The translations under genes were made by a program, and so were the position numbers. A stretch of DNA of 39,348 nt, taken from the UHGV virus genome UHGV-0146801; one strand, 5' to 3'. This document shows positions 1-39,348 of the stretch, piece after piece (within the stretch, counting starts at the first letter, position 1; every line of letters begins with the position of its first letter). The notes under the pieces are model-generated. The model was given only the letters and a program-made list of their open reading frames with translations. It was not told where the DNA came from and made no database searches. The DNA is from a virus.

Positions 1-9
1 TTAGCAAGG

Positions 10-29
10 TTGTGTACATTTGTACACAA
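10..29. promoter_or_regulatory. Perfect palindrome TTGTGTACA-tt-TGTACACAA upstream of rcdA; candidate TetR-family operator
   Basis: 9-bp inverted repeat with 2-bp spacer read directly in sequence, about 20 bp upstream of the ATG at 50. Confidence 0.4.
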
Positions 30-49
30 TTGCAGAGAGAGGAAATGAC

Positions 50-586
50 ATGCGTCGCGCTAACGATCCGCAACGGCGAGAAAAAATTATCCAGGCCACG
101 CTGGAGGCGGTGAAACTTTACGGAATACATGCTGTTACGCACCGCAAAATTGCTACCCTTGCCGGGGTACCGTTGGGATCGATGACCTACTATTTTTCAG
201 GAATTGATGAGTTGTTACTGGAGGCGTTCAGCAGTTTTACTGAGATCATGTCCCGGCAATATCAGGCATTTTTTAGCGATGTTAGTGATGCTCCGGGCGC
301 ATGCCAGGCTATCACCGATATGATCTACAGCTCACAGGTTGCAACGCCGGATAACATGGAGCTGATGTACCAGCTCTACGCGCTGGCTAGCCGAAAACCG
401 CTATTAAAAACGGTAATGCAAAACTGGATGCAGCGCAGTCAGCAAACGCTCGAACAATGGTTTGAACCCGGAACCGCCCGCGCGCTTGATGCGTTTATTG
501 AGGGGATGACGCTGCATTTTGTCACCGACCGTAAGCCGCTATCGCGCGAGGAGATTTTGAGGATGGTTGAGAGGGTTGCAGGGTAG
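50..586 (+). CDS. rcdA: TetR-family transcriptional regulator RcdA/YbjK (host gene)
   Basis: Translation [49 protein letters not shown] shows a TetR HTH and matches E. coli RcdA as recalled; the six-frame ORF starts at a TTG at 20, but ATG at 50 follows a GAGAGAGG RBS. Confidence 0.8.
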
Positions 587-602
587 TAGATAAGTTTTAG
601 AT

Positions 603-616
603 AACAAAAAACCCAT
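603..616. repeat. Left copy of 14-bp direct repeat AACAAAAAACCCAT (candidate prophage att core)
   Basis: Identical 14-mer at 36521..36534; lies between the host rcdA stop and phage int. Confidence 0.55.
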
Positions 617-690
617 TTATGTAAACGGGTTAATGAAAACAATAAGTTAGAGCAAAAACAATAAGTTGGGTTGGTGGTCAGTGGTGGTGA

Positions 691-1743
691 TTACGGGGTA
701 ATGCCAACCGCTGCCGCCACTTTGTCGCCACTTGGCAGCGTTGCCAGAGGATTGAAACGGAGCGCCGTTTCCAGATGATCCGGTGCCAGATGTGCGTAAC
801 GCATAGTCATTTTTATATCGTGGTGTCCGAGAATTTTTTGTAAGGCCAGAATGTTTCCACCCGACATCATGAAGTGCGCCGCAAACGTATGGCGCAGAAC
901 GTGTGTGAGTTGACCGCGAGGGAGCACGATAGACGTTTTTTCCATCACGGATAAAAATTGAAAATAGCAGTCTGTAAAGAAATTGAACCCATCAAGCGCC
1001 ATGATCTCTTCGTAAAGCTCTTTACTTATAGGGATGCTTCTGTTTTTCTTCCCCTTCGTTCTGACAAAGGTAATTCGGTATTTGGTCACCTGTGAGCGGG
1101 TAAGATTTACGGCTTCACGCCAGCGTGCGCCTGTGCTTAAGCATATCTTAACTACCAGTGCCAGAATTGGGTCCTGACGTTTGCAATCAGCCAGCAATTC
1201 AACAATCTGCTCATGGGTAAGCCATGCCATCTCTTTTTCTGCGATGGTGAATTTTCGCATGTTCTCCAGTGGGTTCGGATACGACCATTCGCCCAGACGG
1301 GATAGTTCGCTAAAAACACTACTTAGATAGCTTTGCTCCAGGTTAATGGTGACCGGGCTTGCTCCTTTCTTCCATTTCTCGCTGAAGTAGATCTCGCCTG
1401 TCAGGCGTTTATCTCGATAGTGGGCAAACATTTTAGAGGTGAGATCGGTTGCAAGAGGATTGCCCAGAGCGTCAACCATCAACAGCAATTTGTCATAGAC
1501 ATGCTGCCCAGCTGTCAGAGATTTACCATGTAGTTTGAACCATAGCTCAACCACGTCTTTCAGTGTTCGACGATCCACTGATTCACCCAGCCAGGGCTTT
1601 GCTTCGGTTTCTTCCATCGTGTGGCGCTCAAAAGCCAGAGCTTCGCCTTTGGTGGCGAATTGTTTACGCACCCGACGCCCACTACGTCCGGCGGGGTAAC
1701 ATTCGCAAAGCCATTTTCCTGTGGTGAGTTTTCGTACTGCCAT
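691..1743 (-). CDS. int: Tyrosine integrase, P2-type
   Basis: 350 aa; C-terminal catalytic region with HVLRHTFA...LGHHDIKMTMRYAHL (R..HxxR..Y signature); adjacent to att repeat. Confidence 0.9.
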   Translation of the reverse strand: MAVRKLTTGKWLCECYPAGRSGRRVRKQFATKGEALAFERHTMEETEAKPWLGESVDRRTLKDVVELWFKLHGKSLTAGQHVYDKLLLMVDALGNPLATDLTSKMFAHYRDKRLTGEIYFSEKWKKGASPVTINLEQSYLSSVFSELSRLGEWSYPNPLENMRKFTIAEKEMAWLTHEQIVELLADCKRQDPILALVVKICLSTGARWREAVNLTRSQVTKYRITFVRTKGKKNRSIPISKELYEEIMALDGFNFFTDCYFQFLSVMEKTSIVLPRGQLTHVLRHTFAAHFMMSGGNILALQKILGHHDIKMTMRYAHLAPDHLETALRFNPLATLPSGDKVAAAVGITP

Positions 1744-1829
1744 AATAAAGCCCTCATATCAGAGGGCTAAATTTAACTGTATGTTTGACCAGTGGTCAAT
1801 GTATGGTTTAGTTTATTCAAACAATGCTT

Positions 1830-3347
1830 TTAATCAAATGATGTGGCCAGTTCAATTAATTCAATGTAATTATGTAAGGCATAAAAAGATGTATTCAGTC
1901 CATTCTCTATAAGGGCTCCTTGCAAATACTTTATAGCTGTATCACCATCAATAGGGCCTTGTTGAGATTTAATCATTAGTGAATTTTGCCCATTGTTTTT
2001 TATACTTGATTTAAGTATTTTTATATTATTGATAAAATACAATGCAACATCTAAGTAATTTATTAATGTTAAACTTATTTTGGGCTCGATCTGTGAGATG
2101 AATAATCTACTGTTCGCCGTTGTATAGATATAATTGACACCTATTCTTTGCTGATTTGTATCAAGATTTAATTCAAGGATGGCTTGAGAAACACCTTTTA
2201 AATTGGAGCTTTGCTTTATCGAATCAGTGAAACGTTGTGCTGCATTTCTTCGACCAATTAGTCCATCTATAATTTGACGATCCTTATCATATATAATCAT
2301 TAGCGAAATTATAAAAATATAATCTACTTTCTTTTTGACTAAATCAGATTTAAGAATGTCTATTAACCTTTCAGTATTTCGGATTGAGTCTCTTAGATTT
2401 AACCCAAATGCTTCAAATACGTTGGAAATATTTATTGAAAAGTCTTCTAATGTTGCGGTTAGTGGGTATGTTTTTGATGTGATATTTTCAAACTCGGTAC
2501 CAATATAATCACCAACAACACCATTAATTAAATCTTTAAGTTCAGGTTGTTTTAAAGTAAATCTTCTATGAAAAAAACGGCCTAAATAGTCATTTGCGGA
2601 AAAATCATTACCGTAAACATTCTTGATTGAATGTTGTAATTGATCTGTGTCAGTAGCAATAATAAAGACAAAATTTTTAATATCGAATATATGTTTAACA
2701 ATCTCTAAAAGAGAAATTGCATAATCTGGCCTGCATCTGTCTAATTCATCTATAAAGATAAATATAGGACATGAAAAACTATTTTCATATGCCAACCTAG
2801 ACCATAACGTAAGTTCTTTTTTTAATACCTTAATGCTCTTCAGTTTTTCCTGGTGTTCCTTCAGCATTATTAATGAGGCTTCTTTGGCTATATCACCTAC
2901 GTTATCTACTCCTGCATAAGTCTTGATTAGGCCAGATATGATTTCAGGTAGAACACCTTTTGTAAAGCGTCCGATAGCATGGCCGCTTTGTATCAATCGA
3001 GCATCAAGTTTTCCTGCATATGTTTGCAATTGTTGTGACAAAGAAGAAAAAAGGGTTAAAAATGCATCATCAGAAAAGTCTTGCTTCCAGGCATCAATGT
3101 AAACGCATGGGTGTGCATCTTTTATTGAGTTATAAAATCTCTTTATGAAAAAACTTTTACCAGCTCCCCATTCTGCATTAAGGTTGATTACCGTGTTGTT
3201 CTTTTGCCCCTTTTCCTTAAGATAAAAATATAGATATTCTGCATAGTGTCTCCGATTAAGTTTGTCTTTGGAGAGAATTTCCTCTTCGTCGTCTAATATA
3301 AAGGTAGTTTCTTCATCCCAGTTCCAATTACAATCACCACATTTCAC
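1830..3347 (-). CDS. KAP-family P-loop NTPase (cargo, candidate defence gene)
   Basis: 505 aa; Walker A with KAP-type tryptophan NAEWGAGKSFF and Walker B IFIFIDELDRCRP (DELDRC motif); AT-rich coding sequence. Confidence 0.8.
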   Translation of the reverse strand: MKCGDCNWNWDEETTFILDDEEEILSKDKLNRRHYAEYLYFYLKEKGQKNNTVINLNAEWGAGKSFFIKRFYNSIKDAHPCVYIDAWKQDFSDDAFLTLFSSLSQQLQTYAGKLDARLIQSGHAIGRFTKGVLPEIISGLIKTYAGVDNVGDIAKEASLIMLKEHQEKLKSIKVLKKELTLWSRLAYENSFSCPIFIFIDELDRCRPDYAISLLEIVKHIFDIKNFVFIIATDTDQLQHSIKNVYGNDFSANDYLGRFFHRRFTLKQPELKDLINGVVGDYIGTEFENITSKTYPLTATLEDFSINISNVFEAFGLNLRDSIRNTERLIDILKSDLVKKKVDYIFIISLMIIYDKDRQIIDGLIGRRNAAQRFTDSIKQSSNLKGVSQAILELNLDTNQQRIGVNYIYTTANSRLFISQIEPKISLTLINYLDVALYFINNIKILKSSIKNNGQNSLMIKSQQGPIDGDTAIKYLQGALIENGLNTSFYALHNYIELIELATSFD

Positions 3348-3372
3348 TATGAAGTCTCCATGAAAAATTTAC

Positions 3373-4296
3373 TTAATGTAAACAACTTATAATAACTTTT
3401 GCAATAAACTCAATGTCTGTAAGCGAACATTCAAAAGAGTGATTTTTGGATGAAATATAAACTCGTCCTTTAGGTAGTCGAGTTATCATTCTAAATGAAT
3501 TCTCTCCATCAATATTTACTAGCCACTTACCATCATGTACATCTTTAAAACCCATTTCACATATTAATTCAGAGTCTTCGGTAGATACTACGAATGCATT
3601 TTTTAAATTGGAAGGTAGAAAACATGGGTCAAATAAATATGAGCCATCATTTATTAACTTGCCATTGATTAATACTTTTTTCACTAATGTTAAAGTATCT
3701 TTATTTTTTGCGTTTTTCATTTCTCCTGTACCAAATGAAATCCATTCAATAGAATGGCCCGTTTCTATTGCACACTGCAAAACCCAGTCTGCAGGAAAAA
3801 TGTCACGCATGTATCGTGTGGCTAATGTGCTTTTTGAAATACCTAGGTGATCAGCTAATGCTTGGCGCGTTTTGTAACCGTAAGCCTCGACAATTCGTTC
3901 TATTGTTGCCTTACCCCCTCGGTTAAAATTCATGAGTTTTTCATTATCGAACTTTATAGTGGGAATGTATACTTCATTGCAAAGGCCATTAACGGCATGT
4001 TTTTCAGAATATTGCTCTGATGAAGGAGCAGTATCTGAACCAAGAACTAACCATTCAATTGATGCTCCTGTTTCTATGGAACATATAACAACCCAATCTG
4101 CAGGAAAGGTATTACGTGCATATCTGTTGGCCATAGTACTTTGGGAAATACCTAGATGATTACATAATGCCTGTCGTGACTTGAAGCCATAGGCTAGGAG
4201 TATACGCTCAATAACTTTTTGCCCTCCACGATTCTGCATGACTATTGCTTTCAGATCGTTTTTGATATGGCTAAATTTTAATTTTTGAGTTGACAT
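3373..4296 (-). CDS. CI-repressor paralog with two tandem N-terminal HTH domains and a CI-like C-terminal domain
   Basis: 307 aa; two copies of the I(E)R(I/M)(L/V)xAYG(F/Y)K(S/T)RQAL..HLGISxST(M/L)A.RY.R..FPADWV block, and a C-terminus that aligns with the adjacent CI (LPKGRV vs LPGGRI, FLPSNLKNAFVV vs FLPSTLKNPFVI). Confidence 0.75.
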   Translation of the reverse strand: MSTQKLKFSHIKNDLKAIVMQNRGGQKVIERILLAYGFKSRQALCNHLGISQSTMANRYARNTFPADWVVICSIETGASIEWLVLGSDTAPSSEQYSEKHAVNGLCNEVYIPTIKFDNEKLMNFNRGGKATIERIVEAYGYKTRQALADHLGISKSTLATRYMRDIFPADWVLQCAIETGHSIEWISFGTGEMKNAKNKDTLTLVKKVLINGKLINDGSYLFDPCFLPSNLKNAFVVSTEDSELICEMGFKDVHDGKWLVNIDGENSFRMITRLPKGRVYISSKNHSFECSLTDIEFIAKVIISCLH

Positions 4297-4346
4297 ATTT
4301 TTTACACCACAACAAATGCTTTACCAAGCATAAAAACATTCCTATA

Positions 4347-4922
4347 TTACTCAAAGTACTTAACTGTTATGGTTATAATTTTTCCAATAATTTCGATTTC
4401 TTCTTTTTTACATTCGAAAGCCCTATTTCCACCTTCAACTAAGATTCTTCCACCAGGTAAACGAGTGATATCGCGGATTGTTACTTCGGCATCAATACTT
4501 ATTACCCATTTGCCGTCACGAATATCGTTAAACTCTTTATCGCAAATAAAAACGGAATTGTTATCGGTGATTACAAACGGATTTTTGAGCGTAGATGGTA
4601 GAAATTCTTTATCGAAAATATAAAAACCATCTTCCTGCAAGGTTCCATCAGATAATACATATTTAACGACTTCCATAGTATTTGTATTACCTGAAGTTTG
4701 CTTTGAACCATGTCCGGTCGTGAGCCAGTTAAGCGAGGCGCCCGTTTCAAGTGCGCACTGGATTACCCATTCAGCAGGGAATGAGTCACGCATATAGCGT
4801 GTGGCGAGAGTACTTTTAGAGATTCCTAAGTGATCGCACAACGCCTGTCGAGTCTTGAAGCCATATGCTTCTACCATGCGCTCTATAGCGCCTCGTCCGC
4901 CTTTCTCCAAATTCATGGTCAC
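4347..4922 (-). CDS. cI: Immunity repressor CI, phage 186 type
   Basis: 191 aa; N-terminal HTH (AYGFKTRQALCDHLGISKSTLATRY) and C-terminal oligomerisation-like domain; divergent from apl/cII as in 186. Confidence 0.85.
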   Translation of the reverse strand: MTMNLEKGGRGAIERMVEAYGFKTRQALCDHLGISKSTLATRYMRDSFPAEWVIQCALETGASLNWLTTGHGSKQTSGNTNTMEVVKYVLSDGTLQEDGFYIFDKEFLPSTLKNPFVITDNNSVFICDKEFNDIRDGKWVISIDAEVTIRDITRLPGGRILVEGGNRAFECKKEEIEIIGKIITITVKYFE

Positions 4923-4940
4923 TCCAAGTGAACTTTTGTC

Positions 4941-4969
4941 TTGACGATTTCATTATGCGATCGTATGTT
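4941..4969 (+). promoter_or_regulatory. Candidate lytic promoter pR (-35 TTGACG, 17-bp spacer, -10 TATGTT) in the cI-apl switch region
   Basis: Sigma70-like hexamers with canonical spacing read in the 119-bp cI/apl intergenic region. Confidence 0.4.
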
Positions 4970-5041
4970 TATGATGTTCACAAAATACAAACGATCCGTA
5001 TTCGTCCTGATTAATCAACATTAAACGAGGAATGTTGCATC

Positions 5042-5263
5042 ATGAAACATAACATTTCAATCACTCTTACCACGCCTCATGTGACTATTGAACGTTATAG
5101 CGAGCTGACAGGGCTATCCATCGATACTATCAATGACATGTTGGCTGATGGACGTCTTATCCGTCACCGTCTGCGGAAAGATAAAAAACGCGAAAAAGTG
5201 ATGATCAACATAGCAGCCATGACCGTTGATGCGCTTTCAGAATGCAATCTAAACCTTAATTAG
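5042..5263 (+). CDS. apl: Apl/Cox-like excisionase-repressor
   Basis: 73 aa small basic protein, first gene of the rightward operon facing cI; position as in phage 186. Confidence 0.6.
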
Positions 5264-5289
5264 TTCGATTCTGAAATACATCAGAGGCA

Positions 5290-5805
5290 TTGACCATGTT
5301 TGATTACCAAGTTTCCAAACATCCACATTTTGATGAAGCCTGTCGTGCATTCGCATTGCGCCACAACCTGGTGCAACTGGCAGAACGTGCTGGCATGAAT
5401 GTGCAGATTCTGCGGAACAAGCTGAACCCAGCTCAACCTCATTTATTAACCGCACCAGAAATCTGGCTGCTTACCGATCTGACTGAAGATTCAACGCTGA
5501 TAGATGGTTTTCTGGCACAGATTCACTGCCTGCCATGTGTACCGATTAATGAGGTAGCAAAAGAGAAACTGCCGCATTACGTCATGAGTGCAACCGCAGA
5601 GATCGGGCGTGTTGCTGCAGGTGCGGTATCTGGCGATGTAAAAACCAGTGCAGGTCGTCGTGATGCTATCAGCAGCATTAACTCTGTAACACGACTGATG
5701 GCGCTGGCTGCTGTTTCATTGCAGGCCCGTTTACAGGCTAACCCTGCGATGGTGAGTGCAGTTGATACCGTGACTGGCCTCGGTGCTTCATTCGGTTTGC
5801 TGTGA
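5290..5805 (+). CDS. cII: CII-like lysogeny establishment regulator (186 type)
   Basis: 171 aa; position immediately after apl; alpha-helical N-terminus, size matches 186 CII. Confidence 0.6.
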
Positions 5806-5812
5806 GGTACTT

Positions 5813-6109
5813 GTGCTGAAGAAAGAACCATCATTTGCATCGCTGCTGGTAAAACAAAGCCCGGCAATGCATTACGGTCACGGCTGGATCATGGGTGAGG
5901 ATGGTAAACGCTGGCATCCATGTCATTCACAAGATGAATTGCTGTCTGAATTGACCACGAGGAAACGGAGAAAGTCAAAATGTATGCAGCGGAAAGTGAA
6001 GTGGTTTATCAGTTTCGTTACAGAGGGGAGAGTTATTCAGTACCTGAAGATGATTTGCTCTGTTGTTATCCGTCGTTGTCGGGCGATGGCAGTTACTTTT
6101 TCACGCTAA
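5813..6109 (+). CDS. Possible Fil-like (filamentation) protein; GTG start
   Basis: GAGG RBS 5 nt upstream of GTG 5813; N-terminal part (KEPSFASLLVKQSPAMHYGHGWI...KRWHPC) looks protein-like, but the 3' part overlaps the next ORF and looks low quality. Confidence 0.3.
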   Translation: MLKKEPSFASLLVKQSPAMHYGHGWIMGEDGKRWHPCHSQDELLSELTTRKRRKSKCMQRKVKWFISFVTEGRVIQYLKMICSVVIRRCRAMAVTFSR

Positions 6110-6204
6110 GGGATGGGACGTTTTTACGGGGAGAGCAGGTTAAAGAGACGATACGAAAAAATGTATCTCCTCTTGAACGTTACCGTAAGAACAAAGAACG
6201 ATAG
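5980..6204 (+). CDS. Hypothetical small early protein
   Basis: 74 aa ORF with GGAG RBS; plausible composition; overlaps the preceding frame. Confidence 0.4.
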   Translation: MYAAESEVVYQFRYRGESYSVPEDDLLCCYPSLSGDGSYFFTLRDGTFLRGEQVKETIRKNVSPLERYRKNKER

Positions 6205-6226
6205 TTGCGTTTTGGGGATATGAATT

Positions 6227-6568
6227 ATGGCAATTAATGGCGCTGCGGCGACTGTTCCATTAAGCCCCGGTGAACGCCTGAATGGACTTAATCACATTGC
6301 GGAGTTAAGGGCGAAAGTATTTGGCCTGAATATTGAGTCAGAGCTTGAGCGGTTTATTAAAGATATGTGTGATCCACGGGATATCAATAACGAACAAAAT
6401 AAACGAGCACTGGCTGCCATATTCTTTATGGCAAAAATTCCAGCTGAACGTCATAGCATCAGCATTAATGAGCTGACCACTGACGAAAAGCGGGAGCTGA
6501 TTAAAGCAATGAATCATTTTCGTGCAGTGGTGAGCTTATTTCCCAGACGGCTAACCATGCCGAATTAA
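6227..6568 (+). CDS. Hypothetical early protein
   Basis: 113 aa ORF in the early operon. Confidence 0.5.
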   Translation: MAINGAAATVPLSPGERLNGLNHIAELRAKVFGLNIESELERFIKDMCDPRDINNEQNKRALAAIFFMAKIPAERHSISINELTTDEKRELIKAMNHFRAVVSLFPRRLTMPN

Positions 6569-6629
6569 CCAATTAATGAAAATCATGGCGTAAACCCGCC
6601 GGGCATCCCTTTATCTAAATTCAGGAGAA

Positions 6630-6869
6630 TTGATTATGCGTAATATTGAAACCCTCACGACTAAAACCGGACCGGACGACGCAGGGCTTAATATTTTACT
6701 GACAGAGGCTCGTCTGGAAGAACGCCGGGCAAGGGCTGAAGCAATGGCAGCTCGCCTTGATAGCCTGGCGTGTCATATCACATCCAGCCAGCTAAACCAC
6801 GTCGAAGCGGCAGAACTGCTGCGTGTAACTGCTGAAGCAATCCAGAACGAAGCGCAGGAGATCCACTAA
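6630..6869 (+). CDS. Small early protein (DUF2732-like as recalled)
   Basis: 79 aa ORF with AGGAG RBS; stop overlaps the next start (ATG 6869). Confidence 0.5.
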   Translation: MIMRNIETLTTKTGPDDAGLNILLTEARLEERRARAEAMAARLDSLACHITSSQLNHVEAAELLRVTAEAIQNEAQEIH

Positions 6870-7096
6870 TGGCTGATGCAATGGATCTCGTACAGCAGCG
6901 CGTTGAAGAAGAACGCCAGCGCCATATTCGTGCTGCCCGTGCCAAAACACCGGGCGTGTCTCGTGTGCTTTGCATTGAGTGTGAAGCGCCAATTCCGCCA
7001 GCACGACGCCGCGCCATTCCGGGAGTGCAGCTTTGCATTACCTGCCAGGAAATCGCAGAGCTGAAAGGCAAACATTACAACGGAGGTGCTGTATGA
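6869..7096 (+). CDS. TraR/DksA-family C4 zinc-finger protein
   Basis: 75 aa with CIECEAPIP...CITCQ (CxxC-N17-CxxC). Confidence 0.7.
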
Positions 7097-7395
7097 CAAG
7101 GGCAGTGCGTATCCATCAATTAAAAATTGCACCTAAGTATTTCAACGCTGTGGTTGCAGGTCAAAAGACGGCTGAACTTCGTAAAGACGATCGTGGCTAT
7201 AAAGTTGGTGATGTTCTTTCTCTTTGCGAATGGAAGCATGGCGTATTTACGGGTAGGGAATGGGCCGCTGTTATCTCTCATGTGCTTCCGGTTAATGACG
7301 TCATGGCAGTTTCAGAACAATGGGTGATGCTATCAATTCGCCCATTAACCCCATTAGAAGCTTTAGGATATGTTATTGCAGGAGGTGCTGTATGA
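7093..7395 (+). CDS. Small PUA/ASCH-like protein (DUF3850-like as recalled)
   Basis: ATG 7093 after GGAGG RBS; ATGA overlap with upstream stop; 100 aa. Confidence 0.5.
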
Positions 7396-8249
7396 GCACC
7401 ATCCTGAAATGGGCGGGTAATAAAACTGCCATTATGTCCGAACTGAAAAAACATCTTCCTGCTGGCCCGCGACTGGTTGAACCTTTCGCGGGTTCCTGTG
7501 CTGTGATGATGGAGACGGATTACCCCAGCTATCTTGTTGCGGATATTAATCCTGATTTAATCAACCTCTATAAAAAGGTTGCTGCTGATTGCGAGGCGTT
7601 TATATCTCGTGCCAGAGCTTTATTTGAGGAAGCAAACAGGGAGGTGGCTTATTACAACATAAGGCAGGAGTTTAATTACTCCACTGAAATTACTGATTTC
7701 ATGAAAGCGGTATATTTCCTGTATCTCAATCGTCATGGTTACCGTGGGTTATGTCGTTATAACAAGAGCGGGCATTTCAACATTCCATACGGTAATTATA
7801 AAAATCCGTATTTCCCTGAAAAAGAAGTTCGCGCATTTGCAGAGAAAGCCCAGCGAGCAACGTTTATCTGCGCCAGCTTTGATGAAACGCTGGCGATGCT
7901 GCAGGTGGGGGATGTGGTGTATTGCGATCCGCCTTATGACGGTACGTTTTCCGGCTATCACACTGACGGCTTCACTGAAGATGACCAGTATCACCTGGCA
8001 TCTGTTCTTGAATATCGATCATCAGAAGGTCATCCAGTCATTGTTTCTAACAGTGACACATCCCTGATCCGTTCGCTGTATCGAAATTTCACTCACCACT
8101 ACATCAAGGCAAAACGCAGCATCGGCGTGTCGGCTGGCGAGAGTAAATCTGCAACAGAAATCATTGCTGTTTCCGGGGCGCGCTGCTGGGTGGGATTTGA
8201 TCCTTCGTGTGGCGTGGATAGTTCTGCTGTGTACGAGGTGCGTGTATGA
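7392..8249 (+). CDS. dam: DNA adenine methyltransferase (Dam-like, no cognate nuclease nearby)
   Basis: N-terminal KWAGNK and FAGSCAV (SAM-binding) and catalytic DPPY motif ([10 protein letters not shown]); ATG 7392 after GGAGG. Confidence 0.85.
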
Positions 8250-10660
8250 GTCATGACGATATGAGCAACTCTAGCGGCTTTAACGAGGCCGCTGCAGCAT
8301 TTTCATGGAACGGCCCGAAAAAGGCCATTAACCCTTATCTGGACCCGGCGGAAGTTGCTCCGGAGTCTGCACTTTTAAACCTGATCACTCTGTACGCTGC
8401 CGATAATGAGCAGGAACAGCTGCGCCGCGATGCACTGAGTGAGCAGGTCTGGGAGCGTTATTTCTTTAATGAATCTCGTGATCCTGTCCAGCGCGAAATG
8501 GAGCAGGATAAGCTCATTAGCCGGGCAAAGCTGGCGCATGAGCAGCAGCGTTTTAATCCAGATATGGTCATTCTGGCGGACGTCAATGCCCAGCCTTCCC
8601 ATATCAGCAAGCCGCTGATGCAACGTATTGAATACTTCAGCAGCCAGGGCAGGCCAAAGGCTTATTCCCGCTATTTGCGTGAGACGATTAAGCCATGTCT
8701 GGAACGACTGGAGCATGTACGCGACTGTCAGCTATCCACTTCTTTTCGCTTTATGGCAAGCCATGAAGGGCTGGACGGCCTGCTGATCCTGCCTGAAATG
8801 AGTCAGGATCAGGTGAAGCGTCTGTCTACCCTTGTCGCTGCGCATATGAGCATGTGCCTTGATGCAGCTTGTGGTGATTTGTATGCCACCGATGACGTTA
8901 AGCCAGAAGAAATCCGCAAGACGTGGGAAAAGGTGGCAGCGGAAACCCTGCGTCTGGATGTTATCCCGCCTGCGTTTGAGCAACTCCGTCGGAAAAGAAA
9001 CCGCCGTAAACCCGTGCCCTATGAACTCATTCCGGGTTCGCTGGCGCGTATGTTGTGCGCCGACTGGTGGTATCGGAAATTATGGAAGATGCGTTGCGAA
9101 TGGCGGGAAGAGCAGTTGCGCGCTGTCTGCCTGGTCAGCAAAAAAGCATCTCCCTATGTCAGCTATGAAGCCGTGATGCATAAACGTGAGCAGCGCCGTA
9201 AGTCGCTGGAGTTTTTTCGTTCTCATGAACTGGTGAACGAAGACGGCGACACGCTGGATATGGAAGACGTGGTAAACGCCAGCAGCAGCAACCCTGCGCA
9301 TCGCCGCAATGAGATGATGGCCTGTGTTAAAGGTCTGGAGCTTATCGCGGAAATGCGCGGAGACTGCGCCGTTTTCTACACTATCACCTGTCCGTCACGT
9401 TTCCATTCCACGCTCAACAACGGCAGACCCAACCCGACCTGGACAAATGCGACGGTAAGACAAAGCAGCGATTATATGGTCGGCATGTTTGCTGCATTTC
9501 GTAAGGCAATGCACAAAACCGGGTTGCGCTGGTATGGCGTGCGGGTGGCTGAGCCGCACCATGACGGTACTGTGCACTGGCATCTCATGTGCTTCATGCG
9601 TAAAAAAGACCGCCGCGCCATCACTGCATTACTGCGTAAGTTTGCCATCCGTGTAGACCGCGAGGAGCTGGGCAACAACACGGGGCCACGCTTTAAGTCT
9701 GAGCTGATTAACCCGCGCAAAGGAACACCGACAAGCTACATCGCGAAATACATCAGTAAGAACATTGACGGGCGTGGTCTGGCTGGCGAGATCAGCAAGG
9801 AAACGGGTAAATCCCTGCGTGATAACGCCGAATACGTTAATGCCTGGGCGTCTCTGCATCGTGTTCAGCAATTCCGCTTCTTTGGTATTCCGGGGCGTCA
9901 GGCTTACCGTGAACTGCGATTGCTGGCTGGTCAGGCGGCAAGGCAGCAGGGGGACAAAAAAGCAGGTGCGCCGGTACTGGATAACCCACGCCTTGATGCC
10001 ATTCTGGCTGCTGCTGATGCTGGTTGTTTTGCCACCTACATCATGAAGCAGGGCGGCGTACTGGTTCCCCGCAAATATCACCTCATCAGAACCGCTTATG
10101 AAATCAACGAAGAGCCGACCGCCTATGGCGATCACGGCATTCGTATTTATGGCATCTGGTCACCCATTGCAGAGGGCAAGATCTGTACTCATGCAGTGAA
10201 ATGGAAAATGGTTCGTAAGGCCGTTGACGTTCAGGAGGCGGCAGCCGACCAGGGCGCTTGCGCCCCTTGGACTCGTGGCAATAACTGTCCCCTTGCTGAA
10301 AATTTGAACCAACAAGGGAAAGACAAATCAGCTGATGGGGACTCCAGAACGGATATTACCCGTATGAATGACAAGGAGTTGCACGATTACCTGCATAGTA
10401 TGAGCAAAAAAGAGCGCCGGGAACTGGCTGCAAGGTTACGCCAGGTGAAACCGAAACGGCGTAAAGACTACAAACAGCGAATTACAGACCATCAGCGACA
10501 GCAGCTCGTCTATGAACTGAAGTCCAGGGGATTTGATGGCAGCGAGAAAGAAGTCGATTTGCTCCTTCGCGGCGGCAGTATTCCGTCAGGAGCAGGCCTG
10601 CGTATCTTCTATCGGAACCAGCGTCTGAAGGAAGATGATAAGTGGCGGAACCTGTATTAA
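8246..10660 (+). CDS. A: Replication initiation endonuclease, P2 gpA-like
   Basis: 804 aa; HxH-type motif VHWHLMCF and tyrosine-rich [14 protein letters not shown] typical of rolling-circle initiators; position as in P2/186. Confidence 0.85.
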
Positions 10661-10754
10661 TTACGCGGGTTAACAATTCGTGCTCTTAATAATACCAGGC
10701 ATATCAGGCCGATGAACGTAAAAAAACGTTTTACATCAGTAAGATTATTATATA

Positions 10755-10770
10755 CTGTAAATATAAACAG
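10755..10770. promoter_or_regulatory. LexA box (SOS box) CTGTAAATATAAACAG
   Basis: Perfect CTGT-N8-ACAG with AT-rich core, about 45 bp upstream of the ORF starting at 10813. Confidence 0.7.
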
Positions 10771-10812
10771 TGGTTATGTGTACAGTATTGTTTTGGTGTC
10801 ATAGGAGGAAAG

Positions 10813-11001
10813 ATGCAGGACTATTTTTTGGAGTCTTTGAAGCTCCAGCGCATTGATTTTTTTCTTAAGCTTGTAGCGGCTAGTGAGTGTAGTGATGAAG
10901 AGAAGGGGCTGGCTCTGCAGTGGGTTTCTGAATTGACTGATGAACTCATGGCAAAAATCAGAAGCCACGAATACAACCGCTCAATGGATGTCATCAGCTG
11001 A
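10813..11001 (+). CDS. Small SOS-regulated protein, function unknown
   Basis: 62 aa ORF with AGGAGG RBS directly downstream of the LexA box. Confidence 0.5.
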   Translation: MQDYFLESLKLQRIDFFLKLVAASECSDEEKGLALQWVSELTDELMAKIRSHEYNRSMDVIS

Positions 11002-11011
11002 GGTGACTTTT

Positions 11012-11245
11012 ATGCGCATTGAAATAATGATCGATAAAGAGCAGAAGATTAGCCAGTCTACCCTGGACGCCCTTGAATCCGAGCTTTACCGCAATCTGCG
11101 CCCCCTGTATCCCAAAACGGTAATTCGCATTCGCAAAGGTAGCTCTAACGGTGTGGAACTAACCGGACTGCAACTGGATGAAGAAAGAAAACAAGTGATG
11201 AAAATTATGCAGAAGGTGTGGGAGGACGACAGCTGGCTGCATTAA
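11012..11245 (+). CDS. DinI-family protein (Tum-like antirepressor candidate)
   Basis: 77 aa, MRIEIMIDKEQKISQSTLDALESELYRNL resembles DinI/MsgA; position and LexA control parallel the phage 186 tum module. Confidence 0.7.
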   Translation: MRIEIMIDKEQKISQSTLDALESELYRNLRPLYPKTVIRIRKGSSNGVELTGLQLDEERKQVMKIMQKVWEDDSWLH

Positions 11246-11437
11246 GAAATGTTGCCCCCAGGAGGATTCATTCTGATGGGGGCTAGTTTGGGCAATGAGT
11301 GAAATAAGGCGTAAGGTGGGCGGTTATTTTGATCAGTGATCGTCCGCTTTGTGTCAGAAGCAGAAGTGGGAGTGTCTGAGACTCTCTAAAAGTTGATGAT
11401 TCACTTACAAAACCATTTTCCTGATGGATGCTTACAC

Positions 11438-11773
11438 TTACGAATGATCATTCTGTTTAGTCTTCATGAGAAAATCCCGAATCTTTGCCAAGTTTGAATT
11501 TTCGGGGATTGAATCCATGTACGGATCACGCTCAAACACTAATTGCTCAGATTCAACGAAAGCCTGCCACTCTACTGGGTCTAGCTCAAATCCCATTGCT
11601 GTCATATCACTTTCATCTTCCCCCTCGATCCAGTGGACTAAATAAAACAATTCATCATCAGGAGAATCATCCTCACCATCAACAATATCAACATCGGTTA
11701 CAGTGATACGTAGGGTGGGATCGATTTTTGAGACATAAATTCCTAACTGTGGTATAGGGGGAATATTGTTCAT
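11438..11773 (-). CDS. Small, highly acidic protein (candidate DNA mimic or anti-defence)
   Basis: 111 aa with about 25% Asp+Glu and few basic residues; runs of DGEDDSPDDE and EGEDESD. Confidence 0.6.
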   Translation of the reverse strand: MNNIPPIPQLGIYVSKIDPTLRITVTDVDIVDGEDDSPDDELFYLVHWIEGEDESDMTAMGFELDPVEWQAFVESEQLVFERDPYMDSIPENSNLAKIRDFLMKTKQNDHS

Positions 11774-12291
11774 GGAAACTCCTTTTATTGGTGTTTGCTA
11801 TTTGAATAAAAATACGCCAAACAGAGTGTTAACTGTGAATATGGAAAGAATCGTTGTAAGTACCCCGCTTAGGTGTCCCATTCTATTTTAGAGGTTCTCG
11901 TGCATATGGATTATGTTATCTGAAAGTTAACTTCCGCTTCCCGTTCACAGCGAACATTCATCTTTGTAAACCCGTATGATCCGTTTTTCAAGTGGCCATT
12001 CAGATACGGATTTTTACTTCTTTGACAGTGCATGACTATGCTGCATGAAATCGCATGATCGATTGAGGATCGTCTTTGCTCAGATCCGCCAGAACTGGCG
12101 GGCTTTTGCTCATGTCATGCATGTGCATGAAAACCACTGCATAAAGCGGGCAGGCGTGGCGGGGATACGAGCGCGCGCGGATACATAATTAATAATATAA
12201 CATAAAATGTTAAGTTGCTTTTGCGTTAGCACTGGATTACATTACCGAAATAGTCAAAAATGCGTTTTTTACGCAAAAATGAGGACTTCAG

Positions 12292-13521
12292 ATGCTAGTT
12301 GCATTCAGTTTAGAAAATTACAAGAGCTTTCGCGAAAGACAGGTTCTTAGTTTTGCTTCCTCAATTGGGGATGAGCATCCTGAACATATCGTGACATTAG
12401 CGAATGGTTTAAGAGTAAACAGATTTGCCGCATTAATAGGCGGAAATGGTGTTGGTAAAACACAATTAATAAATGCTATTACTGAATTTGCAAATTCAAT
12501 TCATAGTGACACATTACACAAATTGCATATGCCTTTCCTTCTAAATAAGGAATGTCGTAACAAACCTACTTCCTATGAAGCGATACTGATTGATGAAGAG
12601 CAAAAAAACTTCGTCCGTTATGGTGTGTCAGTTTTAAATGAAGTTATTGTAGATGAGTATTTATACATTAGACCGATAAGAAAAAATGCAAGGGAACAAT
12701 GTATTTTTATTCGCAATGAAAATGGGTTGGTTTTCAAAAAGCCCGACTTAAAAAAATACGAGTCGTTGATTAATCCTGTCTTAAGAGAAAGTGGAGCTGT
12801 TGTAACTTTTGCAAAATCTTTAGAAATTGATGCTCTTGTTGAAACCCAACGCTGGGCATTAAAACAATTGCCTTATTACTCTGAAAAATTCAAAAATCCA
12901 AGTCTTAAATTTGTTGAAGGACAACTTAAGCGCCAGTTATCAGGTGAGGAAGGAAATGAAAAATTAAATGAGAGTGGTCAAAGAATTTTAAATACCTATA
13001 ATGAAATGGTTATTCAGTCGCCGCTGCATATAGATAAAGTTGAATTTGTAAGATTTGGCGAAGATAATGAGTATAAATTTGTTTATCTCATAAAAAATGA
13101 TGATGGTGATTTTACTAGAATAGGCCCTGACCGTAGGGATGAATTTTTTTCCCAAGGCACACTAAATGTTTTAACATTTTTAGCAATATTGATTTGGGCT
13201 AGTGAATATGATTTTACACTTTATGTGGATGAAATAGATTCATCTATTCACTATTCTTTGGCAAGTGCACTAATCAAAAAAATATTTGATAAAACCTGCC
13301 GTAAAAATGGTGTGCAGTTTATTATGTCTACACATAATATTCCTTTATTAGATGATGTGTTTAGAAGAGATGAGCTTAATATTATAGTCAAGGATTCATC
13401 TAAAGCGTCGATAATAACTAATGCTACGGTATTTTCTGTAAGGAAAGATGCTAAAGTGTCTGCCAAATATTTACGTGGCGAATTTGGATTAGTTCCAGCT
13501 TTTCTTGATATAAAAAACTAA
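12292..13521 (+). CDS. ABC/OLD-type P-loop ATPase (AAA_15/21-like)
   Basis: 409 aa; Walker A GGNGVGKT, signature-like FSQGT, Walker B/D-loop LYVDEIDSSIH, H-loop MSTHN; AT-rich. Confidence 0.8.
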   Translation: MLVAFSLENYKSFRERQVLSFASSIGDEHPEHIVTLANGLRVNRFAALIGGNGVGKTQLINAITEFANSIHSDTLHKLHMPFLLNKECRNKPTSYEAILIDEEQKNFVRYGVSVLNEVIVDEYLYIRPIRKNAREQCIFIRNENGLVFKKPDLKKYESLINPVLRESGAVVTFAKSLEIDALVETQRWALKQLPYYSEKFKNPSLKFVEGQLKRQLSGEEGNEKLNESGQRILNTYNEMVIQSPLHIDKVEFVRFGEDNEYKFVYLIKNDDGDFTRIGPDRRDEFFSQGTLNVLTFLAILIWASEYDFTLYVDEIDSSIHYSLASALIKKIFDKTCRKNGVQFIMSTHNIPLLDDVFRRDELNIIVKDSSKASIITNATVFSVRKDAKVSAKYLRGEFGLVPAFLDIKN

Positions 13522-13534
13522 GCGTGAGAAAAAC

Positions 13535-14614
13535 ATGACTAGCTTTGCTTATGATGGTGATATTTTGACACCTAATAATTTAGAAATTACATCCTTCGCC
13601 ACATTGAAATCAAAAATAAGAGAGCGAAGAGTATGTGTTTTTCTCGGAGCAGGATTTTCTAAAGCCTGGGATGACAAATACCCATTGAGTAATGAAGTCT
13701 TTTCCATCTCTGAAGACGAAGCATTAGAAAATATTGATGAGTATGGTTTTTTTTCTTTGTTCGACAGTCTTAAATTTAAATGGGCGGATGCTAATGCAGG
13801 TTTAGATGACAAAGCTAATGTTTTCAAGAGTTTTAAATATGCATTGGATGTTTATAAGCGATATCCAAGTTTATTGCCGTCGTATCTTGATAGGCATACG
13901 CTTGAGTTGTTTGAGGCACAAGTAAAACTATATGTAAAAAATAAGTTTGCAAAAAAAATACCGGCAAATGATTTAAAGCTAAGTCAAACTGCAAAATTTG
14001 GGCAGAATAAAAGGAATATTATTTCTTTCTTTAAGAGTTTACAGGAAGCTTCAGCACTGGATGTAGTCACAACAAACTACGATATAGTTATTGATAAAGT
14101 GCTACATCATGCATTCCCTGAACGTTCAGTTAATCGGGGTTTTCCTGTGCATCATAATAATATATTAGTGTGTCCTCAGCCTAAAGGTATAGGTTTGTAT
14201 AAGCTTAATGGAGGATTTGAGGTTGTTGCTGCAAGGGATGGTTTTAAAATAGATTATGATTCATTATTAAACGCAAAAGTTGTTCCAAATATTATCTTGC
14301 CTTCAAATGAACAAGACTATGGGGATAAATACTTTAAGTCAGCTTTTGTGAAATCCTCTACCCAGTTGAGACAAGCAGATCTGTTGATCTTTATAGGTTA
14401 TTCTTTCCCAAAGGAAGACTTTATTATTAATTTTCTTTTGAAGACTTTTCTGGATGGCGATAGTACTGAAAAAGAGACTGTTATTATTGGGCGAAATAAA
14501 TCTAGTGCTATTGAGATACACCAGCGTGCGTGTGAAGTTTTTAAAGAACTAAATGATAAATCTGCACTGTATTATTTCGGTGGTAGTTTTTCTGATTTAT
14601 GTAAACAATGTTAG
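13535..14614 (+). CDS. SIR2-like (DHS-like NAD-binding fold) protein, candidate NADase effector
   Basis: 359 aa; Rossmann motif VCVFLGAGFS, TTNYD motif (VVTTNYDIVID), C-terminal LLIFIGYSFPKED; 13 bp downstream of the ATPase. Confidence 0.75.
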   Translation: MTSFAYDGDILTPNNLEITSFATLKSKIRERRVCVFLGAGFSKAWDDKYPLSNEVFSISEDEALENIDEYGFFSLFDSLKFKWADANAGLDDKANVFKSFKYALDVYKRYPSLLPSYLDRHTLELFEAQVKLYVKNKFAKKIPANDLKLSQTAKFGQNKRNIISFFKSLQEASALDVVTTNYDIVIDKVLHHAFPERSVNRGFPVHHNNILVCPQPKGIGLYKLNGGFEVVAARDGFKIDYDSLLNAKVVPNIILPSNEQDYGDKYFKSAFVKSSTQLRQADLLIFIGYSFPKEDFIINFLLKTFLDGDSTEKETVIIGRNKSSAIEIHQRACEVFKELNDKSALYYFGGSFSDLCKQC

Positions 14615-14619
14615 TATAC

Positions 14620-14645
14620 TAGGCCTGATTACAGGCCTATTTTCT
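14620..14645. terminator. Hairpin TAGGCCTG-atta-CAGGCCTA followed by TTTTCT between convergent SIR2-like and Q genes
   Basis: Perfect 8-bp stem with 4-nt loop and T-run on the + strand. Confidence 0.55.
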
Positions 14646-15672
14646 ATAATTTATATTTTTCGAAGTTTATGATGTCGTCACCAATAAATCCGTTGAATCC
14701 TTGTATAATTCTTTGAAGCGGAATTAACTCATTACGTACAAATACATTTGCGGCCTTCTCCACATCCCCAAATCCCCCGACATTATTCGGCATAATCCCC
14801 ATCATCTGAGGCGGCACGCGGTGCGCAGCCATCATGTCATCACGGCTCACGTTCTTGATATTCAGAAATTCATCCTTCGCCGCGACTTCTGACAACGGGA
14901 TAATCTGAAGTCCGTCCTTTTTGCCGTTCGGCGAGTACATAAACAGGTTGCGGAAGTTGCCCGGACCTTTGGCGCTTTTCATCGCGTTGCGGAGGTTGTT
15001 CACATCTTCCTGGTTCTGCGCGGCGTCGGTCATGTACATGATGAAGCCAGCATGACTGCCGTTAATGTAATACTTGCGGCGGAACAGCGTGGCGGACTCG
15101 TTGAGCAGGGCTGACGGAATGGCAGAAAGATAACCGGGCAGGCCGTAGATCTCTTGGTTGATGTCCGGTTCCATCAGATGAAAAATGCTGCCTTTCGTGA
15201 ACTGATACGGCTGGGTTGTCATACCGTATTGCACAAACCAGTAGGTATCTAGGTCTAACCCGCGTCGGGTGTATTTCGCCAGGGCAGGTTCAAGGGCGAT
15301 CACTTCACCGAAGCGGTTCGTGCGTTTCTCCAGGTAGGCGTTACCAAATACCAGATAGTCCTGCACAAAACGCGAAAAAGCCTGCTGGCTGAGCAGCGGG
15401 TGAGGGATGTAGGTGCTGGTCAGAATGTTGCACTTTACTGCAATCGGGGAACTATGATGCACGGCAGCGCGGAAGGTGCGCGCCAGTCCGTCAAAGCTGA
15501 CGGGCGGCTCATACCAGCGGTCCATCTGTACGCATTCCACATAATCCAGCAGTTCTCGGCGGTCCAGAACAGGAACGGGATCGCCGAAGCTGAATGCTTC
15601 GGCTGTAGTTTGACTTTTAAGCTGGATCTGTTTCGTCGCCGCAGCGCGGTTCTTCTTACTCTTTCCCATCAA
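14644..15672 (-). CDS. Q: Portal protein, P2 gpQ-like
   Basis: 342 aa; position and size match P2 Q; divergent from O across a late promoter region. Confidence 0.9.
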   Translation of the reverse strand: MMGKSKKNRAAATKQIQLKSQTTAEAFSFGDPVPVLDRRELLDYVECVQMDRWYEPPVSFDGLARTFRAAVHHSSPIAVKCNILTSTYIPHPLLSQQAFSRFVQDYLVFGNAYLEKRTNRFGEVIALEPALAKYTRRGLDLDTYWFVQYGMTTQPYQFTKGSIFHLMEPDINQEIYGLPGYLSAIPSALLNESATLFRRKYYINGSHAGFIMYMTDAAQNQEDVNNLRNAMKSAKGPGNFRNLFMYSPNGKKDGLQIIPLSEVAAKDEFLNIKNVSRDDMMAAHRVPPQMMGIMPNNVGGFGDVEKAANVFVRNELIPLQRIIQGFNGFIGDDIINFEKYKL

Positions 15673-17435
15673 AAAATCTCCACAATATTGCTTGTATTGG
15701 CGGATTCGCCCTGCAGCGGTTCGTTAAACAGTGCGTGCATCGTTGCCCAGGCCAGATCGGCGTGGCTGGCTTCTTCGCTGCGGCTGGCTTCATAGGTCGG
15801 GCGGTTGCCACTGGCGGTGGTGGCGCGACGGATTGCCATAAAGGACTGCGCTATGTCGGTGTGTCCGGCGTCAAACTCCAGACGGCGGTGGCTGATAATG
15901 TCGTAGGCCTTGAGTACCAGGGCGTTTTTAACGTTGGGGTTGTAGACAAACTCCCGGACGGCAGGAAAAAACGCTTTCACGTTCTCGTAAACCCCGTGAC
16001 CAACGCCGGTTGAGTCGATACCGATATAGGTCACGTTGTACTGTTCGGTCAGTTTTTTGATGGCGTCAGCCTGGGCGCGGAAGTCCATTCCGCGCCACTG
16101 GTGACGCTCAAGAATGCGGAACTTACCGCCCGGCACGGCTGGCGGCGCCACCACCACGCATCCGGCGCTGTCGCCGTTCTGCGTACCTTTCGCCGGGTCA
16201 TATCCGATCCACACTTCGCGCCAGCCAAACGGGCGCAGGGCCAGTGCATGAAAGTCGGTCCAGACTTCCCAGCTGTCCACCATGCACGCCTGCAGCTCGC
16301 TGAGCGGGAACACGGACGCGAGATCGTCCACGAACTCACACATCAGCAGGTTCTGGTATTCGTCCGGGCTGTATTCCATGCGCAACTGGTCGAGGTCGAA
16401 CAGGTTACAGCCGCCGCGCACCGCATCTTCCACAGTGACTATCTGGCGGTACTGCCCGTCTGCGCACAGCAGGCCGGGGGCCAGATTGCTGTGGGACAGG
16501 TCGATGTCCACCTTATCGGCTTTGTTGCGCCCTCGGTTGAACAGCGCACCGGACCAGAACGGATAAGCACTGTGTGTCAGGCTGGATGGCGTGGAAAAAT
16601 AGGTCTGTCGCCATTTTTTGTGAATAGCCATACCGGAAGCCACTTTGCGCAGCTCCTGGAATTTCGGTATCCAGAAATATTCATCCAGATACAGGTTGCC
16701 GTGGTAACTCTGGGCCGTGCGGGCATTGGTGCCGAGGAAGTAAAGCGTGGCCCCGTTAGGAAGCACCATCGGATCACCTTTCAGCTCCACCTCGACTTCT
16801 TTGGCGAAATCGATGATGTACTGCTTAAAGACGTGAGCCTGTGCCTTACTGGCAGAAAGGAAAATCTGGTTACGTCCGGTAAGCAGGGCGTCAATCAGGG
16901 CCTCACGGGCAAAATAGAAGGTCGCGCCGATCTGGCGTGACTTTAGCAGGTTGCGGATGCGGTTGGTTTTTCCGGCTTCCCACCAGTGGCGCTGGTAGTT
17001 GAACATGGAGGAATGGAAAATTTCTTCCAGCTTCTCAATTTGTTCATCGGTGAAAACATTCTTTTCAGGCTGACGGCGTGGGCCTTTGTTGCGGTTGGCG
17101 ACGTTAGGGTTTAAGTCGGCTTCGTTGCCGCCATTGTTAAACTTGCCGATCCGCGCGTGGCGCTCAGACTGGCGCGCCAGCAGGTCAATCTCTTTGAAAT
17201 CTTTCCCTTCTTTGTGCTCCTTCATGATGAGCTGGCAGTAGCGTGCGGCGGTGGTGAGCTGCATCTGATCCAGCGGCCCATAGTCACCCCACTTGTCGCG
17301 TTTTTTCCAGCTGTGAACGGTTGCAACTTTCTCGCCCAGCATTTCAGCAATGCGGGCTACGCGGTATCCCTGAAAGTACAGCAGCATGGCCTGCCGACGG
17401 GGATCGAGATCTGCGGGTGTCAGTGTGGTGTTCAT
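15669..17435 (-). CDS. P: Terminase large subunit (ATPase), P2 gpP-like
   Basis: 588 aa; overlaps Q by 4 bp; size and order as in P2. Confidence 0.9.
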   Translation of the reverse strand: MNTTLTPADLDPRRQAMLLYFQGYRVARIAEMLGEKVATVHSWKKRDKWGDYGPLDQMQLTTAARYCQLIMKEHKEGKDFKEIDLLARQSERHARIGKFNNGGNEADLNPNVANRNKGPRRQPEKNVFTDEQIEKLEEIFHSSMFNYQRHWWEAGKTNRIRNLLKSRQIGATFYFAREALIDALLTGRNQIFLSASKAQAHVFKQYIIDFAKEVEVELKGDPMVLPNGATLYFLGTNARTAQSYHGNLYLDEYFWIPKFQELRKVASGMAIHKKWRQTYFSTPSSLTHSAYPFWSGALFNRGRNKADKVDIDLSHSNLAPGLLCADGQYRQIVTVEDAVRGGCNLFDLDQLRMEYSPDEYQNLLMCEFVDDLASVFPLSELQACMVDSWEVWTDFHALALRPFGWREVWIGYDPAKGTQNGDSAGCVVVAPPAVPGGKFRILERHQWRGMDFRAQADAIKKLTEQYNVTYIGIDSTGVGHGVYENVKAFFPAVREFVYNPNVKNALVLKAYDIISHRRLEFDAGHTDIAQSFMAIRRATTASGNRPTYEASRSEEASHADLAWATMHALFNEPLQGESANTSNIVEIF

Positions 17436-17481
17436 GGCACAAACCTACAGCCTTGAATGAAGGCTTTCCCCGCCTGCGGTT

Positions 17482-17499
17482 TGTGTGGTTGTCGGTACA
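17482..17499. promoter_or_regulatory. Late-promoter activator dyad TGT-N12-ACA (Ogr-type) in the P/O divergent region
   Basis: TGTgtggttgtcggtACA read between P start and O start. Confidence 0.5.
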
Positions 17500-17577
17500 A
17501 ATACCGCGCATTGTTTCACTGCTCCCATCACCGCAACCATAAGGCTCCAGTAAGTTTTTTCTAACGGAGCACGGCTC

Positions 17578-18411
17578 ATGACAGTGAAAGCAAAGCGTTT
17601 TCGCATCGGGGTGGAAGGTGCCACTACCGACGGACGTGAAATCCAGCGTGAATGGCTGGAACAGATGGCAGCCAGCTACAACCCGGCGGTGTATACCGCG
17701 CTGATTAACCTTGAGCACATCAAGTCTTATCTGCCGGACAGCACCTTTAACCGTTACGGCAAGGTGACGGCGTTGTTTGCCGAAGAAATCACGGAAGGTC
17801 CGCTGGCAGGCAAGATGGCGCTGTATGCCGACGTTGAGCCAACGGAATCCCTGGTGGAGCTGGTGAAAAAAGGCCAGAAATTATTCACCTCTATGGAAGT
17901 CAGCCCGAAGTTCGCTGATACGGGCAAAGCCTACCTGGTCGGCCTGGCGGCCACTGATGACCCTGCCAGTCTGGGTACGGAAATGCTGACATTCAGCACC
18001 AGTGCAGCTCATAACCCGCTGGCAAACCGCAAGCAGAATCCTGCAAATCTCTTTACCGCTGCAGAGGAAACGGTGATCGAACTGGAAGAAATCCAGGATG
18101 ACAAACCGTCCCTGTTTGCCCGTGTCACGGCGTTGTTTACCAAAAAAGAACAGTCCGATGACGCCCGGTTCTCTGATGTGCATAAGGCCGTGGAGCTGGT
18201 TGCCACTGAGCAGCAGAACCTGAGCGCACGCACCGAAAAATCCCTGTCTGAGCAGGAAGAACGCCTGTCTGAGCTGGAGACTGCCCTGCAGGCACAGCAG
18301 ACCGCTTTTAACGAACTGGTGGACAAGCTGAGCCATGAAGACAGCCGCCAGGACTACCGCCAGCGTGCAACAGGCGGTAACGCCACCGCTGACACTCTGA
18401 CCAATTGCTGA
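17578..18411 (+). CDS. O: Capsid scaffolding protein, P2 gpO-like
   Basis: 277 aa; position and size. Confidence 0.85.
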   Translation: MTVKAKRFRIGVEGATTDGREIQREWLEQMAASYNPAVYTALINLEHIKSYLPDSTFNRYGKVTALFAEEITEGPLAGKMALYADVEPTESLVELVKKGQKLFTSMEVSPKFADTGKAYLVGLAATDDPASLGTEMLTFSTSAAHNPLANRKQNPANLFTAAEETVIELEEIQDDKPSLFARVTALFTKKEQSDDARFSDVHKAVELVATEQQNLSARTEKSLSEQEERLSELETALQAQQTAFNELVDKLSHEDSRQDYRQRATGGNATADTLTNC

Positions 18412-18427
18412 TGGAGCACAAAACCTG

Positions 18428-19486
18428 ATGAAGAAGAATACCCGCTTTGCTTTTAATGCTTACCTGCAGCAGCTGGCGCGTCTGAACGGTGTGGCAGTTG
18501 AAGAACTGTCCAGCAAGTTCACTGTGGAGCCGTCTGTACAGCAGACGCTGGAAGACCAGATCCAGCAGTCCGCCGCTTTCCTGACGCTGATTAACGTCAC
18601 GCCAGTGACTGAGCAGTCCGGTCAGCTGCTGGGGTTGGGTGTTGGTAGCACCATTGCCGGAACCACTGACACCACCGCGAAAGAGCGTGAACCTGTCGAT
18701 CCTACGCTGATGATCGATGTGGAATACAAATGCGAGCAGACCAACTTTGACACGGTACTGACCTACGCGAAGCTGGACCTGTGGGCGAAGTTTCAGGATT
18801 TCCAGGTGCGTATCCGTGACGCCATCGTGAAACGTCAGGCACTGGACCGCATCATGATCGGCTTTAACGGCGTGAAGCGTGCGAAAACCTCCAACCGTAG
18901 CGAAAACCCGCTGCTGCAGGATGTGAACAAAGGCTGGTTGCAGAAAATCCGTGAGGATGCACCGGATCACGTCATGGGCAGCACCACCACGGGCGGTGAA
19001 ACCACACCGGGCGCGGTGAAAGTCGGAAAAGGTGGCGAATATGCCAACCTGGACGCCGTGGTGATGGATGCCGTCAATGAGCTTATCGACGTGGTCTACC
19101 AGGACGATGACGATCTGGTGGTGATTTGCGGTCGTGAGCTGCTGTCTGACAAGTATTTCCCGCTGGTCAACAAAGAGCAGGAAAACAGTGAAAAACTGGC
19201 TGCCGATATGATCATCAGTCAGAAACGCATGGGAGGCCTGCAGGCCGTGCGTGCGCCGTTCTTCCCGCCGAATGCGCTGCTGATCACCCGTCTGGATAAC
19301 CTGTCCATCTACTGGCAGGAAGACACCCGCCGCCGTTCAGTTATCGACAACCCGAAACGTGACCGGATTGAAAACTTTGAATCCGTTAACGAAGCCTATG
19401 TGGTCGAGGACTACCGCTGCGCCGCACTGGTGGAAAACATCCAGATTGGCGATTTCAGCTCCGCCGCAGCAGAAACCGGAGAGTAA
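18428..19486 (+). CDS. N: Major capsid protein, P2 gpN-like
   Basis: 352 aa; position and size. Confidence 0.9.
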   Translation: MKKNTRFAFNAYLQQLARLNGVAVEELSSKFTVEPSVQQTLEDQIQQSAAFLTLINVTPVTEQSGQLLGLGVGSTIAGTTDTTAKEREPVDPTLMIDVEYKCEQTNFDTVLTYAKLDLWAKFQDFQVRIRDAIVKRQALDRIMIGFNGVKRAKTSNRSENPLLQDVNKGWLQKIREDAPDHVMGSTTTGGETTPGAVKVGKGGEYANLDAVVMDAVNELIDVVYQDDDDLVVICGRELLSDKYFPLVNKEQENSEKLAADMIISQKRMGGLQAVRAPFFPPNALLITRLDNLSIYWQEDTRRRSVIDNPKRDRIENFESVNEAYVVEDYRCAALVENIQIGDFSSAAAETGE

Positions 19487-19489
19487 TCC

Positions 19490-20140
19490 ATGAGCCTGAG
19501 TCCCGCACGGCAGCATCGCCTGCGCGTTCAGGCTGAACAGGCCGCCCGCGAGGGCGGCAGTGTTCGCCACGCATCGGGCTATGACCTGATGCTGCTGCAA
19601 CTGGCGGAAGACCGCCGCCGTCTCAAGGGCGTTCAGTCCACGGTCAAAAAAGCGGAAATCAAGGTGGAGCTGCTGCCGAAGTACGCCGCCTGGGCAGAGG
19701 GTGTCCTGGCTGCCGGAGGCGCTCAACAGGATGACGTGCTGATGTACGTGATGCTGTGGCGCATTGATGCCGGAGATTATGCCGGGGCGCTGGAGATCGG
19801 GCGTCATGCCCTGCGTCATGGCTGGGTGATGCCGCTGGGTAACCGCAACGTGCAGACCGTGCTGGCAGAGGAAATGGCAGACGCCGCGCAGAGCGCAATG
19901 CTTGCCGCCACCGGCTTTGATGCCGATCTGTTGCTGCAGACGCTGGAGCTGACAGACGGTCTGGATATGCCGGACCAGTCACGGGCGCGTCTGCATAAAG
20001 CGATTGGCGCTGTCCTGAGTGAAAGCAATCCGGCTTCCGCCCTTAATCATCTCAACCATGCGTTACAGCTCGATCCCCGCTGTGGCGTGAAAAAAGACAA
20101 ACAGCAGCTGGAGCGCAGACTGCGCAATGACAGCCGCTGA
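19490..20140 (+). CDS. M: Terminase small (endonuclease) subunit, P2 gpM-like
   Basis: 216 aa; resembles recalled P2 M (LRHA..Y..ML..LA.D...LK, DMPD motif). Confidence 0.85.
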   Translation: MSLSPARQHRLRVQAEQAAREGGSVRHASGYDLMLLQLAEDRRRLKGVQSTVKKAEIKVELLPKYAAWAEGVLAAGGAQQDDVLMYVMLWRIDAGDYAGALEIGRHALRHGWVMPLGNRNVQTVLAEEMADAAQSAMLAATGFDADLLLQTLELTDGLDMPDQSRARLHKAIGAVLSESNPASALNHLNHALQLDPRCGVKKDKQQLERRLRNDSR

Positions 20141-20235
20141 CAGAACGTGCCCCCGCGCACGGGCGGCACGGGGTGGCGAAAGGCACTACCACATCAAAAC
20201 CCCGTCCACCGCCCTCTATTTCAGGAGAAAGCAGC

Positions 20236-20700
20236 ATGAAGTTTGTTGCGCCAGAACAGGCACCGGAACAGGCGGAAATCATCAGAAATACGCCGTTCTG
20301 GCCTGATGTGGACCTGTCGGAGTTTCGCAGCGTGATGCGCACTGACGGCACGGTGACGCAGCCGCGTTTAAAGCAGGTTGCGCTGTCGGCAATTTCGGAG
20401 GTCAACGCAGAGCTGTATGAGTTTCGCAGACGTCAGCAGATGCTAGGGTATGCGTCGCTGGCTGAGATTCCGGCGGAACAGCTGGACGGCAAAAGTGAGC
20501 GCATCCAGCACTATTTCAACGCGGTTTACTGCTGGGCACGCGCCATGCTCAACGAACGATACCAGGACTATGACGCCACGGCATCCGGTGTGAAGCGAGG
20601 CGAGGAACTGGCGGAATCCAGCGGTGATTTGTGGCGTGACGCCCGCTGGGCCATCAGCCGGGTGCAGGATGCGCCGCACTGCACAGTGGAGCTTATCTGA
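20236..20700 (+). CDS. L: Head completion/stabilisation protein, P2 gpL-like
   Basis: ATG 20236 after AGGAG RBS; 154 aa. Confidence 0.8.
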   Translation: MKFVAPEQAPEQAEIIRNTPFWPDVDLSEFRSVMRTDGTVTQPRLKQVALSAISEVNAELYEFRRRQQMLGYASLAEIPAEQLDGKSERIQHYFNAVYCWARAMLNERYQDYDATASGVKRGEELAESSGDLWRDARWAISRVQDAPHCTVELI

Positions 20701-20903
20701 TGAAAGTGCGTGCGCATCAGTATGACACGGTGGACGCGCTTTGCTGGCGTCATTACGGGCGCACGCAGGGTGTCACGGAGCAGGTACTGAAGGCAAATTC
20801 GGGGCTTGCCGAATATGGCCCCTTTTTACCTCACGGGCTGCAGGTGGAGCTGCCGGACATTCCGACCACCACCACCGTGCAGACCGTCCAGCTATGGGAC
20901 TGA
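20700..20903 (+). CDS. X: Tail protein X, P2 gpX-like
   Basis: 67 aa, same size and position as P2 X. Confidence 0.8.
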   Translation: MKVRAHQYDTVDALCWRHYGRTQGVTEQVLKANSGLAEYGPFLPHGLQVELPDIPTTTTVQTVQLWD

Positions 20904-20906
20904 ATT

Positions 20907-21122
20907 ATGACGCTTGAGCGAATCAGCGCCTTTATCACGTACTGCATCGCCGTTGTGCTGGCCTGGCTGGGCGATTTGTCCATCAAGGATGCCTCAACGC
21001 TGGGCGGCCTGATGATTGGTGTGCTGATGCTGGCTATCAACTGGTACTACAAACACAAAGCTTACCAGCTTCTGCGCGACGGGCAGATCTCGCGGGAGGA
21101 CTATGAATCCATCAATCGTTAA
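20907..21122 (+). CDS. Y: Holin
   Basis: 71 aa with two hydrophobic segments; directly before the endolysin. Confidence 0.75.
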   Translation: MTLERISAFITYCIAVVLAWLGDLSIKDASTLGGLMIGVLMLAINWYYKHKAYQLLRDGQISREDYESINR

Positions 21123-21618
21123 ACGCTGCCTTGTCGGGGCCGTGCTGGCTATTGCTGCCACGCTACCGGGTTTTCAGCAGCTTCACACCTCCGTGGAGGG
21201 GCTGAAACTGATTGCCGATTACGAAGGCTGTCGTCTGCAGCCGTATCAGTGCAGCGCGGGTGTCTGGACCGACGGCATTGGTAATACATCAGGTGTCATT
21301 CCAGGAAAAACCATTACGGAACGACAGGCAGCGGAAGGGCTGATCTCCAACGTGCTACGTGTGGAGCGGGCGCTGGAAAAGTGTGTGAAGCAACAGCCGC
21401 CGCAAAAGGTGTATGACTCGGTGGTGTCGTTTGCCTTCAACGTGGGAACGGGCAATGCCTGCAGTTCCACGCTGGTGAAATTGCTCAACCAGCGGCGCTG
21501 GGCGGATGCGTGCCGACAGTTGCCGCGCTGGGTGTATGTAAAAGGTGTGTTTAATCAAGGGCTGGATAACCGCCGTGCGCGGGAGATGGCCTGGTGCCTT
21601 AAAGGAGCTGGACTATGA
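21103..21618 (+). CDS. K: Endolysin (lysozyme, P2 gpK-like, N-terminal signal-anchor)
   Basis: 171 aa; hydrophobic N-terminus then a lysozyme-like core (DYEGCRLQPYQC...GVWTDGIGNT). Confidence 0.85.
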   Translation: MNPSIVKRCLVGAVLAIAATLPGFQQLHTSVEGLKLIADYEGCRLQPYQCSAGVWTDGIGNTSGVIPGKTITERQAAEGLISNVLRVERALEKCVKQQPPQKVYDSVVSFAFNVGTGNACSSTLVKLLNQRRWADACRQLPRWVYVKGVFNQGLDNRRAREMAWCLKGAGL

Positions 21619-22043
21619 CACGTGCGCTGGCGGTAGTAGCGGCGCTGGCACTCGTTGCGCTGGGCTGGCAGTCGTGGCGGCTTAACAGCGCCAGCCACAC
21701 CATCGAAACGCAGCGCGCGGCGCTGAAAAGTAAAGCGCACGAACTAACGAAGAAAAATAGCCAGCTGATCAGTCTGTCCATTCTGGCTGAAACCAACAAC
21801 CGGGAGCAGGCGCGGCTCTATGCCGAAGCAGAACAGACCAGCGCGCTGCTGAGACAACGACAACACCGGATTGAGGAACTGAAACGTGAGAACGAGGATT
21901 TACGCCGCTGGGCTGATACTCCTTTGCCTGCTGACATTATCCGGCTGCGGAAACGTCCGGCATTCACCGGAGGTGCAGCTTACCGTCAGTGGTTGTCCGC
22001 GAGTGACGCCGTGTCGACTGGATCAGACAGCGCCGCGCACTAA
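21615..22043 (+). CDS. lysB: Inner-membrane spanin (LysB/Rz-like)
   Basis: 142 aa; N-terminal TM helix then coiled-coil-like charged region. Confidence 0.75.
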   Translation: MTRALAVVAALALVALGWQSWRLNSASHTIETQRAALKSKAHELTKKNSQLISLSILAETNNREQARLYAEAEQTSALLRQRQHRIEELKRENEDLRRWADTPLPADIIRLRKRPAFTGGAAYRQWLSASDAVSTGSDSAAH

Positions 22044-22176
22044 CGGTGATCTGAACACATTGCTGGACGAAACGGAGGCCGCCTGGGCGGTATGTGCAGA
22101 CAAAGTGGACATGATTATTGCGTGTCAGGAGCGAAACAGTGAACAAACCACAATCCCTGCGCCACGCCCTCAATAA
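21886..22176 (+). CDS. lysC: Outer-membrane lipoprotein spanin (LysC/Rz1-like), overlapping lysB in another frame
   Basis: 96 aa; signal peptide with lipobox LTLSGC; overlapped arrangement. Confidence 0.7.
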   Translation: MRTRIYAAGLILLCLLTLSGCGNVRHSPEVQLTVSGCPRVTPCRLDQTAPRTNGDLNTLLDETEAAWAVCADKVDMIIACQERNSEQTTIPAPRPQ

Positions 22177-22570
22177 AGCAGTGCCTTATGTCCGTAATAA
22201 CCCGGACAAACTGCATCTGTTTGTGGATAACGGTTCGCTGGTTGCCACGGGGGCCAGCTCCATGTCATGGGAGTACCGTTACACCCTGAACGTGGTGATT
22301 GAGGATTTCAGCGGCGACCAGAATCTGCTGATGGCCCCGGTTTTGCTGTGGCTGCGGGATAACCAGCCCGATGCCATCAATAACCCGGCGTTACGGGAAA
22401 AGCTATTCACCTTTGAGGTGGATATTCTGCGCAACGATGTCTGTGATATCAGCCTTAACCTGCAACTGACGGAACGTGTGCTGGTCAGCACTGACGGCAC
22501 TGTGTCCAGCGTTGAAGCTGTAGCGGAACCCGATGAACCTGAAGAAATGTGGACGGTGAAACGTGGCTGA
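22118..22570 (+). CDS. R: Tail completion protein, P2 gpR-like (true start may be GTG 22139)
   Basis: 150 aa; resembles recalled P2 R N-terminus. Confidence 0.8.
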   Translation: MRVRSETVNKPQSLRHALNKAVPYVRNNPDKLHLFVDNGSLVATGASSMSWEYRYTLNVVIEDFSGDQNLLMAPVLLWLRDNQPDAINNPALREKLFTFEVDILRNDVCDISLNLQLTERVLVSTDGTVSSVEAVAEPDEPEEMWTVKRG

Positions 22571-23009
22571 ACTGCAGAAGGTGGACGACTGGCTGAGTGC
22601 CTTGCTGGCGAATCTGGAACCAGCCGCAAGAAGCCGAATGATGCACCAGCTGGCACAGGAACTGCGGCGGACACAGCAGCAAAATATCAGGATGCAACGC
22701 AATCCTGATGGCAGCAGCTATGAACCGAGGCGAGTAACAGCACGCGGTAAAAAAGGTCGTATCAAACGTCAGATGTTTACAAAGCTGCGCACCACAAAAT
22801 ACCTGAAAACTGCCGCCAGCGCTGATTCTGCCAGCGTACAGTTTGAAGGTAAGGTGCAGCGTATTGCCCGCGTTCATCACTACGGCTTACGTGATCGCGT
22901 CAGTCGCAAAGGACCTGAGGTCCGTTACGCAGAGCGTCGCCTTCTGGGTGTAAATGATGATGTTGAGGCAATGACCCGCGACATGATTCTGCAATGGCTG
23001 GCGGGGTGA
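22563..23009 (+). CDS. S: Tail completion protein, P2 gpS-like
   Basis: 148 aa; position and size. Confidence 0.8.
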   Translation: MAELQKVDDWLSALLANLEPAARSRMMHQLAQELRRTQQQNIRMQRNPDGSSYEPRRVTARGKKGRIKRQMFTKLRTTKYLKTAASADSASVQFEGKVQRIARVHHYGLRDRVSRKGPEVRYAERRLLGVNDDVEAMTRDMILQWLAG

Positions 23010-23013
23010 TCTT

Positions 23014-23031
23014 TGTATCAGCACTGATACA
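23014..23031. promoter_or_regulatory. Late-promoter dyad TGT-N12-ACA upstream of V
   Basis: TGTatcagcactgatACA, itself nearly palindromic, about 45 bp upstream of the V start. Confidence 0.55.
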
Positions 23032-23077
23032 AGTTGCAGCACTGCCGGCTTTCTTCCCCTGATGGCAACCTTTCCCT

Positions 23078-23656
23078 ATGAACGCACAATTAACCGAAAT
23101 CATGCGCCTTATCACCAACCTGATCCGCACAGGTGTAGTCACCGAAGTGGACCGGGAAAACTGGCTTTGCCGGGTGAAAACGGGCGACCTTGAAACCAAC
23201 TGGATCAGCTGGCTGACGCTGCGTGCCGGTAATGCCCGCACATGGTGGCGACCATCGGAAGGTGAACAGGTGGTGCTGCTGAGTCTGGGCGGCAATCTTG
23301 AAACCGCCTTTGCGTTGCCCGCTGTCTATTCGAATCAGTTCGCTCCACCGTCGACGTCGGCGGACGCCTGCGTGACAGAACATCCTGACGGTGGCTGGTT
23401 TGAATACGAACCCGCCACCGGGCGCTGGTATGTCAGGGGCATCAAATCAATGGTCATTGAGGCCGCTGACAACATCACCATGAAAACCAGTGAGTTTGTA
23501 CTGGAGGCTGACCGCACGCGCATTAACAGCGAAGTGGTGATCAATGGTGGCGTTACCCAGGGCGGCGGAGCGATGAGTTCTAACGGGATCGTGGTTGATG
23601 CTCATCAGCATACTGGCGTCCTGAAAGGCGGCGATACAACCGGAGGCCCGGTATGA
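23078..23656 (+). CDS. V: Baseplate spike, P2 gpV-like
   Basis: 192 aa; position. Confidence 0.85.
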   Translation: MNAQLTEIMRLITNLIRTGVVTEVDRENWLCRVKTGDLETNWISWLTLRAGNARTWWRPSEGEQVVLLSLGGNLETAFALPAVYSNQFAPPSTSADACVTEHPDGGWFEYEPATGRWYVRGIKSMVIEAADNITMKTSEFVLEADRTRINSEVVINGGVTQGGGAMSSNGIVVDAHQHTGVLKGGDTTGGPV

Positions 23657-24012
23657 CGCTTTATAGCGGGATGAACAATACCAGCGGCAAAGTCATTACT
23701 GATATTGACCATCTGCGCCAGTCGGTGCGGGACATTCTGCTGACACCGCAGGGTAGCCGTATTGCCCGTCGTGAATATGGTTCCCTGCTGTCGGCACTGA
23801 TAGACCAGCCACAAAATCCAGCATTACGCCTGCAGGTCATGTCGGCAGTGTATGTGGCGCTGAGTCGCTGGGAGCCACGGCTGACGCTGGATTCCATCAC
23901 CATTAACAGCAATTTTGACGGTTCAATGGTGGTGGGGCTGACCGGGCGGCGTAATAACGGTGTGCCTGTTTCCCTTTCCGTATCAACAGGAGCAGAGAAT
24001 GGCAGTGATTGA
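23653..24012 (+). CDS. W: Baseplate wedge protein, P2 gpW-like (GPW/gp25 family)
   Basis: 119 aa; position. Confidence 0.85.
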   Translation: MTLYSGMNNTSGKVITDIDHLRQSVRDILLTPQGSRIARREYGSLLSALIDQPQNPALRLQVMSAVYVALSRWEPRLTLDSITINSNFDGSMVVGLTGRRNNGVPVSLSVSTGAENGSD

Positions 24013-24907
24013 CCTTTCGCAGTTGCCTGCGCCGCAGATTGTGGATGTGCCGGACTTTGAGACGCTGCTTGCCGAACGCAAGGCCGAATTTGTTGCGCTT
24101 CATCCGAAAGATGAGCAGGAAGCAGTGATCCGCACGCTGGAACTGGAATCTGAACCCGTCACCAAATTGCTGCAGGAGAACGCTTACCGTGAGTTGCTTC
24201 TGCGCCAGCGCATTAACGAAGCCGCACAGGCGGTAATGGTGGCTTACGCGATGGGCAGCGATCTTGACCAGCTCGCTGCCAACTACAACGTGAAACGCCT
24301 GACGGTGACGCCTGCTGATAATGACGCTGTGCCGCCCGTTGCAGCTGTGATGGAAAGCGATGAAGCGTTACGCCTGCGTGTGCCTGCAGCCTTTGAAGGG
24401 CTTTCAGTTGCGGGGCCAACTGCAGCTTATGAATTTCATGCCCGAAGCGCCGACGGTCGGGTGGCGGATGCCAGTGCAACCAGCCCGGCACCTGCAGAGG
24501 TGGTGCTGACTGTCCTTAGCCGCGAAGGCGATGGAACTGCAGAAAAAGACCTGCTGGACGTGGTGGAAAAAGCTCTGAACAGTGAGAACGTCCGCCCGGT
24601 GGCTGACCGTCTTACGGTTCGCAGCGCAGAAATCATCCCGTATCGCGTGGAAGCCACCATTTTTCTCTATCCGGGACCGGAAGCAGAGCCGGTAATGGCA
24701 GCGGCAAAAGCCAGCCTGCAGAAGTACATCGCCAGTCAGACGCGTCTTGGTCGGGATATTCGCCGTAGCGCCATCTTTGCCGCCCTGCATGTTGAGGGTG
24801 TGCAGCGTGTGGAGCTGGCTTCTCCTCTGGCGGATGTGGTCCTGAACAAAACACAGGCGGCATCATGTACGCAGTGGAGCGTAACCAACGGAGGAACGGA
24901 TGAATAG
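23999..24907 (+). CDS. J: Baseplate protein, P2 gpJ-like
   Basis: ATG 23999 gives MAVIDLSQLPAP N-terminus after AGGAG RBS; 302 aa. Confidence 0.85.
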   Translation: MAVIDLSQLPAPQIVDVPDFETLLAERKAEFVALHPKDEQEAVIRTLELESEPVTKLLQENAYRELLLRQRINEAAQAVMVAYAMGSDLDQLAANYNVKRLTVTPADNDAVPPVAAVMESDEALRLRVPAAFEGLSVAGPTAAYEFHARSADGRVADASATSPAPAEVVLTVLSREGDGTAEKDLLDVVEKALNSENVRPVADRLTVRSAEIIPYRVEATIFLYPGPEAEPVMAAAKASLQKYIASQTRLGRDIRRSAIFAALHVEGVQRVELASPLADVVLNKTQAASCTQWSVTNGGTDE

Positions 24908-25505
24908 TCTGCTGCCACCGGGTTCAACACCACTGGAGCGCCGACTGGCGCAAACCTGCAGCGGGATTTCTGATCTGCAGGTGCCGCTTCGTGACTTGTG
25001 GAGTCCGGCAACCTGTCCGGTCAGTTTCCTGCCTTATCTCGCCTGGGCGTTCTCTGTGGATCGCTGGGACGAGGGCTGGACAGAAAGCGTCAAACGCCAG
25101 GTGGTGAAGGATGCTTTTTATATTCATCAGCATAAAGGGACCACCAGTGCCGTGCGGCGGGTGGTGGAGCCGTTCGGCTTTCTGATCCGCATTATTGAGT
25201 GGTGGCAGACCGGAGAGGCACCAGGCACGTTTCGCCTGGATATCGGCGTGCAGGACCAGGGCATCACTGAAGATACCTATCTGGAACTTGAGCGACTGAT
25301 AAGCGATGCCAAACCATGTAGCCGCCACATGATCGGCATGTCCATCAATCTGCAGACCAGCGGCCCGCATTGGGTGGGAGCCGCCAGCTATCTTGGCGAA
25401 GAAATCACGATCTATCCGTATATCAACGAAACGATTATTTCCGGTGGCACCGCGCATGAAGGCGGGGCGGTCCATGTTATTGACACAATGAGAGTGAATC
25501 CATGA
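24900..25505 (+). CDS. I: Baseplate/tail protein, P2 gpI-like
   Basis: 201 aa; position. Confidence 0.8.
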   Translation: MNSLLPPGSTPLERRLAQTCSGISDLQVPLRDLWSPATCPVSFLPYLAWAFSVDRWDEGWTESVKRQVVKDAFYIHQHKGTTSAVRRVVEPFGFLIRIIEWWQTGEAPGTFRLDIGVQDQGITEDTYLELERLISDAKPCSRHMIGMSINLQTSGPHWVGAASYLGEEITIYPYINETIISGGTAHEGGAVHVIDTMRVNP

Positions 25506-27046
25506 GCACAAAATTTTATACCCTGCTGACGGATATTGGCGCGGCGAAACTTGCCAGCGCCGCCGCGCTCGGTGTGCCTTTAAAAATTACCCATATGGCG
25601 GTAGGCGATGGCGGCGGAACATTGCCAACGCCGGACGCAGAGCAGACAGCATTAGTAAATGAGAAACGCCGGGCTGCGCTGAATATGCTGTACATCGACC
25701 CGCAGAACAGCAGCCAGATTATTGCCGAACAGGTGATCCCTGAAAACGAGGGCGGTTGGTGGATACGTGAAGTGGGCTTGTTTGATGAGTCCGGGGCATT
25801 GATTGCCGTGGGCAACTGCCCGGAAAGCTATAAGCCGCAACTGGCTGAAGGTAGCGGGCGCACTCAGACCGTGCGCATGGTGCTGATTACCAGCAGCACG
25901 GACAATATCACCCTGAAAATCGACCCTGCCGTCGTGCTGGCAACCCGCAAGTATGTGGATGACAAGGTACTGGAGCTGAAGGTGTTCGTGGATGATAAGA
26001 TGGCAAAACATCATGCCGCACCGGACCCGCATTCACAGTATGCACCCAAAGAAAGCCCAACATTGACCGGAACACCCAAAGCGCCAACGCCAGCGGAGGG
26101 GAATAACACCACGCAGATTGCGACCACCGCGTTTGTTCAGGCGGCACTGATGGCCCTTATTAATGGTGCGCCAGCCACACTGGATACGCTGAAAGAAATT
26201 GCCGCTGCCATTAATAATGACCCGAAATTCAGTACCACCATTAACAATGCGCTGGCACTGAAAGCGCCGCTGTTAAGTCCGGCACTCACCGGAACGCCAA
26301 CAGCCCCCACTGCCGCACAGTCGGTTAACAATACACAGATTGCCACCACGGCTTTTGTGAAATCGGCAATTGCGGCAATGGTGGGGTCTGCACCTGCTGC
26401 ACTGGATACACTGAATGAACTGGCTGCGGCGCTGGGGAATGACCCGAACTTTGCCACGACAATGCTTAATGCGCTGGCAGGTAAACAACCGCTGGACAAT
26501 ACGCTGACTAATTTGAGTGGAAAGGATGTAGCTGGTCTTCTCGCATACCTTGGTTTGGGAGAAGGCTCTGCATTACCTGTTGGTGTGCCTGTTCCATGGC
26601 CTTCAGCCACACCGCCAACAGGCTGGCTGAAATGCAACGGTGCGGCATTTTCTGCTGAAGAATACCCGGAACTGGCAAAGGCTTACCCGACAAATAAATT
26701 GCCTGATTTACGTGGTGAGTTCATTCGTGGCTGGGATGATGAACGTGGTGTGGATAGTGGGCGAACTCTGCTTTCAGCGCAAGGAGATGCTATTCGAAAC
26801 ATTACTGGCGGTTTTGGTCAGTTGCGCGTAAACAGCGAAATTAATGCAATTGTCGATGTTCAAAGTGTGAGTGGGGCTTTTTACGGAGGTACCTCAGTCC
26901 GGAATAACATCAATGTATCTATGACATACGCTAATGACCGAAAAATCCGACAAGATGTTCACTTCTCGGCGGCAAATGTTGTTCCAACAGCAAATGAAAA
27001 TCGTCCACGTAACATCGCCTTTAATTATATTGTGAGGGCCGCATGA
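25502..27046 (+). CDS. H: Tail fibre protein, P2 gpH-like, with a switchable C-terminal segment
   Basis: 514 aa; repeated PTLTGTPKAPTPA/ALTGTPTAPTAA fibre motifs; C-terminal part lies inside the candidate invertible segment. Confidence 0.85.
   Translation: MSTKFYTLLTDIGAAKLASAAALGVPLKITHMAVGDGGGTLPTPDAEQTALVNEKRRAALNMLYIDPQNSSQIIAEQVIPENEGGWWIREVGLFDESGALIAVGNCPESYKPQLAEGSGRTQTVRMVLITSSTDNITLKIDPAVVLATRKYVDDKVLELKVFVDDKMAKHHAAPDPHSQYAPKESPTLTGTPKAPTPAEGNNTTQIATTAFVQAALMALINGAPATLDTLKEIAAAINNDPKFSTTINNALALKAPLLSPALTGTPTAPTAAQSVNNTQIATTAFVKSAIAAMVGSAPAALDTLNELAAALGNDPNFATTMLNALAGKQPLDNTLTNLSGKDVAGLLAYLGLGEGSALPVGVPVPWPSATPPTGWLKCNGAAFSAEEYPELAKAYPTNKLPDLRGEFIRGWDDERGVDSGRTLLSAQGDAIRNITGGFGQLRVNSEINAIVDVQSVSGAFYGGTSVRNNINVSMTYANDRKIRQDVHFSAANVVPTANENRPRNIAFNYIVRAA
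26550..26564. repeat. Left arm of 15-bp inverted repeat TTGGTTTGGGAGAAG (candidate invertase crossover site inside H)
   Basis: Perfect reverse complement at 28506..28520; encodes GLGE in the same reading frame in both copies. Confidence 0.5.
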
Positions 27047-27648
27047 TGAATAAAGCCGTATTGAATAGTGAACTCATTGCCATAAAAGCGGGAGACATTA
27101 TCATTTATAATTATGATGGTGAAACGCGGGAATATATTTCTACATCAACTGAATATCTCGCTGTCGGCGTCGGTATCCCGGCATGTTCCTGTTTGGATGC
27201 ACCAGGTACACATAAAGCTGGTTATGCAATCTGTCGCTCTGTAGATTTAAATTCATGGGAATATGTGCCAGACCATCGCGGTGAAGTTGTCTATAGTACC
27301 GAAACGGGAGATACCAAAGAAATCGCAGTTCCGGGTGATTATCCTGAAAATACAACCACTATCGCCCCGTTAACGCCATACGATGAATGGGATGGTGAGA
27401 AATGGGTGACCGATACTGAAGCACAGCATAGCGCCGCAGTAGGCGCGGCAGAAGCACAGCGTCAGTCACTGATTGATACTGCAATGGCTTCCATTAGTCT
27501 GATTCAACTGAAATTGCAGGCCGGGCGGAAGCTGACGCAGACAGAAAACACCCGACTTAACGCTGTGCTGGATTACATTGACGCGGTGACGGCAACAGAT
27601 ACCAGCACCGCGCCGGACGTCATCTGGCCTGAACTGCCGGAGGCGTAG
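27043..27648 (+). CDS. G: Tail fibre assembly chaperone, P2 gpG-like
   Basis: 201 aa; conserved C-terminal LDYIDAVTATDTSTAPDVIWPELP. Confidence 0.8.
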   Translation: MMNKAVLNSELIAIKAGDIIIYNYDGETREYISTSTEYLAVGVGIPACSCLDAPGTHKAGYAICRSVDLNSWEYVPDHRGEVVYSTETGDTKEIAVPGDYPENTTTIAPLTPYDEWDGEKWVTDTEAQHSAAVGAAEAQRQSLIDTAMASISLIQLKLQAGRKLTQTENTRLNAVLDYIDAVTATDTSTAPDVIWPELPEA

Positions 27649-28063
27649 GCCATTCAATATCTGGCGCACCGGAAGTATCAACCAGTTCCAGTGCGTCCAG
27701 ATAATCCAGCCATAAATTATATTGTTCCAGCTCGTCACCTTTCAGACGACCAATAGCAGCTTTGCCAGGCCACTGATGGGTATTGATGTAGGTATTGACT
27801 TCTGAAACCAAAGATATTTTTTTCATTTCAGCCGTCAACACCTCATCCTCTTTTGAAGGTGGTGGGGAATTAATCCATACTGGCCGTCCTGAACTGTCAG
27901 CGCCAATTTCTTTCCCTTCTGGATGCAGACCAAGAAATTGCTCATATGTTTCTCTGGTAATTTCAATAACATCATCAGGAAGCGTTCCCGCACCCTCATA
28001 TTCTGGAAACAATTCTTGCAGATAAAAACTTTTACTTCCGGGTGAAAAGAATACTGAGTTCAT
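27620..28063 (-). CDS. Alternative tail fibre assembly chaperone (G')
   Basis: 147 aa on the opposite strand with the same Tfa C-terminal motif (LDYLDALELVDTSGAPDIEWPTPP). Confidence 0.75.
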   Translation of the reverse strand: MNSVFFSPGSKSFYLQELFPEYEGAGTLPDDVIEITRETYEQFLGLHPEGKEIGADSSGRPVWINSPPPSKEDEVLTAEMKKISLVSEVNTYINTHQWPGKAAIGRLKGDELEQYNLWLDYLDALELVDTSGAPDIEWPTPPAVQAR

Positions 28064-28065
28064 TA

Positions 28066-28560
28066 TTACCGTCCAATGATTAACGCTGAGACGCTGGTAT
28101 CTGAAGGAAAGGCTGCATTCAGTGGTTTGTCGACTTTGAACACAATCGTATTATTCCCCCTGACAGCGGCAAAAGAACAAACCGCAGTCGCGTATGAACC
28201 TGTAATATTACTGGATACACCACCATAAGCTGTTGTTGATACCAGAGGGATAACGCCCAGCACCTTATTAGGAAATACAAAGGGTAATGTGGCTGTGGCA
28301 ATATAAGACTTATTAGAACCTGTGATGGCATAAGCATTATCAGTCATTCCATTCATCGCCACTGGGCCGCTTATACTTACAGTAACCATCTGAATGATTA
28401 GCCCGTCAGGTTGACGAATCACAAAATTTCCATTGCCACCAGTAACCGTCCAGAAAGACATATCAGGGATTTGGTTTTCCCCGTTGCCCACATTCCGTTT
28501 TGCCGCTTCTCCCAAACCAACGTTTAAGAAAATGCAGATGTAACGGCTAACTGGCATCAT
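28066..28560 (-). CDS. Alternative tail fibre C-terminal (receptor-binding) segment (Hv')
   Basis: 164 aa ORF in reverse orientation sharing the in-frame GLGE crossover region with H. Confidence 0.65.
   Translation of the reverse strand: MMPVSRYICIFLNVGLGEAAKRNVGNGENQIPDMSFWTVTGGNGNFVIRQPDGLIIQMVTVSISGPVAMNGMTDNAYAITGSNKSYIATATLPFVFPNKVLGVIPLVSTTAYGGVSSNITGSYATAVCSFAAVRGNNTIVFKVDKPLNAAFPSDTSVSALIIGR
28506..28520. repeat. Right arm of 15-bp inverted repeat (CTTCTCCCAAACCAA on + strand)
   Basis: Reverse complement of 26550..26564. Confidence 0.5.
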
Positions 28561-28581
28561 CTCCGGTTTTTATTCAGGGGG

Positions 28582-29154
28582 ATGATCATGCTTATTGGCT
28601 ATGTACGTGTGTCAACAAATGACCAGAACACCGATTTGCAACGTAATGCACTGAACTGCGCGGGATGTGAGCGGATTTTTGAGGATAAAATCAGTGGCAC
28701 TAAGTCCGACAGACCGGGGCTGAAAAAACTGCTCAGGACACTATCGGCAGGAGACACGCTGGTTGTCTGGAAGCTGGACAGGTTGGGGCGCAGTATGCGG
28801 CATCTTGTTACGCTGATAGAAGAGTTACGCCAGCGTGGCGTGAATTTCCGAAGCCTGACTGACAGTATTGATACCAGCACCCCAATGGGCCGTTTCTTTT
28901 TTCATGTCATGGGGGCTCTGGCTGAAATGGAACGCGAACTGATAGTTGAACGTACCAGGGCGGGGCTGGCTGCAGCTCGTGTTAAAGGCAGAGTAGGTGG
29001 ACGCCGTCCTAAGTTGACCAGCGAACAGTGGGCACAGATTGGGCGTTTACTCGAGGCCGGAGAATCAAGACAGCGTATTGCACTGATTTTTGATGTAGGC
29101 GTTTCTACCATTTATAGAAAATTTCCGGCCAATAAGAGCATTGAATCCCCCTGA
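28582..29154 (+). CDS. Serine recombinase / DNA invertase (Hin/Gin/Cin/Pin family)
   Basis: N-terminal MLIGYVRVSTNDQNTDLQ with catalytic-serine context and C-terminal HTH; start may be ATG 28588. Confidence 0.9.
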   Translation: MIMLIGYVRVSTNDQNTDLQRNALNCAGCERIFEDKISGTKSDRPGLKKLLRTLSAGDTLVVWKLDRLGRSMRHLVTLIEELRQRGVNFRSLTDSIDTSTPMGRFFFHVMGALAEMERELIVERTRAGLAAARVKGRVGGRRPKLTSEQWAQIGRLLEAGESRQRIALIFDVGVSTIYRKFPANKSIESP

Positions 29155-29202
29155 ATCAGCATTATTTTGATTATCCCTGCAAGTAGACAAATACCGTCAT
29201 TT

Positions 29203-29220
29203 TGTGTGAATAACGGTACA
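29203..29220. promoter_or_regulatory. Late-promoter dyad TGT-N12-ACA upstream of FI
   Basis: TGTgtgaataacggtACA about 75 bp upstream of the FI start. Confidence 0.5.
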
Positions 29221-29296
29221 ACTGCGCTTAGCTGTTTGTCAGGCACAATCACTTCAACATAGGGCGAAGCCTAATCCAATCAGGAGGTTCGCCACT

Positions 29297-30469
29297 ATGG
29301 CTCAGGATTACCACCACGGGGTGCGCGTTGTTGAAGTCAACGAAGGCACCCGATCCATTACCACGGTGAGCACCGCCATCGTGGGTATGGTCTGCACGGG
29401 CGATGATGCCGATGCAAAAATGTTTCCTCTTAATAAACCCGTGCTGATCACTGATGTGCTGACTGCCAGCGGTAAAGCGGGTGAGTCCGGTACTCTGGCC
29501 CGTTCGCTGGATGCCATCGCTGACCAGGCAAAACCCGTGACCGTTGTTGTGCGTGTGCCGCAGGGTGAAACGGAAGACGAAACCACGACCAATATCATCG
29601 GCGCTGTGACTGCTGAAGGTAAAAAAACAGGCATGAAAGCCCTGCTATCTGCCCAGTCACAGCTCGGCGTTAAACCGCGCATTCTCGGCGTGCCAGGTCA
29701 CGATAACAAAGCCGTTGCGACTGAGTTGCTGAGCGTGGCGCAAAGCCTGCGTGGGTTTGCTTACCTGTCAGCGTATGGCTGCAAGACGGTACAGGAGGCG
29801 ATCACTTACCGTGAAAACTTCAGCCAGCGCGAAGGGATGCTGATCTGGCCTGACTTTACTGGCTGGGACACGGTGCTGAATGCCGAAGCAACGGCATATG
29901 CCACCGCCCGTGCGCTTGGTCTGCGCGCCAAAATTGACGAGCAGACCGGATGGCACAAAAGCCTGTCCAACGTGGGCGTGAACGGTGTCACCGGAATTTC
30001 TGCTGATGTGTTCTGGGATCTGCAGGACCCGGCAACAGATGCGGGACTGCTGAACCAGAACGACGTCACCACGCTTGTGCGTAAAGACGGTTTCCGCTTC
30101 TGGGGTTCCCGCTGCCTGAGTGATGACCCGCTCTTTGCCTTCGAAAACTACACCCGCACGGCGCAGGTGCTGATGGACACGATGGCAGAAGCACACATGT
30201 GGGCGGTGGATAAACCGCTTAACCCGTCGCTGGCCCGCGACATTATCGAAGGTATCCGCGCCAAAATGCGCAACCTGGTCAGTCAGGGCTATCTCATTGG
30301 TGGTGATTGCTGGCTGGACGAGTCGGTGAACGACAAAGATACGCTTAAAGCCGGAAAACTCACCATCGACTACGACTACACGCCAGTGCCGCCACTTGAA
30401 AACCTGATGCTGCGTCAGCGCATCACCGATCAGTACCTGATGAATTTTGCCAGCCAGGTCAGCGCGTAA
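29297..30469 (+). CDS. FI: Tail sheath protein, P2 gpFI-like
   Basis: 390 aa; position and size. Confidence 0.9.
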
Positions 30470-30478
30470 GGGGACAAC

Positions 30479-30994
30479 ATGGCTTTACCACGCAAATTAA
30501 AACATCTGAACCTGTTTAACGACGGGAACAACTGGCAGGGGATCGTAGAGTCGCTGACGCTGCCGAAATTCACCCGCAAATATGAGAAGTATCGCGGCGG
30601 CGGAATGCCGGGTGCAGTGGATGTGGATCTGGGGCTTGATGACAGTGCTCTGGACACAGAATTTTCCATTGGTGGTACTGAGCTGCTGCTGTTTAAGCAG
30701 ATGGGTAAAGCCACGGTGGATGGCATCCAGTTGCGCTTTACCGGCTCTATCCAGCGTGATGATACCGGGGAAGTGCAGGCCGTGGAGCTTGTGGTGCGTG
30801 GGCGTCACAAAGAAGTGGATTCCGGCGAGTGGAAGACGGGCGAAAGCAACACCACCAAAGTGACCAGTACCAACAGCTACGCGAAGCTGACTATCAATGG
30901 TGAGGTGCTCTATGAAGTGGACCTTATCAACATGGTGGAAATTGTGGACGGTGTGGACCTGATGGAAGCGCACCGCAACGCCCTCGGCCTCTGA
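30479..30994 (+). CDS. FII: Tail tube protein, P2 gpFII-like
   Basis: 171 aa; position and size. Confidence 0.9.
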   Translation: MALPRKLKHLNLFNDGNNWQGIVESLTLPKFTRKYEKYRGGGMPGAVDVDLGLDDSALDTEFSIGGTELLLFKQMGKATVDGIQLRFTGSIQRDDTGEVQAVELVVRGRHKEVDSGEWKTGESNTTKVTSTNSYAKLTINGEVLYEVDLINMVEIVDGVDLMEAHRNALGL

Positions 30995-31048
30995 TATATC
31001 TGAACGGCGCGGGATACCGCGCCAGAACCCAATTTACAGGACAGCAAA

Positions 31049-31351
31049 ATGAGCGATAAGCAGACTGAAAAGACCATTCAACTGGATACCCCCATCAAGC
31101 GCGGTAAAACAGAAATCACCGAAATTGTGCTGCGTAAACCGCAGTCCGGTGCGCTGCGCGGTACACGCCTGCAGGCCATTATGGATATGGATGTGAACGC
31201 GATGATGACCGTGATCCCTCGCATCTCCAGTCCGGCACTGACTGCACAGGAAATCGCAGAGATGGACCCGGCAGATCTCACAGCCATGTCGGTTGAGGTT
31301 GTCACTTTTTTGTTGAAGAAGTCGGTGCTTGCCGGTTTACCGACAGCCTGA
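31049..31351 (+). CDS. E: Tail assembly chaperone, P2 gpE-like
   Basis: 100 aa; contains slippery T7G near the 3' end. Confidence 0.8.
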   Translation: MSDKQTEKTIQLDTPIKRGKTEITEIVLRKPQSGALRGTRLQAIMDMDVNAMMTVIPRISSPALTAQEIAEMDPADLTAMSVEVVTFLLKKSVLAGLPTA

Positions 31352-31485
31352 CGGTTGACGATCTGGTGGCAGATATCGCCACCATTTTTCACTGGCCGCC
31401 ATCCGTTACTGACGTTATGCCGCTGACCGAAGTGCTGGAATGGCGGTATAAAGCGATTCAGAGATGCGGGGCCAACGATGAGTGA
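31305..31485 (+). other. Programmed -1 frameshift site (TTTTTTG at 31306..31312) and E' extension giving an E+E' fusion
   Basis: The -1 frame is open from 31312 to the TGA at 31483..31485 and encodes a plausible peptide (...IATIFHWPPSVTDVMPLTEVLEWRYKAIQRCGANDE). Confidence 0.65.
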
Positions 31486-34400
31486 TAACAACCTGCACCT
31501 GCAGGTCATTCTTAATGCGGTTGACAAACTCACCCGCCCATTCCGTGCTGCACAGGCCAGTTCGAAAGAGCTGGCTGGCGCAATCAGAAACTCCCGTGAT
31601 GCATTAAAGCAACTCAATCAGGCGGGTAACAGCCTGGAAAAATTTCGCAAGCTGCAGGCTGATAACAAGAAGTTAGGCGACAGGCTGAACTATGCCAGAC
31701 AGAAGGCTAATTTGCTTAGCTCTGAGCTGGAGGCGATGGAGCAACCATCACAAAGGCATCTTGTGGCTTTAGGTCGGCAAACGCTGGCAGTCCAACGCCT
31801 GGAAGAACAACAAAAATATTTGCAGAAGCAAACGGCGCTTGTGCGTGCAGAACTGTACCGGGCGGGAATTTCTGCGAAAGATGATGCGGGAGCAACTGCC
31901 CGTTTAGCCCGTGAAACATCACGTTATAACCAGGAACTGTCGAAACAGGAGGCGCGGCTGAAGCGACTGGGGGAAGCTCAGCGCAGGATGAATGCAGCGC
32001 GTGCCAGTTATGCCCGTTCGCTGGAGGTGCGTGATCGTATTGCAGGAGCCGGAGCCACCACCACGGCTGCAGGGCTGGCAATGGGAACACCAGTGATGGC
32101 GGCAGTAAAAAGCTATACCAGCATGGAAGATGCCATGAAAGGTGTGGCAAAGCAGGTCAATGGTCTGCGTGACGATAATGGCAACCGCACTGCACGTTTT
32201 TATGAAATGCAGGATGCCATCAAGGCTGCCAGCGAACAGTTGCCGATGGAAAACGGTGCGGTGGACTTCGCTGCACTGGTTGAAGGTGGTGCGCGCATGA
32301 ACGTCGCAAACCCTGACGACAGCTGGGAAGACCAGAAACGTGACCTGCTGGCCTTCGCCAGTACGGCAGCAAAGGCGGCAACAGCCTTTGAGCTGCCAGC
32401 GGATGAACTGTCAGAAAGTCTGGGGAAAATCGCCCAGCTCTACAAAATACCTACCCGCAATATTGAACAGCTCGGCGATGCGCTGAACTATCTGGATGAT
32501 AACGCCATGTCGAAAGGGGCGGACATCATTGATGTCATGCAACGTCTGGGCGGTGTGGCTGACCGTCTGGATTATCGTAAAGCGGCGGCACTGGGTTCCA
32601 CCTTTCTGACACTGGGCGCTGCGCCGGAGGTTGCAGCCAGTGCAGCAAACGCGATGGTGCGTGAATTGTCCATTGCCACCATGCAAAGCAAGAGTTTCTT
32701 TGAAGGGATGAATCTGCTGAAACTTAATCCTGAAGTGATTGAAAAGCAGATGACGAAGGATGCGATGGGAACTATCCAGCGTGTGCTGGAGAAGGTGAAC
32801 GCACTGCCGCAGGACAAGCGTCTGTCTGCCATGACCATGTTGTTTGGTAAAGAGTTTGGTGATGACGCGGCGAAACTGGCAAACAACCTGCCGGAACTGC
32901 AGCGCCAGCTAAAACTGACAGCGGGCAATGATGCGCTCGGTTCTATGCAGAAAGAATCCGACATCAACAAAGACTCACTTTCTGCTCAGTGGTTGCTGGT
33001 CAAAACCGGAGCGCAGAACACCTTTAGCAGCCTGGGCGAAACGCTGCGCCAGCCGCTGATGGATATTCTGTACACGGTGAAAAGCATCACGGGGGCGTTG
33101 CGCCGCTGGGTGGAAGCTAACCCGGAACTGACAGGCACACTGATGAAAGTAGCGGTTGTTGTGGCTGCGGTTACCGTAGGCCTCGGCACCTTAGCGGTGG
33201 CGCTGGCTGCAGTGCTGGGGCCGCTGGCAGTGATCCGTCTGGGATTCTCTGTGCTGGGTATCAAAACGTTACCTTCCGTTACGGCAGCAGTAACACGAAC
33301 CAGCAGCGCGTTGTCGTGGCTGGCTGGCGCACCACTGGCACTGCTGCGACGCGGGCTTGCTTCATCGGGCAACGCCGCAGGTTTACTCACTGCGCCGTTG
33401 TCGTCTTTGCGTCGCACGGCATCACTGACGGGGAATGTCCTGAAAACTGTAGCAGGTGCGCCGGTTGCACTATTGCGGTCTGGATTATCCGCTTTACGTG
33501 CTGTTGCTGTGATGTTTATGAATCCTCTGGCGGTACTGCGCGGTGGACTGACCGCCGCAGGTACGGTGCTGCGAGTACTGGCATCCGGTCCACTGGCGAT
33601 GCTGCGCGTTGCCCTGTATGCCATATCTGGTCTGTTAGGTGCTCTGCTCAGTCCGATAGGTCTTGTGGTTACTGCACTGGCAGGCGTGGCGCTGGTTGTC
33701 TGGAAATACTGGCAACCCATCACCGCATTTCTCGGTGGTGTGGTGGAAGGATTCAAAGCGGCGGCAGGTCCCATCAGTGCAGCATTCGAACCACTTAAGC
33801 CTGTGTTTCAGTGGATTGGCGACAAAGTGCAGGCGTTGTGGGGCTGGTTTACTGATCTGCTGACGCCTGTTAAGTCAACCTCTGCCGGACTGCAGAGCGC
33901 AGCGGCAATGGGGCGACGATTCGGGGAGGCTCTGGCGGAAGGGCTGAATATGGTCATGCATCCGCTGGACTCCCTGAAATCCGGCGTTTCCTGGTTGCTG
34001 GAGAAACTTGGCATTGTCAGTAAAGAGGCCGCAAAGGCAAAACTGCCGGAAAGCGTGACGCGTCAGCAACCTGCGACGGTGAATGCAGACGGTAAAGTGA
34101 TGATGACATCGGGTGGTTTTCCATCATGGGGATATGGCTTTGCGGGGATGTATGACAGCGGCGGCTATATCCCGCGCGGGCAGTTTGGCATCGTCGGTGA
34201 AAACGGGCCGGAAATTGTTAACGGCCCGGCAAATGTGACCAGCCGGAGAAATACAGCTGCACTGGCTGCCGTTGTTGCCGGAATGATGGGCGTTGCTGCC
34301 GCGCCAGCAGAGCTTCCACCGTTGCACCCTTTGGCACTTCCCGCGAAAGGCGGCGAAGCAATTGTGAGTCGCGCAGCCACTGTGCCGCCCGTTTACAGGA

Positions 34401-34555
34401 TTGAGGCACCGACGCAGATCATCATCCAGACGCAGCCAGGACAAAGTGCGCAGGATATTGCGCGGGAGGTGGCCCGCCAGCTTGATGAACGTGAACGCAG
34501 GCTGAAGGCAAAAGCCAGGAGTAACTACAGAGATCAGGGGGGATACGACGCATGA
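31478..34555 (+). CDS. T: Tail tape measure protein, P2 gpT-like
   Basis: 1025 aa; coiled-coil N-terminus, hydrophobic Ala/Leu-rich central region; position after E/E'. Confidence 0.9.
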   Translation: MSDNNLHLQVILNAVDKLTRPFRAAQASSKELAGAIRNSRDALKQLNQAGNSLEKFRKLQADNKKLGDRLNYARQKANLLSSELEAMEQPSQRHLVALGRQTLAVQRLEEQQKYLQKQTALVRAELYRAGISAKDDAGATARLARETSRYNQELSKQEARLKRLGEAQRRMNAARASYARSLEVRDRIAGAGATTTAAGLAMGTPVMAAVKSYTSMEDAMKGVAKQVNGLRDDNGNRTARFYEMQDAIKAASEQLPMENGAVDFAALVEGGARMNVANPDDSWEDQKRDLLAFASTAAKAATAFELPADELSESLGKIAQLYKIPTRNIEQLGDALNYLDDNAMSKGADIIDVMQRLGGVADRLDYRKAAALGSTFLTLGAAPEVAASAANAMVRELSIATMQSKSFFEGMNLLKLNPEVIEKQMTKDAMGTIQRVLEKVNALPQDKRLSAMTMLFGKEFGDDAAKLANNLPELQRQLKLTAGNDALGSMQKESDINKDSLSAQWLLVKTGAQNTFSSLGETLRQPLMDILYTVKSITGALRRWVEANPELTGTLMKVAVVVAAVTVGLGTLAVALAAVLGPLAVIRLGFSVLGIKTLPSVTAAVTRTSSALSWLAGAPLALLRRGLASSGNAAGLLTAPLSSLRRTASLTGNVLKTVAGAPVALLRSGLSALRAVAVMFMNPLAVLRGGLTAAGTVLRVLASGPLAMLRVALYAISGLLGALLSPIGLVVTALAGVALVVWKYWQPITAFLGGVVEGFKAAAGPISAAFEPLKPVFQWIGDKVQALWGWFTDLLTPVKSTSAGLQSAAAMGRRFGEALAEGLNMVMHPLDSLKSGVSWLLEKLGIVSKEAAKAKLPESVTRQQPATVNADGKVMMTSGGFPSWGYGFAGMYDSGGYIPRGQFGIVGENGPEIVNGPANVTSRRNTAALAAVVAGMMGVAAAPAELPPLHPLALPAKGGEAIVSRAATVPPVYRIEAPTQIIIQTQPGQSAQDIAREVARQLDERERRLKAKARSNYRDQGGYDA

Positions 34556-35037
34556 TGATGGTGCTGGGATTGTACGTGTTTATGCTGCGCACCGTGCCGT
34601 ATCAGGAACTGCAGTATCAGCGCAGCTGGCGACATGCGGCTAACAGTCGGGTAAATCGTCGTCCATCCACGCAGTTTCTGGGACCGGACAACGACATGCT
34701 GACGCTTTCTGGTGTTCTTATGCCGGAGATAACAGGCGGCAGGCTGTCATTGCTGGCACTGGAGCAGATGGCAGAGCAGGGGAAAGCATGGCCCCTGATT
34801 GAAGGCAGCGGCACGATTTACGGCATGTATGTGATTGAGGGACTGAATCAGACCAAAACGGAGTTTTTCCGCGACGGTATGCCGCGCCGGATTGAGTTCA
34901 CCCTGTCGCTCAAACGGGTGGATGAATCTCTGTCCGATATGTTTGGTGATCTCAGTGCGCAGCTGAATAATCTGCAGGACATGGCAACATCTGCCTTAAG
35001 TGATATCAGTAAAACGGTGGGAGGGCTGCTGTCATGA
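34552..35037 (+). CDS. U: Tail protein, P2 gpU-like
   Basis: 161 aa; position. Confidence 0.8.
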   Translation: MMMVLGLYVFMLRTVPYQELQYQRSWRHAANSRVNRRPSTQFLGPDNDMLTLSGVLMPEITGGRLSLLALEQMAEQGKAWPLIEGSGTIYGMYVIEGLNQTKTEFFRDGMPRRIEFTLSLKRVDESLSDMFGDLSAQLNNLQDMATSALSDISKTVGGLLS

Positions 35038-36134
35038 ATTTCAGCTCTGAACTGCTTAACAAAGGCAACAAAACTCCGGCATTCAGTATCAGTATTGAGG
35101 GCAGGGATATCACCACTGTGCTGGATAACCGTCTGATGAGTCTGACGCTGACGGACAATCGGGGCTTTGAAGCGGACCAGCTTGATCTGGAGCTGGACGA
35201 CGCCGACGGAAAAATCGTGCTGCCGCGCCGTGGTGCGGTCATTACGCTGGCGCTGGGCTGGAAGGGGCAGCCGCTTTTCCCGAAAGGGGCATTCACGGTG
35301 GACGAGATTGAACACACTGGCGCACCGGACCGCCTGACTATTCGGGCGCGAAGTGCTGATTTTCGTGAAACGCTGAATACCCGCCGTGAAAAGTCGTGGC
35401 ACAAGACCACCGTCGGGGAAGTAGTGAAGGAAATAGCCGTACGTCACAAGCTGAAGATGGCACTGGGTAAAGACCTGTCGGATAAGCCTGTGGAGCATAT
35501 AGACCAGACTAATGAGAGTGACGGCAGTTTTCTGATGCGGCTGGCGCGCCAGTACGGTGCTATTGCGTCGGTGAAAAATGGCAATCTGTTATTCATCCGG
35601 CAGGGACAGGGTAAAAGTGCTAGCGGTAAACCACTGCCGGTGATCACTATCACACGTAAGGACGGCGACAGTCACCGCTTTACCCTGGCAGATCGCGGAG
35701 CCTACACGGGCGTAATTGCCAGCTGGTTGCATACCCGCGAACCTGCGAAGAAAGAAAGCACCACGGTGAAGCGTAAGCGCAGAACTAAGAAGCAGAAGAA
35801 AGAGCCGGAAGCGAAGCAGGGCGATTACCTGGTGGGTACGGATGAAAACGTGCTGGTACTTAATCGCACTTATGCCAACCGGAGCAACGCCGAACGAGCG
35901 GCGAAAATGCAGTGGGAACGCCTGCAACGCGGCGTTGCGTCATTTTCTCTACAACTGGCAGAAGGGCGGGCAGATCTCTACACGGAAATGCCTGTGAAGG
36001 TCAGTGGTTTTAAACAGCCGATAGATGATGCGGAATGGACCATTACGACTCTGACACATACCGTCAGCCCGGATAATGGTTTTACGACCAGTCTGGAGCT
36101 TGAAGTGAGGATTGATGATTTCGAAATGGAATGA
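35034..36134 (+). CDS. D: Tail/baseplate hub protein, P2 gpD-like
   Basis: 366 aa; position. Confidence 0.85.
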   Translation: MNFSSELLNKGNKTPAFSISIEGRDITTVLDNRLMSLTLTDNRGFEADQLDLELDDADGKIVLPRRGAVITLALGWKGQPLFPKGAFTVDEIEHTGAPDRLTIRARSADFRETLNTRREKSWHKTTVGEVVKEIAVRHKLKMALGKDLSDKPVEHIDQTNESDGSFLMRLARQYGAIASVKNGNLLFIRQGQGKSASGKPLPVITITRKDGDSHRFTLADRGAYTGVIASWLHTREPAKKESTTVKRKRRTKKQKKEPEAKQGDYLVGTDENVLVLNRTYANRSNAERAAKMQWERLQRGVASFSLQLAEGRADLYTEMPVKVSGFKQPIDDAEWTITTLTHTVSPDNGFTTSLELEVRIDDFEME

Positions 36135-36224
36135 TTCTTCGCAATGGAGAACTTTTAAGTTTGCAAAATGGAATAATGCGGTATCATTATTGTGAATTTA
36201 GCAAAAATGGGGAGAACTCGAAAA

Positions 36225-36443
36225 ATGATGATTTGCCCACTGTGTGGAAGTGCCGCCCATACTCGCAGCAGTTTTCAGGTATCTTCATTGACCAAAGAGC
36301 GTTACAACCAGTGCCAGAATATTAACTGCAGCCATACTTTTGTAACCCATGAAACTTTTGTTCGTTCGATTGCAACGCCAAAAGAGTCAAATCCGGTTCA
36401 GCCGCATCCAATGAAATCAGGACAGGGGGCGCTCTCTCTTTGA
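36225..36443 (+). CDS. ogr: Late gene transcriptional activator Ogr (zinc finger)
   Basis: MMICPLCGSAAHTRSS...ERYNQCQNINCSHTF matches recalled P2 Ogr CxxC...CxxxxC pattern; 72 aa. Confidence 0.85.
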   Translation: MMICPLCGSAAHTRSSFQVSSLTKERYNQCQNINCSHTFVTHETFVRSIATPKESNPVQPHPMKSGQGALSL

Positions 36444-36520
36444 CTCTGCCGCCAATTTGTCGCCATCATTAAAAAACAGTGCGTCTAACATCATGATTTT
36501 AAAAAGCATAAATTTCAGGC

Positions 36521-36534
36521 AACAAAAAACCCAT
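36521..36534. repeat. Right copy of 14-bp direct repeat AACAAAAAACCCAT (candidate att core), inside the ybjL terminator hairpin region
   Basis: Identical to 603..616; on the minus strand the flanking stem CCCATCAACC/GGTTGATGGG plus T6 forms a terminator-like structure downstream of ybjL. Confidence 0.55.
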
Positions 36535-36678
36535 CAACCTTGAACCGAAATGGCGGGGTTGATGGGCTCCACAAAATGGGGACATCAAAGAAAAGCAGTG
36601 GCACTAATTAAGACTGATGCCCTGCGGAAAAGTTCTGCGGTTGTGCAAAAAAATTTCATTTTCAGGGCAACTTCAGTT

Positions 36679-38364
36679 TTATCCTAATCCTGGCCATACC
36701 ATGACGATGATTGTCCCTGCCAGCGTCAGCAGGACGTTGGCGATTGCGTAAGTGCCCGCATAGCCCAGCGCCGGGATATTACTGCGAGCTGTATCACTGA
36801 TGATCTCCATTGCCGGCGCGCAGGTGCGTGCGCCCATCATTGCGCCGAACAACAGTGCGCGGTTCATTCGCAATACATAAGCACCGAACAAGAAGCAGAT
36901 AACCACTGGCACCAGACTGACAATCAATCCGGCAATCAACATCTGACCGCCAATCGCGCCCAGGCCGTTATTAATACCGCTACCAGCGCTCAGACCAACG
37001 CCTGCCATAAACACCATCAAGCCGAACTCTTTCACCATGCTTAATGCACCCTGCGGAATGTAACCGAAGGTCGGGTGGTTAGCACGCATAAAGCCCAGCA
37101 TAATTCCGGCGAATAACAACCCGGCAGCGTTCCCCATGCCGAAACTGAATGTGCTGAACTGGAAGGTGATCATCCCGATCATCAGCCCAATAACAAAGAA
37201 GGCGCAGAATGCCAGCAAGTCAGTGACCTGGCTGTGAATCGAGATAAAGCCGATGCGATCGGCGATGGTTTTTACCCGGCGGGCATCGCCGCTGACTTGT
37301 AAAACGTCACCTTTGTTAAGCACGACGTTGTCATCTATCGGCATCTCAATCTGGCTACGAATGACGCGGTTAAGGAAGCAACCGTGATCGGTCAACTTCA
37401 GTTGTGCCAGGCGTTTGCCAACAGCGTTATGGTTTTTAACGACCACTTCTTCAGTGACGATACGCATGTCGAGAAGGTCACGATCGAAAACTTCTTTGCC
37501 ATTACGGAAACTGGGATCGAGTCGGGCGTGGGCGTCAGGATAGCCTACCAACGCTATTTCATCGCCCATTTGTAGTACGGCATCACCGTCTGGATTTGCC
37601 AGAATCCCGTTACGCCGAATACGTTCAATGTAGCAGCCGGTTTGTCGATAAATACCCAGTTCACGCAGATTTTTGCCGTCGGTCCAGGCTACCAGCTCCG
37701 GGCCGACGCGGTAGGCGCGGATCACCGGCAAATAAACCTTACGGTTGGCATCTGTGTCCAGGCCACGTTCGCGGGCGATTTGCTGGGCGCTGGTCTGTAA
37801 GTCCTGATGCTGCAATTTCGGCAAGTAACGCGCACCAACAATCAAACTCACCAGACCGATTAAATAGGTTAAGGCATACCCGAGGCTCAGATTATCCAGT
37901 GCCAGTGAGAGCTGCCTGCTTTCCATGCCGGAATGACGCAGTGTATCGCCAGCACCGACCAGAACCGGTGTCGACGTCATAGAGCCTGCTAACATACCGG
38001 CCGTCAGGCCAATATCCCAGCCAAACAGCTTACCTAACCCTAAGGCGATCACCAGCGCACTGCCAACCATCACCAGTGCTAACATTAGGTAATTTTTCCC
38101 ATCGCGAAAAAAAATGGAAAAAAAGTTCGGTCCGGCTTCGACCCCGACGCAGAAAATAAACAGCATAAAGCCAAGATTAAGCGCATCGGTGTTAATGCTG
38201 AAATGTTGTTGGCCTAATAACAGCGATACGACTAAAACGCCAATGGAATTACCCAGTTGGATCGAACCAAGTCGTAATTTCCCGAGACATAGCCCAAGCG
38301 CGAGGACCACAAATAATAACAGAATGTAATTCCCATTTAACAATTCGGCGACGTTTATATTCAC
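36679..38364 (-). CDS. ybjL: Putative transporter YbjL (host)
   Basis: 561 aa polytopic membrane protein with central soluble domains; matches recalled E. coli YbjL. Confidence 0.8.
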
Positions 38365-38633
38365 GGAGGCTAACTTCTTGTTTACTAGTAAGCTGTTGAA
38401 AGAAATGGTAATTTACGATAATGTTTTTTACCAGAATTCAGGGCGCAGATTCATTCAGCGCACCTAAACGATAGTAAAGTAACAATATATTTTACTAGTG
38501 TAATCACATTAGGTATCAACGGCTATATGAATTGCGTTGGCCTATATTAGCATGGAATGCGAAGCGGCTTTATCTTACTGAACGCCACACTGGCGAAAAA
38601 TGTGTTCGATAGACGCAGTGTCAGGAGGAACGA

Positions 38634-39011
38634 GTGAAACATAAACAACGTTGGGCGGGGGCAATCTGCTGTTTTGTCCTCTTCATTGTGGTGTGCCTTT
38701 TTCTGGCGACGCACATGAAAGGCGCTTTTCGGGCTGCCGGGCATCCTGAAATCGGCTTGCTATTTTTCATTCTTCCTGGAGCAGTCGCCAGCTTCTTTTC
38801 ACAGCGTAGAGAAGTCCTGAAACCTCTGTTTGGCGCAATGCTGGCGGCACCCTGTTCAATGCTTATTATGCGGCTGTTTTTTTCACCGACGCGCTCATTC
38901 TGGCAAGAGCTGGCATGGTTATTAAGTGCGGTGTTCTGGTGTGCGCTGGGGGCACTGTGTTTCTTATTTATCAGTAGTTTGTTTAAACCACAGCACAGAA
39001 AAAATCAATAA
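38634..39011 (+). CDS. ybjM: Inner membrane protein YbjM (host)
   Basis: 125 aa hydrophobic protein; position between ybjL and grxA as in E. coli. Confidence 0.7.
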   Translation: MKHKQRWAGAICCFVLFIVVCLFLATHMKGAFRAAGHPEIGLLFFILPGAVASFFSQRREVLKPLFGAMLAAPCSMLIMRLFFSPTRSFWQELAWLLSAVFWCALGALCFLFISSLFKPQHRKNQ

Positions 39012-39032
39012 AGCCCTCAACGCGAGGGCTTG
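39012..39032. terminator. Hairpin AGCCCTC-aacgc-GAGGGCT between convergent ybjM and grxA
   Basis: 7-bp GC-rich stem read directly; flanked by A/T. Confidence 0.5.
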
Positions 39033-39040
39033 TCAGACGA

Positions 39041-39298
39041 TCAGGCGTCCAGATTCTCTTTCACCCATGCAGCAAAATCGGTATAGCCGCCGATATGTTG
39101 CTGATCGACAAAAATCTGCGGCACGGTTTCTACGGGTTTACCTGCCTTTTGTTGTAGATCTTCTTTAGTGATCCCTTCCGCACGAATATCAACATACTGA
39201 TACTGAAAATCATCGCGTTCATTGCTCAATTTCTCAGCCAGATCTTTTGCACGCACACAGTAAGGGCAACCCGGACGACCAAAAATAACGGTTTGCAT
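39041..39298 (-). CDS. grxA: Glutaredoxin 1 (host)
   Basis: MQTVIFGRPGCPYCVRAKDLAEKL with CPYC active site; 85 aa. Confidence 0.9.
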   Translation of the reverse strand: MQTVIFGRPGCPYCVRAKDLAEKLSNERDDFQYQYVDIRAEGITKEDLQQKAGKPVETVPQIFVDQQHIGGYTDFAAWVKENLDA

Positions 39299-39348
39299 TA
39301 TTTCTCTCCTCATAGATTTATGCCTGTAATGATCACGCTAAAATGTAT

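Follow-up and report, generated by a model that had tools for sequence, protein, structure and literature searches.

A probable 14-bp common core at the ends of a P2-like prophage integrated between rcdA and ybjL of Escherichia coli

The window, that is, the whole stretch of 39,348 nucleotides analyzed here, begins and ends in host DNA. The left flank carries rcdA, encoding a TetR-type regulator (50–586, plus strand), which was assigned from the PGAP annotation of the corresponding flank of NZ_CP025859 (99.7% identical) and of K-12 AB1157, and the right flank carries ybjL, encoding an aspartate:alanine antiporter (36679–38364, minus strand), which was assigned from its ORF, the K-12 annotation, and the empty-site alignment. 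The genome annotation of K-12 AB1157 confirmed that the two genes are neighbors in K-12, as the original prediction had stated. Gene annotation placed a prophage body at 617–36520, and the distance from core to core is 35,918 bp. NZ_CP025859 gave the best match to attL, yet it carries a degraded, IS66-interrupted relative with different cargo, so the annotation of the window rests on its own ORFs. The genes included int, CI, cox, cII, Dam methylase, gpA, portal, terminase, capsid, tail fiber, gpD, and ogr, and the late region matched Klebsiella Peduoviridae phages at 95.8% identity over 95% of its length. Judged by this gene set, the element appears to be a complete 35.9-kb P2-like (Peduoviridae) prophage.

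The first phage ORF from the left (691–1743, minus strand) encodes a 350-aa tyrosine integrase of the 186/HP1 type with the Pfam domains PF24624 Int_N (E 3e-32) and PF00589 Phage_integrase (E 7e-22) and a PHROG integrase assignment. Its amino acid sequence showed 100, 99.4, 55, 49, and 38% identity with the integrases of vB_EcoM-813R9, Klebsiella phage Kp4876-1, SopEPhi, HP1, and WPhi, respectively. A CI-type immunity repressor (4347–4922, minus strand; Pfam Phage_CI_repr and Phage_CI_C) and a predicted Cox/Apl-like excisionase and repressor, i.e., a recombination directionality factor (5042–5263, plus strand; PHROG 575 'Cox-like excisionase and repressor', E 9e-30), were also found. The final phage gene before the right end is ogr, the late-gene activator (36225–36443, plus strand; Pfam Ogr_Delta).

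The 14-mer AACAAAAAACCCAT occurred exactly twice in the window, at 603–616 and 36521–36534, both on the plus strand, as originally claimed, and a search of the whole window with up to one mismatch allowed returned no further site. The exact repeat is 14 bp long, and the neighboring bases differ on both sides (t/c before and t/c after). The left copy begins 17 nt past the rcdA stop codon (CDS 50–586), and 74 nt lie between it and the end of the integrase ORF, so that the integrase said to adjoin this copy was indeed there. Taken by itself, the 14-bp repeat is statistically weak evidence, because the window contained 14 pairs of exact direct repeats of at least 14 bp, compared with 3.1 ± 2.0 in first-order Markov random sequences. 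Such repeats are thus common, and the 14-mer has an A-rich, low-complexity sequence, which would fit a coincidental match with prophage ends located elsewhere. However, only 2 of 2000 randomizations produced a 14-mer common to both short intergenic stretches. The improbable feature is the placement of the 14-mer, not the existence of a 14-bp repeat.

Alignment of the flanks to prophage-free E. coli, a check proposed with the original prediction, reconstructed attB with its junction at 616/36535. In K-12, window positions 1–616 joined 36535 onward directly with a single copy of the 14-mer, which corresponds to the predicted attB; the K-12 intergenic sequence consisted of window positions 560–616 followed by 36535 onward. 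The same was seen in thousands of empty-site genomes, in which the match of the left flank stopped exactly at 616, the alignment of the right flank started from 36508, and one copy of the 14-mer was left. This break in homology at 616 is the decisive evidence. A single 14-mer copy was also found between ogr and int in contiguous sequence of Klebsiella phage KP12. A predicted 2,628-bp gpD-ogr-core-int construct was colinear, without gaps, and 96.7–96.9% identical to KP12 and to the IMG/VR metagenomic viral contig L038, two independent phage contigs on which the support for attP is based. When all six sites were aligned, there was one core in attB (K-12), one in each attP (KP12 and L038), and two in the lysogen (attL and attR). 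The same 14-mer thus links ogr to int in free phage genomes, and the empty-site and attP alignments together refuted the chance-match explanation, which we regard as having hardly any probability left.

Direct repeats around an inserted element are likewise a signature of transposition, and the 14 bp might in principle represent a target-site duplication left by a transposase-type insertion. However, the 14-mer is already present once in unintegrated phage DNA, the element has genes for a tyrosine integrase and a Cox-like excisionase but none for a transposase, and the insertion position was identical across approximately 1,100 genomes. As free phage genomes have the core in attP, a target-site duplication was refuted, which leaves this origin exceedingly improbable and indicates conservative site-specific recombination. 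The alignments showed that the phage entered by such recombination between attP (ogr-int) and attB (the rcdA-ybjL intergenic region), in agreement with the claim of integration into the intergenic terminator region. We estimate a probability of roughly 95% that attL and attR of this P2-like (Peduoviridae) prophage, whose integrase is of the 186/HP1 type, have the 14-mer as their common core; the left copy (603–616) was identified by the repeat search and the empty-site alignment, and the right copy (36521–36534) by the repeat search and the attB/attP alignment. Nothing was found that contradicts this assignment, and the original reading of the repeat as the att core at the prophage ends held. 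The rcdA-ybjL site was occupied in approximately 21% of 5,426 complete E. coli genomes, with an attR-type junction in 1,105 and an attL-type junction in 1,123 of them.

The resemblance between attP and attB extended to the left of the 14-mer. The extended core of attL (590–616, plus strand) consisted of ATAAGTTTTAGAT followed by AACAAAAAACCCAT and was identical to K-12 attB, its 13 left bases being the host (K-12-type) allele. That of attR (36508–36534, plus strand) consisted of ATAAATTTCAGGC followed by AACAAAAAACCCAT, and comparison with empty sites and attP identified its 13 left bases as the phage allele. The 13 left bases of attL differed from the phage P-arm version (36508–36520) at 4 of 13 positions, so that in this lysogen attP and attB agreed at 23 of 27 bases, compared with 27 of 27 in the empty sites of O157:H7-type and ST131-type E. 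coli. To the right of the core, the flanks diverged at once. The true core may accordingly be a 27-bp segment (ATAAATTTCAGGCAACAAAAAACCCAT) of which the 14-mer is the perfect part, with an exchange that could sit further left; we consider the odds of this about even. Consistent with a longer core, the attL (20 bp) and attR (19 bp) annotated for Klebsiella phage 4LV2017 have a 19-bp repeat in common, and CAGGC directly to the left of the 14-mer is widespread among attP and attB across Enterobacteriaceae. However, at all four mismatches (−9, −5, −2, and −1) the base was that of the host in attL and that of the phage in attR, which placed the strand exchange to their right, within 603–616. The 14 bp is the exact identity left in the K-12-type attB allele of this host, the similarity recognized by the phage family being longer, and the functional core probably exceeds 14 bp. 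The original prediction had allowed that the true core might be longer or shifted; the first part is borne out by the 27-bp similarity and by the 19 bp in Klebsiella, whereas the second is not. A longer recognition site is likely and a shifted crossover is not.

Two alleles of E. coli attB were distinguished to the left of the crossover segment, TTTTAGAT of the K-12/HS type versus TTTCAGGC of the O157/ST131 type, the latter being identical to the phage P arm. In evenly spaced samples of 60 BLAST rows, which give approximate frequencies confounded by phylogeny, lysogens made up about 10 of 36 rows from hosts with the TAGAT allele versus about 2–3 of 20 rows from hosts with the CAGGC allele. These frequencies suggest that lysogeny is no rarer in K-12-type hosts than in hosts offering 27 bp. 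Since the lysogen frequency was not lower in TAGAT-allele hosts, the extra identity is evidently not required, which also argues against an essential 27-bp core. It is conceivable, although we think it unlikely, that the polymorphism is non-neutral, being either a footprint of phage traffic or a variant of integration efficiency, and that the phage family and its host are co-evolving at the core-binding half-site. A footprint would arise if excision or prophage loss to the left of the mismatches wrote phage bases into the host; alternatively, a host attB variant would alter the efficiency of integration. Natural variants within the 14-mer were also observed, with AAT for AAC in Buttiauxella-type attB and CCCAC in L064.

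Each copy of the core forms part of an intrinsic terminator. A terminator scan detected an integrase terminator hairpin, AACCCGTTTA-CA-TAAATGGGTT, at 610–631 on the minus strand (RNA fold −9 kcal/mol, z −2.6), the U-tract of which is the complement of core bases 603–609. At the right end, the ybjL intrinsic terminator (36530–36566, minus strand) has a 10-bp stem, CCCATCAACC/GGTTGATGGG, with arms at 36530–36539 and 36557–36566 and a U-tract complementary to 36521–36529 (RNA fold −24.1 kcal/mol, z −3.4). In the right 14-mer lie the complement of the U-tract (AACAAAAAA) and, from the hairpin itself, the first five bases of the stem (CCCAT). A simple terminator scan with a loop limit of 8 nt returned no terminator at attR, because the loop exceeds 8 nt; direct folding and an inverted-repeat search both revealed the hairpin and upheld the predicted overlap of the repeat with the ybjL terminator. 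Read on the minus strand, the core (ATGGGUUUUUUGUU) comprises the last stem bases and the U-tract of an intrinsic terminator, and it closes the ybjL hairpin in attB and the int hairpin in attP. Both predicted terminators outlast integration, that of ybjL being complete at attR and that of int at attL. Recombination within the core thus keeps both terminators whole, and no gene is disrupted.

We identified candidate 186-type arm sites (TGYCGCCA) as tandem pairs on both arms. The P' pair, TGCCGCCACTT and TGTCGCCACTT, was found by motif match at 712–733 (plus strand) inside the 3' end of int with a spacing of 11 bp, and the P pair, TGCCGCCAATT and TGTCGCCATCA, lies at 36447–36468 (plus strand) with the same motif and spacing. 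The arm consensus of the 186 type is tgccGCCActt (PMC3448106), which both pairs fit, and the direct repeats flank the core on both sides. Two further direct repeats of AACAATAAGTT (638–648 and 657–667, within 637–668, plus strand) in the P' arm each differ by one mismatch from the IHF consensus and are candidate IHF or Cox sites. A search with the AACAATAAGTT motif gave five matches compared with 0.73 expected, and both exact matches were in the P' arm. A putative IHF site with one mismatch (AATCATGATGTTA; 36486–36498, minus strand) lies between the P arm sites and the core. The reconstructed attP contained three IHF-like sites, each one mismatch from WATCAANNNNTTR, compared with 0.34 in shuffled sequences, the assignment being one of consensus match. 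When both arms were searched for P2-type arm sites (tgTGGaCa; TGTGGACA-like), none was found; the only nearby TGTGGACA-like match, at 36577–36584, was in host DNA and at chance frequency. An att system of the P2 sensu stricto/WPhi type was rejected, as the arms lack tgTGGaCa and the integrase shows only some 38% identity with WPhi Int.

If it acts like its counterparts in 186, HP1, and lambda, the integrase would bind the tandem TGYCGCCA sites on both arms together with core sites around the 14-mer, assisted by bends at the IHF-like sites, and would exchange strands inside AACAAAAAACCCAT, while the Cox-like protein would direct excision. It is from this analogy that we infer where Int cleaves, where it binds the core, and what IHF and Cox do.

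The assignment adds no conceptual novelty to site-specific recombination. Its practical value is a clean annotation with exact prophage ends, attL, and attR, from which attB can be rebuilt for curing or re-lysogenizing strains, as has a precedent in E. coli HS. The exact identity between this phage family and K-12-type hosts is down to 14 bp.

The rcdA-ybjL attachment site is already known as a published and very common P2-like integration site. PhiECO1, PhiECO2, and PhiECO3 are prophages of E. coli HS, ATCC 8739, and CFT073, respectively, the latter two being placed at this site by Table 1 only (PMC3448106), and NC-MV of NC101 is located 'between ybjL and rcdA'. A 2026 paper on P2-like virus diversity does not cover att sites. 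PhiECO1 occupies 916812–948276 of HS (Nilsson and Haggard-Ljungquist 2011, PMC3448106). We verified that the first A of AACAAAAAACCCAT falls on HS position 916812 and that the HS prophage sits between rcdA and ybjL with the same 14-mer at attL and attR. PhiECO1-type prophages also resemble the present one in their 186-type CI/Cox switch and arm sites. In contrast, the attB allele of HS (ATAAATTTTAGAT) is one base off that of this host, its attL contains a 45-nt remnant of the int 3' end and a small extra gene before int, and its prophage carries other cargo genes. The HS prophage is the 'P2-like' phage of the 2024 Phollow preprint, in which primers rebuilding this attB were used for a prophage-deleted HS strain, the intended recipient for de novo lysogenization (PMC11195241).

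The Klebsiella phages 4LV2017 (KY271398, Elveevirus; attL and attR annotated) and KP12 (OM835953; attP intact) showed 95.6–97.4% DNA identity with this phage over int and the P' arm, and their attB lies in the Klebsiella counterpart of the ybjL terminator. They differ in that the repeat shared by attL and attR in Klebsiella has 19 bp (CAGGC plus the 14-mer), as the host attB keeps CAGGC, and in that KP12 attP has CAGAC. The core of P2 is about 27 bp long. This phage resembles P2 and WPhi in having attP between ogr and int, an intergenic attB, and an imperfect core of about 27 bp, whereas its integrase (only about 38% identical), its arms without tgTGGaCa, and its attB locus are different. Coliphage 186 and Haemophilus phage HP1 (Int 49% identical in amino acids) belong to the same integrase clade as this phage and have in common with it the arm-site consensus tgccGCCActt, CI, Cox/Apl, and cII-type regulators, and a DinI/Tum-like gene. 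Whereas 186 and HP1 integrate at the 3' ends of tRNA genes, where their long cores rebuild the tRNA (PMC3448106), this phage targets an intergenic terminator of a protein-coding gene through a short core.

The window contains exactly two copies of AACAAAAAACCCAT, at 603–616 and 36521–36534, both on the plus strand and both at the positions originally given for a 14-bp direct repeat; a third site was absent from the window even when one mismatch was allowed. Because the neighbouring bases are unlike on either side, the exact repeat is 14 bp. The left copy starts 17 nt past the rcdA stop codon, and the right copy overlaps the hairpin downstream of ybjL. Exact direct repeats of at least 14 bp numbered 14 in the window, whereas random sequence with matching first-order composition gave about 3; a 14-bp direct repeat alone is unremarkable. 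A 14-mer common to both short intergenic stretches was obtained in 2 of 2000 randomisations; the placement of the repeat, not its existence, is the improbable part.

The left flank (1–700) matched 5,423 of 5,426 complete E. coli genomes, and where the locus had no integrase the match ended at 616. As stated for K-12, rcdA and ybjL are adjacent in E. coli K-12 AB1157, and alignment showed the intergenic sequence of this strain (...gggtagtagataagttttagatAACAAAAAACCCATcaaccttgaaccgaaatggcggggttgatggg...) to be window 560–616 followed directly by 36535 onward. This empty-site genome had a single copy of the 14-mer and its junction at the position predicted for attB; an attB restored by excision would read ...TTTTAGAT-AACAAAAAACCCAT-CAACCTTG from rcdA to ybjL. 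On the phage side, int and the DNA of the P′ arm (the phage sequence on the int side, in attL) showed 95.6–98.2% identity to 15 phage records. In Klebsiella phage KP12, the integrase gene lies downstream of gpD and ogr, with ...cataaatttcagacAACAAAAAACCCATttatgtaaacgggttaatg... between them. An attP construct, in which window 35034–36534 was joined to 617–1743, aligned without gaps over 2,627 bp with 96.7–96.9% identity to KP12 and to L038, an IMG/VR metagenomic viral contig; the predicted attP junction from ogr to int is ...TTTCAGGC-AACAAAAAACCCAT-TTATGTAAACGGG. Since the 14-mer occurs once in the free phage in these alignments, the repeat is attributed to conservative recombination. Target duplication was rejected as its origin, because the free phage already has one 14-mer.

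At the right junction, the alignment of empty-site genomes began at 36508 and not at 36521, because of an imperfect 27-bp similarity: attL consists of ATAAGTTTTAGAT and the core, and attR of ATAAATTTCAGGC and the core, with 23 of 27 positions matching. At all four mismatched positions attL has the host bases and attR the phage bases, and the sequences diverge directly to the right of the 14-mer, a pattern from which exchange in the window lysogen appears to have been confined to 603–616. The annotated attL and attR of Klebsiella phage 4LV2017 have a common repeat of 19 bp (CAGGC plus the 14-mer), whereas that of the window prophage is 14 bp when exact. The 14 bp is the identity remaining in the allele of the window host, inside a probable longer recognition region of 19–27 bp. 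The 14-mer proposed as the att core stands as the probable segment of exchange but probably not as the whole recognition region.

Tandem pairs of TGYCGCCA with 11-bp spacing were located in the P arm (the phage sequence on the ogr side, in attR) at 36447–36468 and in the P′ arm at 712–733, inside the int 3′ end. The pairs of both arms agree with the 186-type arm consensus tgccGCCActt (Nilsson and Haggard-Ljungquist, PMC3448106), and the P2-type consensus tgTGGaCa was found in neither arm. From the arm sites to the core there are three sites one mismatch off the IHF consensus (0.34 expected; consensus matches only), two of them candidate IHF-like direct repeats AACAATAAGTT at 638–648 and 657–667, and we infer a putative role for these sites. 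The core reads ATGGGTTTTTTGTT on the minus strand. In attR it completes the ybjL terminator (10-bp stem, 36530–36566, −24.1 kcal/mol, z −3.4), in agreement with the predicted overlap, and in attL it closes another hairpin, AACCCGTTTACATAAATGGGTT, which lies downstream of int. The host and phage terminators end in identical 14 nt. Exchange inside the shared 14 nt keeps both the ybjL and int terminators and breaks no gene.

The E. coli attB is polymorphic directly left of the crossover segment (590–602 versus 36508–36520; 400–426 of comparison locus L063; 1000–1026 of L006, from E. coli HS). Three alleles, K-12 type (ATAAGTTTTAGAT), HS type (ATAAATTTTAGAT) and O157/ST131 type (ATAAATTTCAGGC), were seen empty and occupied alike, and the last is the phage P arm sequence with 27-bp identity. 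The empty site is ATAAATTTCAGGCAACAAAAAACCCAT in strain 140 and in the O157:H7 genomes sampled, matching the window phage attP at 27/27 positions; ST131-type genomes such as EC958 probably share this 27-mer and have a variant rcdA tail, judged from alignment coordinates and IMG/VR attL sequences with that tail. Sixty evenly spaced matches included about 18 CAGGC, about 8 HS-type and about 19 K-12-type rows, and 13 more were lysogen attR junctions. The ybjL terminator/attB (AAAAAACCCATCAACCTTG ... GGCGGGGTTGATGGGCTCCACA) is conserved, with its hairpin and A-run, in more than 100 Enterobacteriaceae species (genome contigs L065–L184), and CAGGC is commonest on the left, in true attB and beside phage arms, which makes TAGAT a probable derived allele of E. 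coli. In a sample of attL junctions, lysogens made up about 10 of 36 rows for TAGAT hosts against 2–3 of 20 for CAGGC hosts, a rough comparison confounded by phylogeny, which suggests that lysogeny may be at least as frequent in TAGAT hosts. If the two alleles affected lysogenisation strongly, a phage–host co-evolution reading would be favoured. In 60 of the 120 loci L065–L184, the 2 kb left of attB contained neither rcdA nor a recognised ogr homologue, which suggests that many other integrated elements share the ybjL terminator site.

The two cores lie 35,918 bp apart, and the ORFs make up an apparently complete P2-like set: tyrosine integrase, CI repressor, Cox-like excisionase, cII, Dam methylase, gpA replication protein, DinI/Tum-like protein, portal, terminase, P2-family capsid, tail fibre, gpD and Ogr. 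The DinI/Tum-like gene (10940–11245) suggests a 186-type SOS response. By its identities to the Int proteins of SopEPhi (55%), HP1 (49%) and WPhi (about 38%), the integrase belongs to the 186/HP1 type. The late region matched Klebsiella Peduoviridae phages at 95.8% identity across 95% of its length.

Between int and the CI repressor gene the window has two cargo genes on the minus strand: 1830–3347, encoding a 505-aa KAP-family P-loop NTPase that matches the PADLOC candidate defence family PDC-S20 (E 7e-78), and 3373–4296, encoding a 307-aa CI-like protein with two CI HTH domains and adjoining the ordinary 191-aa CI at 4347–4922. In related prophages this position is occupied by HEPN and GmrSD, or by a "chromosome segregation ATPase", so the interval looks like a variable cargo slot. 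On the plus strand, genes for an AbiL-like/AAA_21 ATPase (12292–13521; PADLOC AbiLi, E 2e-51) and, directly after it, a SIR2-like protein (13535–14614) sit between gpA and the portal gene, the position of the tin/old genes in P2. Hotspots of anti-phage systems of this kind have been reported in P2-like phages (PMC9122126). A putative invertible tail-fibre host-range switch spans 26538–29154, where 27-nt inverted repeats (26538–26564 and 28506–28532) enclose alternative tail-fibre C-terminal and assembly genes encoded on the other strand, and a serine invertase (Resolvase and HTH_7) is encoded at 28582–29154.

About 21% of complete E. coli genomes had an occupied site (1,105 ogr–ybjL and 1,123 rcdA–int junctions). 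E. coli 23CRST011 (L064, 380–420) has a different element directly beside ybjL at the identical position. A serine acetyltransferase gene is close by, the arm of this element terminates in GGGGATTTAGAT, and the 14-mer has a SNP (AACAAAAAACCCAC). E. coli 504239 (NZ_CP025859), which gave the best attL match, has a degraded relative at the same site, with the portal gene split by an IS66-family element and the DNA from the capsid gene to gpD deleted. PhiECO1 of E. coli HS has been placed at 916812–948276, and PhiECO2 (ATCC 8739), PhiECO3 (CFT073) and PhiSEN1 were given the same integration site (Table 1, PMC3448106). In the HS genome, rcdA and ybjL flank this interval, and its first coordinate, 916812, coincides with the initial A of AACAAAAAACCCAT. 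In the Phollow preprint, the HS prophage was deleted and attB rebuilt with primers containing TAAATTTTAGATAACAAAAAACCCATCAACCTTGAACCGAAATG, to give a strain intended as a recipient for lysogenisation de novo (PMC11195241). The repeat is confirmed, its interpretation as an att core is supported, and the site is an ordinary one for prophage attachment that had been described before. In the PhiECO1 attL (L006, 1080–1500), the P′ arm retains 45 nt from the 3′ end of int with the two arm sites, followed by a small extra gene and then the integrase gene, whereas the arm sites of the window prophage lie inside the int 3′ end; a moron seems to have been inserted in PhiECO1 with the arm sites near the core preserved.

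What the first reader, a model, noticed from the sequence alone, without database searches (positions are those of the whole stretch)
1830..3347. KAP-family P-loop NTPase inserted in the lysogenic cI-int operon
In 186-type phages cI and int are adjacent and co-transcribed in the lysogen. Here two extra genes sit between them on the same strand. The distal one is a 505-aa KAP NTPase (NAEWGAGKS Walker A, DELDRC Walker B) in markedly AT-rich DNA. Genes placed here are expressed from the prophage, which is the typical arrangement for superinfection-exclusion or defence cargo. To my knowledge stand-alone KAP NTPases have been proposed but not well characterised as defence proteins.
Basis: partly seen in the sequence, partly recalled or inferred. 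Interest (0 to 1): 0.75.

Follow-up and report, generated by a model that had tools for sequence, protein, structure and literature searches.

The report
KAP NTPase cargo in prophage hotspot
A soluble KAP-type ATPase gene and a spare phage-repressor gene sit in a swap-in slot between the repressor and integrase genes of an E. coli 186-like prophage; sister prophages carry proven anti-phage genes in that slot, so the ATPase is most likely an untested member of an already catalogued family of candidate anti-phage genes.

Summary
Window 1830-3347 (-) encodes a 505-aa KAP P-loop NTPase (Pfam 7.8e-46) in 32% GC DNA, between cI and int of a 35.9-kb 186-like prophage at rcdA/ybjL. The prophage is near-identical to one in EPEC E2348/69.

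The defence-cargo reading is well supported by comparison but is untested.
- Among 80 E. coli prophage contigs with the same integrase, 41 have an empty slot. The other 39 carry cargo: PD-Lambda-1, Old, PDC-M11, PDC-M18, an OLD-like ATPase, four KAP variants, or unknowns.
- The protein matches PADLOC candidate PDC-S20 (6.8e-78).
- Relatives at 29-80% identity occupy the same slot in Klebsiella, Enterobacter, Yersinia and E. coli W.
- dN/dS against orthologues is 0.05-0.08.

PifA, Tmn, EF_KAP and Reve are validated KAP defences, and a cI-int hotspot is published for P2-related phages.

It is always co-inherited with this KAP in E. coli.

Verdict: new member of a known kind, of moderate interest.

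The parts
1830..3347 (-). KAP-family P-loop NTPase, 505 aa. Layout: N-terminal beta-hairpin (1-30), NTPase core with Walker A 57-64 and Walker B 199-204, four-helix insertion 94-187, and a fast-evolving C-terminal domain 296-505.
   Evidence: Pfam 7.8e-46. PADLOC PDC-S20 6.8e-78. AF2 model pLDDT 81.8; C-terminal model pLDDT 92.6. Per-region conservation. No TM helix.
3373..4296 (-). Second CI-family repressor, 307 aa: HTH1 - linker - HTH2 - CI C-terminal domain ('tandem cI'). It ends 25 nt upstream of the KAP start.
   Evidence: Pfam Phage_CI_repr x2 (3.8e-56) plus Phage_CI_C (1.7e-25). Alignment with sole-repressor tandem cIs. Always co-occurs with this KAP in E. coli, 17/17 genomes.
4347..4922 (-). 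[quoted passage not shown]
   Evidence: Pfam Phage_CI_repr plus Phage_CI_C. 90-92% identical to the cI of empty-slot sister prophages.
4923..5041 (.). cI/apl divergent switch region. It contains a pL-like promoter match, TGAACA-17-CATAAT, at 4980-4952 (-).
   Evidence: Consensus scan only; architecture by analogy with the annotated phage 186 record. Inferred, not shown.
4304..4306 (.). Left recombination joint. Homology to empty-slot prophages (cI plus 41 nt) ends at 4306. Homology to tandem-cI genes begins at 4304, 8 nt before the ATG.
   Evidence: blastn breakpoints.
1805..1829 (.). Right joint. Homology shared by all sister prophages resumes at about 1805, some 25 nt after the KAP stop codon.
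   Evidence: blastn breakpoints.
1744..1799 (-). Conserved pre-int element: promoter-like TTGACC-N18-TAAATT (1799-1770), then hairpin AGCCCUC/GAGGGCU (1768-1749) plus a U-run directly abutting the int AUG.
   Evidence: Scan. Hairpin dG -14.7 kcal/mol, z -3.5. Conserved from E. coli to Yersinia with different stem sequences.
691..1743 (-). Tyrosine integrase (350 aa), last gene of the lysogenic operon.
   Evidence: Pfam Int_N plus Phage_integrase.
590..616 (+). attL-side 27-nt direct repeat. Its partner is at 36508-36534, so the prophage is about 35.9 kb.
   Evidence: the repeat finder family D2.

Best explanation
The KAP gene is accessory anti-phage (or anti-mobile-element) cargo carried in the variable cI-int slot of a 186-like prophage.

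Expression (inferred): it is transcribed in the lysogen as part of the pL lysogenic transcript cI - tandem-cI - KAP. A conserved hairpin plus U-run just before int probably ends or attenuates that transcript.

Mechanism (inferred by analogy with RdrA, STAND and KAP defence proteins; not shown):
- The protein is a soluble, single-gene NTPase switch of PADLOC candidate family PDC-S20.
- The conserved KAP/AAA+-like core binds and hydrolyses NTP and drives ring-type oligomerisation.
- The rapidly diverging C-terminal 200 residues recognise a component of an infecting phage.
- The four-helix insertion occupies the position where canonical KAPs carry membrane helices and where RdrA carries the 'crown' that docks its effector. 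Here it would contact a partner.
- The output step is unknown because no nuclease, deaminase, pore or other effector domain is detectable.

The tandem cI upstream arrived with the KAP by recombination from a phage in which a cI of that lineage was the immunity repressor.

The confidence of 0.7 applies to the claim that this is a defence gene. Confidence in any particular mechanistic step is much lower.
For: - Family: Pfam KAP_NTPase 7.8e-46; PADLOC PDC-S20 6.8e-78, with weaker PifA and QatA hits to the NTPase core.
- Slot variability: 41 of 80 contigs with the same int are empty and 39 carry cargo of 1.1-2.65 kb.
- Slot content: cargo includes PD-Lambda-1, Old, PDC-M11AB, PDC-M18AB, an AriA/OLD-like ATPase and other PDC-S20 KAPs.
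- Recurrence: KAP relatives at 80, 63, 50, 38, 35 and 29% identity all sit between cI and int in Klebsiella, Enterobacter, Yersinia and E. coli prophages. More distant relatives are stand-alone chromosomal genes, which fits a one-gene system.
- Selection: dN/dS is 0.05-0.08 against Klebsiella and Enterobacter orthologues.
- Domain conservation: the NTPase core is 56-86% conserved while the last 100 residues are 16-46%.
- Transcript: no significant RNA structure lies between cI and the tandem cI. The tandem-cI/KAP gap is only 25 nt. A conserved hairpin precedes int.
- Composition: low GC, as expected for acquired DNA.
- Same phage, second island: its A-Q hotspot carries an AbiL-like ATPase plus a SIR2-like protein.
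- Precedent: single-gene KAP defences have been validated. PDC families were predicted independently because they are embedded in BREX, DISARM and type I RM loci.
Against: - No phenotype exists. PDC systems are explicitly untested, and no paper mentions PDC-S20 or this protein's accession.
- The protein lacks the membrane helices typical of KAP proteins, including Tmn and EF_KAP, so analogy with them is limited.
- Expression from pL is inferred from position only. Promoter-like hits in the region are at chance level (16 found, 15.3 expected).
- The 80 surveyed loci are the best-scoring int matches and include redundant isolates, so the proportions are not population frequencies.
- No isolated phage in INPHARED carries a close homologue.
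Confidence: 0.7

Rival explanations
1. The two inserted genes work together as a unit. In one version the tandem-HTH CI is a functional orphan repressor that gives immunity to a second immunity type of 186-like phage, with KAP covering unrelated phages. In the other version it is the transcriptional regulator of KAP.
For: - The tandem cI and this KAP allele are always together in E. coli, 17/17 genomes.
- The gap between them is 25 nt.
- Tandem-HTH cIs are the sole, and therefore functional, repressor in many sister prophages and in Klebsiella phage 4LV2017.
- The ORF is intact in all copies, with few and mostly synonymous differences.
- An Ewingella relative of KAP is preceded by a small HTH_3 gene.
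Against: - KAP orthologues in Klebsiella, Enterobacter and E. coli sit directly after a single ordinary cI with no extra repressor. KAP therefore does not need it.
- No phage was found with this tandem-cI allele as its sole repressor; the next relative is 62% identical. No cognate target phage is known.
- The co-occurrence can be explained by one recent recombination event. The segment from mid tandem-cI through KAP and int is collinear with the Klebsiella cI-KAP-int block (window 3891-732, 77% nt).
- There are too few substitutions to show selection.
Confidence: 0.2
2. KAP serves the phage's own life cycle, for example control of integration or excision, lysogeny maintenance or induction, rather than defence.
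For: It always lies inside the regulatory lysogenic operon next to cI and int, over a wide range of divergence. The cI adjacent to KAP co-varies with it, judged by shared contig lengths of the cI and KAP hits.
Against: - It is absent from most near-identical prophages, and from phage 186 itself, where cI abuts int.
- It is replaced in the same position by unrelated genes, including known defence genes.
- Homologues occur as isolated chromosomal genes far from any phage.
Confidence: 0.07
3. It is a passenger with no current function, a hitch-hiking remnant of recombination between two phages, or a host-fitness or virulence moron unrelated to phages.
For: - The block has sharp illegitimate joints and foreign GC.
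- It was first seen in an EPEC strain.
- Within-E. coli dN/dS is 0.3-0.5, based on only 5-16 differences.
Against: - Long-range dN/dS is 0.05-0.08 and all catalytic motifs are invariant.
- The family has more than 5,000 clusters at E<=1e-30.
- It is found in isolates from humans, animals, water and food, not only pathogens.
- The slot's other contents are defence genes.
Confidence: 0.08

Closest known systems
PADLOC phage-defence candidate PDC-S20 (single-gene KAP NTPase; Payne et al., bioRxiv 10.1101/2024.01.29.577857)
   Same: It is the best HMM match: PDLC04959 E=6.8e-78 over residues 20-389. It has a single-gene architecture. Other PDC-S20 variants occupy the same prophage slot.
   Different: The C-terminal ~115 residues lie outside the matched part of the profile. 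The family is an untested prediction, so membership says nothing about function.
RdrA, the ATPase of the RADAR defence system (PDB 8fnt, 8fnu, 8hr8)
   Different: RdrA is about 800-900 aa and works with the adenosine deaminase RdrB. No RdrB-like gene is adjacent here. Sequence identity is 10-13%. A heptameric ring for this protein is only inferred.
Validated single-gene KAP defences: PifA (F plasmid), Tmn, EF_KAP and related gut KAPs, Reve (P4 satellites)
   Same: All are a KAP P-loop NTPase acting as a one-gene anti-phage system on a mobile element. Walker motifs are required in Tmn and EF_KAP, and a variable C-terminal region is required in EF_KAP.
   Different: Tmn and EF_KAP have transmembrane helices; this protein has none. 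PifA matches only over the NTPase core (profile positions 15-262 of 720, E 1e-16). No Tmn model hit appeared at E<=0.01. It was picked from loci not annotated by PADLOC 2.0.0, so it probably lies outside PDC-S20 (inference).
Defence hotspots of P2-like phages and relatives (Rousset et al. 2022, PMC9122126; NAR 2026, PMC13586616)
   Same: Variable cargo sits at a fixed position of otherwise conserved prophages. [quoted passage not shown]
   Different: The classical E. coli P2 hotspots are A-Q (tin/old) and Z/fun. The text I could read does not detail the cI-int slot of E. coli 186-like (Eganvirus-type) prophages at rcdA. Here the cargo lies inside the lysogenic operon, upstream of a conserved pre-int hairpin.
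QatA of the QatABCD system
   Same: KAP-type ATPase; local HMM hit to the Walker B region.
   Different: NCBIfam QatA scores 43 bits against a cutoff of 600. No QatB, QatC or QatD genes are nearby.

Membership tests
KAP family P-loop NTPase (Pfam PF07693) | Profile match above the curated gathering score | tested here: met
   157.1 bits against a cutoff of 20, E 7.8e-46, residues 32-303.
KAP family P-loop NTPase (Pfam PF07693) | Walker A GxxGxGK[ST] and Walker B hhhhDE(L)DR motifs | tested here: met
   G60-A-G-K63-S and IFIDELDRC (196-204). These are invariant in 50 homologues.
KAP family P-loop NTPase (Pfam PF07693) | Transmembrane helices inserted in the NTPase domain between Walker A and B. 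This is typical of the family as first described (my recollection of Aravind et al. 2004). It is not universal. | tested here: not met
   The highest 19-residue Kyte-Doolittle mean is 1.43, in windows that contain charged residues. The insertion at 94-187 is modelled as four amphipathic helices.
PADLOC PDC-S20 | Match to a PDC-S20 profile as a single-gene system | tested here: met
   PDLC04959 E 6.8e-78, profile positions 11-382 of 464. Three further PDC-S20 models hit at 1e-25 to 1e-46. PADLOC's own coverage cut-offs were not applied.
PADLOC PDC-S20 | Demonstrated anti-phage activity | not testable with these tools
   PDCs are described as 145 untested candidates.
RADAR (RdrA/RdrB) | Adjacent RdrB adenosine deaminase partner | tested here: not met
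   The neighbours are a CI paralogue and int.
RADAR (RdrA/RdrB) | RdrA-like fold of the ATPase | tested here: met
Qat system (QatA) | NCBIfam QatA equivalog score and QatBCD neighbours | tested here: not met
   43.3 bits against a cutoff of 600. No such neighbours.
PifA | Full-length similarity to PifA (about 720-position profile) | tested here: not met
   Only profile positions 15-262 of 720 are matched, E 9.9e-17.
Tmn | Match to a Tmn profile, and two TM helices after Walker A | tested here: not met
   No Tmn hit appeared among PADLOC results at E<=0.01. No TM helix.
Prophage defence-hotspot cargo (moron in the lysogenic operon) | Presence/absence polymorphism at a fixed position among otherwise near-identical prophages | tested here: met
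   41 loci empty and 39 occupied, with at least 12 cargo types, among 80 loci with 99-100% identical int. Sharp joints at 4304-4306 and about 1805.
Prophage defence-hotspot cargo (moron in the lysogenic operon) | Known defence systems at the same position in relatives | tested here: met
   PD-Lambda-1 (7e-120), Old (9e-235), PDC-M11AB, PDC-M18AB and an AriA/OLD-like ATPase.
Prophage defence-hotspot cargo (moron in the lysogenic operon) | Expression from the prophage in the lysogen | not testable with these tools
   Same strand and short gaps, no predicted terminator between cI and KAP, and a conserved hairpin after it. No transcript data.

The most novel reading that the evidence does not exclude
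The 2.5-kb insert is a two-layer superinfection module. The first layer is an orphan, mosaic tandem-HTH CI repressor, expressed alongside the resident CI, that silences incoming 186-like phages of another immunity type or acts as a decoy for their antirepressors. The second layer is a membrane-less, effector-less KAP ring NTPase that blocks unrelated phages by a mechanism not yet described for KAP proteins, for example sequestration or remodelling of a phage protein, or NTP consumption, rather than a fused toxin.
Probability: 0.15. Interest if true: 0.6.

Novelty: new member of a known kind. Interest (0 to 1): 0.4.

Why it matters
A positive result would turn an untested PADLOC candidate family into a validated defence. 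That family has more than 5,000 sequence clusters and occurs in about 1.3% of complete E. coli genomes through four variants (72 of 5426).

Tractable native hosts exist. EPEC E2348/69 carries this allele and E. coli W carries a 35%-identical variant.

It would also give a minimal soluble KAP protein, with no membrane anchor and no fused effector, for working out how KAP and RdrA-like ATPases sense phage and signal.

The slot survey shows that the cI-int junction of E. coli 186-like prophages is a rich source of candidates. Several cargos there have no Pfam or PADLOC match at all.

The double-repressor arrangement raises a simple testable question about how immunity regions recombine and whether prophages can stack immunities.

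Tried and rejected
- Transmembrane insertion: a Kyte-Doolittle scan found none. No dedicated TM predictor was available.
- A profile of 50 homologues found no PDB chain by sequence.
- The afdb50 structure library was not available.
- Literature: there were no hits for 'PDC-S20' or for the protein accessions. The supplement of the NAR 2026 paper, needed for the Reve sequence, is not held, so relatedness to Reve could not be tested.
- Isolated phages: tblastn against INPHARED found only distant KAPs (<32% identity, partial), none in a 186-like phage.
- Operators for the tandem cI: a repeat search of 3300-5350 found nothing convincing. The HTH recognition helices are almost the same in all these cIs, so specificity cannot be read from sequence.
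- Terminator between cI and tandem cI: the weak ATGCTT/AAGCAT hairpin is not better than shuffles (z -0.14).
- Internal promoters: matches are at chance level.
- Selection on the tandem cI within E. coli: only 1-5 differences per pair, which is uninformative.
- QatA, PifA, Tmn and RADAR membership: rejected (see the membership tests).

Full report
WHAT IS THERE

The window holds a 35.9-kb 186-like (Peduoviridae) prophage. It is bounded by 27-nt direct repeats at 590-616 and 36508-36534 and lies between rcdA (20-586) and ybjL (36679-38364; NCBIfam PRK04972).

The left arm reads, on the minus strand: cI (4347-4922, 191 aa), a 307-aa gene (3373-4296), the 505-aa gene of the finding (1830-3347) and int (691-1743). 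apl and cII are on the plus strand.

The same 4.7 kb is found at 99-99.9% identity in 16 complete E. coli genomes, including EPEC E2348/69, and at 97% in a 17th. There the genes are annotated 'KAP family P-loop NTPase fold protein' and, twice, 'phage repressor protein CI'.

- Pfam KAP_NTPase matches at E 7.8e-46.
- The gene has 32% GC against 49.6% for the window.
- In phage 186 itself the cI stop overlaps the int start, and the record annotates one lysogenic operon, cI-int-orf69, driven by pL and pE. Genes between cI and int are therefore an addition.

THE SLOT IS A CARGO HOTSPOT

I fetched 80 IMG/VR contigs whose integrase is 99-100% identical to this one and mapped cI, apl, cII, int and the two extra genes on them.

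- 41 contigs have a junction of about 400 bp with only a 63-aa ORF.
- 39 contigs carry 1.1-2.65 kb of cargo in at least a dozen forms.

PADLOC identifies the cargo as follows:

- PD-Lambda-1 (12 loci)
- a P2 Old homologue (3 loci)
- PDC-M18AB
- PDC-M11AB
- a 662-aa AriA/OLD-like ATPase
- two further KAP variants of family PDC-S20

Several other cargos match nothing in PADLOC or Pfam.

Homology to the empty-slot prophages stops 41 nt after the cI stop (window 4306) and resumes about 62 nt before the int start (window 1805). The insert therefore has sharp joints.

Caveat: these 80 loci are the best int matches and include redundant isolates. In complete genomes, 1136 of 5426 match part of the region and 17 carry this KAP.

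THE KAP FAMILY

The protein hits PADLOC candidate PDC-S20 at 6.8e-78. It hits PifA and QatA only over the NTPase core. It fails the NCBIfam QatA cutoff by a wide margin.

PDC families are 145 untested candidates, predicted because they are embedded inside BREX, DISARM or type I RM loci.

Relatives at every level of divergence that I looked up in Enterobacterales sit in the same place, directly upstream of int and downstream of a cI:

| Host | Identity to window KAP |
|---|---|
| Klebsiella | 80% |
| Enterobacter | 63% |
| Yersinia (with an extra 327-aa unknown gene) | 50% |
| Enterobacter | 38% |
| E. coli, including strain W | 35% |
| E. coli | 29% |

Four variants together occur in 72 of 5426 complete E. 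coli genomes.

Further relatives in Ewingella, Aeromonas and Pseudoalteromonas are isolated chromosomal genes. One of them follows a small HTH gene. This fits a self-sufficient one-gene system.

A profile search finds 5,349 cluster representatives at E<=1e-30, mostly 450-570 aa. dN/dS against the Klebsiella and Enterobacter orthologues is 0.05-0.08.

THE PROTEIN

- There is no transmembrane segment. This differs from canonical KAPs, Tmn and EF_KAP.
- The AlphaFold model (pLDDT 81.8) shows a short N-terminal beta-hairpin and a P-loop core.
- The stretch between Walker A and Walker B carries four helices (94-187, lower confidence).
- The core is 56-86% conserved across the family. The last 100 residues fall to 16-46%.
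- RdrA is a heptameric ring. Its four-helix insertion at the corresponding place forms the 'crown' that docks the effector RdrB, and its helical C-terminus also lacks known homologues.

HOW IT PROBABLY WORKS

What is shown:
- The gene is a conserved, selectively maintained KAP NTPase.
- It occupies a polymorphic slot that holds defence genes in sister prophages.

What is inferred:
- It is co-transcribed with cI from pL. The evidence is the same strand, gaps of 50 and 25 nt, and no significant structure between cI and the next gene.
- The transcript is ended or attenuated at a conserved hairpin plus U-run that abuts the int AUG. The hairpin has dG -14.7 kcal/mol and z -3.5. It is preserved with different stem sequences in an empty-slot E. 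coli prophage and in Yersinia.
- The NTPase acts as a switch that oligomerises when the variable C-terminal domain meets a phage component.

The output step is unknown. I put about 0.7 on 'anti-phage or anti-MGE defence gene' and much less on any particular mechanism.

THE OTHER INSERTED GENE

The 307-aa protein has two Phage_CI_repr HTH domains and one CI C-terminal domain.

Proteins of this tandem architecture are the only repressor in many sister prophages and in Klebsiella phage 4LV2017. Among them HTH1 is 87% conserved and the C-terminal domain only 39%.

The window's copy is a mosaic:
- Its N-terminal 180 residues are about 80% identical in DNA to E. coli tandem cIs.
- From mid-gene onward it is collinear with the Klebsiella cI-KAP-int block (window 3891-732, 77%).
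- Its C-terminal domain is 72% identical to that Klebsiella cI.

The allele is found only together with this KAP. The next relative among 5.8 billion proteins is 62% identical.

The simplest reading is that one recombination event between two phages left the donor's repressor behind the resident one. Whether it is still used, for heteroimmunity, as a decoy or as a regulator of KAP, cannot be decided here.

COMPARISON WITH WHAT IS KNOWN

- Single-gene KAP defences are no longer hypothetical. Examples are PifA, Tmn, EF_KAP and three gut KAPs and Reve from P4 satellites.
- Defence hotspots of P2-like phages are well described. A cI-int hotspot was noted for Vibrio K139-like phages. 8% of P2 systems lie between integrase and primase.
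- This same prophage also carries an AbiL-like ATPase plus a SIR2-like protein in the classical A-Q hotspot.

The finding is therefore a new, untested member of known kinds: the PDC-S20 KAP family in a prophage defence hotspot. Three modest twists remain: a membrane-less, effector-less KAP; an RdrA-like fold; and the accompanying second repressor.

Noticed in passing
window 3373-4296 (-): A second CI-family repressor with two tandem HTH domains sits directly behind the resident cI. Only this prophage type (17 E. coli genomes; L019 and L025) has both. It is a mosaic of an E. coli tandem-cI N-terminus and a Klebsiella-type cI C-terminus. No phage is known with this allele as its sole repressor.
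   Followed up: partly
L027, L048, L051, L063, L086, L087, L091; Klebsiella phage 4LV2017 (L003): Tandem-HTH CI proteins of about 310 aa are the sole immunity repressor of many 186-like prophages. Their first HTH domain is 87% conserved across immunity types, while the oligomerisation domain is only 39% conserved. I found no description of this architecture in the papers searched.
   Followed up: partly
window 12292-13521 (+) and 13535-14614 (+): A second low-GC island (33-42% GC) lies between replication gene A and portal gene Q, the classical P2 tin/old hotspot. It encodes an AbiL-like ATPase (PADLOC AbiLi 2.2e-51) and a SIR2-like protein (2e-9). This is probably a two-gene defence system.
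   Followed up: partly
window 1744-1799 (-): A conserved element lies just upstream of int: promoter-like TTGACC-N18-TAAATT, then a stable hairpin plus U-run that includes the int Shine-Dalgarno sequence and abuts the AUG. It is kept from E. coli to Yersinia with different stem sequences. It may terminate the cI-cargo transcript and/or gate int translation.
   Followed up: partly
L044:6445-7911, L051:6945-7919, L075:6205-7910, L080:5408-6472, L087:4094-5161, L063:6255-7911, L010:4986-5969: Cargo genes in the same cI-int slot of sister prophages have no PADLOC hit and no significant Pfam hit. Given their position, they are candidate new defence genes.
   Followed up: partly
L101:7879-10540: In an Enterobacter locus, a GIY-YIG protein, a reverse transcriptase and an STM3845-family protein (retron-like) lie just outside the int/att end of the KAP-carrying prophage.
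   Followed up: no
NC_017664.1 958306-959757 (E. coli W) and DH5alpha record NZ_CP026085.1: The 35%-identical KAP variant (L093 type) is present in the laboratory strain E. coli W, and in a record labelled DH5alpha. This could serve as an easy experimental system. The DH5alpha label looks odd and was not checked.
   Followed up: no

Follow-up and report, generated by a model that had tools for sequence, protein, structure and literature searches.

An intact tandem-HTH CI repressor of foreign type behind the resident cI gene of a 186-like Escherichia coli prophage

The window analysed here is the whole of a 39,348-nt stretch of DNA, virus genome UHGV-0146801. It is an E. coli 186-like prophage with an intact second repressor gene just after its own cI. 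The resident repressor, CI191, has a single HTH module. The second, CI307, has two HTH modules in one chain and is followed by a gene for a KAP-family P-loop NTPase. The features of the region are these:

691..1743, minus strand: open reading frame (Pfam and blastn mosaic mapping)
1806..4305, no strand: low-GC insert with KAP and CI307, relative to prophage L094 (blastn mosaic mapping)
1830..3347, minus strand: KAP-family P-loop NTPase, cargo co-imported with CI307 (Pfam KAP_NTPase, E 7.8e-46)
3373..4296, minus strand: CI307, intact tandem-HTH CI repressor gene, 307 aa from an ATG start (Pfam, PDB match, alignment, AlphaFold2)
3376..3702, minus strand: CI307 C-terminal oligomerisation-type domain, aa 199-307, PF16452
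3721..3930, minus strand: CI307 HTH2, aa 123-192, recognition helix ISKSTLATRYMRD; contains the recombination joint
3931..4032, minus strand: CI307 variable linker with predicted disorder, aa 89-122; least conserved block of alignment A1
4033..4236, minus strand: CI307 HTH1, aa 21-88, recognition helix ISQSTMANRYARN
4237..4296, minus strand: CI307 N-terminal extension, aa 1-20, MSTQK..., common to tandem-HTH and solo h1-type CIs
4297..4346, no strand: spacer of 50 nt from the cI stop to the CI307 start; junction at about 4305, only a weak GGTG Shine-Dalgarno-like element
4347..4922, minus strand: CI191, resident single-HTH cI, 191 aa with the GTG start (189 aa in RefSeq, which starts at the ATG of 4916)
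4923..5041, no strand: cI-apl switch of CI191 type, with pR-like TTGACG-17-TATGTT at 4941-4969
5042..5263, plus strand: apl-like gene, first of the lytic operon, homologous to the ORF facing cI in all related loci

CI307 contains both domains of the 186-type CI family, an N-terminal PF07022 HTH and a C-terminal PF16452 domain. Pfam places PF07022 (Phage_CI_repr) in two stretches (E 3.8e-56) and PF16452 (Phage_CI_C) in one (E 1.7e-25), as the initial annotation had read from the open reading frame. The third HTH module that it counted within 1.5 kb is supplied by CI191, which has one PF07022 (3e-33) and one PF16452 (7.2e-27), and the gaps of 25 nt to KAP and 50 nt to cI are also as described. 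Pairwise alignment gives 60% identity between HTH1 and HTH2 of CI307, 58% between HTH1 and the CI191 HTH and 66% between HTH2 and the CI191 HTH. The C-terminal domains of the two proteins are likewise homologous, at about 48-49% identity, and residues 122-302 of CI307 align with CI191 from end to end at 56%. The recognition helix of HTH2 is the same as that of CI191. The structure of 186 CI matches residues 131-302 of CI307 (2FJR, E 1e-22; 2FKD, E 7e-7). AlphaFold2 predicts three folded domains, namely helical bundles at residues 13-85 and 128-188 and a beta-rich domain at residues 202-306 (pLDDT about 90), with a disordered linker at residues 92-119 (pLDDT below 50).

Tandem-HTH CIs of 290-330 aa are, judged by their sequences, a conserved family of Enterobacterales. 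Among the 120 best 90%-identity clusters, 45 consist of proteins with this architecture and 280-339 aa; their hosts include E. coli, Salmonella, Klebsiella, Enterobacter and Citrobacter. Two PF07022 domains occur in ten further 50%-cluster representatives. A frameshift or a fusion of two genes as the source of the CI307 reading frame was rejected because the same architecture is kept in dozens of protein clusters across genera. The subfamily, as defined within the present analysis, has the pattern of an MST... N-terminal extension, HTH1 (ISQSTMANRYAR), a variable linker, HTH2 (ISKSTLA[TN]RYMRD) and a CI C-terminal domain. HTH1 is nearly invariant (alignments A1 and A2). The two HTHs of one chain are diverged (60% identity) and their recognition helices differ. 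CI307 retains every invariant residue of the family and deviates at 9 of 106 conserved columns, mostly conservatively.

The genomic setting of these relatives is uniform. In the surveyed prophages outside the present lineage, the tandem-HTH CI is always the sole cI and directly faces apl-cII; all of about 50 such IMG/VR loci have cII-apl on one side and tandem cI, cargo and int on the other. Among other Peduoviridae, Klebsiella phage 4LV2017 is an example, with a 313-aa tandem CI as its only cI, 88 nt from apl; its switch occupies positions 3845-3932 of record KY271398. The 88-nt switch is conserved in the family (…TCGTGAC-N6-TTCACAAAACGGAGAATAGG…), as are the HTHs; the C-terminal domains are hypervariable. 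The 5' region of tandem-type cI together with the switch is present in 224 of 5426 complete E. coli genomes (about 4%); Combat13F7 is one E. coli strain with a prophage of this type. A profile scan of genome contigs gave 11 loci only, mostly with solo h1-type CIs, and IMG/VR was far richer. Since the HMM labels h1 and h2 misassign some divergent single-HTH CIs (for example that of L099), segment identities were used instead. Among the loci surveyed, the pair of cI191 and CI307 is confined to this lineage: the place next to the switch is taken by CI191, and CI307 begins only 50 nt past its stop codon, although its relatives in other phages do hold the switch-facing position.

By eye, a symmetric operator layout could be drawn in the tandem-family switch, with elements GTGG/GTGA ... 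TCAC/TCAC 20, 12 and 20 nt apart and the most variable bases in their central spacer. Two chains, each on two half-sites, would fit it. We do not claim this layout, because the outermost element lies in a covarying inverted-repeat loop and such 4-mers are frequent.

Segment identities show CI307 to be a mosaic, in which the N-terminal extension, HTH1 and linker of the tandem family are joined, inside HTH2, to an HTH2-C-terminal part of the KAP lineage. The first part is 4LV2017-like: HTH1 is 89% identical to that of 4LV2017, and solo CIs of 207 aa match it with their one HTH at 80%. HTH2 is 83% identical to its 4LV2017 counterpart, and the departures from the family consensus lie mainly in its C-terminal half, where they match the KAP lineage. 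The C-terminal domain shares 40% identity with that of 4LV2017 and 30-41% with those of other tandem CIs, against 57-68% with those of KAP-linked single-HTH CIs. Moreover, the stretch from the CI307 C-terminal domain through KAP to int is collinear with phages possessing an ordinary cI-KAP-int operon, and the whole int-KAP-cI block descends collinearly at about 72% nt identity.

The surroundings of the insert are equally informative. Outside of it, the DNA is collinear with the CI191-type prophage L094, which uses the same rcdA attachment site and whose sole cI, together with its switch, is 93% identical to the present one at the nucleotide level. The insert of about 2.5 kb has 29-37% GC, compared with 45-50% in the backbone, and the blastn end points almost meet: homology to the L001 locus stops at 4304 and homology to L094 starts at 4306. 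Mosaic mapping shows that a cI and KAP block was inserted into the cI-int cargo hotspot of an ordinary phage of CI191 type. One of its joints lies in or near int; the other, an illegitimate one, is found 9 nt before the CI307 ATG. The initial annotation had called CI307 a paralogue of the true cI; it comes instead from a pre-existing, widespread tandem-HTH family and was imported within the insert. Local tandem duplication of cI was rejected because the segments of CI307 are closer to sole CIs of other phages (77-89%) than to CI191 (48-69%) and because the foreign block has clean boundaries. What lies beside the resident cI is an extra, foreign-type repressor gene, horizontally gained.

The position of the junction has consequences for expression. 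A TTGACA hexamer, at 4291-4296 on the plus strand, coincides with the first CI307 codons and corresponds to the -35-like element of pR in members of the family; in 4LV2017, the pR-like sequence TTGACA-17-TATTCT runs across the start of cI. In CI307 the -10 part lies lost beyond the junction, and three motif searches found the tandem-family switch, or a relic of it, neither upstream of CI307 nor anywhere in the window. With the joint 9 nt from its ATG, CI307 has therefore lost the family switch, and its transcription must come from the operon of the resident cI. In the lysogen, resident pL would drive this operon, with CI307 second in the order cI191-CI307-KAP-int. A consensus scan placed no promoter-like or terminator-like site on the minus strand in the spacer behind cI, and none in the gap that separates CI307 from KAP; this counts for little, because the whole scan gave 15 hits where 14.9 were expected, which is background. 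The level of CI307 translation is uncertain, as the gene has no good Shine-Dalgarno element and starts 50 nt from the cI stop.

A gene with a weak ribosome-binding site and without promoter and operators of its own could be a neutral hitchhiker of the illegitimate recombination that brought KAP, intact only because it is recent and bound to decay. We regard this as rather unlikely, though it deserves serious consideration. cI sequence is routinely carried along in swaps at the hotspot, the C-terminal domain generally moving with the downstream cargo. The 17 complete genomes of the cassette lineage share at least 99.3% nt identity, so that the lineage is nearly clonal. Its polymorphism is uninformative: in a sample biased to identical proteins, the segregating codons were synonymous in 3 cases and non-synonymous in 4. 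In so young a lineage there are too few changes to reveal purifying selection, so that intactness may reflect recency alone. After a comparable rearrangement in L099, the displaced cI did become a pseudogene of frameshifted fragments, as a hitchhiker would; by the same token, the intactness of CI307 is not automatic. Against a hitchhiker, its 924-nt ORF is full, the invariant family residues are retained and the deviations are conservative or derived from the mosaic joint. CI307 is carried by hundreds of assemblies; the identical protein occurs in 416 collection blocks with the same cassette in every one, and disrupted copies were not seen. Locus L114 even retains int-KAP-CI307-cI-apl, although the genes past apl are non-phage.

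We consider it somewhat probable that CI307 is a complete heterologous tandem-HTH immunity repressor which was captured and which serves as a second immunity determinant against phages of tandem-HTH type. Its DNA-reading residues are retained, and both recognition helices are essentially those of the sole-repressor relatives: compared with 4LV2017, HTH2 has an identical helix and HTH1 differs by D62N, a residue found also in functional solo CIs. Because the helices resemble those of sole repressors whose conserved switch is absent here, the likely job of CI307 is to repress incoming tandem-HTH phages. It would bind their operators and block their early promoter, widening the immunity of the lysogen to a second, common immunity group, and the KAP NTPase would act independently as defence cargo. 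For the lysogeny of its own carrier CI307 would be dispensable, to which L094, with CI191 as sole repressor at the same switch, lends indirect support. Two points qualify this picture. The C-terminal domain of CI307 differs from those of other tandem CIs, which makes the oligomer geometry on tandem-type operators uncertain, and CI191 alone might cross-react with tandem-HTH phages, as its recognition helix equals that of HTH2. Of the three roles suggested by the initial annotation, second immunity is the best supported; the immunity itself is deduced from sequence.

CI307 might instead act on the switch of its own prophage. As a co-repressor or modulator, it would use HTH2 on CI191-type operators or form mixed oligomers with CI191, and lysogeny would be stabilised or its sensitivity to antirepressor altered. 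The shared helix, the 49% identity of the C-terminal domains, the GTGAAC/GTTCAC-type elements in both switch types and a DinI/Tum-like ORF in the prophage are consistent with such a role. L094 and its relatives, however, run the same switch with CI191 only, and the backbone shows no adaptation to an additional repressor. With the C-terminal domains only 49% identical, mixed oligomers are a speculation; the hypervariability of these domains in the family rather argues for specific oligomerisation. A part in the resident switch thus appears improbable.

The neighbouring KAP gene invites another interpretation. With the two genes 25 nt apart and always together, CI307 could be a dedicated partner of the NTPase, either its transcriptional regulator or a decoy or sensor of an invader that switches the NTPase on. 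The C-terminal domains of KAP-linked CIs resemble one another at 58-68%, more than those of other CIs do at 30-41%; this points in the same direction but is explained by the collinear descent of the int-KAP-cI block. KAP homologues directly follow an ordinary single-HTH cI in at least eight other prophage types. In loci L099 and L101-L109 the homologue stands behind a sole single-HTH cI, with about 1-1.7 kb between them in L108 and L109, and tandem CIs adjoin many unrelated cargos. CI307 is accordingly unlikely to be a specific, required KAP partner, and the coupled expression or regulation of KAP that had been proposed is not supported. The KAP NTPase matches the PADLOC candidate defence family PDC-S20 (E 6.8e-78), which, from its name, we take to be a single-gene system; no PADLOC model matches CI307. 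Together with the lack of a promoter-like site between the genes, this makes a dedicated partnership highly improbable. The cI-int interval is a general hotspot of cargo and defence genes (PMC13586616), as seen also in the surveyed loci, and the short gap is explained by operon packing there. In a P4 hotspot, a single-gene system with a KAP domain, Reve, was reported to protect against phages (PMC13586616).

The C-terminal domains of KAP-linked CIs group together, and this is the only hint of a functional guard pair formed by such a domain and the NTPase. The bait would then be CI307, and in other prophages the single-HTH CI in front of the KAP homologue. It would attract an antirepressor of the invader or another repressor-targeting factor, and inactivation or sequestration of the bait would trigger the NTPase. 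Simple linkage explains the grouping equally well, and we find a guard pair very unlikely.

Beyond this prophage, 186-like temperate phages whose sole repressor has two different HTHs per chain form a sizeable group, with E. coli, Klebsiella, Salmonella and their relatives as hosts. We found no description of such a repressor in the searchable literature. The CI wheel of 186 is a textbook model of cooperative repression. In a natural CI the DNA-reading heads are here doubled in number and not identical, and the question arises how its operators are laid out and read. The present locus further shows that the cI-int hotspot can pass on a complete repressor gene as cargo, along with a gene for defence. 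Travel of the C-terminal domain with the cargo helps to explain why these domains are hypervariable and the HTHs and switch conserved. If CI307 does confer immunity to the group of its donor, repressor capture would join the exchanged defence repertoire of P2/186-like phages.

Among known systems, the closest in family is coliphage 186, whose CI (PDB 2FJR and 2FKD) is built from the same HTH and C-terminal families (PF07022 and PF16452) and whose gene neighbourhood of int, cI, apl, cII, fil and gene A is shared. Each chain of 186 CI carries a single HTH, and its gene comes first after the switch. CI307 adds to this an N-terminal extension, another HTH and some 34 aa of disordered linker, and a different cI stands between it and the switch. 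The CI of 4LV2017 (ARB15674.1, 313 aa; Elveevirus) has the same five-part architecture, and its MST codons also overlap TTGACA; it faces apl over the conserved 88-nt switch as the sole cI, in contrast to CI307, which is without that switch and stands behind a resident cI. Engineered single-chain 434 repressors also link two homologous HTHs flexibly so that one chain reads two half-sites, but they are artificial and lack an oligomerisation domain; tandem-HTH CIs are natural, retain the CI C-terminal domain and have diverged HTHs. The likeness to PDC-S20 and Reve concerns the neighbouring KAP gene, which is set beside Reve by its KAP domain only. An experimental precedent for a captured repressor of another immunity type is mycobacteriophage Mcgavigan, whose second, Bxb1-like repressor was gained horizontally from another immunity group, is dispensable for lysogeny and was demonstrated to give heterotypic superinfection immunity (PMC12700041). 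Protein family and host are unrelated, and the function was tested in Mcgavigan and is deduced for CI307. Unlike the Mcgavigan repressor, CI307 shares an operon with the resident cI, which it directly follows, and its DNA-binding module is tandem, yet both are extra repressors of a foreign immunity type beside a resident system.

Integrated beside rcdA in E. coli, the window is a P2/186-like (Peduoviridae) prophage. CI307, its tandem-HTH CI, lies in a 3.4-kb region that recurs at ≥99.3% identity in 17 of the 5426 complete E. coli genomes, among them EPEC E2348/69, where the RefSeq labels read "KAP family P-loop NTPase fold protein" and, twice, "phage repressor protein CI". The genes concerned are:

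691-1743, minus strand, int
1830-3347, minus strand, KAP NTPase gene
3373-4296, minus strand, CI307, a 307-aa ORF
4347-4922, minus strand, CI191, the resident 191-aa cI (189 aa if the ATG at 4916 is the start)
5042-5263, plus strand, apl-like gene, followed on the same strand by cII and the remaining early operon

A terminator-like hairpin (1749-1768, minus strand; AGCCCTC-N6-GAGGGCT, then a T-rich tail) follows the KAP stop codon, ahead of the int start codon. It belongs to backbone sequence common to L094, an ordinary CI191-type prophage, and Klebsiella phage 4LV2017, and could set int expression apart from that of the cargo. A DinI-like ORF (10940-11245, plus strand; PF06183, E 1.2e-22) is preceded and overlapped in a different frame by a 62-aa ORF (10813-11001, plus strand). 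Together, 10813-11245 may represent a Tum-type SOS antirepressor, mis-started or split in two, and this candidate bears on whether both repressors can be inactivated at induction. The main P2 hotspot 3' of gene A is occupied by a two-gene defence-like locus (12292-14614, plus strand), coding for an AbiLi/AriA-like AAA ATPase (PADLOC AbiLi, E 2.2e-51) and a SIR2-like protein (PF13289, E 1.8e-8).

The initial annotation described ORF 3373-4296 as two CI-type HTH domains followed by a CI-type C-terminal domain. Pfam finds in CI307 two Phage_CI_repr HTH domains (E 3.8e-56) and one Phage_CI_C domain (E 1.7e-25), and in CI191 one of each. Alignment of the three HTH modules gives mutual identities of 58-66%, the two C-terminal domains are 49% identical, and CI307 residues 122-302 align with CI191 end to end at 56%. 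Residues 131-302 match the 186 CI crystal structure (2FJR, E 1e-22), and the AlphaFold2 model of CI307 contains three folded domains (helical 13-85, helical 128-188, beta-rich 202-306) with a disordered linker at 92-119. In view of these results the description is correct, far beyond chance.

Origin of the arrangement was mapped by blastn of the window against L094, L102 and 4LV2017. L094, an E. coli CUVM3 prophage with the same attachment site and one CI191-like cI, matches window positions 1-1805 (96.8%) and 4306-5968 (92.9%). Because only these flanks match, 1806-4305, carrying KAP and CI307, is an insert replacing about 293 bp; its GC content is 29-37%, against 45-50% in the backbone. L102, whose lysogenic operon consists of a 186-aa cI, KAP and int, is collinear with window 585-3903 at 72%, covering int, KAP and the part of CI307 that starts near residue 131. 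4LV2017 matches 3729-4304 (CI307 residues 1-189) at 79%. Segment identities of CI307 are consistent with this mosaic:

HTH1: 89% to 4LV2017; 80% to solo h1-type CIs (single-HTH, about 207 aa); 62% to CI191
HTH2: 83% to 4LV2017; 77-82% to KAP-linked single-HTH CIs; 69% to CI191
C-terminal domain: 57-68% to KAP-linked CIs; 48% to CI191; 30-41% to other tandem CIs

Where CI307 departs from the family consensus, it does so mostly in the C-terminal half of HTH2 and agrees with the KAP lineage, which places an older recombination joint inside HTH2.

CI307 has 612 relatives in a collection clustered at 90% identity. Among the best 120, 45 proteins of 280-339 aa share its architecture at 39-62% identity; they come from E. 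coli, Salmonella, Klebsiella, Enterobacter, Citrobacter, Kosakonia and Edwardsiella. In the family alignment HTH1 (…ISQSTMANRYARDTFPADW…) and HTH2 (…ISKSTLA[TN]RYMRD…) are nearly invariant and the linker and C-terminal domain highly variable. About 13 of the best 150 matches in a 50%-identity representative library are of tandem-protein length; all ten checked carry two PF07022 domains, nine of them with PF16452 (one weakly) and one with Peptidase_S24 instead. A distant relative of 330 aa, P0254, combines two Phage_CI_repr HTH domains with Peptidase_S24 (LexA-like self-cleavage) and lacks the CI C-terminal domain. Some tandem CIs (P0053 and P0054, one of them named from Edwardsiella tarda) lack the MST N-terminal extension and have a first HTH resembling the CI191 type (…VSKSTLATRYMRDSFPAEW…), which suggests that tandem architectures arose more than once. 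The subclass is annotated throughout merely as "phage repressor protein CI", and no description of it was found in the literature searched.

Elsewhere the tandem protein is the only repressor. In the isolated phage 4LV2017 (Elveevirus) a 313-aa tandem CI is the sole CI-like gene, 88 nt from an unannotated apl homologue. A survey with an HTH1 profile yielded 80 IMG/VR and 11 GTDB loci, classified with domain HMMs made in this analysis. Outside the window's lineage, tandem CIs (about 50 loci, about 18 distinct switch sequences) are in every case the sole cI and directly face apl-cII, with variable cargo and then int behind them. Single-HTH CIs of about 207 aa, with an HTH1-type domain and the same N-terminal extension, also act as the only repressor of their phages, so HTH1 truly reads operators and is no degenerate copy. 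Among surveyed loci, 191-aa cI, 307-aa tandem CI and KAP occur together only in the window's own lineage (L002, L014-L018, L095-L100). The HTH1-coding region with a tandem-type switch is present in 224 of the 5426 E. coli genomes, the cassette in 17.

The switch of tandem-HTH CI phages, the cI-apl intergenic region, is strongly conserved: CAT-GATGCAACATCTCCTATTGGCTTGTGGTGAGCCGGTATTAATCGTGAC-N6-TTCACAAAACGGAGAATAGGTTCACATAAAGAAT-ATG. In 4LV2017 it includes a pR-like TTGACA-17-TATTCT whose -35 is made by cI codons 1-2. At the right-hand junction of the insert (about 4305, 9 nt upstream of the CI307 ATG) this switch is replaced by 41 nt usual 3' of CI191-type cI; the window retains TTGACA (4291-4296) without a -10, and motif searches across the entire window failed to find the tandem-type switch motifs. 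The first cI codons of both tandem-HTH and solo h1-type phages (ATG TCA A) form, on the opposite strand, the TTGACA -35-like hexamer of a pR-like promoter (4LV2017 locus L001, 3838-3866), which would explain the near-invariant N-terminal Met-Ser (usually Met-Ser-Thr). An inverted repeat, GGCT-TGTGGTG-AGCC, lies just upstream of the apl ribosome-binding site (L001, 3899-3913), with equivalents in the S2-type, L099, L101, L102, L105 and L108 switches. Its arms covary among phages (AGCT...AGCT, GACC...GGTC), suggesting a conserved apl-leader hairpin or a palindrome bound by protein. No such repeat occurs in the window's CI191-type switch.

KAP matches the PADLOC candidate PDC-S20 (E 6.8e-78). Regulation of KAP had been proposed as one possible role of CI307, and coupled expression had been suggested from the 25-nt gap between the two genes. 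In at least eight other prophage types, KAP homologues (46-70% identity) lie between cI and int, directly 3' of an ordinary sole single-HTH cI or 1-1.7 kb further. The same interval in tandem-CI phages holds Old (E 8.7e-234), a PD-T4-2 pair, PDC-M11-like sets, membrane proteins and an ATPase with Old/AriA-type matches, probably an ATPase-TOPRIM; in a recent survey the integrase-primase interval counts among the minor P2 defence hotspots (PMC13586616). Since KAP homologues follow ordinary cIs in a hotspot of varied cargo, the gap reflects operon packing. KAP is cargo rather than a partner of CI307, and a dedicated regulator or sensor for KAP, the least supported reading, is very improbable. Across loci L001-L107, cI C-terminal domains have a median identity of 45% with the same cargo and 35% with different cargo; those of KAP-linked CIs are 58-68% identical. 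This correlation suggests linkage, hotspot exchanges dragging the 3' half of cI along: with swaps anchored in int and in conserved HTH-coding DNA, the C-terminal domain travels together with the cargo.

CI307 is intact and belongs to a family whose members are functional immunity repressors. Both its recognition helices are identical or nearly so to those of relatives that act as sole repressor, no cognate switch accompanies it in cis, and its block is otherwise defence cargo. A role as second immunity determinant, suggested initially, is the reading these features favour: CI307 most likely confers heterotypic superinfection immunity. In the lysogen the resident pL operon would supply it (a consensus scan, weak evidence in itself, found no promoter-like or terminator-like site between CI307 and the resident cI), and it would act in trans, occupying the conserved operators of incoming phages of the tandem-HTH immunity group. 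Modulation of its own prophage's switch is conceivable because HTH2 and CI191 have a common recognition helix and their C-terminal domains share 49% identity, but L094 runs the same switch with CI191 alone, and we consider this role distinctly unlikely.

A neutral, recent hitchhiker is a serious alternative, less likely than immunity but likelier than self-modulation. The cassette lineage is nearly clonal, and the three synonymous and four non-synonymous segregating codons, from a biased sample, are no proof of selection. However, the protein collection lists exact CI307 in 416 blocks, and none of the contexts examined showed a disrupted copy, whereas in the IMG/VR prophage L099 an analogous rearrangement 3' of cI-KAP (6518-7376) has left int truncated to its N-terminus and cI split over three frames. 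L099 thus represents the window's double-cI arrangement in a decayed form, so that intactness of CI307 is not automatic. Beyond these remnants L099 carries a PDC-M11-like cargo set and then an intact int. In L114 (CP123966.1, 4625776-4636699) the int-KAP-CI307-cI-apl module is followed beyond apl by non-phage genes (beta-lactamase fold, DUF421) and bordered on its other side by sequence other than rcdA; a prophage remnant or another element may have kept the module there.

Capture of a second repressor is a kind of event already known. New are the tandem-HTH repressor class, which is the only cI of a common phage group, and its movement as hotspot cargo to a place behind a resident cI. By domain content CI307 is one of the 186-type CIs but, unlike its own relatives, is not the first gene facing the switch. 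A parallel to the superinfection immunity proposed for CI307 is mycobacteriophage Mcgavigan, in which heterotypic superinfection immunity by a horizontally acquired Bxb1-like repressor has been demonstrated (PMC12700041), whereas for CI307 we infer it.

Follow-up and report, generated by a model that had tools for sequence, protein, structure and literature searches.

[quoted passage not shown] 1998, as cited in PMC3121763). The second half of Tum is DinI-like (PMC3121763, Lemire et al. 2011). Tum of 186 is a single protein of 146 aa with annotated internal starts, and one of these is annotated for a DinI-only product that is said to modulate SOS induction. The gene is served by a LexA-repressed promoter located just 3′ of gene A, in which the lone LexA box starts with the six bases of the −10 hexamer TACTGT; orf97 follows downstream in the same operon. 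The tum gene is split in two in Fels-2 and PSP3 (PMC3121763, citing Bunny et al. 2002), and the antirepressor activity of PSP3 was assigned to the upstream gene of the split tum (PMC3121763). This upstream gene of PSP3 (NC_005340), tumA, encodes 60 aa and is annotated as ‘similar to 5′ end 186 tum; UV induction of prophage’. It is preceded by a single LexA box and followed by the DinI-like gene tumB, which lies in the same frame at a distance of the stop codon and one further codon. The CI of PSP3 is a 286-aa form with two helix-turn-helix domains.

The corresponding genes of Fels-2 are STM2728, annotated as a hypothetical protein, and STM2726.1, annotated as a ‘DinI family protein, similar to TumB of PsP3’ (GenBank). 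The mutagen MX raised the expression of the DinI-like STM2727 5.5- to 14.8-fold, and STM2726–2728 behaved as a single differentially expressed operon (PMC2225428). For DuoHS, a P2-like prophage of E. coli HS, an in-frame deletion of tum and a lexA(Ind−) allele each abolished mitomycin-C lysis and the appearance of viral foci (PMC12055606; Phollow, Nat Microbiol 2025). The deleted gene has the locus tag ECHS_RS04495 (supplement to PMC12055606). In the HS genome this tag denotes a 62-aa gene located immediately 3′ of the replication endonuclease gene, with a DinI-like gene next to it on the downstream side. On the mechanism, the same paper states that Tum ‘inhibits pro-lysogenic regulators’, and no more. 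A LexA-repressed operon with a small antirepressor and a DinI homologue, acting on a non-cleavable repressor, is also found in the Gifsy prophages (gfoA/gftA, PMC3121763); there, unlike the locus described here, dinI comes first, and the repressor and antirepressor families are both different. Overlapping double SOS boxes were described for ColE1 cea (Lu & Chak 1996, as cited in PMC2994835), and the double boxes of colicin genes are bound cooperatively by two LexA dimers with very low basal expression as the result (PMC2994835).

The stretch of DNA analyzed here, referred to below as the window, is 39,348 nt long and constitutes a complete P2-like (Fels-2-like) prophage that adjoins rcdA. Its genes include int, a 186-type cI, an Apl/Cox-like gene, and a 186-type cII. 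The SOS module occupies the position of tum in 186, directly 3′ of gene A; the gpA-like gene ends at 10660 and the operator region starts at approximately 10730. The features of this region are as follows.

8246–10660: P2 gpA-like replication gene, 804 aa, directly 5′ of the SOS module
10730–10735, plus strand: putative −35 hexamer TTTACA, assigned by analogy with the annotated promoter p95 of 186
10753–10758: putative −10 hexamer TACTGT, overlapping LexA box 1
10753–10772: LexA box 1, TACTGTAAATATAAACAGTG, a consensus LexA box with the core CTGT-N8-ACAG (CTGTAAATATAAACAG) at 10755–10770 on the plus strand
10768–10787: LexA box 2, CAGTGGTTATGTGTACAGTA, with the core GTGG-N8-ACAG at 10770–10785, which overlaps the core of box 1 by 1 bp
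10813–11001, plus strand: tumA-like gene (tum in DuoHS) for a 62-aa antirepressor candidate, with an ATG start and AGGAGG at 10803–10808
11012–11245, plus strand: tumB-like gene for a 77-aa DinI-family protein (Pfam DinI, PF06183)

The module is the SOS-induction switch of a Fels-2/186-type (Peduoviridae) E. coli prophage. The segment of about 640 bp that spans it shares 96–98% identity with Fels-2, with many Peduoviridae of Klebsiella and Escherichia, and with phage vB_EcoM-813R9. Between the window and Fels-2, the DNA identity of the operator and the two genes is 97%, the half-sites of both LexA boxes included. The module of DuoHS is approximately 97% identical at the DNA level, encodes the same two proteins with 100% identity, retains box 1 and the half-sites of box 2, and likewise adjoins rcdA. 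Both relatives differ from the window in the central spacer of box 2 and in the cargo 3′ of tumB, and the CI of DuoHS is 91%, not 100%, identical to that of the window.

The original prediction placed a perfect LexA box about 45 bp upstream of a 62-aa ORF at the head of a two-gene module. This box was confirmed at 10755–10770, where the pattern CTGT-N8-ACAG has its single occurrence in the window, and the distance measured from the end of the core to the ORF is 42 nt. The loose pattern itself is expected 0.55 times per shuffle by chance, and 42 of 100 shuffled sequences contained it at least once. Matrix scoring, which had been suggested as a check, separated the box from such chance matches. 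With a LexA matrix derived from a set of 27 E. coli sites not drawn from a curated file, so that absolute scores are approximate, the 20-mer of box 1 scored 23.2 bits, the best of the 39,329 positions in the window (training-site median, 20.2 bits). The best score in any of the 100 shuffles was 18.3 bits. The sequence of box 1 is identical in Fels-2 and DuoHS.

The order of elements in the intergenic region is TTTACA, 17 nt, TACTGTAAATATAAACAGTGGTTATGTGTACAGTATT, AGGAGG, and the ATG of the 62-aa ORF. The geometry TTTACA-17 nt-TACTGT resembles that of 186 p95 (TTCACA-18 nt-TACTGT), and the −10 hexamer coincides with the first six bases of the LexA box in both phages. The −35 region is invariant in Fels-2 and DuoHS. 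By analogy, this promoter is a putative counterpart of 186 p95 with the LexA operator overlapping the −10 hexamer. It was not called in a generic sigma-70 promoter scan because its −10 hexamer matches at just 3 of 6 positions.

The weaker box 2 was absent from the original prediction. Its score of 12.2 bits is the third best in the window, and the box on its own is no better than chance, with 0.52 such sites expected per shuffle. When the window, DuoHS, Fels-2, and Yersinia phage MLG42 were compared, the half-sites of box 2 were found to be constant and the three central spacer bases variable; the latter are GTG in the window, ACA in DuoHS, and ATG in Fels-2. The two LexA cores have one base pair in common and together read CTGT-N8-ACAG-TGG-N8-ACAG, whereas 186 and PSP3 each have a single box. 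The same arrangement is seen in the ColE1 cea-type operators, in which two 16-bp cores sharing one base pair follow the pattern CTGT-N8-(A/C)CAG-TGG-N8-ACAG and are flanked by TATT as in the window. The 35-nt double-box unit could be aligned base for base with three operators taken from plasmid records, those of ColE1 cea, pPCP1, and a Klebsiella 9-kb plasmid. The Fels-2 operator has counterparts with 85–92% identity over approximately 42 nt in more than 1000 plasmids of the colicin, pesticin, and klebicin types, and the identity between the Fels-2-like and the bacteriocin-plasmid operators is about 90% over about 40 nt. The plasmid operators drive bacteriocins, in contrast to the prophage antirepressor of the window, and the upstream promoter and the downstream leader are unrelated.

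The pattern CTGT-N8-ACAGTGG-N8-ACAG was also searched for in IMG/VR and is present in at least 120 contigs. A homologue of the 62-aa gene is located directly downstream in 99 of the 120 matches listed, and 89 of these 99 listed loci also carry a DinI-like gene. A control pattern with the second spacer one base longer (N9) gave 37 GC-rich matches, none of which is beside a homologue of the 62-aa gene. These comparisons suggest that box 2 is real and that the operator is an overlapping pair of the colicin type. By analogy with the colicin genes, both boxes at the module promoter would be occupied by LexA, and the tight repression provided by a double box would suit a gene whose expression kills the host. 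A report that a lexA null mutation of Salmonella is lethal due to Fels-2 (cited in PMC3121763) agrees with this idea. A MAFFT alignment paired the LexA box of 186 with box 2. This pairing was not used to decide which box is ancestral because the promoter geometry favors box 1 as the functional counterpart.

The 62-aa ORF was found downstream of the box as predicted, at 10813–11001, and its product is 100% identical to ECHS_RS04495 of DuoHS. No alignment was obtained by pairwise BLASTP of this ORF with either 186 Tum or PSP3 TumA. An exhaustive search yielded 67 clusters at 50% identity, whose listed representatives are nearly all short, and a family profile with 51 members was obtained from it. 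The family HMM matches residues 6–48 of 186 Tum with 32.2 bits, whereas 5000 shuffles of Tum residues 1–70 gave at most 8.5 bits. In a profile–profile comparison using hhalign, residues 3–44 of the family align with residues 3–44 of 186 Tum with a probability of 96% and E = 2.9e-9; within the aligned columns, only approximately 19% of the residues are identical to those of the Tum N-terminus. The relationship is supported independently by PHROGs, where the 62-aa ORF is assigned to phrog_698 and also matches phrog_8554 and phrog_1993. All three are matched by 186 Tum, and PSP3 TumA belongs to phrog_1993. Judged by these profiles, the homology of the 62-aa protein to the N-terminal (antirepressor) part of 186 Tum is distant yet significant. 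The antirepressor part of 186 is too diverged from that of the window for BLASTP, in agreement with an identity of 31% between the two CI proteins, and strong divergence from Tum is expected if the 62-aa protein must track a CI that differs to this extent.

The AlphaFold2 model of the 62-aa protein (pLDDT 89) is a two-helix hairpin with helices at residues 2–23 and 28–61 and the conserved Cys26 in the turn. Trp37 is invariant in the family and corresponds to a leucine in 186 Tum. No Pfam family and no match among solved structures were found for the ORF, and no recognizable DNA-binding domain was detected in the two-helix hairpin by Pfam, structure search, or AlphaFold2.

The 77-aa protein is 100% identical to ECHS_RS04500. 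It is matched by the Pfam DinI profile with E = 6.6e-23, residues 14–76 aligning with positions 1–63 of the 63 profile positions, and by the structure of DinI (PDB 1ghh) with E = 2.7e-6, residues 1–75 aligning with DinI residues 1–77. The identity is 41% to the C-terminal part of 186 Tum and 31% to E. coli DinI. For comparison, PSP3 TumB is 46% identical to the same part of Tum. A full-length DinI domain ends the module, as the original prediction had proposed for its 77-aa DinI-like protein, and the relation of the Tum C-terminus to DinI, which had been stated there, is borne out. The alignment with 186 Tum that had been suggested relates the 62-aa ORF to the N-terminus by profiles only and the 77-aa ORF to the C-terminal part. 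By analogy with DinI, the 77-aa protein most likely binds RecA filaments and modulates their co-protease activity or the SOS signal.

The two ORFs do not share a reading frame, and a gap of 10 nt separates them. They do not form a fused polypeptide of approximately 146 aa, as in 186, and the module has the tumA/tumB arrangement of Fels-2 and PSP3, in the latter of which the two genes share one frame. The split had been predicted to set this module apart from 186 tum. Two ORFs are indeed present in place of one, but the novelty that this implied did not hold since the split is on record for Fels-2 and PSP3 (PMC3121763; tumA/tumB annotation), and 186 itself is annotated with an internal start for a DinI-only product.

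The homology to Fels-2 and DuoHS stops exactly at the stop codon of tumB. An inverted repeat, GCCCCCA-N16-TGGGGGC, is located directly after tumB at 11254–11283 and is followed by TAGTTTGGG. This repeat could be a weak terminator of the SOS operon, in a position comparable to that of 186 t95a. It was not called in a terminator scan because the loop is too long. The segment from 11246 to 14640 is variable cargo with the following genes.

11438–11773, minus strand: ORF of 111 aa, no family
12292–13521: AbiLi-like AAA_21 ATPase
13535–14614: SIR2-like protein

This cargo is probably an anti-phage defense pair in a variable slot of the phage group. It is unrelated to orf97, which is part of the tum operon in 186, and the first ORF of the cargo is on the strand opposite to the module.

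The presumed target of the antirepressor and two further genes are encoded as follows.

4347–4922, minus strand: cI, 186-type immunity repressor (Pfam Phage_CI_repr and Phage_CI_C), presumed antirepressor target
3373–4296, minus strand: CI paralogue of 307 aa, between cI and int, with two Phage_CI_repr helix-turn-helix domains and CI_C
1830–3347, minus strand: KAP-family P-loop NTPase, after the CI paralogue (PADLOC PDC-S20, E = 7e-78)

The CI of the prophage is 31% identical to 186 CI and 91% identical to DuoHS CI. No S24 peptidase was found among its Pfam matches at E ≤ 0.001, which is in keeping with the proposal that the module acts on a 186-type CI that is not cleaved in response to RecA. 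The CI of the window also differs from the 286-aa form of PSP3 with its two helix-turn-helix domains. The CI paralogue is 57% identical to the prophage’s own CI and has the architecture of PSP3 CI. The paralogue and the KAP NTPase are absent from the related phages in the collection compared. One idea is that they might represent a CI-like sensor or decoy coupled to a defense NTPase.

A second strong LexA-like box is located near int.

1775–1794: LexA-like box, AACTGTATGTTTGACCAGTG, located 32 nt 5′ of the int start, with a score of 18.4 bits that exceeds those of all 100 shuffles
1743, minus strand: ATG of int

A hairpin, GCCCTC-ATATCA-GAGGGC, lies between this box and the start of int. The box is conserved in 813R9, 4LV2017, and DuoHS, and the neighboring bases vary. 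From its sequence and position, it may be a second SOS input that acts on int.

Distant members of the small-protein family were also used to examine how the module is composed elsewhere. Starting from three such members, 23 distant loci were found. A strong LexA box (19–28 bits) is located 16–46 nt upstream of the small gene in 22 of them; in the remaining one, the contig extends no further than 34 nt upstream. A DinI-like gene is located downstream in only 2 of the 23. ESSI-2-type phages possess the LexA box and the small gene without the DinI-like gene, and the relatives of the N-terminus of 186 Tum are mostly stand-alone proteins of 63–78 aa. Because the distant relatives mostly lack a DinI-like gene and the relatives of the Tum N-terminus mostly stand alone, the conserved unit, as read from these gene neighborhoods, consists of the small gene and the LexA box in front of it; a DinI-like gene may or may not accompany them, and the unusual form is the fused Tum of 186. 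Split genes are the prevailing form of the module, which was found in 1126 of 5426 complete E. coli genomes. The small gene is labeled ‘hypothetical protein’ in RefSeq (10813–11001 in the window, and also 24620–24808 of locus L005) and ‘unknown function’ in PHROGs 698, 8554, and 1993.

The module is very probably an SOS operon in which a 62-aa Tum-like antirepressor acts on a non-cleavable CI and the DinI-like protein is an accessory. In the lysogen, LexA bound to the double operator, over the −10 hexamer and the start region, would keep the operon silent. Upon DNA damage, RecA would be activated, LexA would cleave itself, and the operon would be transcribed. The two-helix product of the 62-aa gene would then bind the non-cleavable 186-type CI and free the lytic promoter, leading to lytic growth. 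The DinI-like product would bind RecA filaments and tune the SOS signal as an accessory rather than as the trigger. The direct binding of the 62-aa protein to CI and the role of the DinI-like protein are proposed by analogy with 186 Tum and DinI. The original prediction regarded the module as the likely SOS sensor and antirepressor of the prophage; this receives genetic support from DuoHS, where an identical tum and a cleavable LexA are both needed for induction (PMC12055606).

It is conceivable that tumB is the true inducer, acting via RecA or CI, and that the 62-aa ORF is a mere leader that allows tumB to be translated. Both 186 Tum and most of the IMG/VR loci listed with a double box and the small gene (89 of 99) include a DinI-like part. 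The GAGG located 8 nt upstream of the tumB ATG shares bases with the stop codon that ends the 62-aa ORF, and both this ribosome-binding site and the stop codon fall within a small hairpin at 10990–11007, so an in-frame deletion of the upstream gene could change the translation of tumB. If the two genes are translationally coupled, the deletion in DuoHS could have lowered tumB expression. The hairpin was considered as a coupling or attenuator element, but it is no more stable than shuffled sequence (z = −0.98). The LexA box and the small gene are retained without a DinI-like gene in 21 of the 23 distant loci and in ESSI-2 phages, PSP3 was reported to carry its antirepressor activity in the upstream gene (PMC3121763), the annotation of 186 treats the DinI-only products as modulators rather than inducers, and deletions of dinI in Gifsy phages were without effect (PMC3121763). 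A tumB inducer is therefore highly improbable.

The module could also be SOS-regulated with a 62-aa protein that triggers lysis in a manner other than by binding to CI, for example, by transcription activation or through Apl/Cox or CII. The low identity to the Tum N-terminus, the replacement of the invariant Trp37 by leucine in 186 Tum, and the limited wording on mechanism in PMC12055606 leave space for such an activity. The homology to the N-terminus of Tum is, however, collinear from the protein starts (residues 3–44 with residues 3–44), and the genomic position, the promoter geometry, and the 186-type CI partner are all as in 186. The 62-aa two-helix hairpin, likewise, shows no recognizable DNA-binding domain. 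This alternative is thus given very little chance of being correct, and the reading in which the 62-aa protein acts as an antirepressor on CI is preferred.

The module is real and ordinary, and it has already been described by means of the genetically characterized, identical protein in DuoHS. To that description, the present analysis adds the homology of the 62-aa protein to the N-terminus of Tum by profiles, the double LexA operator, and the core consisting of a LexA box and a small gene. What remains as new is confined to the colicin-type double operator and a possible additional LexA site close to int. A tentative and somewhat doubtful proposal is that in Fels-2-like prophages the single tum LexA box of 186 and PSP3 was replaced by a colicin-type double operator and that this operator, together with the second conserved LexA-like box near int, might provide an SOS circuit that has two inputs and is tighter, higher in threshold, or delayed. 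For Fels-2-like phages, no description of a double operator or of a two-input circuit was found in the literature searched, which was exclusive of Bunny et al. 2002.

The way in which this prophage senses DNA damage was identified correctly by the original prediction, but it is already on record in the literature for identical or near-identical sequences. The double operator may explain the tight repression of a host-lethal gene. An annotation gap is also apparent since the small gene is present in approximately one-fifth of the complete E. coli genomes and the identical gene of DuoHS is needed for induction.

What the first reader, a model, noticed from the sequence alone, without database searches (positions are those of the whole stretch)
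12292..14614. Two-gene cassette in the P2 tin/old hotspot: OLD/ABC-type ATPase plus SIR2-like effector, candidate undescribed anti-phage system
Between replication gene A/DinI-like and portal Q (where P2 carries tin and old) sits an AT-rich operon of a 409-aa ATPase (Walker A GGNGVGKT, signature-like FSQGT, Walker B LYVDEIDSSIH, H-loop MSTHN) and, 13 bp downstream, a 359-aa SIR2-like protein (GAGFS Rossmann motif, TTNYD). ATPases of this family pair with nucleases in PARIS, Septu and Gabija, and SIR2 domains act as NAD-depleting effectors in Thoeris, DSR and SIR2-HerA. I cannot place an ATPase-then-SIR2 pair of this size in a named system. It is not Lamassu-like by size or order (LmuB is a much larger SMC-like protein). 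The working hypothesis is an abortive-infection module in which the ATPase senses infection and the SIR2 partner depletes NAD+.
Basis: partly seen in the sequence, partly recalled or inferred. Interest (0 to 1): 0.88.

Follow-up and report, generated by a model that had tools for sequence, protein, structure and literature searches.

The report
AbiL-type ATPase paired with His-less SIR2
A P2-like prophage carries, at its known defence-gene hotspot, an untested two-gene module: the sensor ATPase of AbiL-type anti-phage systems, paired not with the usual nuclease but with a sirtuin-like enzyme whose catalytic histidine is always an asparagine. It is probably a new variant of a known defence design, with uncertain chemistry.

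Summary
Two co-oriented ORFs (12292..13521, 409 aa; 13535..14614, 359 aa; 13-nt gap) form an AT-rich cassette between P2 genes A/DinI and portal Q.

- **ORF1** is a catalytically intact ABC (AAA_21/AAA_15) ATPase. Its best PADLOC match is AbiLi (E 2e-51). Its 25-35%-identical relatives are each followed by an RloB/TOPRIM gene, which is the canonical AbiL layout.
- **No library names the pair.** Rousset 2022 Table S5A lists these exact proteins as "AAA_21 + SIR2_2", and I found no test or name for them there.
- **The pair is conserved.** ATPase then SIR2 appears in 8 of 8 loci checked (SIR2 34-100% identity), on P2-like prophages, a P4-like satellite, an integrase islet and Vibrio inoviruses. 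The two proteins co-diverge.
- **New point.** ORF2 belongs to a discrete SIR2_2 clade in which the catalytic His is invariably Asn (HGSxN becomes NGGxE, with further concerted changes). The NAD-binding motifs are kept.

NAD+ cleavage is plausible, but simple NADase equivalence is not shown. ADP-ribosyl transfer, as in SirTM, is a live alternative. Verdict: a new effector-swap variant of ABC-ATPase defence systems, unvalidated. Interest about 0.6.

The parts
12180..12291 (+). AT-rich 5' leader of the cargo cassette (presumed promoter region and RBS). The left junction with the conserved P2-like backbone lies at about 12179-12191.
   Evidence: Megablast of 11246..14643 against 5,426 E. coli genomes: more than 1,300 records match only query 1-933/946 (window 11246 to about 12178-12191), and only one record continues further. 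The sequence turns AT-rich at 12180, and GAGGA lies 7 nt before the ATG. A terminator-like hairpin at 12085..12102 upstream implies the cassette has its own promoter. The consensus scan found no strong sigma-70 match here, so the promoter is inferred, not shown.
12292..13521 (+). AbiLi-type ABC ATPase (409 aa), the presumed sensor/scaffold.
   Evidence: PADLOC AbiLi PDLC02335 E 2.2e-51; weaker hits to PDC-M12A and AriA (about 1e-16). Pfam AAA_21 and AAA_15 are above gathering threshold. Invariant across 24 homologues: Walker A G50/N52/G55/K56, signature S287/G289/T290, Walker B D313-E314, H320, H-loop H348. The AF2 model (pLDDT 86.2) matches Rad50/SMC heads, PtuA (Septu, retron I-A) and OLD with probability 1.0. 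Relatives at 25-35% identity are followed by RloB genes.
13535..14614 (+). SIR2_2-family protein (359 aa) of the His-to-Asn ('NGG') clade, the presumed NAD+-dependent effector.
14620..14639 (.). Terminator-like hairpin (TAGGCCTG-ATTA-CAGGCCTA followed by a T-run) between the SIR2 stop (14614) and the convergent portal gene stop (14644).
   Evidence: Terminator scan: 8-bp stem with 5 GC pairs, T-rich tail. The sequence was read directly. Function is inferred from the pattern only.

Best explanation
This is a two-gene, prophage-borne anti-phage (superinfection-exclusion / abortive-infection) module of the 'ABC-ATPase sensor plus toxic effector' class. It is most closely derived from AbiL, with the RloB/TOPRIM nuclease partner replaced by a SIR2_2 enzyme.

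**Proposed mechanism.**
1. The AbiLi-type ATPase oligomerises and holds the SIR2 partner inactive. This is inferred from PARIS and Septu.
2. A phage-made trigger is sensed by the variable insert regions of the ATPase, and ATP binding or hydrolysis releases or activates SIR2. This step is inferred.
3. SIR2 binds NAD+ through its retained GxGxS / TTNYD / GYS...D motifs and cleaves the nicotinamide-ribosyl bond using a remodelled active site (N181, D183, R201, N225, E229, Q260 in place of the canonical Asn-His dyad).
4. The most likely outcome is NAD+ depletion and growth arrest of the infected cell, which stops phage replication and protects the lysogen population.

**What is shown:** gene structure, folds, intact ATPase motifs, family relationships, conserved pairing, and location on mobile-element hotspots.

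**What is inferred:** defence function, physical complex, trigger, and the exact NAD+ chemistry.
For: - **ORFs, operon signals and AT-rich cargo at the P2 A-Q hotspot**. This hotspot is documented as a reservoir of defence systems (PMC9122126).
- **ATPase identity.** AbiLi family, with invariant catalytic motifs and an ABC head fold like PtuA/OLD. Relatives pair with RloB, the canonical AbiL layout. AAA_15/21 ATPases are known to combine with many effector types (PMC11464382; Payne et al. preprint).
- **SIR2 fold** nearest the NADase subunit of SIR2-HerA. NAD-binding motifs are shared with canonical SIR2_2.
- **Conserved pairing.** The pair is in the same order, with a 20-nt gap to an 8-nt overlap, in 8 of 8 independent loci spanning SIR2 identities of 34-100%. 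Pairwise identities of the two proteins co-vary (Pearson r 0.94).
- **Carriers are four kinds of mobile element:** P2-like prophage, P4-like satellite next to AbiE, an Ogr/integrase islet next to an RM system, and inovirus prophages.
- **Rarity.** 1 of 5,426 complete E. coli genomes carries it, typical of hotspot cargo.
- **SIR2_2/'SIRim' proteins as a class** are strongly associated with immunity.
Against: - No experimental test exists. I found none in Rousset 2022, where the pair is only listed.
- The catalytic His is absent. That His is required for NADase activity in GsSir2 and FAM118B, and is among the catalytic residues whose mutation abolished protection by Paenibacillus SIR2-HerA. Here it is an invariant Asn, so bulk NADase activity cannot be assumed.
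- More distant members of the same Asn clade are stand-alone genes with housekeeping neighbours and no defence enrichment that I could see. This weakens guilt by association for the SIR2 clade as a whole.
- No physical interaction was modelled.
- No clear sigma-70 promoter was found upstream.
Confidence: 0.55

Rival explanations
1. Same sensor-effector architecture, but the SIR2 is an ADP-ribosyltransferase rather than a bulk NADase. On activation it ADP-ribosylates a specific protein or nucleic-acid target (host or phage), without necessarily depleting NAD+.
For: - The His to amide substitution has a precedent. In SirTM sirtuins the catalytic His is replaced by Gln137, and N118/Q137/R192 form the catalytic trio of a robust protein ADP-ribosyltransferase (PMC8120803).
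- The window's clade has N181, an invariant R201 (43/43 versus 10/31 in canonical relatives) and N225, plus concerted S227G, N229E and K260Q changes. This indicates a remodelled active site under selection, not decay.
- The Asn is invariant across about 100 sequences from many phyla.
Against: - The Arg is at a different sequence position than in SirTM.
- No macrodomain or other ADP-ribose-reversal gene is linked in any of about 50 loci scanned.
- A new Glu (E229) could equally serve an NADase, by analogy with TIR/CD38-type NADases (my own knowledge, not tested here).
- All defence SIR2 domains characterised in the papers I read are NADases.
Confidence: 0.22
2. The SIR2-like protein is a non-catalytic, NAD(P)/nucleotide-binding regulatory or sensor subunit (a pseudoenzyme), and the biological effect comes from the ABC ATPase or from sequestration. 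Alternatively, the pair is a toxin-antitoxin-like addiction or maintenance module of mobile elements with no anti-phage role.
For: - The canonical catalytic His is lost.
- Distant clade members are stand-alone genes in housekeeping neighbourhoods.
- PARIS-type systems behave formally like type II TA pairs (PMC13064643).
- About a quarter of P2 hotspots carry non-defence cargo such as partition systems.
Against: - Pseudoenzymes usually drift at former catalytic positions. Here N181, D183, N225, G226, E229 and Q260 are invariant or nearly so over wide phylogenetic distance.
- The ATPase has no effector domain of its own.
- Its closest relatives are sensor partners of nucleases.
- Carriage on four unrelated kinds of phage or satellite element at cargo sites fits exclusion functions better than maintenance.
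Confidence: 0.13
3. The locus is simply an instance of an already named system (AbiL, PARIS, SIR2-HerA/Nezha, Lamassu-Sir2, Thoeris or DSR).
For: There is a strong AbiLi profile match for ORF1 and SIR2-HerA-like structural similarity for ORF2.
Against: Each named system fails on a defining component:
- no RloB/TOPRIM or DUF4435 partner;
- the ATPase is ABC-type, not a HerA/DUF87 RecA-like hexamer;
- no long SMC coiled coil;
- no SLOG or TIR domain;
- ORF2 is 359 aa, not a roughly 1000-aa DSR.

ORF2 hits only generic SIR2 models in PADLOC, at E 1e-9 or weaker. SIR2 is not among the partner domains used to annotate known AAA_15/21 defence systems. No paper text in the library contains the accessions or both Pfam names.
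Confidence: 0.07

Closest known systems
AbiL (AbiLi + AbiLii; Lactococcus, widespread)
   Same: ORF1 is an AbiLi-family ABC ATPase (PADLOC E 2e-51). It is a two-gene operon with the ATPase first and tight coupling. The C-terminal FSVRKDAK...Y..G..G..P block and all ATPase motifs are shared with RloB-paired relatives.
   Different: The second gene is a 359-aa SIR2_2 protein instead of the roughly 205-220-aa RloB/TOPRIM nuclease. The ATPase insert region (about res 195-280) differs from that of RloB-paired relatives.
PARIS (AriA ABC ATPase + AriB DUF4435/TOPRIM), found in P4/P2 hotspots
   Same: Same ATPase superfamily (AAA_15/21; AriA model E about 1e-16). Same kind of mobile-element hotspot. 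It supplies the likely logic: the ATPase scaffold sequesters the effector and releases it on sensing a phage protein.
   Different: The effector is a tRNA-cleaving TOPRIM nuclease in PARIS and a SIR2 here. The ATPase is closer to AbiLi than to AriA. The trigger is unknown.
SIR2-HerA (Nezha)
   Different: The partner ATPase is a HerA/DUF87 RecA-like hexameric translocase there, not an ABC ATPase. Gene order there is SIR2 first. The catalytic N/D/H triad (N163/D165/H212) has His where this protein has Asn.
SirTM (macrodomain-linked ADP-ribosylating sirtuins)
   Different: Different sirtuin subfamily. SirTM is linked to a macrodomain, GcvH-L and lipoate ligase, and none of these occurs here. The Arg is at a different position. 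SirTM is not a phage-defence protein.
Septu / retron I-A PtuA and P2 Old
   Same: The ABC ATPase head fold is similar (Foldseek probability 1.0). P2 Old occupies the very same locus in phage P2 and also excludes other phages.
   Different: The partners or fusions there are HNH (PtuB) or TOPRIM (Old). Sequence similarity is weak (PtuA model E 8e-9).
Lamassu with SIR2 effector (LmuB SMC + LmuA-Sir2)
   Same: The concept of an ABC/SMC-family ATPase working with a sirtuin effector is already known.
   Different: LmuB is a much larger SMC-like protein with a long coiled coil. This ATPase is 409 aa with short helical inserts. No LmuB model is among its top PADLOC hits. The gene order and sizes differ.

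Membership tests
AbiL | AbiLi-type ABC (AAA_21) ATPase encoded first | tested here: met
   PADLOC PDLC02335 AbiLi E 2.2e-51, 172.9 bits, the best of 67 families. Relatives at 25-35% identity sit in AAA_21 + RloB operons.
AbiL | AbiLii partner with RloB/TOPRIM nuclease domain | tested here: not met
   ORF2 matches only SIR2 models in Pfam and PADLOC, with no RloB/TOPRIM/DUF4435 hit. The fold is SIR2. There is no third ORF between 12180 and 14643.
PARIS | AriA ATPase plus AriB (DUF4435 TOPRIM) | tested here: not met
   AriA models reach only E 4.6e-16 and 4e-12, far below AbiLi. No DUF4435 protein is present.
SIR2-HerA (Nezha) | HerA/DUF87 RecA-like hexameric ATPase partner | tested here: not met
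   ORF1 is AAA_21/AAA_15, and its model matches Rad50/SMC/PtuA/OLD heads, not HerA.
SIR2-HerA (Nezha) | SIR2 subunit with the N/D/H catalytic residues (N163, D165, H212 in Paenibacillus SIR2) | tested here: not met
   Asn and Asp are present (N181, D183). The His position is N225 in the profile-to-8w9l alignment, and it is invariant in the clade.
SIR2_2 (Pfam PF13289) / 'SIRim' sirtuin subfamily | Profile match above gathering threshold and a Rossmann-type SIR2 fold without a Zn module | tested here: met
SIR2 NADase effectors (ThsA, DSR, SPARSA, SIR2-HerA) | Asn-His catalytic dyad required for NAD+ hydrolysis | tested here: not met
   His is replaced by Asn in 43 of 43 full-length clade representatives, against His in 31 of 31 canonical relatives. 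The dyad requirement is documented. NADase activity itself was not testable here.
Lamassu (Sir2 subtype) | LmuB SMC-like ATPase with a long coiled coil; LmuA effector | tested here: not met
   The 409-aa ATPase model has only short helices between the head halves. The top PADLOC hits are AbiLi, PDC-M12A and AriA, not LmuB (only the best 25 of 67 families were displayed).
Thoeris / DSR | ThsA SIR2-SLOG with TIR ThsB; or a single large (about 1000 aa) DSR protein | tested here: not met
   ORF2 is a 359-aa single-domain protein. There is no TIR gene in the cassette.
SirTM | Sirtuin with His to Gln and linkage to a macrodomain/GcvH-L/LplA operon | tested here: not met
P2 A-Q ('tin/old') hotspot cargo | Variable insert between replication gene A/DinI and portal Q, next to cos | tested here: met
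   Gene order is given. The flank is shared by more than 1,300 E. coli records while the insert is unique to one. The hotspot is defined in PMC9122126, and the exact proteins are listed in its Table S5A.
Validated anti-phage defence system | Experimental protection against phage | not testable with these tools
   No experiment was found. In Rousset 2022 the pair is listed only in the table of loci, and only arrangements seen at least 10 times were curated.

The most novel reading that the evidence does not exclude
An AbiL/PARIS-type ABC-ATPase infection sensor has captured a member of a previously unrecognised, phylum-spanning clade of sirtuins. In that clade the catalytic His is replaced by Asn, with concerted HGSxN to NGGxE, K to Q and invariant-Arg changes. 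This effector would act not by bulk NAD+ depletion but by a different NAD+-dependent reaction, such as target-specific ADP-ribosylation. That would make it the first ABC-ATPase/sirtuin defence system and would define a new catalytic class of immune sirtuins carried by P2, P4 and filamentous phages.
Probability: 0.22. Interest if true: 0.82.

Novelty: new variant of a known kind. Interest (0 to 1): 0.62.

Why it matters
If it is active, this would add SIR2 to the list of effectors driven by AAA_15/21 ABC-ATPase sensors. That list is so far TOPRIM, HNH, PD-(D/E)xK, NERD, PIN and UvrD. It would also give a compact (2.4 kb) system for asking how one sensor family couples to chemically unrelated effectors.

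The more interesting part is the SIR2. A sharply delimited clade, found across many phyla, has swapped the catalytic His for Asn while keeping the NAD pocket. Finding out what it does (NADase with a new catalytic arrangement, ADP-ribosyltransferase, or something else) would test how far "SIR2 means NAD+ depletion" can be generalised in bacterial immunity. It would also bear on phage NAD+-reconstitution counter-defences.

The pair's presence as cargo on P2-like phages, P4-like satellites and Vibrio inoviruses is a clear example of the same module moving between different phage and satellite cargo hotspots.

Tried and rejected
- **Single-sequence searches of both proteins against PDB sequences:** no hits. 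A family profile was needed.
- **NCBIfam:** nothing above cut-off.
- **PHROGs:** only an unannotated family for the ATPase and none for SIR2.
- **INPHARED phage records:** no DNA or protein match to the cassette or SIR2.
- **Plasmids:** only three distant stand-alone SIR2 hits.
- **A conserved partner of distant Asn-clade SIR2 genes:** phmmer with the ATPase, all-against-all clustering of neighbours, and Pfam on 90 nearest neighbours found none, and no macrodomain.
- **The small ORF after the pair in Vibrio as a possible third component:** it is far more conserved (68-76%) than the pair and unrelated to anything near the E. coli cassette. I treated it as inovirus backbone.
- **The single-gene 'SIR2' that Rousset et al. 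cloned from P4 (pFR88):** its N-terminus (GSGLTKRY...) differs from this clade's GAGFSKAW motif, so I took it to be a different SIR2 without aligning it in full.
- **Literature searches for the accessions, and for 'SIR2_2' with 'AAA_21':** none in main texts.
- **Krishnan et al. 2020 (ABC ATPase classification):** not readable in the library. A prior in-silico mention there cannot be excluded.
- **Not possible with the tools:** complex prediction and inspection of model coordinates.
- **One early literature search was useless:** 'AbiL' matched 'ability'.
Full report
**1. Observation.**

They are on the same strand, 13 nt apart.

The block is strongly AT-rich, with GC 0.32-0.34 against about 0.55 for the surrounding phage genes. 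A GAGGA ribosome-binding site precedes the first ATG. A GC-rich hairpin with a T-run (14620..14639) sits between the SIR2 stop and the stop of the convergent portal gene.

A 99.8%-identical annotated record, the E. coli E9 chromosome, gives this gene order: replication endonuclease (A), hypothetical, DinI-like, DUF8087 (minus strand), AAA family ATPase (WP_000959164), SIR2 family protein (WP_097511163), portal (Q), terminase (P). So the P2 A-Q hotspot context is correct.

Homology with other P2-like prophages runs through the left flank and stops at about 12179-12191. More than 1,300 E. coli records share the flank, but only 1 of 5,426 complete genomes carries the cassette, even at blastn sensitivity. 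The cargo is therefore about 12180..14643.

**2. The ATPase.**

Pfam places it in AAA_21 (52.6 bits) and AAA_15 (39.2 bits), both above threshold.

PADLOC gives one outstanding hit, AbiLi (PDLC02335, E 2.2e-51). The next hits are PDC-M12A and AriA at about 1e-16, then retron, HEC-01A and PtuA models.

All ATPase motifs are invariant in a 24-sequence alignment that includes distant relatives: Walker A G50/N52/G55/K56, signature S287/G289/T290, Walker B D313-E314, H320, and H-loop H348. The enzyme therefore looks catalytically competent.

The AlphaFold model (pLDDT 86.2) is an ABC/Rad50-type head with short helical inserts. Its best matches in the PDB are Rad50 and SMC heads, PtuA of Septu and retron I-A, and OLD.

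Three relatives at 25-35% identity, from unrelated metagenomic contigs, are each followed, with start-stop overlap, by a 203-219-aa RloB (PF13707) gene. This is the canonical AbiL architecture of an ABC ATPase plus a TOPRIM-like AbiLii (PMC13064643; PMC11464382).

**3. The SIR2 protein.**

It passes Pfam SIR2_2 (35 bits, GA 24.5). Modelled with a 27-sequence alignment, it gives pLDDT 89.9 and pTM 0.88.

| Search | Best matches |
|---|---|
| Foldseek | SIR2 subunits of SIR2-HerA complexes (probability 1.0, TM about 0.53-0.58) |

The SIR2 fold is established.

**4. The unexpected feature: no catalytic histidine.**

In the family alignment the invariant residues include GAGFS, T180-N181-Y182-D183, R201-G202 and L221-x-K223-x-N225-G226-G227. 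No histidine is invariant.

A profile search of PDB sequences aligns the family's "LyKlNGGfe" onto "LWKLHGSin" of Paenibacillus SIR2 (8w9l). The putative catalytic residues of that protein are N163, D165 and H212, and mutation of its catalytic residues abolishes protection (PMC11472057).

The same Asn-His dyad is required for NADase activity in two other proteins:
- GsSir2 of SPARSA, where N142A and H186A are dead (PMC10781750).
- Human FAM118B/A, through H206A and N163A (PMC12700824).

An exhaustive profile search of 1.84 billion cluster representatives found 70 proteins at E of 1e-30 or better and 291 at 1e-10 or better.

Aligning the best 150 shows a clean split. Every protein scoring above about 95 bits that covers the motif has K-[LIV]-N-G-G-x-[ED], apart from one N-G-S variant. 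In the next tier (85 bits or less) nearly every full-length protein reverts to K-x-H-G-S; one has N-G-S and three align poorly.

I compared 43 full-length Asn-clade representatives with 31 canonical relatives.

| Category | Residues |
|---|---|
| Shared NAD-scaffold residues | G38, G40, P50, N181-Y182-D183, K223, G226, P251, P256, G288, D295 |
| Concerted clade-specific changes | H225N, S227G, N229E, K260Q |
| Clade-specific invariants | W45, D119; R201 (43/43 against 10/31) |

This is the signature of a remodelled active site under selection, not of a decaying one.

**5. Distribution and partnership.**

A scan of one genome per species, which used L[YFL]K[LI]NGGFE as one of its two search patterns, returned 64 loci. 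They come from Burkholderiales, Flavobacteriia, Chloroflexota, Alphaproteobacteria and others, at 21-35% identity to the window protein.

None of these distant members has an ATPase homologue. They have no conserved neighbour. Pfam on 90 nearest neighbours showed only scattered housekeeping families and no macrodomain. Those distant members are therefore stand-alone genes.

In contrast, every locus examined with a SIR2 at 34% identity or more has the ATPase directly upstream, with spacing from a 20-nt gap to an 8-nt overlap.

| Host | Locus | Setting |
|---|---|---|
| E. coli | window, L001 | P2-like hotspot |
| Klebsiella | L005 | next to portal- and terminase-sized ORFs |
| Serratia | L077 | Ogr/Delta + integrase islet beside an RM system |
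| Providencia | L075/76 | after the primase of a P4-like satellite, next to AbiE |
| Alteromonadales MAG | L079 | short contig beside a transposase-associated gene fragment |
| Three Vibrio species | L002, L080/81, L082 | immediately after Zot (with DUF2523 or DUF5455), i.e. terminal cargo of filamentous prophages |

Pairwise identities of the two proteins co-vary across these loci (Pearson r 0.94 over 28 non-independent pairs). Many ATPase and SIR2 clusters also share the same contigs.

The simplest history is that a stand-alone Asn-clade SIR2 replaced the RloB nuclease next to an AbiLi-type ATPase in a gammaproteobacterial mobile element. The pair then spread as a unit.

**6. Is it already known?**

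Rousset et al. 2022 defined the P2 A-Q hotspot. Their Table S5A lists "AAA_21 + SIR2_2, WP_000959164 + WP_097511163", and a variant with WP_000200278. They curated only arrangements seen at least 10 times, and the P2 systems they report as active were others.

- Burman et al. 2024 annotated known AAA_15/21 defence ATPases with TOPRIM, DUF4435, RloB, DUF4276, UvrD, DUF262, DUF3996, HNH and RVT. SIR2 is not among them.
- Payne et al. list ABC-ATPase systems with TOPRIM, NERD and PIN partners. They note sirtuin effectors only for LmuB.
- PADLOC v2 has no model beyond generic SIR2 that matches ORF2.
- No main text in the library contains the accessions, or both Pfam names.
- I could not read Krishnan et al. 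2020, so an in-silico mention there cannot be ruled out.

I conclude that the pair has been catalogued, but that it is unnamed and untested as far as I can see.

**7. Mechanism.**

By architecture and ancestry, this works like AbiL, PARIS or Septu. An ABC ATPase acts as infection sensor and scaffold, and controls a toxic partner (PARIS logic).

The partner retains the full NAD-binding apparatus and the Asn/Asp of the sirtuin active site, so an NAD+-consuming reaction is the best guess.

- **The case for transfer.** SirTM sirtuins have replaced the His by Gln and use an N/Q/R trio. They are robust ADP-ribosyltransferases. The clade here has N181, R201 and N225.
- **The case for hydrolysis.** The fold is closest to SIR2-HerA NADases. 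No ADP-ribose-reversal genes are linked. The newly fixed E229 could act as the ribose-polarising carboxylate, as in other NADases. That last point rests on my own knowledge and is untested.

My estimates are about 0.55 for a defence module with NAD+ cleavage leading to growth arrest, about 0.22 for the ADP-ribosyltransferase variant, about 0.13 for a non-catalytic or non-defence role, and about 0.07 that it is already a named system.

**8. Verdict.**

However, the pair is an effector-swap derivative of AbiL that had already been catalogued, and the NAD+-depletion step is weakened by the missing catalytic His.

The novelty is a new variant of a known kind. Interest is moderate to high (0.62). 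It is driven less by the ATPase + SIR2 pairing than by the discrete His-to-Asn sirtuin clade and by the module's carriage on P2, P4 and inovirus cargo sites. Everything functional remains to be shown experimentally.

Noticed in passing
window 1830..4296 (minus strand): A second AT-rich cargo block (GC 0.29-0.36) lies between the integrase (691..1743) and the CI repressor (4347..4922). It holds a 505-aa KAP-family P-loop NTPase (PADLOC candidate PDC-S20, E 7e-78; weaker PifA and QatA hits) and a 307-aa protein with two CI-repressor HTH domains plus CI_C. It is probably another defence or exclusion cargo of the same prophage.
   Followed up: partly
L006-L061 (genome-contig loci), e.g. L007:5905-7074, L010:5782-7062: The His-to-Asn ('K-x-N-G-G-x-E') SIR2_2 clade is found across many phyla as stand-alone genes of about 380-400 aa. 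They have unrelated, mostly housekeeping neighbours and no conserved partner. Their function is unknown, and I found no description of the clade in the papers I read.
   Followed up: partly
L002:4781-7478, L080:3731-6507, L082:3793-6605: In three Vibrio species the ATPase-SIR2 pair is inserted between the inovirus Zot gene and a conserved 121-123-aa minus-strand ORF. That ORF is 68-76% identical between species, much more conserved than the pair. This suggests a variable-cargo site in filamentous prophages.
   Followed up: partly
L075/L076:3996-11372: In Providencia the pair sits in a P4-like satellite (P4 cII, alpha-type primase) and is directly followed by a DUF6088 + AbiEii (AbiE) pair. Two candidate defence modules are therefore stacked in one satellite hotspot.
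   Followed up: no
window 11438..11773 (minus strand): A 111-aa acidic ORF (DUF8087; phrog_17127, E 2e-70) lies between DinI and the cassette. Together with the flank up to about 12180, it is conserved in more than 1,300 E. coli records. It is backbone, not cargo, and its function is unknown.
   Followed up: partly
L003:6001-9619: In Vibrio crassostreae an Asn-clade SIR2 (387 aa, 30% identity) has no ATPase. It is followed by a 361-aa protein with no Pfam hit and a DUF4238 protein. A DUF4238 protein is a validated single-gene anti-T7 system in Rousset 2022. This may be a small defence island.
   Followed up: no
window 12085..12102: A terminator-like hairpin (TCCGCCAG-AACT-GGCGGG followed by CTTTTGC) sits on the + strand in the conserved backbone about 190 nt upstream of the ATPase start. 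It implies that the cassette is transcribed from its own promoter, which was not identified.
   Followed up: no

Follow-up and report, generated by a model that had tools for sequence, protein, structure and literature searches.

What becomes of a SIR2 protein whose catalytic histidine is replaced by asparagine is the question raised by one gene of the window, by which we mean the whole stretch of viral DNA analysed here (UHGV-0146801, 39,348 nucleotides). To our knowledge, every mechanistic model proposed for a defence sirtuin relies on an Asn-His dyad. A first-pass annotation of the window had pointed, by eye, to an intact TTNYD motif and to the reading LYKLNGG, with Asn225, where the histidine is expected; it had framed this as an oddity of one protein, either inactive or using another residue such as His206 or His207. 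All of these features lie exactly where it put them on the 359-aa open reading frame (Table 1). If the enzyme is active, catalytic residues other than the dyad can support SIR2 N-glycosidase chemistry, a finding that would affect the annotation of 'dead' SIR2 domains in defence-system catalogues. If it is inert, nature would have supplied a clear-cut SIR2 pseudoenzyme that serves as a nucleotide sensor.

Table 1. Features of the SIR2 gene, its partner gene and the surrounding locus (positions in the window).
Feature	Position	Strand	Remarks
gpA	8246-10660		to the left of the low-GC cargo block
ABC/SMC-head-type ATPase (AAA_21/AAA_15; AbiLi-like)	12292..13521	+	409 aa; partner gene
ATPase Walker A, G50-T57	12439-12462	+	
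ATPase Walker B, D313-E314	13228-13233	+	
ATPase signature F286-S287-x-G289; H-loop H348			
SIR2_2-family protein, His-less 'NGGFE' clade	13535..14614	+	359 aa; starts 13 nt past the ATPase stop codon
GAGFS, aa 38-42	13646..13660	+	glycine-rich dinucleotide-binding loop after strand beta1
TTNYD, aa 179-183	14069..14083	+	includes Asn of the canonical Asn-His dyad
R201-G202	14135..14140	+	clade-specific near-invariant pair
H206-H207	14150..14155	+	codons cat cat; alternative catalytic histidines of the first-pass annotation
LYKLNGGFE, aa 221-229	14195..14221	+	N225 for catalytic His, G227 for Ser, E229 for Asn
LYKLNGG, aa 221-227	14195-14215		Asn225 codon aat at 14207-14209
Q260	14312..14314	+	clade-invariant; Lys in outgroup
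F271	14345..14347	+	Trp in outgroup
GYSFPKED, aa 288-295	14396..14419	+	conserved C-terminal SIR2_2 motif; GYSxPxxD kept
GC-rich hairpin, then T-run	14620..14639	.	8-bp stem, 5 GC pairs, tail TTTTCTATAA; between SIR2 stop and portal gene
Portal gpQ	14644-15672	-	to the right of the low-GC cargo block, convergent to SIR2

Asn225 in the catalytic-histidine column

The protein is a member of the Pfam SIR2_2 family (PF13289), scoring 35 bits (cutoff 24.5) over residues 177-323 (E 1.8e-8), and its AF2 model (pLDDT 92.3) has the SIR2 fold. The best Foldseek match was the SIR2 of SIR2-HerA (E 1e-11 to 1e-13), followed by sirtuins and ThsA, with a probability of 1.00 to SIR2-HerA SIR2, Sir2Tm, Sir2Af2, PfSir2A and ThsA. 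In the model the motif residues sit at or just past the C-terminal ends of the Rossmann strands, N225 lying just beyond the end of strand 219-223, and a helical insertion (helices 60-171) is kept. NCBIfam has no model for the protein. A single-protein phmmer search against PDB sequences gave no match, so a family profile was needed; the homologue search returned 66 homologues.

Alignment of the family profile to PDB sequences paired the window's TTNYD with the TTNYD of 8yhx, 8w9l, 8j4u and 6lhx, and its LyKlnGG with LYKIHGS (8yhx_G), LWKLHGS (8w9l), LYKLHGS (8j4u, E. coli SIR2-HerA) and VYKMHGD (6lhx, ThsA). In all four solved SIR2 NADases so aligned, ThsA included, K(L/I/M)HG(S/D) stands opposite KLNGG. 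When the Asn-bearing clade was compared by hhalign with 22 His-bearing relatives, KiNGGFEV paired with KLHGSlNW at a probability of 99.94%. The by-eye placing of Asn225 at the catalytic histidine is therefore correct by both profile alignment and hhalign. Of the features expected of a defence SIR2, the window protein has the GAGxS loop and the Asn of TxN(Y)D, whereas the catalytic His of the K(L/I)HG motif is absent, with Asn225 in that column.

The Asn-type SIR2 subfamily

Asn225 characterises an entire subfamily rather than one odd protein: the column holds N in each of the 95 full-length sequences that represent the clade and H in each of the 35 that represent the nearest outgroup, and N together with the clade signature was found in all 90 clade sequences of a set of genome and metagenome loci. 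The clade's genomes carry labels of at least seven phyla, and a sharp gap in score, from 199 to 85 bits, separates its members from their His-type relatives. Four other columns have switched along with position 225 (clade/outgroup: G227/S, E229/N, Q260/K and F271/W). Position 260 is Q in 95/95 clade representatives and K in 32/35 of the outgroup, while position 271 is F in 96% of the clade and W in 97% of the outgroup; R201 is present in 99% of the clade against 34% of the outgroup. Invariant in both groups are G38/A39/G40, N181/Y182/D183, K223, G226, P251, P256, G288, S290, P292 and D295. These residues include the GAGFS loop (within the clade, G38 and G40 in 100%, A39 in 95%), the core of TTNYD (N181 and D183 in 100%, Y182 in 99%; 97-100% in the outgroup) and the G288, S290, P292 and D295 of GYSFPKED.

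Judged by its sequences, the clade is a discrete, old and phylum-spanning SIR2 subfamily in which the catalytic His is always Asn. It is large and apparently undescribed: our literature search returned no direct description of an Asn-type or inactive SIR2 of this kind or of an ATPase+SIR2 cassette, and no report of an experiment on the cassette or the clade, or of phage protection by the cassette. A decayed copy or pseudogene was ruled out by the intact reading frame, the invariance of Asn in the 95 representatives and the kept motifs. The invariance of Asn across a phylum-spanning clade also argues against simple inactivation, as do the four co-switched columns together with the retention of all NAD-binding motifs.

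In 13 genomes from two proteobacterial classes, members of the clade follow nadC and a PhnN-AMP-phosphorylase-like fusion. The product of nadC forms NaMN and PhnN forms PRPP. The combination of nadC with phnN is a published quinolinate-salvage context (PMC11452294), and the link of the subfamily to these clusters raises the possibility of a so far unrecognised enzyme or regulator in NAD metabolism. Distant members adjoin multi-TM proteins (loci L003 and L007) or a protein with an RNxxxH motif (L006). The direct neighbours of the remaining members are for the most part non-recurrent, and the clade as a whole thus lacks a common defining partner.

An ATPase-SIR2 cassette in the P2 gpA-gpQ hotspot

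In the window, the SIR2 gene is preceded by that of an ABC-type ATPase that matches several profiles: PADLOC AbiLi (PDLC02335) at E 2e-51, two AriA models at E 5e-16 and 4e-12 and, weakly, PtuA at E 8e-9, as well as Pfam AAA_21 (E 9e-14) and AAA_15 (E 9e-10). The best Foldseek matches of its AF2 model (pLDDT 86.5) are PtuA of Septu and retrons, SMC and Rad50 heads, and OLD. The protein is a bare 409-aa ABC head, and no second effector domain was found in the window cassette. Its partnership with the SIR2 protein recurs: in all six loci checked, spanning 34-100% SIR2 identity, an AAA_21 ATPase of 400-420 aa lies directly upstream of the SIR2 gene, overlapping or abutting it, and the ATPase motifs are invariant among six partner ATPases at 28-88% identity. 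Thirteen ATPase+SIR2 matches agree in the size of their longest contig and were counted toward the pairing. The nearest ATPases outside this group (23-26% identity) have an overlapping RloB partner of about 205-220 aa in 3/3 cases, and because these relatives pair with RloB, the cassette can be viewed as AbiL-like with its nuclease swapped for a His-less SIR2. That the SIR2 protein occupies the effector slot of such a two-gene cassette is a further argument against simple inactivation.

A P2-like prophage carries the genes at 12292-13521 and 13535-14614 as a mobile cassette of two genes in its gpA-gpQ defence hotspot, as defined by Rousset et al. 2022 (PMC9122126). Both fall in the interval from replication gene A to portal gene Q and are of foreign composition, the cargo block at 12500..14500 having a GC content of 0.32-0.34 against 0.54-0.62 in the flanks (about 0.33 against 0.55). 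A near-identical locus in E. coli E9 reads, in RefSeq, replication endonuclease ... AAA family ATPase, SIR2 family protein, phage portal, terminase. The hairpin downstream of the SIR2 stop codon is, from its sequence, likely the terminator that closes the cassette. The context suggests a defence activity. Among 5,426 complete genomes of E. coli, only one carries the cassette, and a tblastn search of 50,697 phage records gave no match. A Providencia cassette adjoins an AbiEii gene and a D5-type primase.

Possible roles of the SIR2 protein and relation to known systems

Taken as a whole, the locus is best explained, with a probability that we put at roughly one half, as an AbiL-like cassette in which the SIR2 protein acts as an effector that processes pyridine nucleotides in a remodelled active site. 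The RloB/TOPRIM nuclease that usually accompanies an ABC ATPase of the AbiL, PARIS or Septu style would have been replaced by a SIR2_2 protein, which would serve as the system's toxic or effector component. The ATPase would either hold the SIR2 protein in check or switch it on upon sensing infection. Binding of a pyridine nucleotide, either NAD+ or something closely related, has most likely been retained by the SIR2 protein, which may cleave or transfer the N-ribosyl bond by way of the remodelled site, with the invariant Glu229 the obvious candidate to substitute for the catalytic His. One may extend this to a history of the whole clade, in which 'NGGFE' proteins would be a distinct, competent SIR2 class performing His-free N-ribosyl cleavage or transfer through Glu229 with Asn225, Gln260 and Arg201; the class would have originated in chromosomal NAD/NaMN metabolism beside nadC and the PRPP-regenerating PhnN-phosphorylase, and one branch would have been captured by an AbiL-type ATPase to give a new prophage-borne abortive-infection system. 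We regard this longer account as doubtful.

Another way to view the SIR2 protein is as inert, with an NAD-type pocket that only binds a nucleotide (NAD+, ADPR or a signal), so that the protein would have a sensing, regulatory or scaffolding role; any defence would then come about by sequestration or through a complex with the ATPase. We consider this possible, if on the unlikely side. Mutation of the histidine to alanine abolishes activity in all homologues so tested, namely SPARSA (H186A; PMC10781750), FAM118B (H206A; PMC12700824) and KomC (H146A; PMC13454610). Precedents for such a use of the fold or of a dead enzyme exist in the non-catalytic SIR2-like domain of SAMD9, which is put to structural use (PMC13600222), and in KomB (HAM1), a dead-enzyme sensor with an invariant Asp-to-His replacement (bioRxiv 10.1101/2024.12.20.629578). 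The effector-like neighbours of the distant clade members at the three loci mentioned above would also fit a sensor role. Against inertness, the window cassette offers no other effector domain and the second gene of the ATPase's relatives is a nuclease effector; the coordinated change of five conserved columns, together with an acidic residue that has become invariant, resembles re-tooling more than loss; and an enzyme would be the more natural occupant of nadC/phnN-phosphorylase operons. Two observations weigh on the other side, against an active effector: His mutants are inactive in every tested defence or vertebrate SIR2 NADase, and an invariant substitute residue is seen in KomB too. Engineered H-to-N variants occur among the PDB matches (9xvc, KomC(H146N); 1m2j, Sir2 H80N), and the literature search turned up no activity data for them.

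Quite unlikely, in our estimation, is that the enzyme is active with another reaction or substrate, such as ADP-ribosyl or phosphoribosyl transfer or the cleavage of NaMN, NMN or NaAD, in which case the defence version would poison a target or pool other than NAD+. The sirtuin CobB of Salmonella can stand in for CobT, the NaMN:DMB phosphoribosyltransferase, which counts in favour of such a reaction. So do the Lys-to-Gln260 exchange, the gain of Arg201 and the change from His to Asn, which alter the charge pattern of the pocket, and the presence of clade members in the 13 nadC/PhnN-phosphorylase clusters. The support is, however, purely associative, and the GAGFS loop, which normally binds the dinucleotide pyrophosphate, is intact and thus favours a dinucleotide. 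Finally, that one of the histidines present in the window protein, H206/H207 as had been suggested or H191/H192, is the catalytic base and N225 irrelevant is extremely improbable and was ruled out by their poor conservation (15/50, 5/50, 7/50 and 3/50 relatives, respectively), as every His column in the family reaches at most 40% and no His was found among the invariant or near-invariant columns in sets of 47 and 95 sequences.

Returning to the SIR2 protein as a remodelled effector, the cassette resembles AbiL (AbiLi ATPase with AbiLii/RloB, TOPRIM-like) in its AbiLi-type ATPase and co-directional two-gene layout, but the second gene of AbiL is RloB/TOPRIM and that of the window cassette is SIR2_2. 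Pfam and PADLOC gave no match to RloB, TOPRIM or DUF4435; AbiL proper and PARIS were ruled out for want of a TOPRIM/RloB partner. With PARIS (AriA ABC ATPase and AriB TOPRIM) the cassette has in common an ABC-type ATPase, a separate effector and a P2/P4-type hotspot (PMC9122126), and in PARIS the ATPase senses and restrains its toxic partner (PMC11464382, PMC13064643). AriB, however, is a DUF4435/TOPRIM protein absent from the window, and the window ATPase is nearer to AbiLi than to AriA. In structure, the ATPase model comes closest to Septu and retron PtuA (8ee4, 8eea, 9n6c; E ~1e-12), likewise ABC ATPases that work with a separate effector, although that partner is the HNH nuclease PtuB and the sequence similarity to the window ATPase is weak.

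On the SIR2 side, the closest solved structure is that of SIR2-HerA, or Nezha (8yhx, 8sub; profile E 9e-12), and both systems are ATPase+SIR2 pairs. SIR2-HerA, however, joins a HerA hexamer to a SIR2 with the catalytic His (LYKLHGS), and membership was ruled out since the window lacks HerA, the partner being an AAA_21/AAA_15 ABC ATPase with an SMC-head fold. ThsA, DSR2, SPARSA Sir2-APAZ, KomC, Avs5 and vertebrate FAM118 have in common with the window protein the SIR2 fold, GAGxS, the TxNYD Asn and the KLxG strand end; where the Asn-His-dyad NADases have His, the window clade has Asn, with Ser-to-Gly, Asn-to-Glu, Lys-to-Gln and Trp-to-Phe co-fixed. The SIR2-like domain of SAMD9 is without a lid domain, whereas the window protein keeps its helical insertion. 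In KomB, as in the window SIR2 clade, a catalytic residue is invariantly replaced and the ligand pocket kept, but KomB has a separate SIR2 effector alongside and no other effector adjoins the window SIR2. With its ATPase+SIR2 pairing, the cassette is an effector-swap variant that joins the AbiL/PARIS/Septu group of systems in prophage hotspots.

An asparagine at the catalytic-histidine position

We searched PDB sequences with a family profile built from 50 homologues of the window SIR2 protein. The family's LyKlnGG motif aligned column for column with LYKIHGS (8yhx_G), LWKLHGS (8w9l), LYKLHGS of E. coli SIR2-HerA (8j4u) and VYKMHGD of ThsA (6lhx), with TTNYD falling on TTNYD in all four sequences. 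Similarly, hhalign of the His-less clade against 22 His-bearing relatives paired KiNGGFEV with KLHGSlNW at a probability of 99.94%. Consistent with the first-pass annotation, TTNYD is thus intact and an Asn stands where the catalytic His is expected. With the family alignment as input, AlphaFold2 gave a confident model (pLDDT 92.3, pTM 0.89), its best Foldseek match being the SIR2 of SIR2-HerA (E 1e-11 to 1e-13), followed by classical sirtuins and then ThsA. N225 is modelled just past the C-terminal end of strand 219-223, and the other motifs likewise fall on or slightly beyond the C-terminal ends of their strands (32-37, 174-179, 251-253 and 283-287), which is where a Rossmann fold normally has its nucleotide crevice. 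Judged from these alignments and the predicted structure, Asn225 is the residue occupying the catalytic-His position of SIR2. The protein scores above the Pfam SIR2_2 threshold (35 bits versus 24.5) and matched no NCBIfam model.

The annotation had also suggested that a different residue, such as H206 or H207, could be catalytic. This did not hold up: among 50 relatives H206 occurs in 15 and H207 in five (H191 in seven, H192 in three), no column exceeds 40% His, and none of the invariant or near-invariant columns in the sets of 47 and 95 sequences is a His, so H206/H207 are effectively excluded.

Features of the window and of loci carrying clade members
Feature	Coordinates	Strand	Remarks
Replication gene A, P2-type	8246-10660
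DinI-like gene	10940-11245	+	gpA-gpQ hotspot, upstream of cassette
DUF8087 gene	11438-11773	-	gpA-gpQ hotspot, upstream of cassette
Intergenic region	11774-12291		about 500 nt
Terminator-like hairpin	12085-12102	+
Terminator-like hairpins	12149-12134; 12275-12261	-
AAA_21/AAA_15 ATPase	12292..13521	+	409 aa; ends 13 bases upstream of SIR2 ORF
SIR2 ORF	13535..14614	+	359 aa; residues counted from its ATG
TTNYD	14069-14083	+	aa 179-183
H206/H207	14150-14155	+	cat cat
LYKLNGG	14195-14215	+	aa 221-227
Asn225	14207-14209	+	codon aat
Hairpin and T-run	14620-14639		probably closes cassette
Portal and terminase genes	14644-17435	-
Integrase	691-1743
KAP NTPase and 307-aa protein	1830-4296	-
CI-type repressor	4347-4922
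Permease gene	36679-38364	-
L035, nadC/PhnN-fusion context	1853-6579		example
L045, OLD-family neighbour	2811-4790
L050, restriction and methylase genes	1892-9048
L022, HD-CE neighbour	6301-9078
L003, multi-TM neighbour	4239-4913
L003, KAP NTPase	598-3864
L007, multi-TM neighbour	6271-7362
L006, RNAIVH protein	167-1198
L092, cassette and neighbours	1-7372

The His-less clade and the possible function of its SIR2

A clade profile searched against 1.84 billion cluster representatives gave 68 matches below 1e-30. The weakest full-length clade member scored about 199 bits and the full-length relatives ranked next about 85 bits, a sharp drop. By hmmalign, all motif-covering matches of at least 170 bits read K[LIV]NGG[FLIMA][ED], save one with NGS, while the full-length relatives with lower scores have mainly K[LI]HGS.NW. 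When 95 full-length clade members were set against 35 His-type outgroup members, five columns stood out as conserved within each group yet different between the two: 225 (N 100% in the clade, H 100% in the outgroup), 227 (G 99%, S 97%), 229 (E 97%, remainder D; N 89%), 260 (Q 100%, K 91%) and 271 (F 96%, W 97%). R201 (99%) is conserved in the clade only. The clade retains the common invariants G38/A39/G40, N181/Y182/D183, K223, G226, P251, P256, G288, S290, P292 and D295. The signature N-D-R-K-N-G-(E/D)-Q is present in all 90 clade sequences of a combined set, and position 271 is F save for two sequences with I or L. Additionally, a one-genome-per-species scan, biased to motif-bearing proteins by its seeds GAGFSK[AS]W and L[YFL]K[LI]NGGFE, found 90 relatives, and the best 80 of these, which were kept, are labelled Alpha-, Beta- and Gammaproteobacteria, Bacteroidota, Chloroflexota, Cyanobacteria, Nitrospirota, Desulfobacterota, Actinobacteria and KSB1. 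As far as sequence can tell, Asn225 is a family hallmark and not a lesion, and the conserved-but-different columns argue for altered function or ligand over decay. A natural contrast to this fully switched clade is P0158, a 358-aa metagenomic SIR2_2 protein of the outgroup, which has a lone His-to-Asn change (KINGSLNW) in an otherwise canonical scaffold, keeping Ser, Asn-Trp, Lys and Trp.

Activity or defence is lost when the catalytic His is mutated in SPARSA (H186A; PMC10781750), FAM118B/A (H206A/H191A; PMC12700824) and KomC (H146A; PMC13454610), and a protein with Asn on a canonical scaffold would therefore be predicted to lack activity. The PDB contains H-to-N variants of both KomC and Sir2Af1. 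The reading that we favour, at a probability of roughly one half, is that the window SIR2 is an effector that processes pyridine nucleotides through a remodelled active site. This draws on the columns that switch together (one of which gains an invariant Glu four residues past Asn225), the intact dinucleotide motifs, the lack of any effector besides SIR2 in the cassette, and the metabolic operon context of clade members. The same observations weigh against the main rival, an inert nucleotide-binding sensor or scaffold, which we consider rather unlikely despite its precedents in KomB, where defensive HAM1s always carry His in place of the catalytic Asp (bioRxiv 10.1101/2024.12.20.629578), and in the SAMD9 SIR2-like domain (PMC13600222). 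Invariance alone separates neither a remodelled enzyme nor an inert protein from the other. That the protein catalyses some other reaction, for instance a transfer, or acts on another substrate, for instance NaMN, is more doubtful still. The enzymology of a His-less SIR2 is cheap to test.

In a neighbour-joining tree, the ATPase-linked branch is sister to all other clade members. Outside it, neighbour clustering gave one strongly recurrent context, in which SIR2 follows two co-directional genes, at six alphaproteobacterial loci (L018, L033, L035, L048, L058, L069) and seven from Salinicola and a related gammaproteobacterium (L026, L028, L029, L034, L036, L043, L057). The first preceding gene is a true nadC (TIGR00078, 322 bits versus a cutoff of 198); the second encodes PhnN ribose-1,5-bisphosphokinase (TIGR02322, 180 versus 156), a PRPP-forming kinase, fused to an AMP/thymidine-phosphorylase-like enzyme (TIGR02645, 512 versus 435). 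These genes are flanked upstream by a fused TRAP permease and downstream by a MarR regulator, and the Salinicola loci also carry XdhC, MobA-like and molybdopterin-enzyme genes. The whole looks like a pyridine/NAD-salvage cluster with a SIR2-like component; nadC and phnN beside a quinolinate-binding protein have been reported as a quinolinate-salvage context (PMC11452294). The nadC link supports the idea that the SIR2 pocket still recognises a pyridine nucleotide.

Most other clade neighbours are non-recurrent in this clustering. Three contexts outside the ATPase-linked branch are defence-island-like, the clade member adjoining an OLD-family ATPase-TOPRIM nuclease (L045), being flanked by type III restriction (ResIII) and DNA methylase genes (L050), or preceding an HD-CE and HATPase_c_3 protein (L022). 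The ATPase is absent beside the distant (about 30% identity) His-less SIR2 proteins of L003, L007 and L006. Those of L003 and L007 adjoin multi-TM proteins, and that of L006 adjoins a 343-aa protein in which an RNAIVH (HEPN-like Rx4H) motif occurs. Such neighbours would be effector-like partners, and SIR2 there would then be a sensor or signal generator.

Prophage setting of the cassette

The ATPase-SIR2 cassette is flanked by P2-type replication gene A, the DinI-like gene and the DUF8087 gene on one side and by convergent portal and terminase genes on the other, a location that is the gpA-gpQ hotspot of Rousset et al. (PMC9122126). Its GC content is 0.32-0.34 versus 0.54-0.62 in the flanks. 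Three terminator-like hairpins lie in the intergenic region before the ATPase gene, and no strong sigma-70 match was found directly upstream of that gene. The cassette is rare: one of 5,426 complete E. coli genomes carries it, annotated only as 'AAA family ATPase' and 'SIR2 family protein'; 50,697 phage records gave zero matches, and there were three distant plasmid matches. In Klebsiella (L011) the cassette is again followed by ORFs sized like P2 portal and terminase. In Providencia rettgeri (L092) it directly follows a primase/D5-type replication gene (Zn_Ribbon_Prim, Toprim_3, D5_N) and precedes a DUF6088 and AbiEii pair, so the cassette passes between mobile elements of different kinds.

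Elsewhere in the prophage, the stretch between the integrase and the CI-type repressor encodes a KAP-family P-loop NTPase of 505 aa and a 307-aa protein that has two matches to CI-repressor HTH; it is probably a second cargo locus. The distant clade member in L003 likewise has a KAP NTPase upstream. An Asp-Al_Ex/TrkA_C permease gene apparently belongs to the host chromosome, and the right prophage boundary should fall just before it; no tRNA genes were found anywhere in the window.

The ATPase partner and comparison with AbiL and PARIS

In all checked loci of the window protein's branch (the window, L011, L092, two Vibrio and one Alteromonadales; SIR2 identity 34-100%), a 400-420 aa AAA_21 ATPase lies directly upstream of SIR2, overlapping it or separated by at most 17 nt. 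Thirteen ATPase and SIR2 matches agree in the size of the longest contig. Across 28-88% identity the ATPase keeps an invariant Walker A (G50xNGxGK56), signature motif (F286-S287-x-G289), Walker B (D313-E314) and H348. Its model (pLDDT 86.5) matches PtuA of Septu/retrons, SMC and Rad50 heads, and OLD; its best PADLOC match is AbiLi (E 2e-51). We found no published description of the Asn-type SIR2 clade or of an ABC-ATPase and SIR2 cassette, which, coverage being incomplete, is absence of evidence only.

Three of the nearest ATPase relatives beyond the SIR2-linked group (full length, 23-26% identity) were checked, and the gene of each overlaps one for an RloB (PF13707) protein of 203-219 aa. This is the architecture of AbiL, from which the window cassette differs in that its second gene is a His-less SIR2 and not TOPRIM-like. 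Since the outside ATPases are RloB-paired, the cassette is an AbiL-like ATPase whose TOPRIM-like gene has been swapped for the His-less SIR2, which places SIR2 in the effector slot. The cassette would be an ATPase-plus-effector type of prophage defence with SIR2 as the effector. The relative studied best is PARIS, whose ATPase recognises the trigger and keeps a toxic partner in check (PMC11464382, PMC13064643); on that model, the window ATPase would sense a trigger and restrain SIR2.

Follow-up and report, generated by a model that had tools for sequence, protein, structure and literature searches.

A probable two-state inversion switch of the Pin/Gin type in the tail-fibre operon of an Escherichia coli P2-like prophage

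Does the tail-fibre operon of this prophage hold a site-specific switch that exchanges the tip of its fibre, and, if so, to which known system does it belong? The window, by which we mean the whole stretch of 39,348 nucleotides analysed here (UHGV-0146801), had been described in an earlier note as carrying a Mu-G-like invertible segment that P2 itself lacks. Our analysis indicates with high confidence that, in this P2-like prophage of E. coli, the tail-fibre operon contains a site-specific inversion switch of the Pin/Gin type with two states. The ORF map, the annotation of near-identical relatives and the P2 reference map together show that the genes are ordered as in P2 (int ... Q P O N M L ... 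V W J I H G ... FI FII E T U D ogr), with ogr adjoining the host genes grxA-ybjM-ybjL, and the prophage looks complete, since int, capsid, tail and lysis genes and ogr are all present. The interval between G and FI in the reference P2 holds fun(Z) and no invertase, for which reason P2 can indeed be said to lack the switch, and an invertible switch is frequent at this Z/fun hotspot of P2 (bioRxiv 10.1101/2024.10.15.618418). The switch is already known: the arrangement is common and has been documented in P2-like prophages, and flipping at the same site has been demonstrated in E. coli (PMC4272514).

The genes follow the layout of a Mu G-type cassette, in which the 5' part of the fibre gene is constant and stands outside the segment and two opposed 3' parts, each with its own chaperone, lie inside (Table 1). 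ORFs and domains agree with the earlier description of a second assembly gene, G', and a second fibre segment, Hv', in reverse orientation. The relatives' annotation labels G as tfaE; G and G' are convergent and overlap by 29 bp. The tips are assigned to separate PHROG families, and the chaperones likewise belong to distinct TFA families. Hv' lacks its own start and is joined in frame to H by inversion. This promoterless segment is commonly annotated as a "hypothetical protein".

Table 1. Coordinates of the tail-fibre switch and its components, counted from the first letter of the window
Feature	Position	Strand	Description
H, tail-fibre gene	25502-27046	+	514 aa; Pfam Phage_tail_fib and Collar domains
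H constant part	25502-26549	+	aa 1-350 with core TT; outside the invertible segment; Phage_tail_fib N-terminal domain, E 4e-65
Left 26-bp recombination site	26538-26563	+	TTCTCGCATACC TT GGTTTGGGAGAA; core TT 26550-26551; compared with e14 pixL, Mu gix and P1 cix
Hv, variable C-terminus of H in the present orientation	26550-27046	+	aa 351-514, collar-type tip; Pfam Collar; phrog_523 tail collar fibre, E 4e-75
G, tail-fibre assembly chaperone paired with Hv, tfaE-like	27043-27648	+	Caudo_TAP, E 1e-30; phrog_105
G', alternative chaperone, silent in the present orientation	27620-28063	-	Caudo_TAP, E 3.5e-27; phrog_188
Hv', alternative fibre C-terminus	ORF 28066-28560, usable part 28066-28520	-	Weak Pfam Gp53-like_C match; phrog_12714, phrog_1396
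Right 26-bp recombination site	28507-28532	+	TTCTCCCAAACC AA CGTTTAAGAAAA; core AA 28519-28520; 1 mismatch against e14 pixR
Din-family serine DNA invertase	28588-29154 (ATG at 28582 also possible)	+	188 aa; Resolvase, E 1.6e-52; HTH_7, E 5.8e-16; phrog_125 DNA invertase
Candidate recombinational enhancer	28609-28672	.	Two G-N13-C 15-mers (28609-28623 and 28658-28672) at the 5' end of the invertase gene; by register and spacing

The perfect 15-bp inverted repeat that the earlier note had placed in H and Hv', TTGGTTTGGGAGAAG, is present in exactly two copies (26550-26564 on the plus strand and 28506-28520 on the minus strand), each of which, read in the frame of the gene that holds it, gives G-L-G-E. 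No further copy with up to two mismatches occurs in the whole window, and in shuffled sequence the 15-mer had a mean of 0.10 matches, none of 100 shuffles reaching two; the repeat is not random. A repeat search lengthened both arms to 27 nt (26538-26564 and 28506-28532), at 81% complementarity. Judged by its sequence, the site that functions in recombination is a dyad of two 12-bp half-sites about a 2-bp core, 26 bp in all; the 15-mer covers the core TT and the inner half-site and extends one base further. The two 26-bp sites are in inverted orientation, with the core TT on the strand that reads each site outer half first, and crossover would be expected at TT 26550-26551 and AA 28519-28520. 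Set against the sites of e14, Mu and P1 taken from their records, the repeat has the pix/cix/gix structure, and the half-site pattern (T/C)TNTCNNAAACC is common to the window sites, Mu gix and P1 cix. A third recombination site, as in a multi-state shufflon, was also considered and rejected, because only two sites in the window exceeded chance in searches for the half-site or for AAACC-NN-GGTTT.

Just outside the invertible segment lies the invertase gene, whose product had been assigned to the Hin/Gin family, an assignment that the Resolvase and HTH_7 domains uphold together with identities of 84.8% to PinE, 78.0% to Cin and 74.5% to Gin. Its top match in the PDB is the Gin crystal structure 3UJ3 (E 1e-92), and its catalytic-serine motif GYVRVSTNDQ aligns with Ser9 of Gin. 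Residues Q151, R154 and L155 of Hin are Fis-contact residues uniquely conserved in DNA invertases, and the basic helix-B residues 47, 48 and 51 are also among the invertase-specific contacts with Fis or the enhancer (McLean et al. 2013, PMC3798978). In an alignment to the Hin DNA-binding domain (1HCR), the invertase has Q-I-G-R-L opposite Q151-I-S-R154-L155, and in our own alignment to the Hin numbering it has LKKLLR opposite LKRALK. On this sequence similarity, enzyme and sites belong to the Din family (Gin/Cin/Pin/Hin). The 15-mers of the candidate enhancer correspond to nt 22-36 and 71-85 of the invertase gene, in a register that is common to pinE and gin and that in cin is kept by the distal 15-mer only. 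By our arithmetic, the centre of the proximal one is about 96 bp from the core of the right site, as in Mu and e14, and the enhancer of hin is about 100 bp from the recombination site (PMC3798978); the two centres are 49 bp apart in our register, against about 47-48 bp published for hin. By analogy with these systems, inversion would depend on host Fis, on an enhancer with two Fis sites and on negative supercoiling.

The segment can be turned over in silico without loss of either reading frame. The flipped DNA measures 1,971 bp from the outer ends of the 15-mers and 1,967 bp between the core dinucleotides, and the flip replaces the 514-aa H by an uninterrupted 500-aa H', with an unchanged constant part and with G' directly after it. 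The in-frame exchange of the tip by inversion of about 2 kb, as had been proposed, is thus borne out, and natural genomes carry both fibre forms as annotated, intact CDSs, including a 500-aa tail protein in two flipped relatives (L003 and L004). Among complete E. coli genomes matching over at least 80% of 3.8 kb, 31 have the native arrangement and 24 the flipped construct; closely related prophages occur in both orientations. Once flipped between the 15-mers, the native ECO2947 and the flipped NCTC11121 differ at 3 of 9,799 positions. The chromosomes 1504D004 and 1604D011 are equal in length, coordinates and flanks, and their difference is a 1,905-bp inverted block that begins directly after the 15-mer. 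In NZ_OU342919.1 a single locus was assembled twice, in an untrimmed end overlap of 19 kb, and the two copies are collinear apart from a 1,974-bp inverted block with the 15-mers at its ends, which places both orientations in one assembly; the duplicated end is an example of the artefacts to which mixed orientations give rise. Comparison of these genomes indicates that homologous copies with the same sites invert in nature. Inversion in P2-like prophages has also been observed directly, since phase-variable inversions were detected by whole-genome sequencing in those of enteropathogenic E. coli (EPEC) E2348/69, where a four-variant locus was confirmed by PCR and sequencing of clonal cultures gave 93% forward orientation at the simple locus (Goldberg et al. 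2014, PMC4272514).

These breakpoints bear on an extremely improbable reading, according to which the 15-bp repeat is incidental, the segment inverts at other sites or through homologous recombination that depends on RecA, and the recombinase has another purpose, for example to resolve or invert a target elsewhere. Din-family invertases act in trans on one another's sites, and for this reason e14 or Mu-like segments present in the same cell might likewise be inverted by the window's enzyme. Against a crossover located elsewhere, however, all natural breakpoints mapped in the relatives lie inside the 15-mer, as do the published ones, the coordinates of the EPEC simple locus (2977580-2979467 in NC_011601.1) falling exactly on the cores of sites with the same 15-mer. 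Moreover, 15 bp is too short for efficient RecA recombination, and the exact pix/cix/gix structure, with no third site in the window, likewise argues for the repeat as the substrate of the invertase.

It is also conceivable, if very improbable, that the window copy has the architecture of a switch but is locked, only the H-Hv/G fibre ever being made, whether through an invertase that is inactive or not expressed or through a left site that is too degenerate. The outer half of the left site does depart from the AAACC of e14, Mu and P1, reading ATACC, and a consensus scan for promoters and terminators over 26400-29400, with counts no higher than in shuffles, gave no sigma-70-like match ahead of the invertase gene. 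Low expression of the invertase is to be expected in the Din family, and the missing promoter match is no evidence for it. However, the left 26-mer is the same as that flanking flipped segments in two pairs of relatives (L002/L003 and L009/L010), and both 26-bp sites are identical to ones that flank segments found in both orientations elsewhere. The invertase gene has an unbroken ORF that retains the catalytic serine and every conserved motif. Hv' and G' are likewise intact, which would be unexpected had they been silent for long. We infer that the window's own copy of the switch is active.

The likeness to the Mu G segment claimed in the earlier note stands as far as the invertase, the inverted sites, the two tips with their chaperones and the in-frame swap are concerned, but on sequence comparison the closest known relative is the P segment of e14 with Pin, rather than Mu G with Gin. 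The P segment (pinE-stfE-tfaE-tfaP-stfP in E. coli K-12), whose inversion is experimentally documented (Goldberg et al. 2014, PMC4272514, including Table S1), has the same layout of a constant part, Sv-U, an inverted U'-Sv' and an invertase transcribed away. Its pix sites share the inner half-site and core with the window sites, the outer halves differing by 2 positions on the left and 1 on the right; stfE has 95% DNA identity to 26547-26739 in the 5' part of Hv, tfaE has 88% nucleotide identity to G, and tfaP and tfaE overlap convergently by 29 bp, as do G' and G. The two systems differ in the distal tip of Hv (26740-26995), and tfaP and stfP show no DNA similarity to Hv' or to the N-terminal part of G'. 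Furthermore, e14 is a defective lambdoid element, whereas the P2-like prophage of the window is apparently complete.

The Mu G segment with Gin follows the same logic (Sc joined to Sv or Sv', with U or U'), with the same position and direction of the invertase, sites that are also 26 bp long and a proximal candidate Fis site lying about 96 bp away from the site core, as in the window. Nevertheless, it measures about 3 kb against about 1.97 kb, its core dinucleotide is TC/GA instead of TT/AA, its half-sites also differ, and it belongs to a different phage family whose fibre tips are unrelated to ours at the DNA level, with no Mu match. The P1 C segment with Cin has, next to cin, the cix site CAATCCTAAACC TT GGTTTAAGAGAA, with the TT core of the window and a similar half-site. 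Unlike in the window, this site overlaps the 3' end of cin, which means that cin faces the segment, and the inverted repeats of P1 are much longer. The simple EPEC locus lies in a P2-like remnant with a right site identical to the window's and the same 15-mer, at the same place between the fibre gene and FI and in the same order, Hv-G-G'-Hv'(gp53-like)-invertase-FI. G is 89% identical there, whereas the invertase is only 77% and G' 57% identical, and the element is truncated at most 2 nt from the left core, with an outer half-site unrelated to the window's. The three-repeat P2-like locus of EPEC, with its four variants, uses the same enzyme family for the same purpose, whereas the window has only two sites and two states.

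Taken together, the switch would work as follows. The 188-aa invertase would bind as dimers to the inverted sites at 26538-26563 and 28507-28532, and, by analogy with Hin and Gin, from which the exact cleavage chemistry is also presumed, both sites would be cut at the central TT/AA within a Fis/enhancer-bound invertasome, where one half would rotate by 180 degrees before religation, inverting about 1.97 kb. In the present orientation, the late V-W-J-I-H-G operon would yield H(1-350) joined to Hv (514 aa, with the collar-type tip) together with G; once inverted, it would yield H(1-350) joined to Hv' (500 aa, with an unrelated tip) together with G'. With these two alternative outputs of fibre and chaperone, a population of lysogens would release virions of two kinds, presumably with different receptor specificities, and the precedents of Mu and P1 suggest that inversion may change the host range.

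Whether such a switch serves the phage can be asked from the remnants, since inversion persists in defective elements unable to make phage, such as the EPEC remnant truncated at its site and the NZ_OU342919.1 prophage, which has a J-terminase deletion. A real switch selected for the host, through phase-variable surface or tailocin-like particles or cargo and not through phage host range, was raised as a speculation by Goldberg et al. (2014, PMC4272514). We consider such selection highly improbable for the window, in which the prophage looks complete and no host-benefit gene lies inside the segment, while neutral residual activity explains the persistence in remnants equally well.

The shared sites allow a further, more tentative proposal. 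The inner half-site and core (TT GGTTTGGGAGAA) are identical in e14, a Mu-like prophage and two P2-like prophages, and the window and e14 have one half of the cassette in common, namely the 5' part of Hv, G and the 3' end of G'. It is possible, though we regard it as doubtful, that Din-type sites act as portable junctions, at which recombination by the invertase between co-resident prophages moves half-cassettes of tip and chaperone between phage families that are unrelated and truncates prophages. The EPEC remnant ending at most 2 nt from the core would, under this proposal, exemplify a truncation made by the invertase. The idea of mosaic cassettes is reportedly an old one, traced to work by Sandmeier and co-workers in the 1990s, and the novelty, if the proposal were true, would be direct evidence of the invertase as the agent.

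The switch as such opens no new question. It is relevant to annotation, in the case of Hv', to assembly quality, through artefacts of mixed orientation, to the prediction of host range and to the engineering of P2-like phages or tailocins. For the prophage itself, it would amount to a form of bet-hedging, by which a single lysogen may give rise to virions with two different receptor-binding tips.

The perfect 15-bp inverted repeat that the earlier note had placed in the tail-fibre gene H and in the alternative fibre tip Hv' is present as only two copies in the window when up to two mismatches are allowed (TTGGTTTGGGAGAAG, 26550-26564 on the plus strand and 28506-28520 on the minus strand), and it is non-random by comparison with dinucleotide-preserving shuffles, which gave a mean of 0.10 matches and at least two matches in 0/100 cases. 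An inverted-repeat search extended the pair to 27-nt arms with 81% complementarity. Each copy belongs to a 26-bp dyad; the 15-mer is therefore made up of the 2-bp core and inner 12-bp half-site plus one extra base. With these two sites and no third recombination site in the window, the switch is a two-state one. In each gene the repeat is translated in frame as G-L-G-E, and flipping 26550-28520 in silico gave a fibre, H', of 500 aa without interruption, with G' beginning two bases later, so that the proposed in-frame exchange of the tip holds. ORFs and Pfam domains likewise agree with a second chaperone gene and a second fibre C-terminus in reverse, followed by a serine invertase. The two tips belong to unrelated PHROGs families (phrog_523 versus phrog_12714 and phrog_1396), while the assembly chaperones G and G' fall into different families with a common C-terminal module. 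The convergent G and G' overlap by 29 bp (27620-27648), both C-termini thus being encoded by the same DNA on opposite strands, as is also seen for tfaE and tfaP of prophage e14, which overlap by 29 bp.

Features of the invertible tail-fibre cassette and its recombination sites
Feature	Coordinates	Strand	Description	Basis
H (514 aa)	25502-27046	+	tail-fibre N-terminal and Collar domains	Pfam
Left site, 26-bp dyad	26538-26563	+	TTCTCGCATACC TT GGTTTGGGAGAA	sequence reading
G	27043-27648	+	Caudo_TAP chaperone	
G'	27620-28063	-	Caudo_TAP chaperone	
Hv'	28066-28520	-	gp53-like C-terminal domain, weak	
Right site, 26-bp dyad	28507-28532	read on + strand	TTCTCCCAAACC AA CGTTTAAGAAAA	sequence reading
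Invertase	28588-29154	+	Resolvase and HTH_7	

Both orientations occur in nature. Among 5,426 complete E. coli genomes searched with the native 3.8-kb region and a constructed flipped version, 31 carry the native and 24 the flipped arrangement (at least 80% of the query matched), the top match of each query having 97.8% identity over 100% of its length in one piece. Reversal of the block bounded by the 15-mers leaves just 3/9,799 positions at which the native ECO2947 and the flipped NCTC11121 differ, all three of them outside the block. Strains 1504D004 and 1604D011, from one farm and with identical chromosome lengths and coordinates, have identical flanks (4,063 and 3,795 bp) around a 1,905-bp inverted block that starts directly after the 15-mer. 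When these two loci are compared, the block shows 16 mismatches and the 7.8 kb of flanks none; all 16 fall within some 900 bp (locus 5012-5897) that take in the 3' end of G together with G' and Hv', and they could stem from gene conversion or from polishing against a further copy of the prophage. The 'complete' RefSeq chromosome NZ_OU342919.1 retains an untrimmed end overlap of about 19 kb (L009, one end, 1-19001; L010, the other, 4883792-4902782), whose copies are collinear save for a 1,974-bp inverted block with 15-mers at its borders. One locus was therefore assembled twice in opposite orientations, and both orientations were present in one sequenced culture. That prophage is defective, its baseplate J gene being fused to a terminase fragment. 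The left 26-mer of the window is identical to those of the farm pair and of NZ_OU342919.1, and the inverted blocks in these related prophages place the crossover at the 15-bp repeat and not elsewhere.

The description of the segment as Mu-G-like stands as regards a serine-invertase switch, but both DNA and protein identity make the P segment of e14, and not Mu G, the nearest known system: the invertase shares 84.8% identity with PinE of e14, compared with 78.0% for P1 Cin and 74.5% for Mu Gin. Its best PDB match is the Gin crystal structure (E 1e-92), and it retains the catalytic-serine motif and the Q..RL residues, described as Fis contacts peculiar to DNA invertases (McLean et al. 2013, PMC3798978). 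The e14 sites pixL and pixR differ from the left and right sites by two and one bases, respectively, and the same half-site pattern is seen in Mu gix and P1 cix as taken from the records of those phages. DNA identity with e14 reaches 95% for stfE (window 26547-26739) and 88% for tfaE with the 3' end of tfaP (26996-27787), and the DNA comparison found no e14 counterpart for Hv', for the greater part of G' or for the distal tip of Hv; the cassette is therefore a mosaic.

By homology, invertase dimers would bind both sites, cleave them at TT/AA with a 2-bp stagger inside a Fis/enhancer-bound invertasome and exchange strands through subunit rotation. Two G-N13-C 15-mers (28609-28623 and 28658-28672), whose register is kept in pinE and gin, form a putative recombinational enhancer; about 96 bp separate the proximal 15-mer from the right core, a distance also seen in Mu and e14, and the centres of the two 15-mers are 49 bp apart in the register chosen. 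In hin, the site-to-enhancer distance is about 100 bp and Fis-site centres are 47 bp apart (PMC3798978). A consensus scan found no promoter-like site for the invertase. By consensus match, the stretch from the right site to the start of the invertase gene, which is not part of the invertible segment, contains a weak terminator-like hairpin with TTTTTATT after it (28549-28576, plus strand); this hairpin could stop late-operon read-through ahead of the invertase gene in either orientation.

Whole-genome sequencing of EPEC E2348/69 had already revealed phase-variable inversions in e14, a Mu-like prophage and two P2-like prophages, with PCR confirmation for e14 and a four-variant P2-like locus; the simple P2-like locus is listed in their Table S1 as NC_011601.1 2977580-2979467 with the inverted repeat TTGTTTGGGAGAAG (Goldberg et al. 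2014, PMC4272514). This simple locus has the gene order of the window (Hv-G-G'-Hv'(gp53-like)-invertase-FI), its exact 15-mer and an identical right 26-bp site, and the published coordinates coincide with both core dinucleotides. The remnant is truncated at most 2 nt from the left core (L011, the remnant locus, 3069-3094; NC_011601.1 about 2977568-2977593), where an integrase C-terminal fragment directly joins TT GGTTTGGGAGAA. Its outer left half-site, TTCTTCTTTCCC, is unrelated, yet inversion was reported all the same; the junction suggests that the invertase rearranged DNA at a secondary site.

The surroundings are P2-like, with V, W, J and I upstream, FI, FII, E, T, U, D and ogr downstream and int far left, and in the E. 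coli chromosome the prophage adjoins grxA-ybjM-ybjL. As had been claimed, P2 itself lacks such a switch, the reference genome having fun(Z), without an invertase, between G and FI; a DNA invertase with adjacent inverted genes is often seen in this Z/fun hotspot (2024 preprint, bioRxiv 10.1101/2024.10.15.618418). Elsewhere, a low-GC island (0.31-0.39; 1830-4922, minus strand) adjoins int; in PADLOC, its 505-aa ORF (1830-3347) hits PDC-S20, a candidate defence family (E 7e-78), with a weaker match to PifA, and the neighbouring ORFs 3373-4296 and 4347-4922 had no match. Upstream of the portal gene, another island of low GC content (12292-14614, plus strand) holds two ORFs, one AbiLi-like ATPase (E 2e-51) and one with weak SIR2 matches (E 2e-9); together they are probably an anti-phage system of two genes, lying in a cargo hotspot of P2.

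Inversion switches of this kind are already known, widespread and annotated. The observation of a two-state tail-fibre switch is confirmed and its interpretation, so refined, is supported; the window's own copy is presumably active, and its inversion would be expected to change the host range of the phage.
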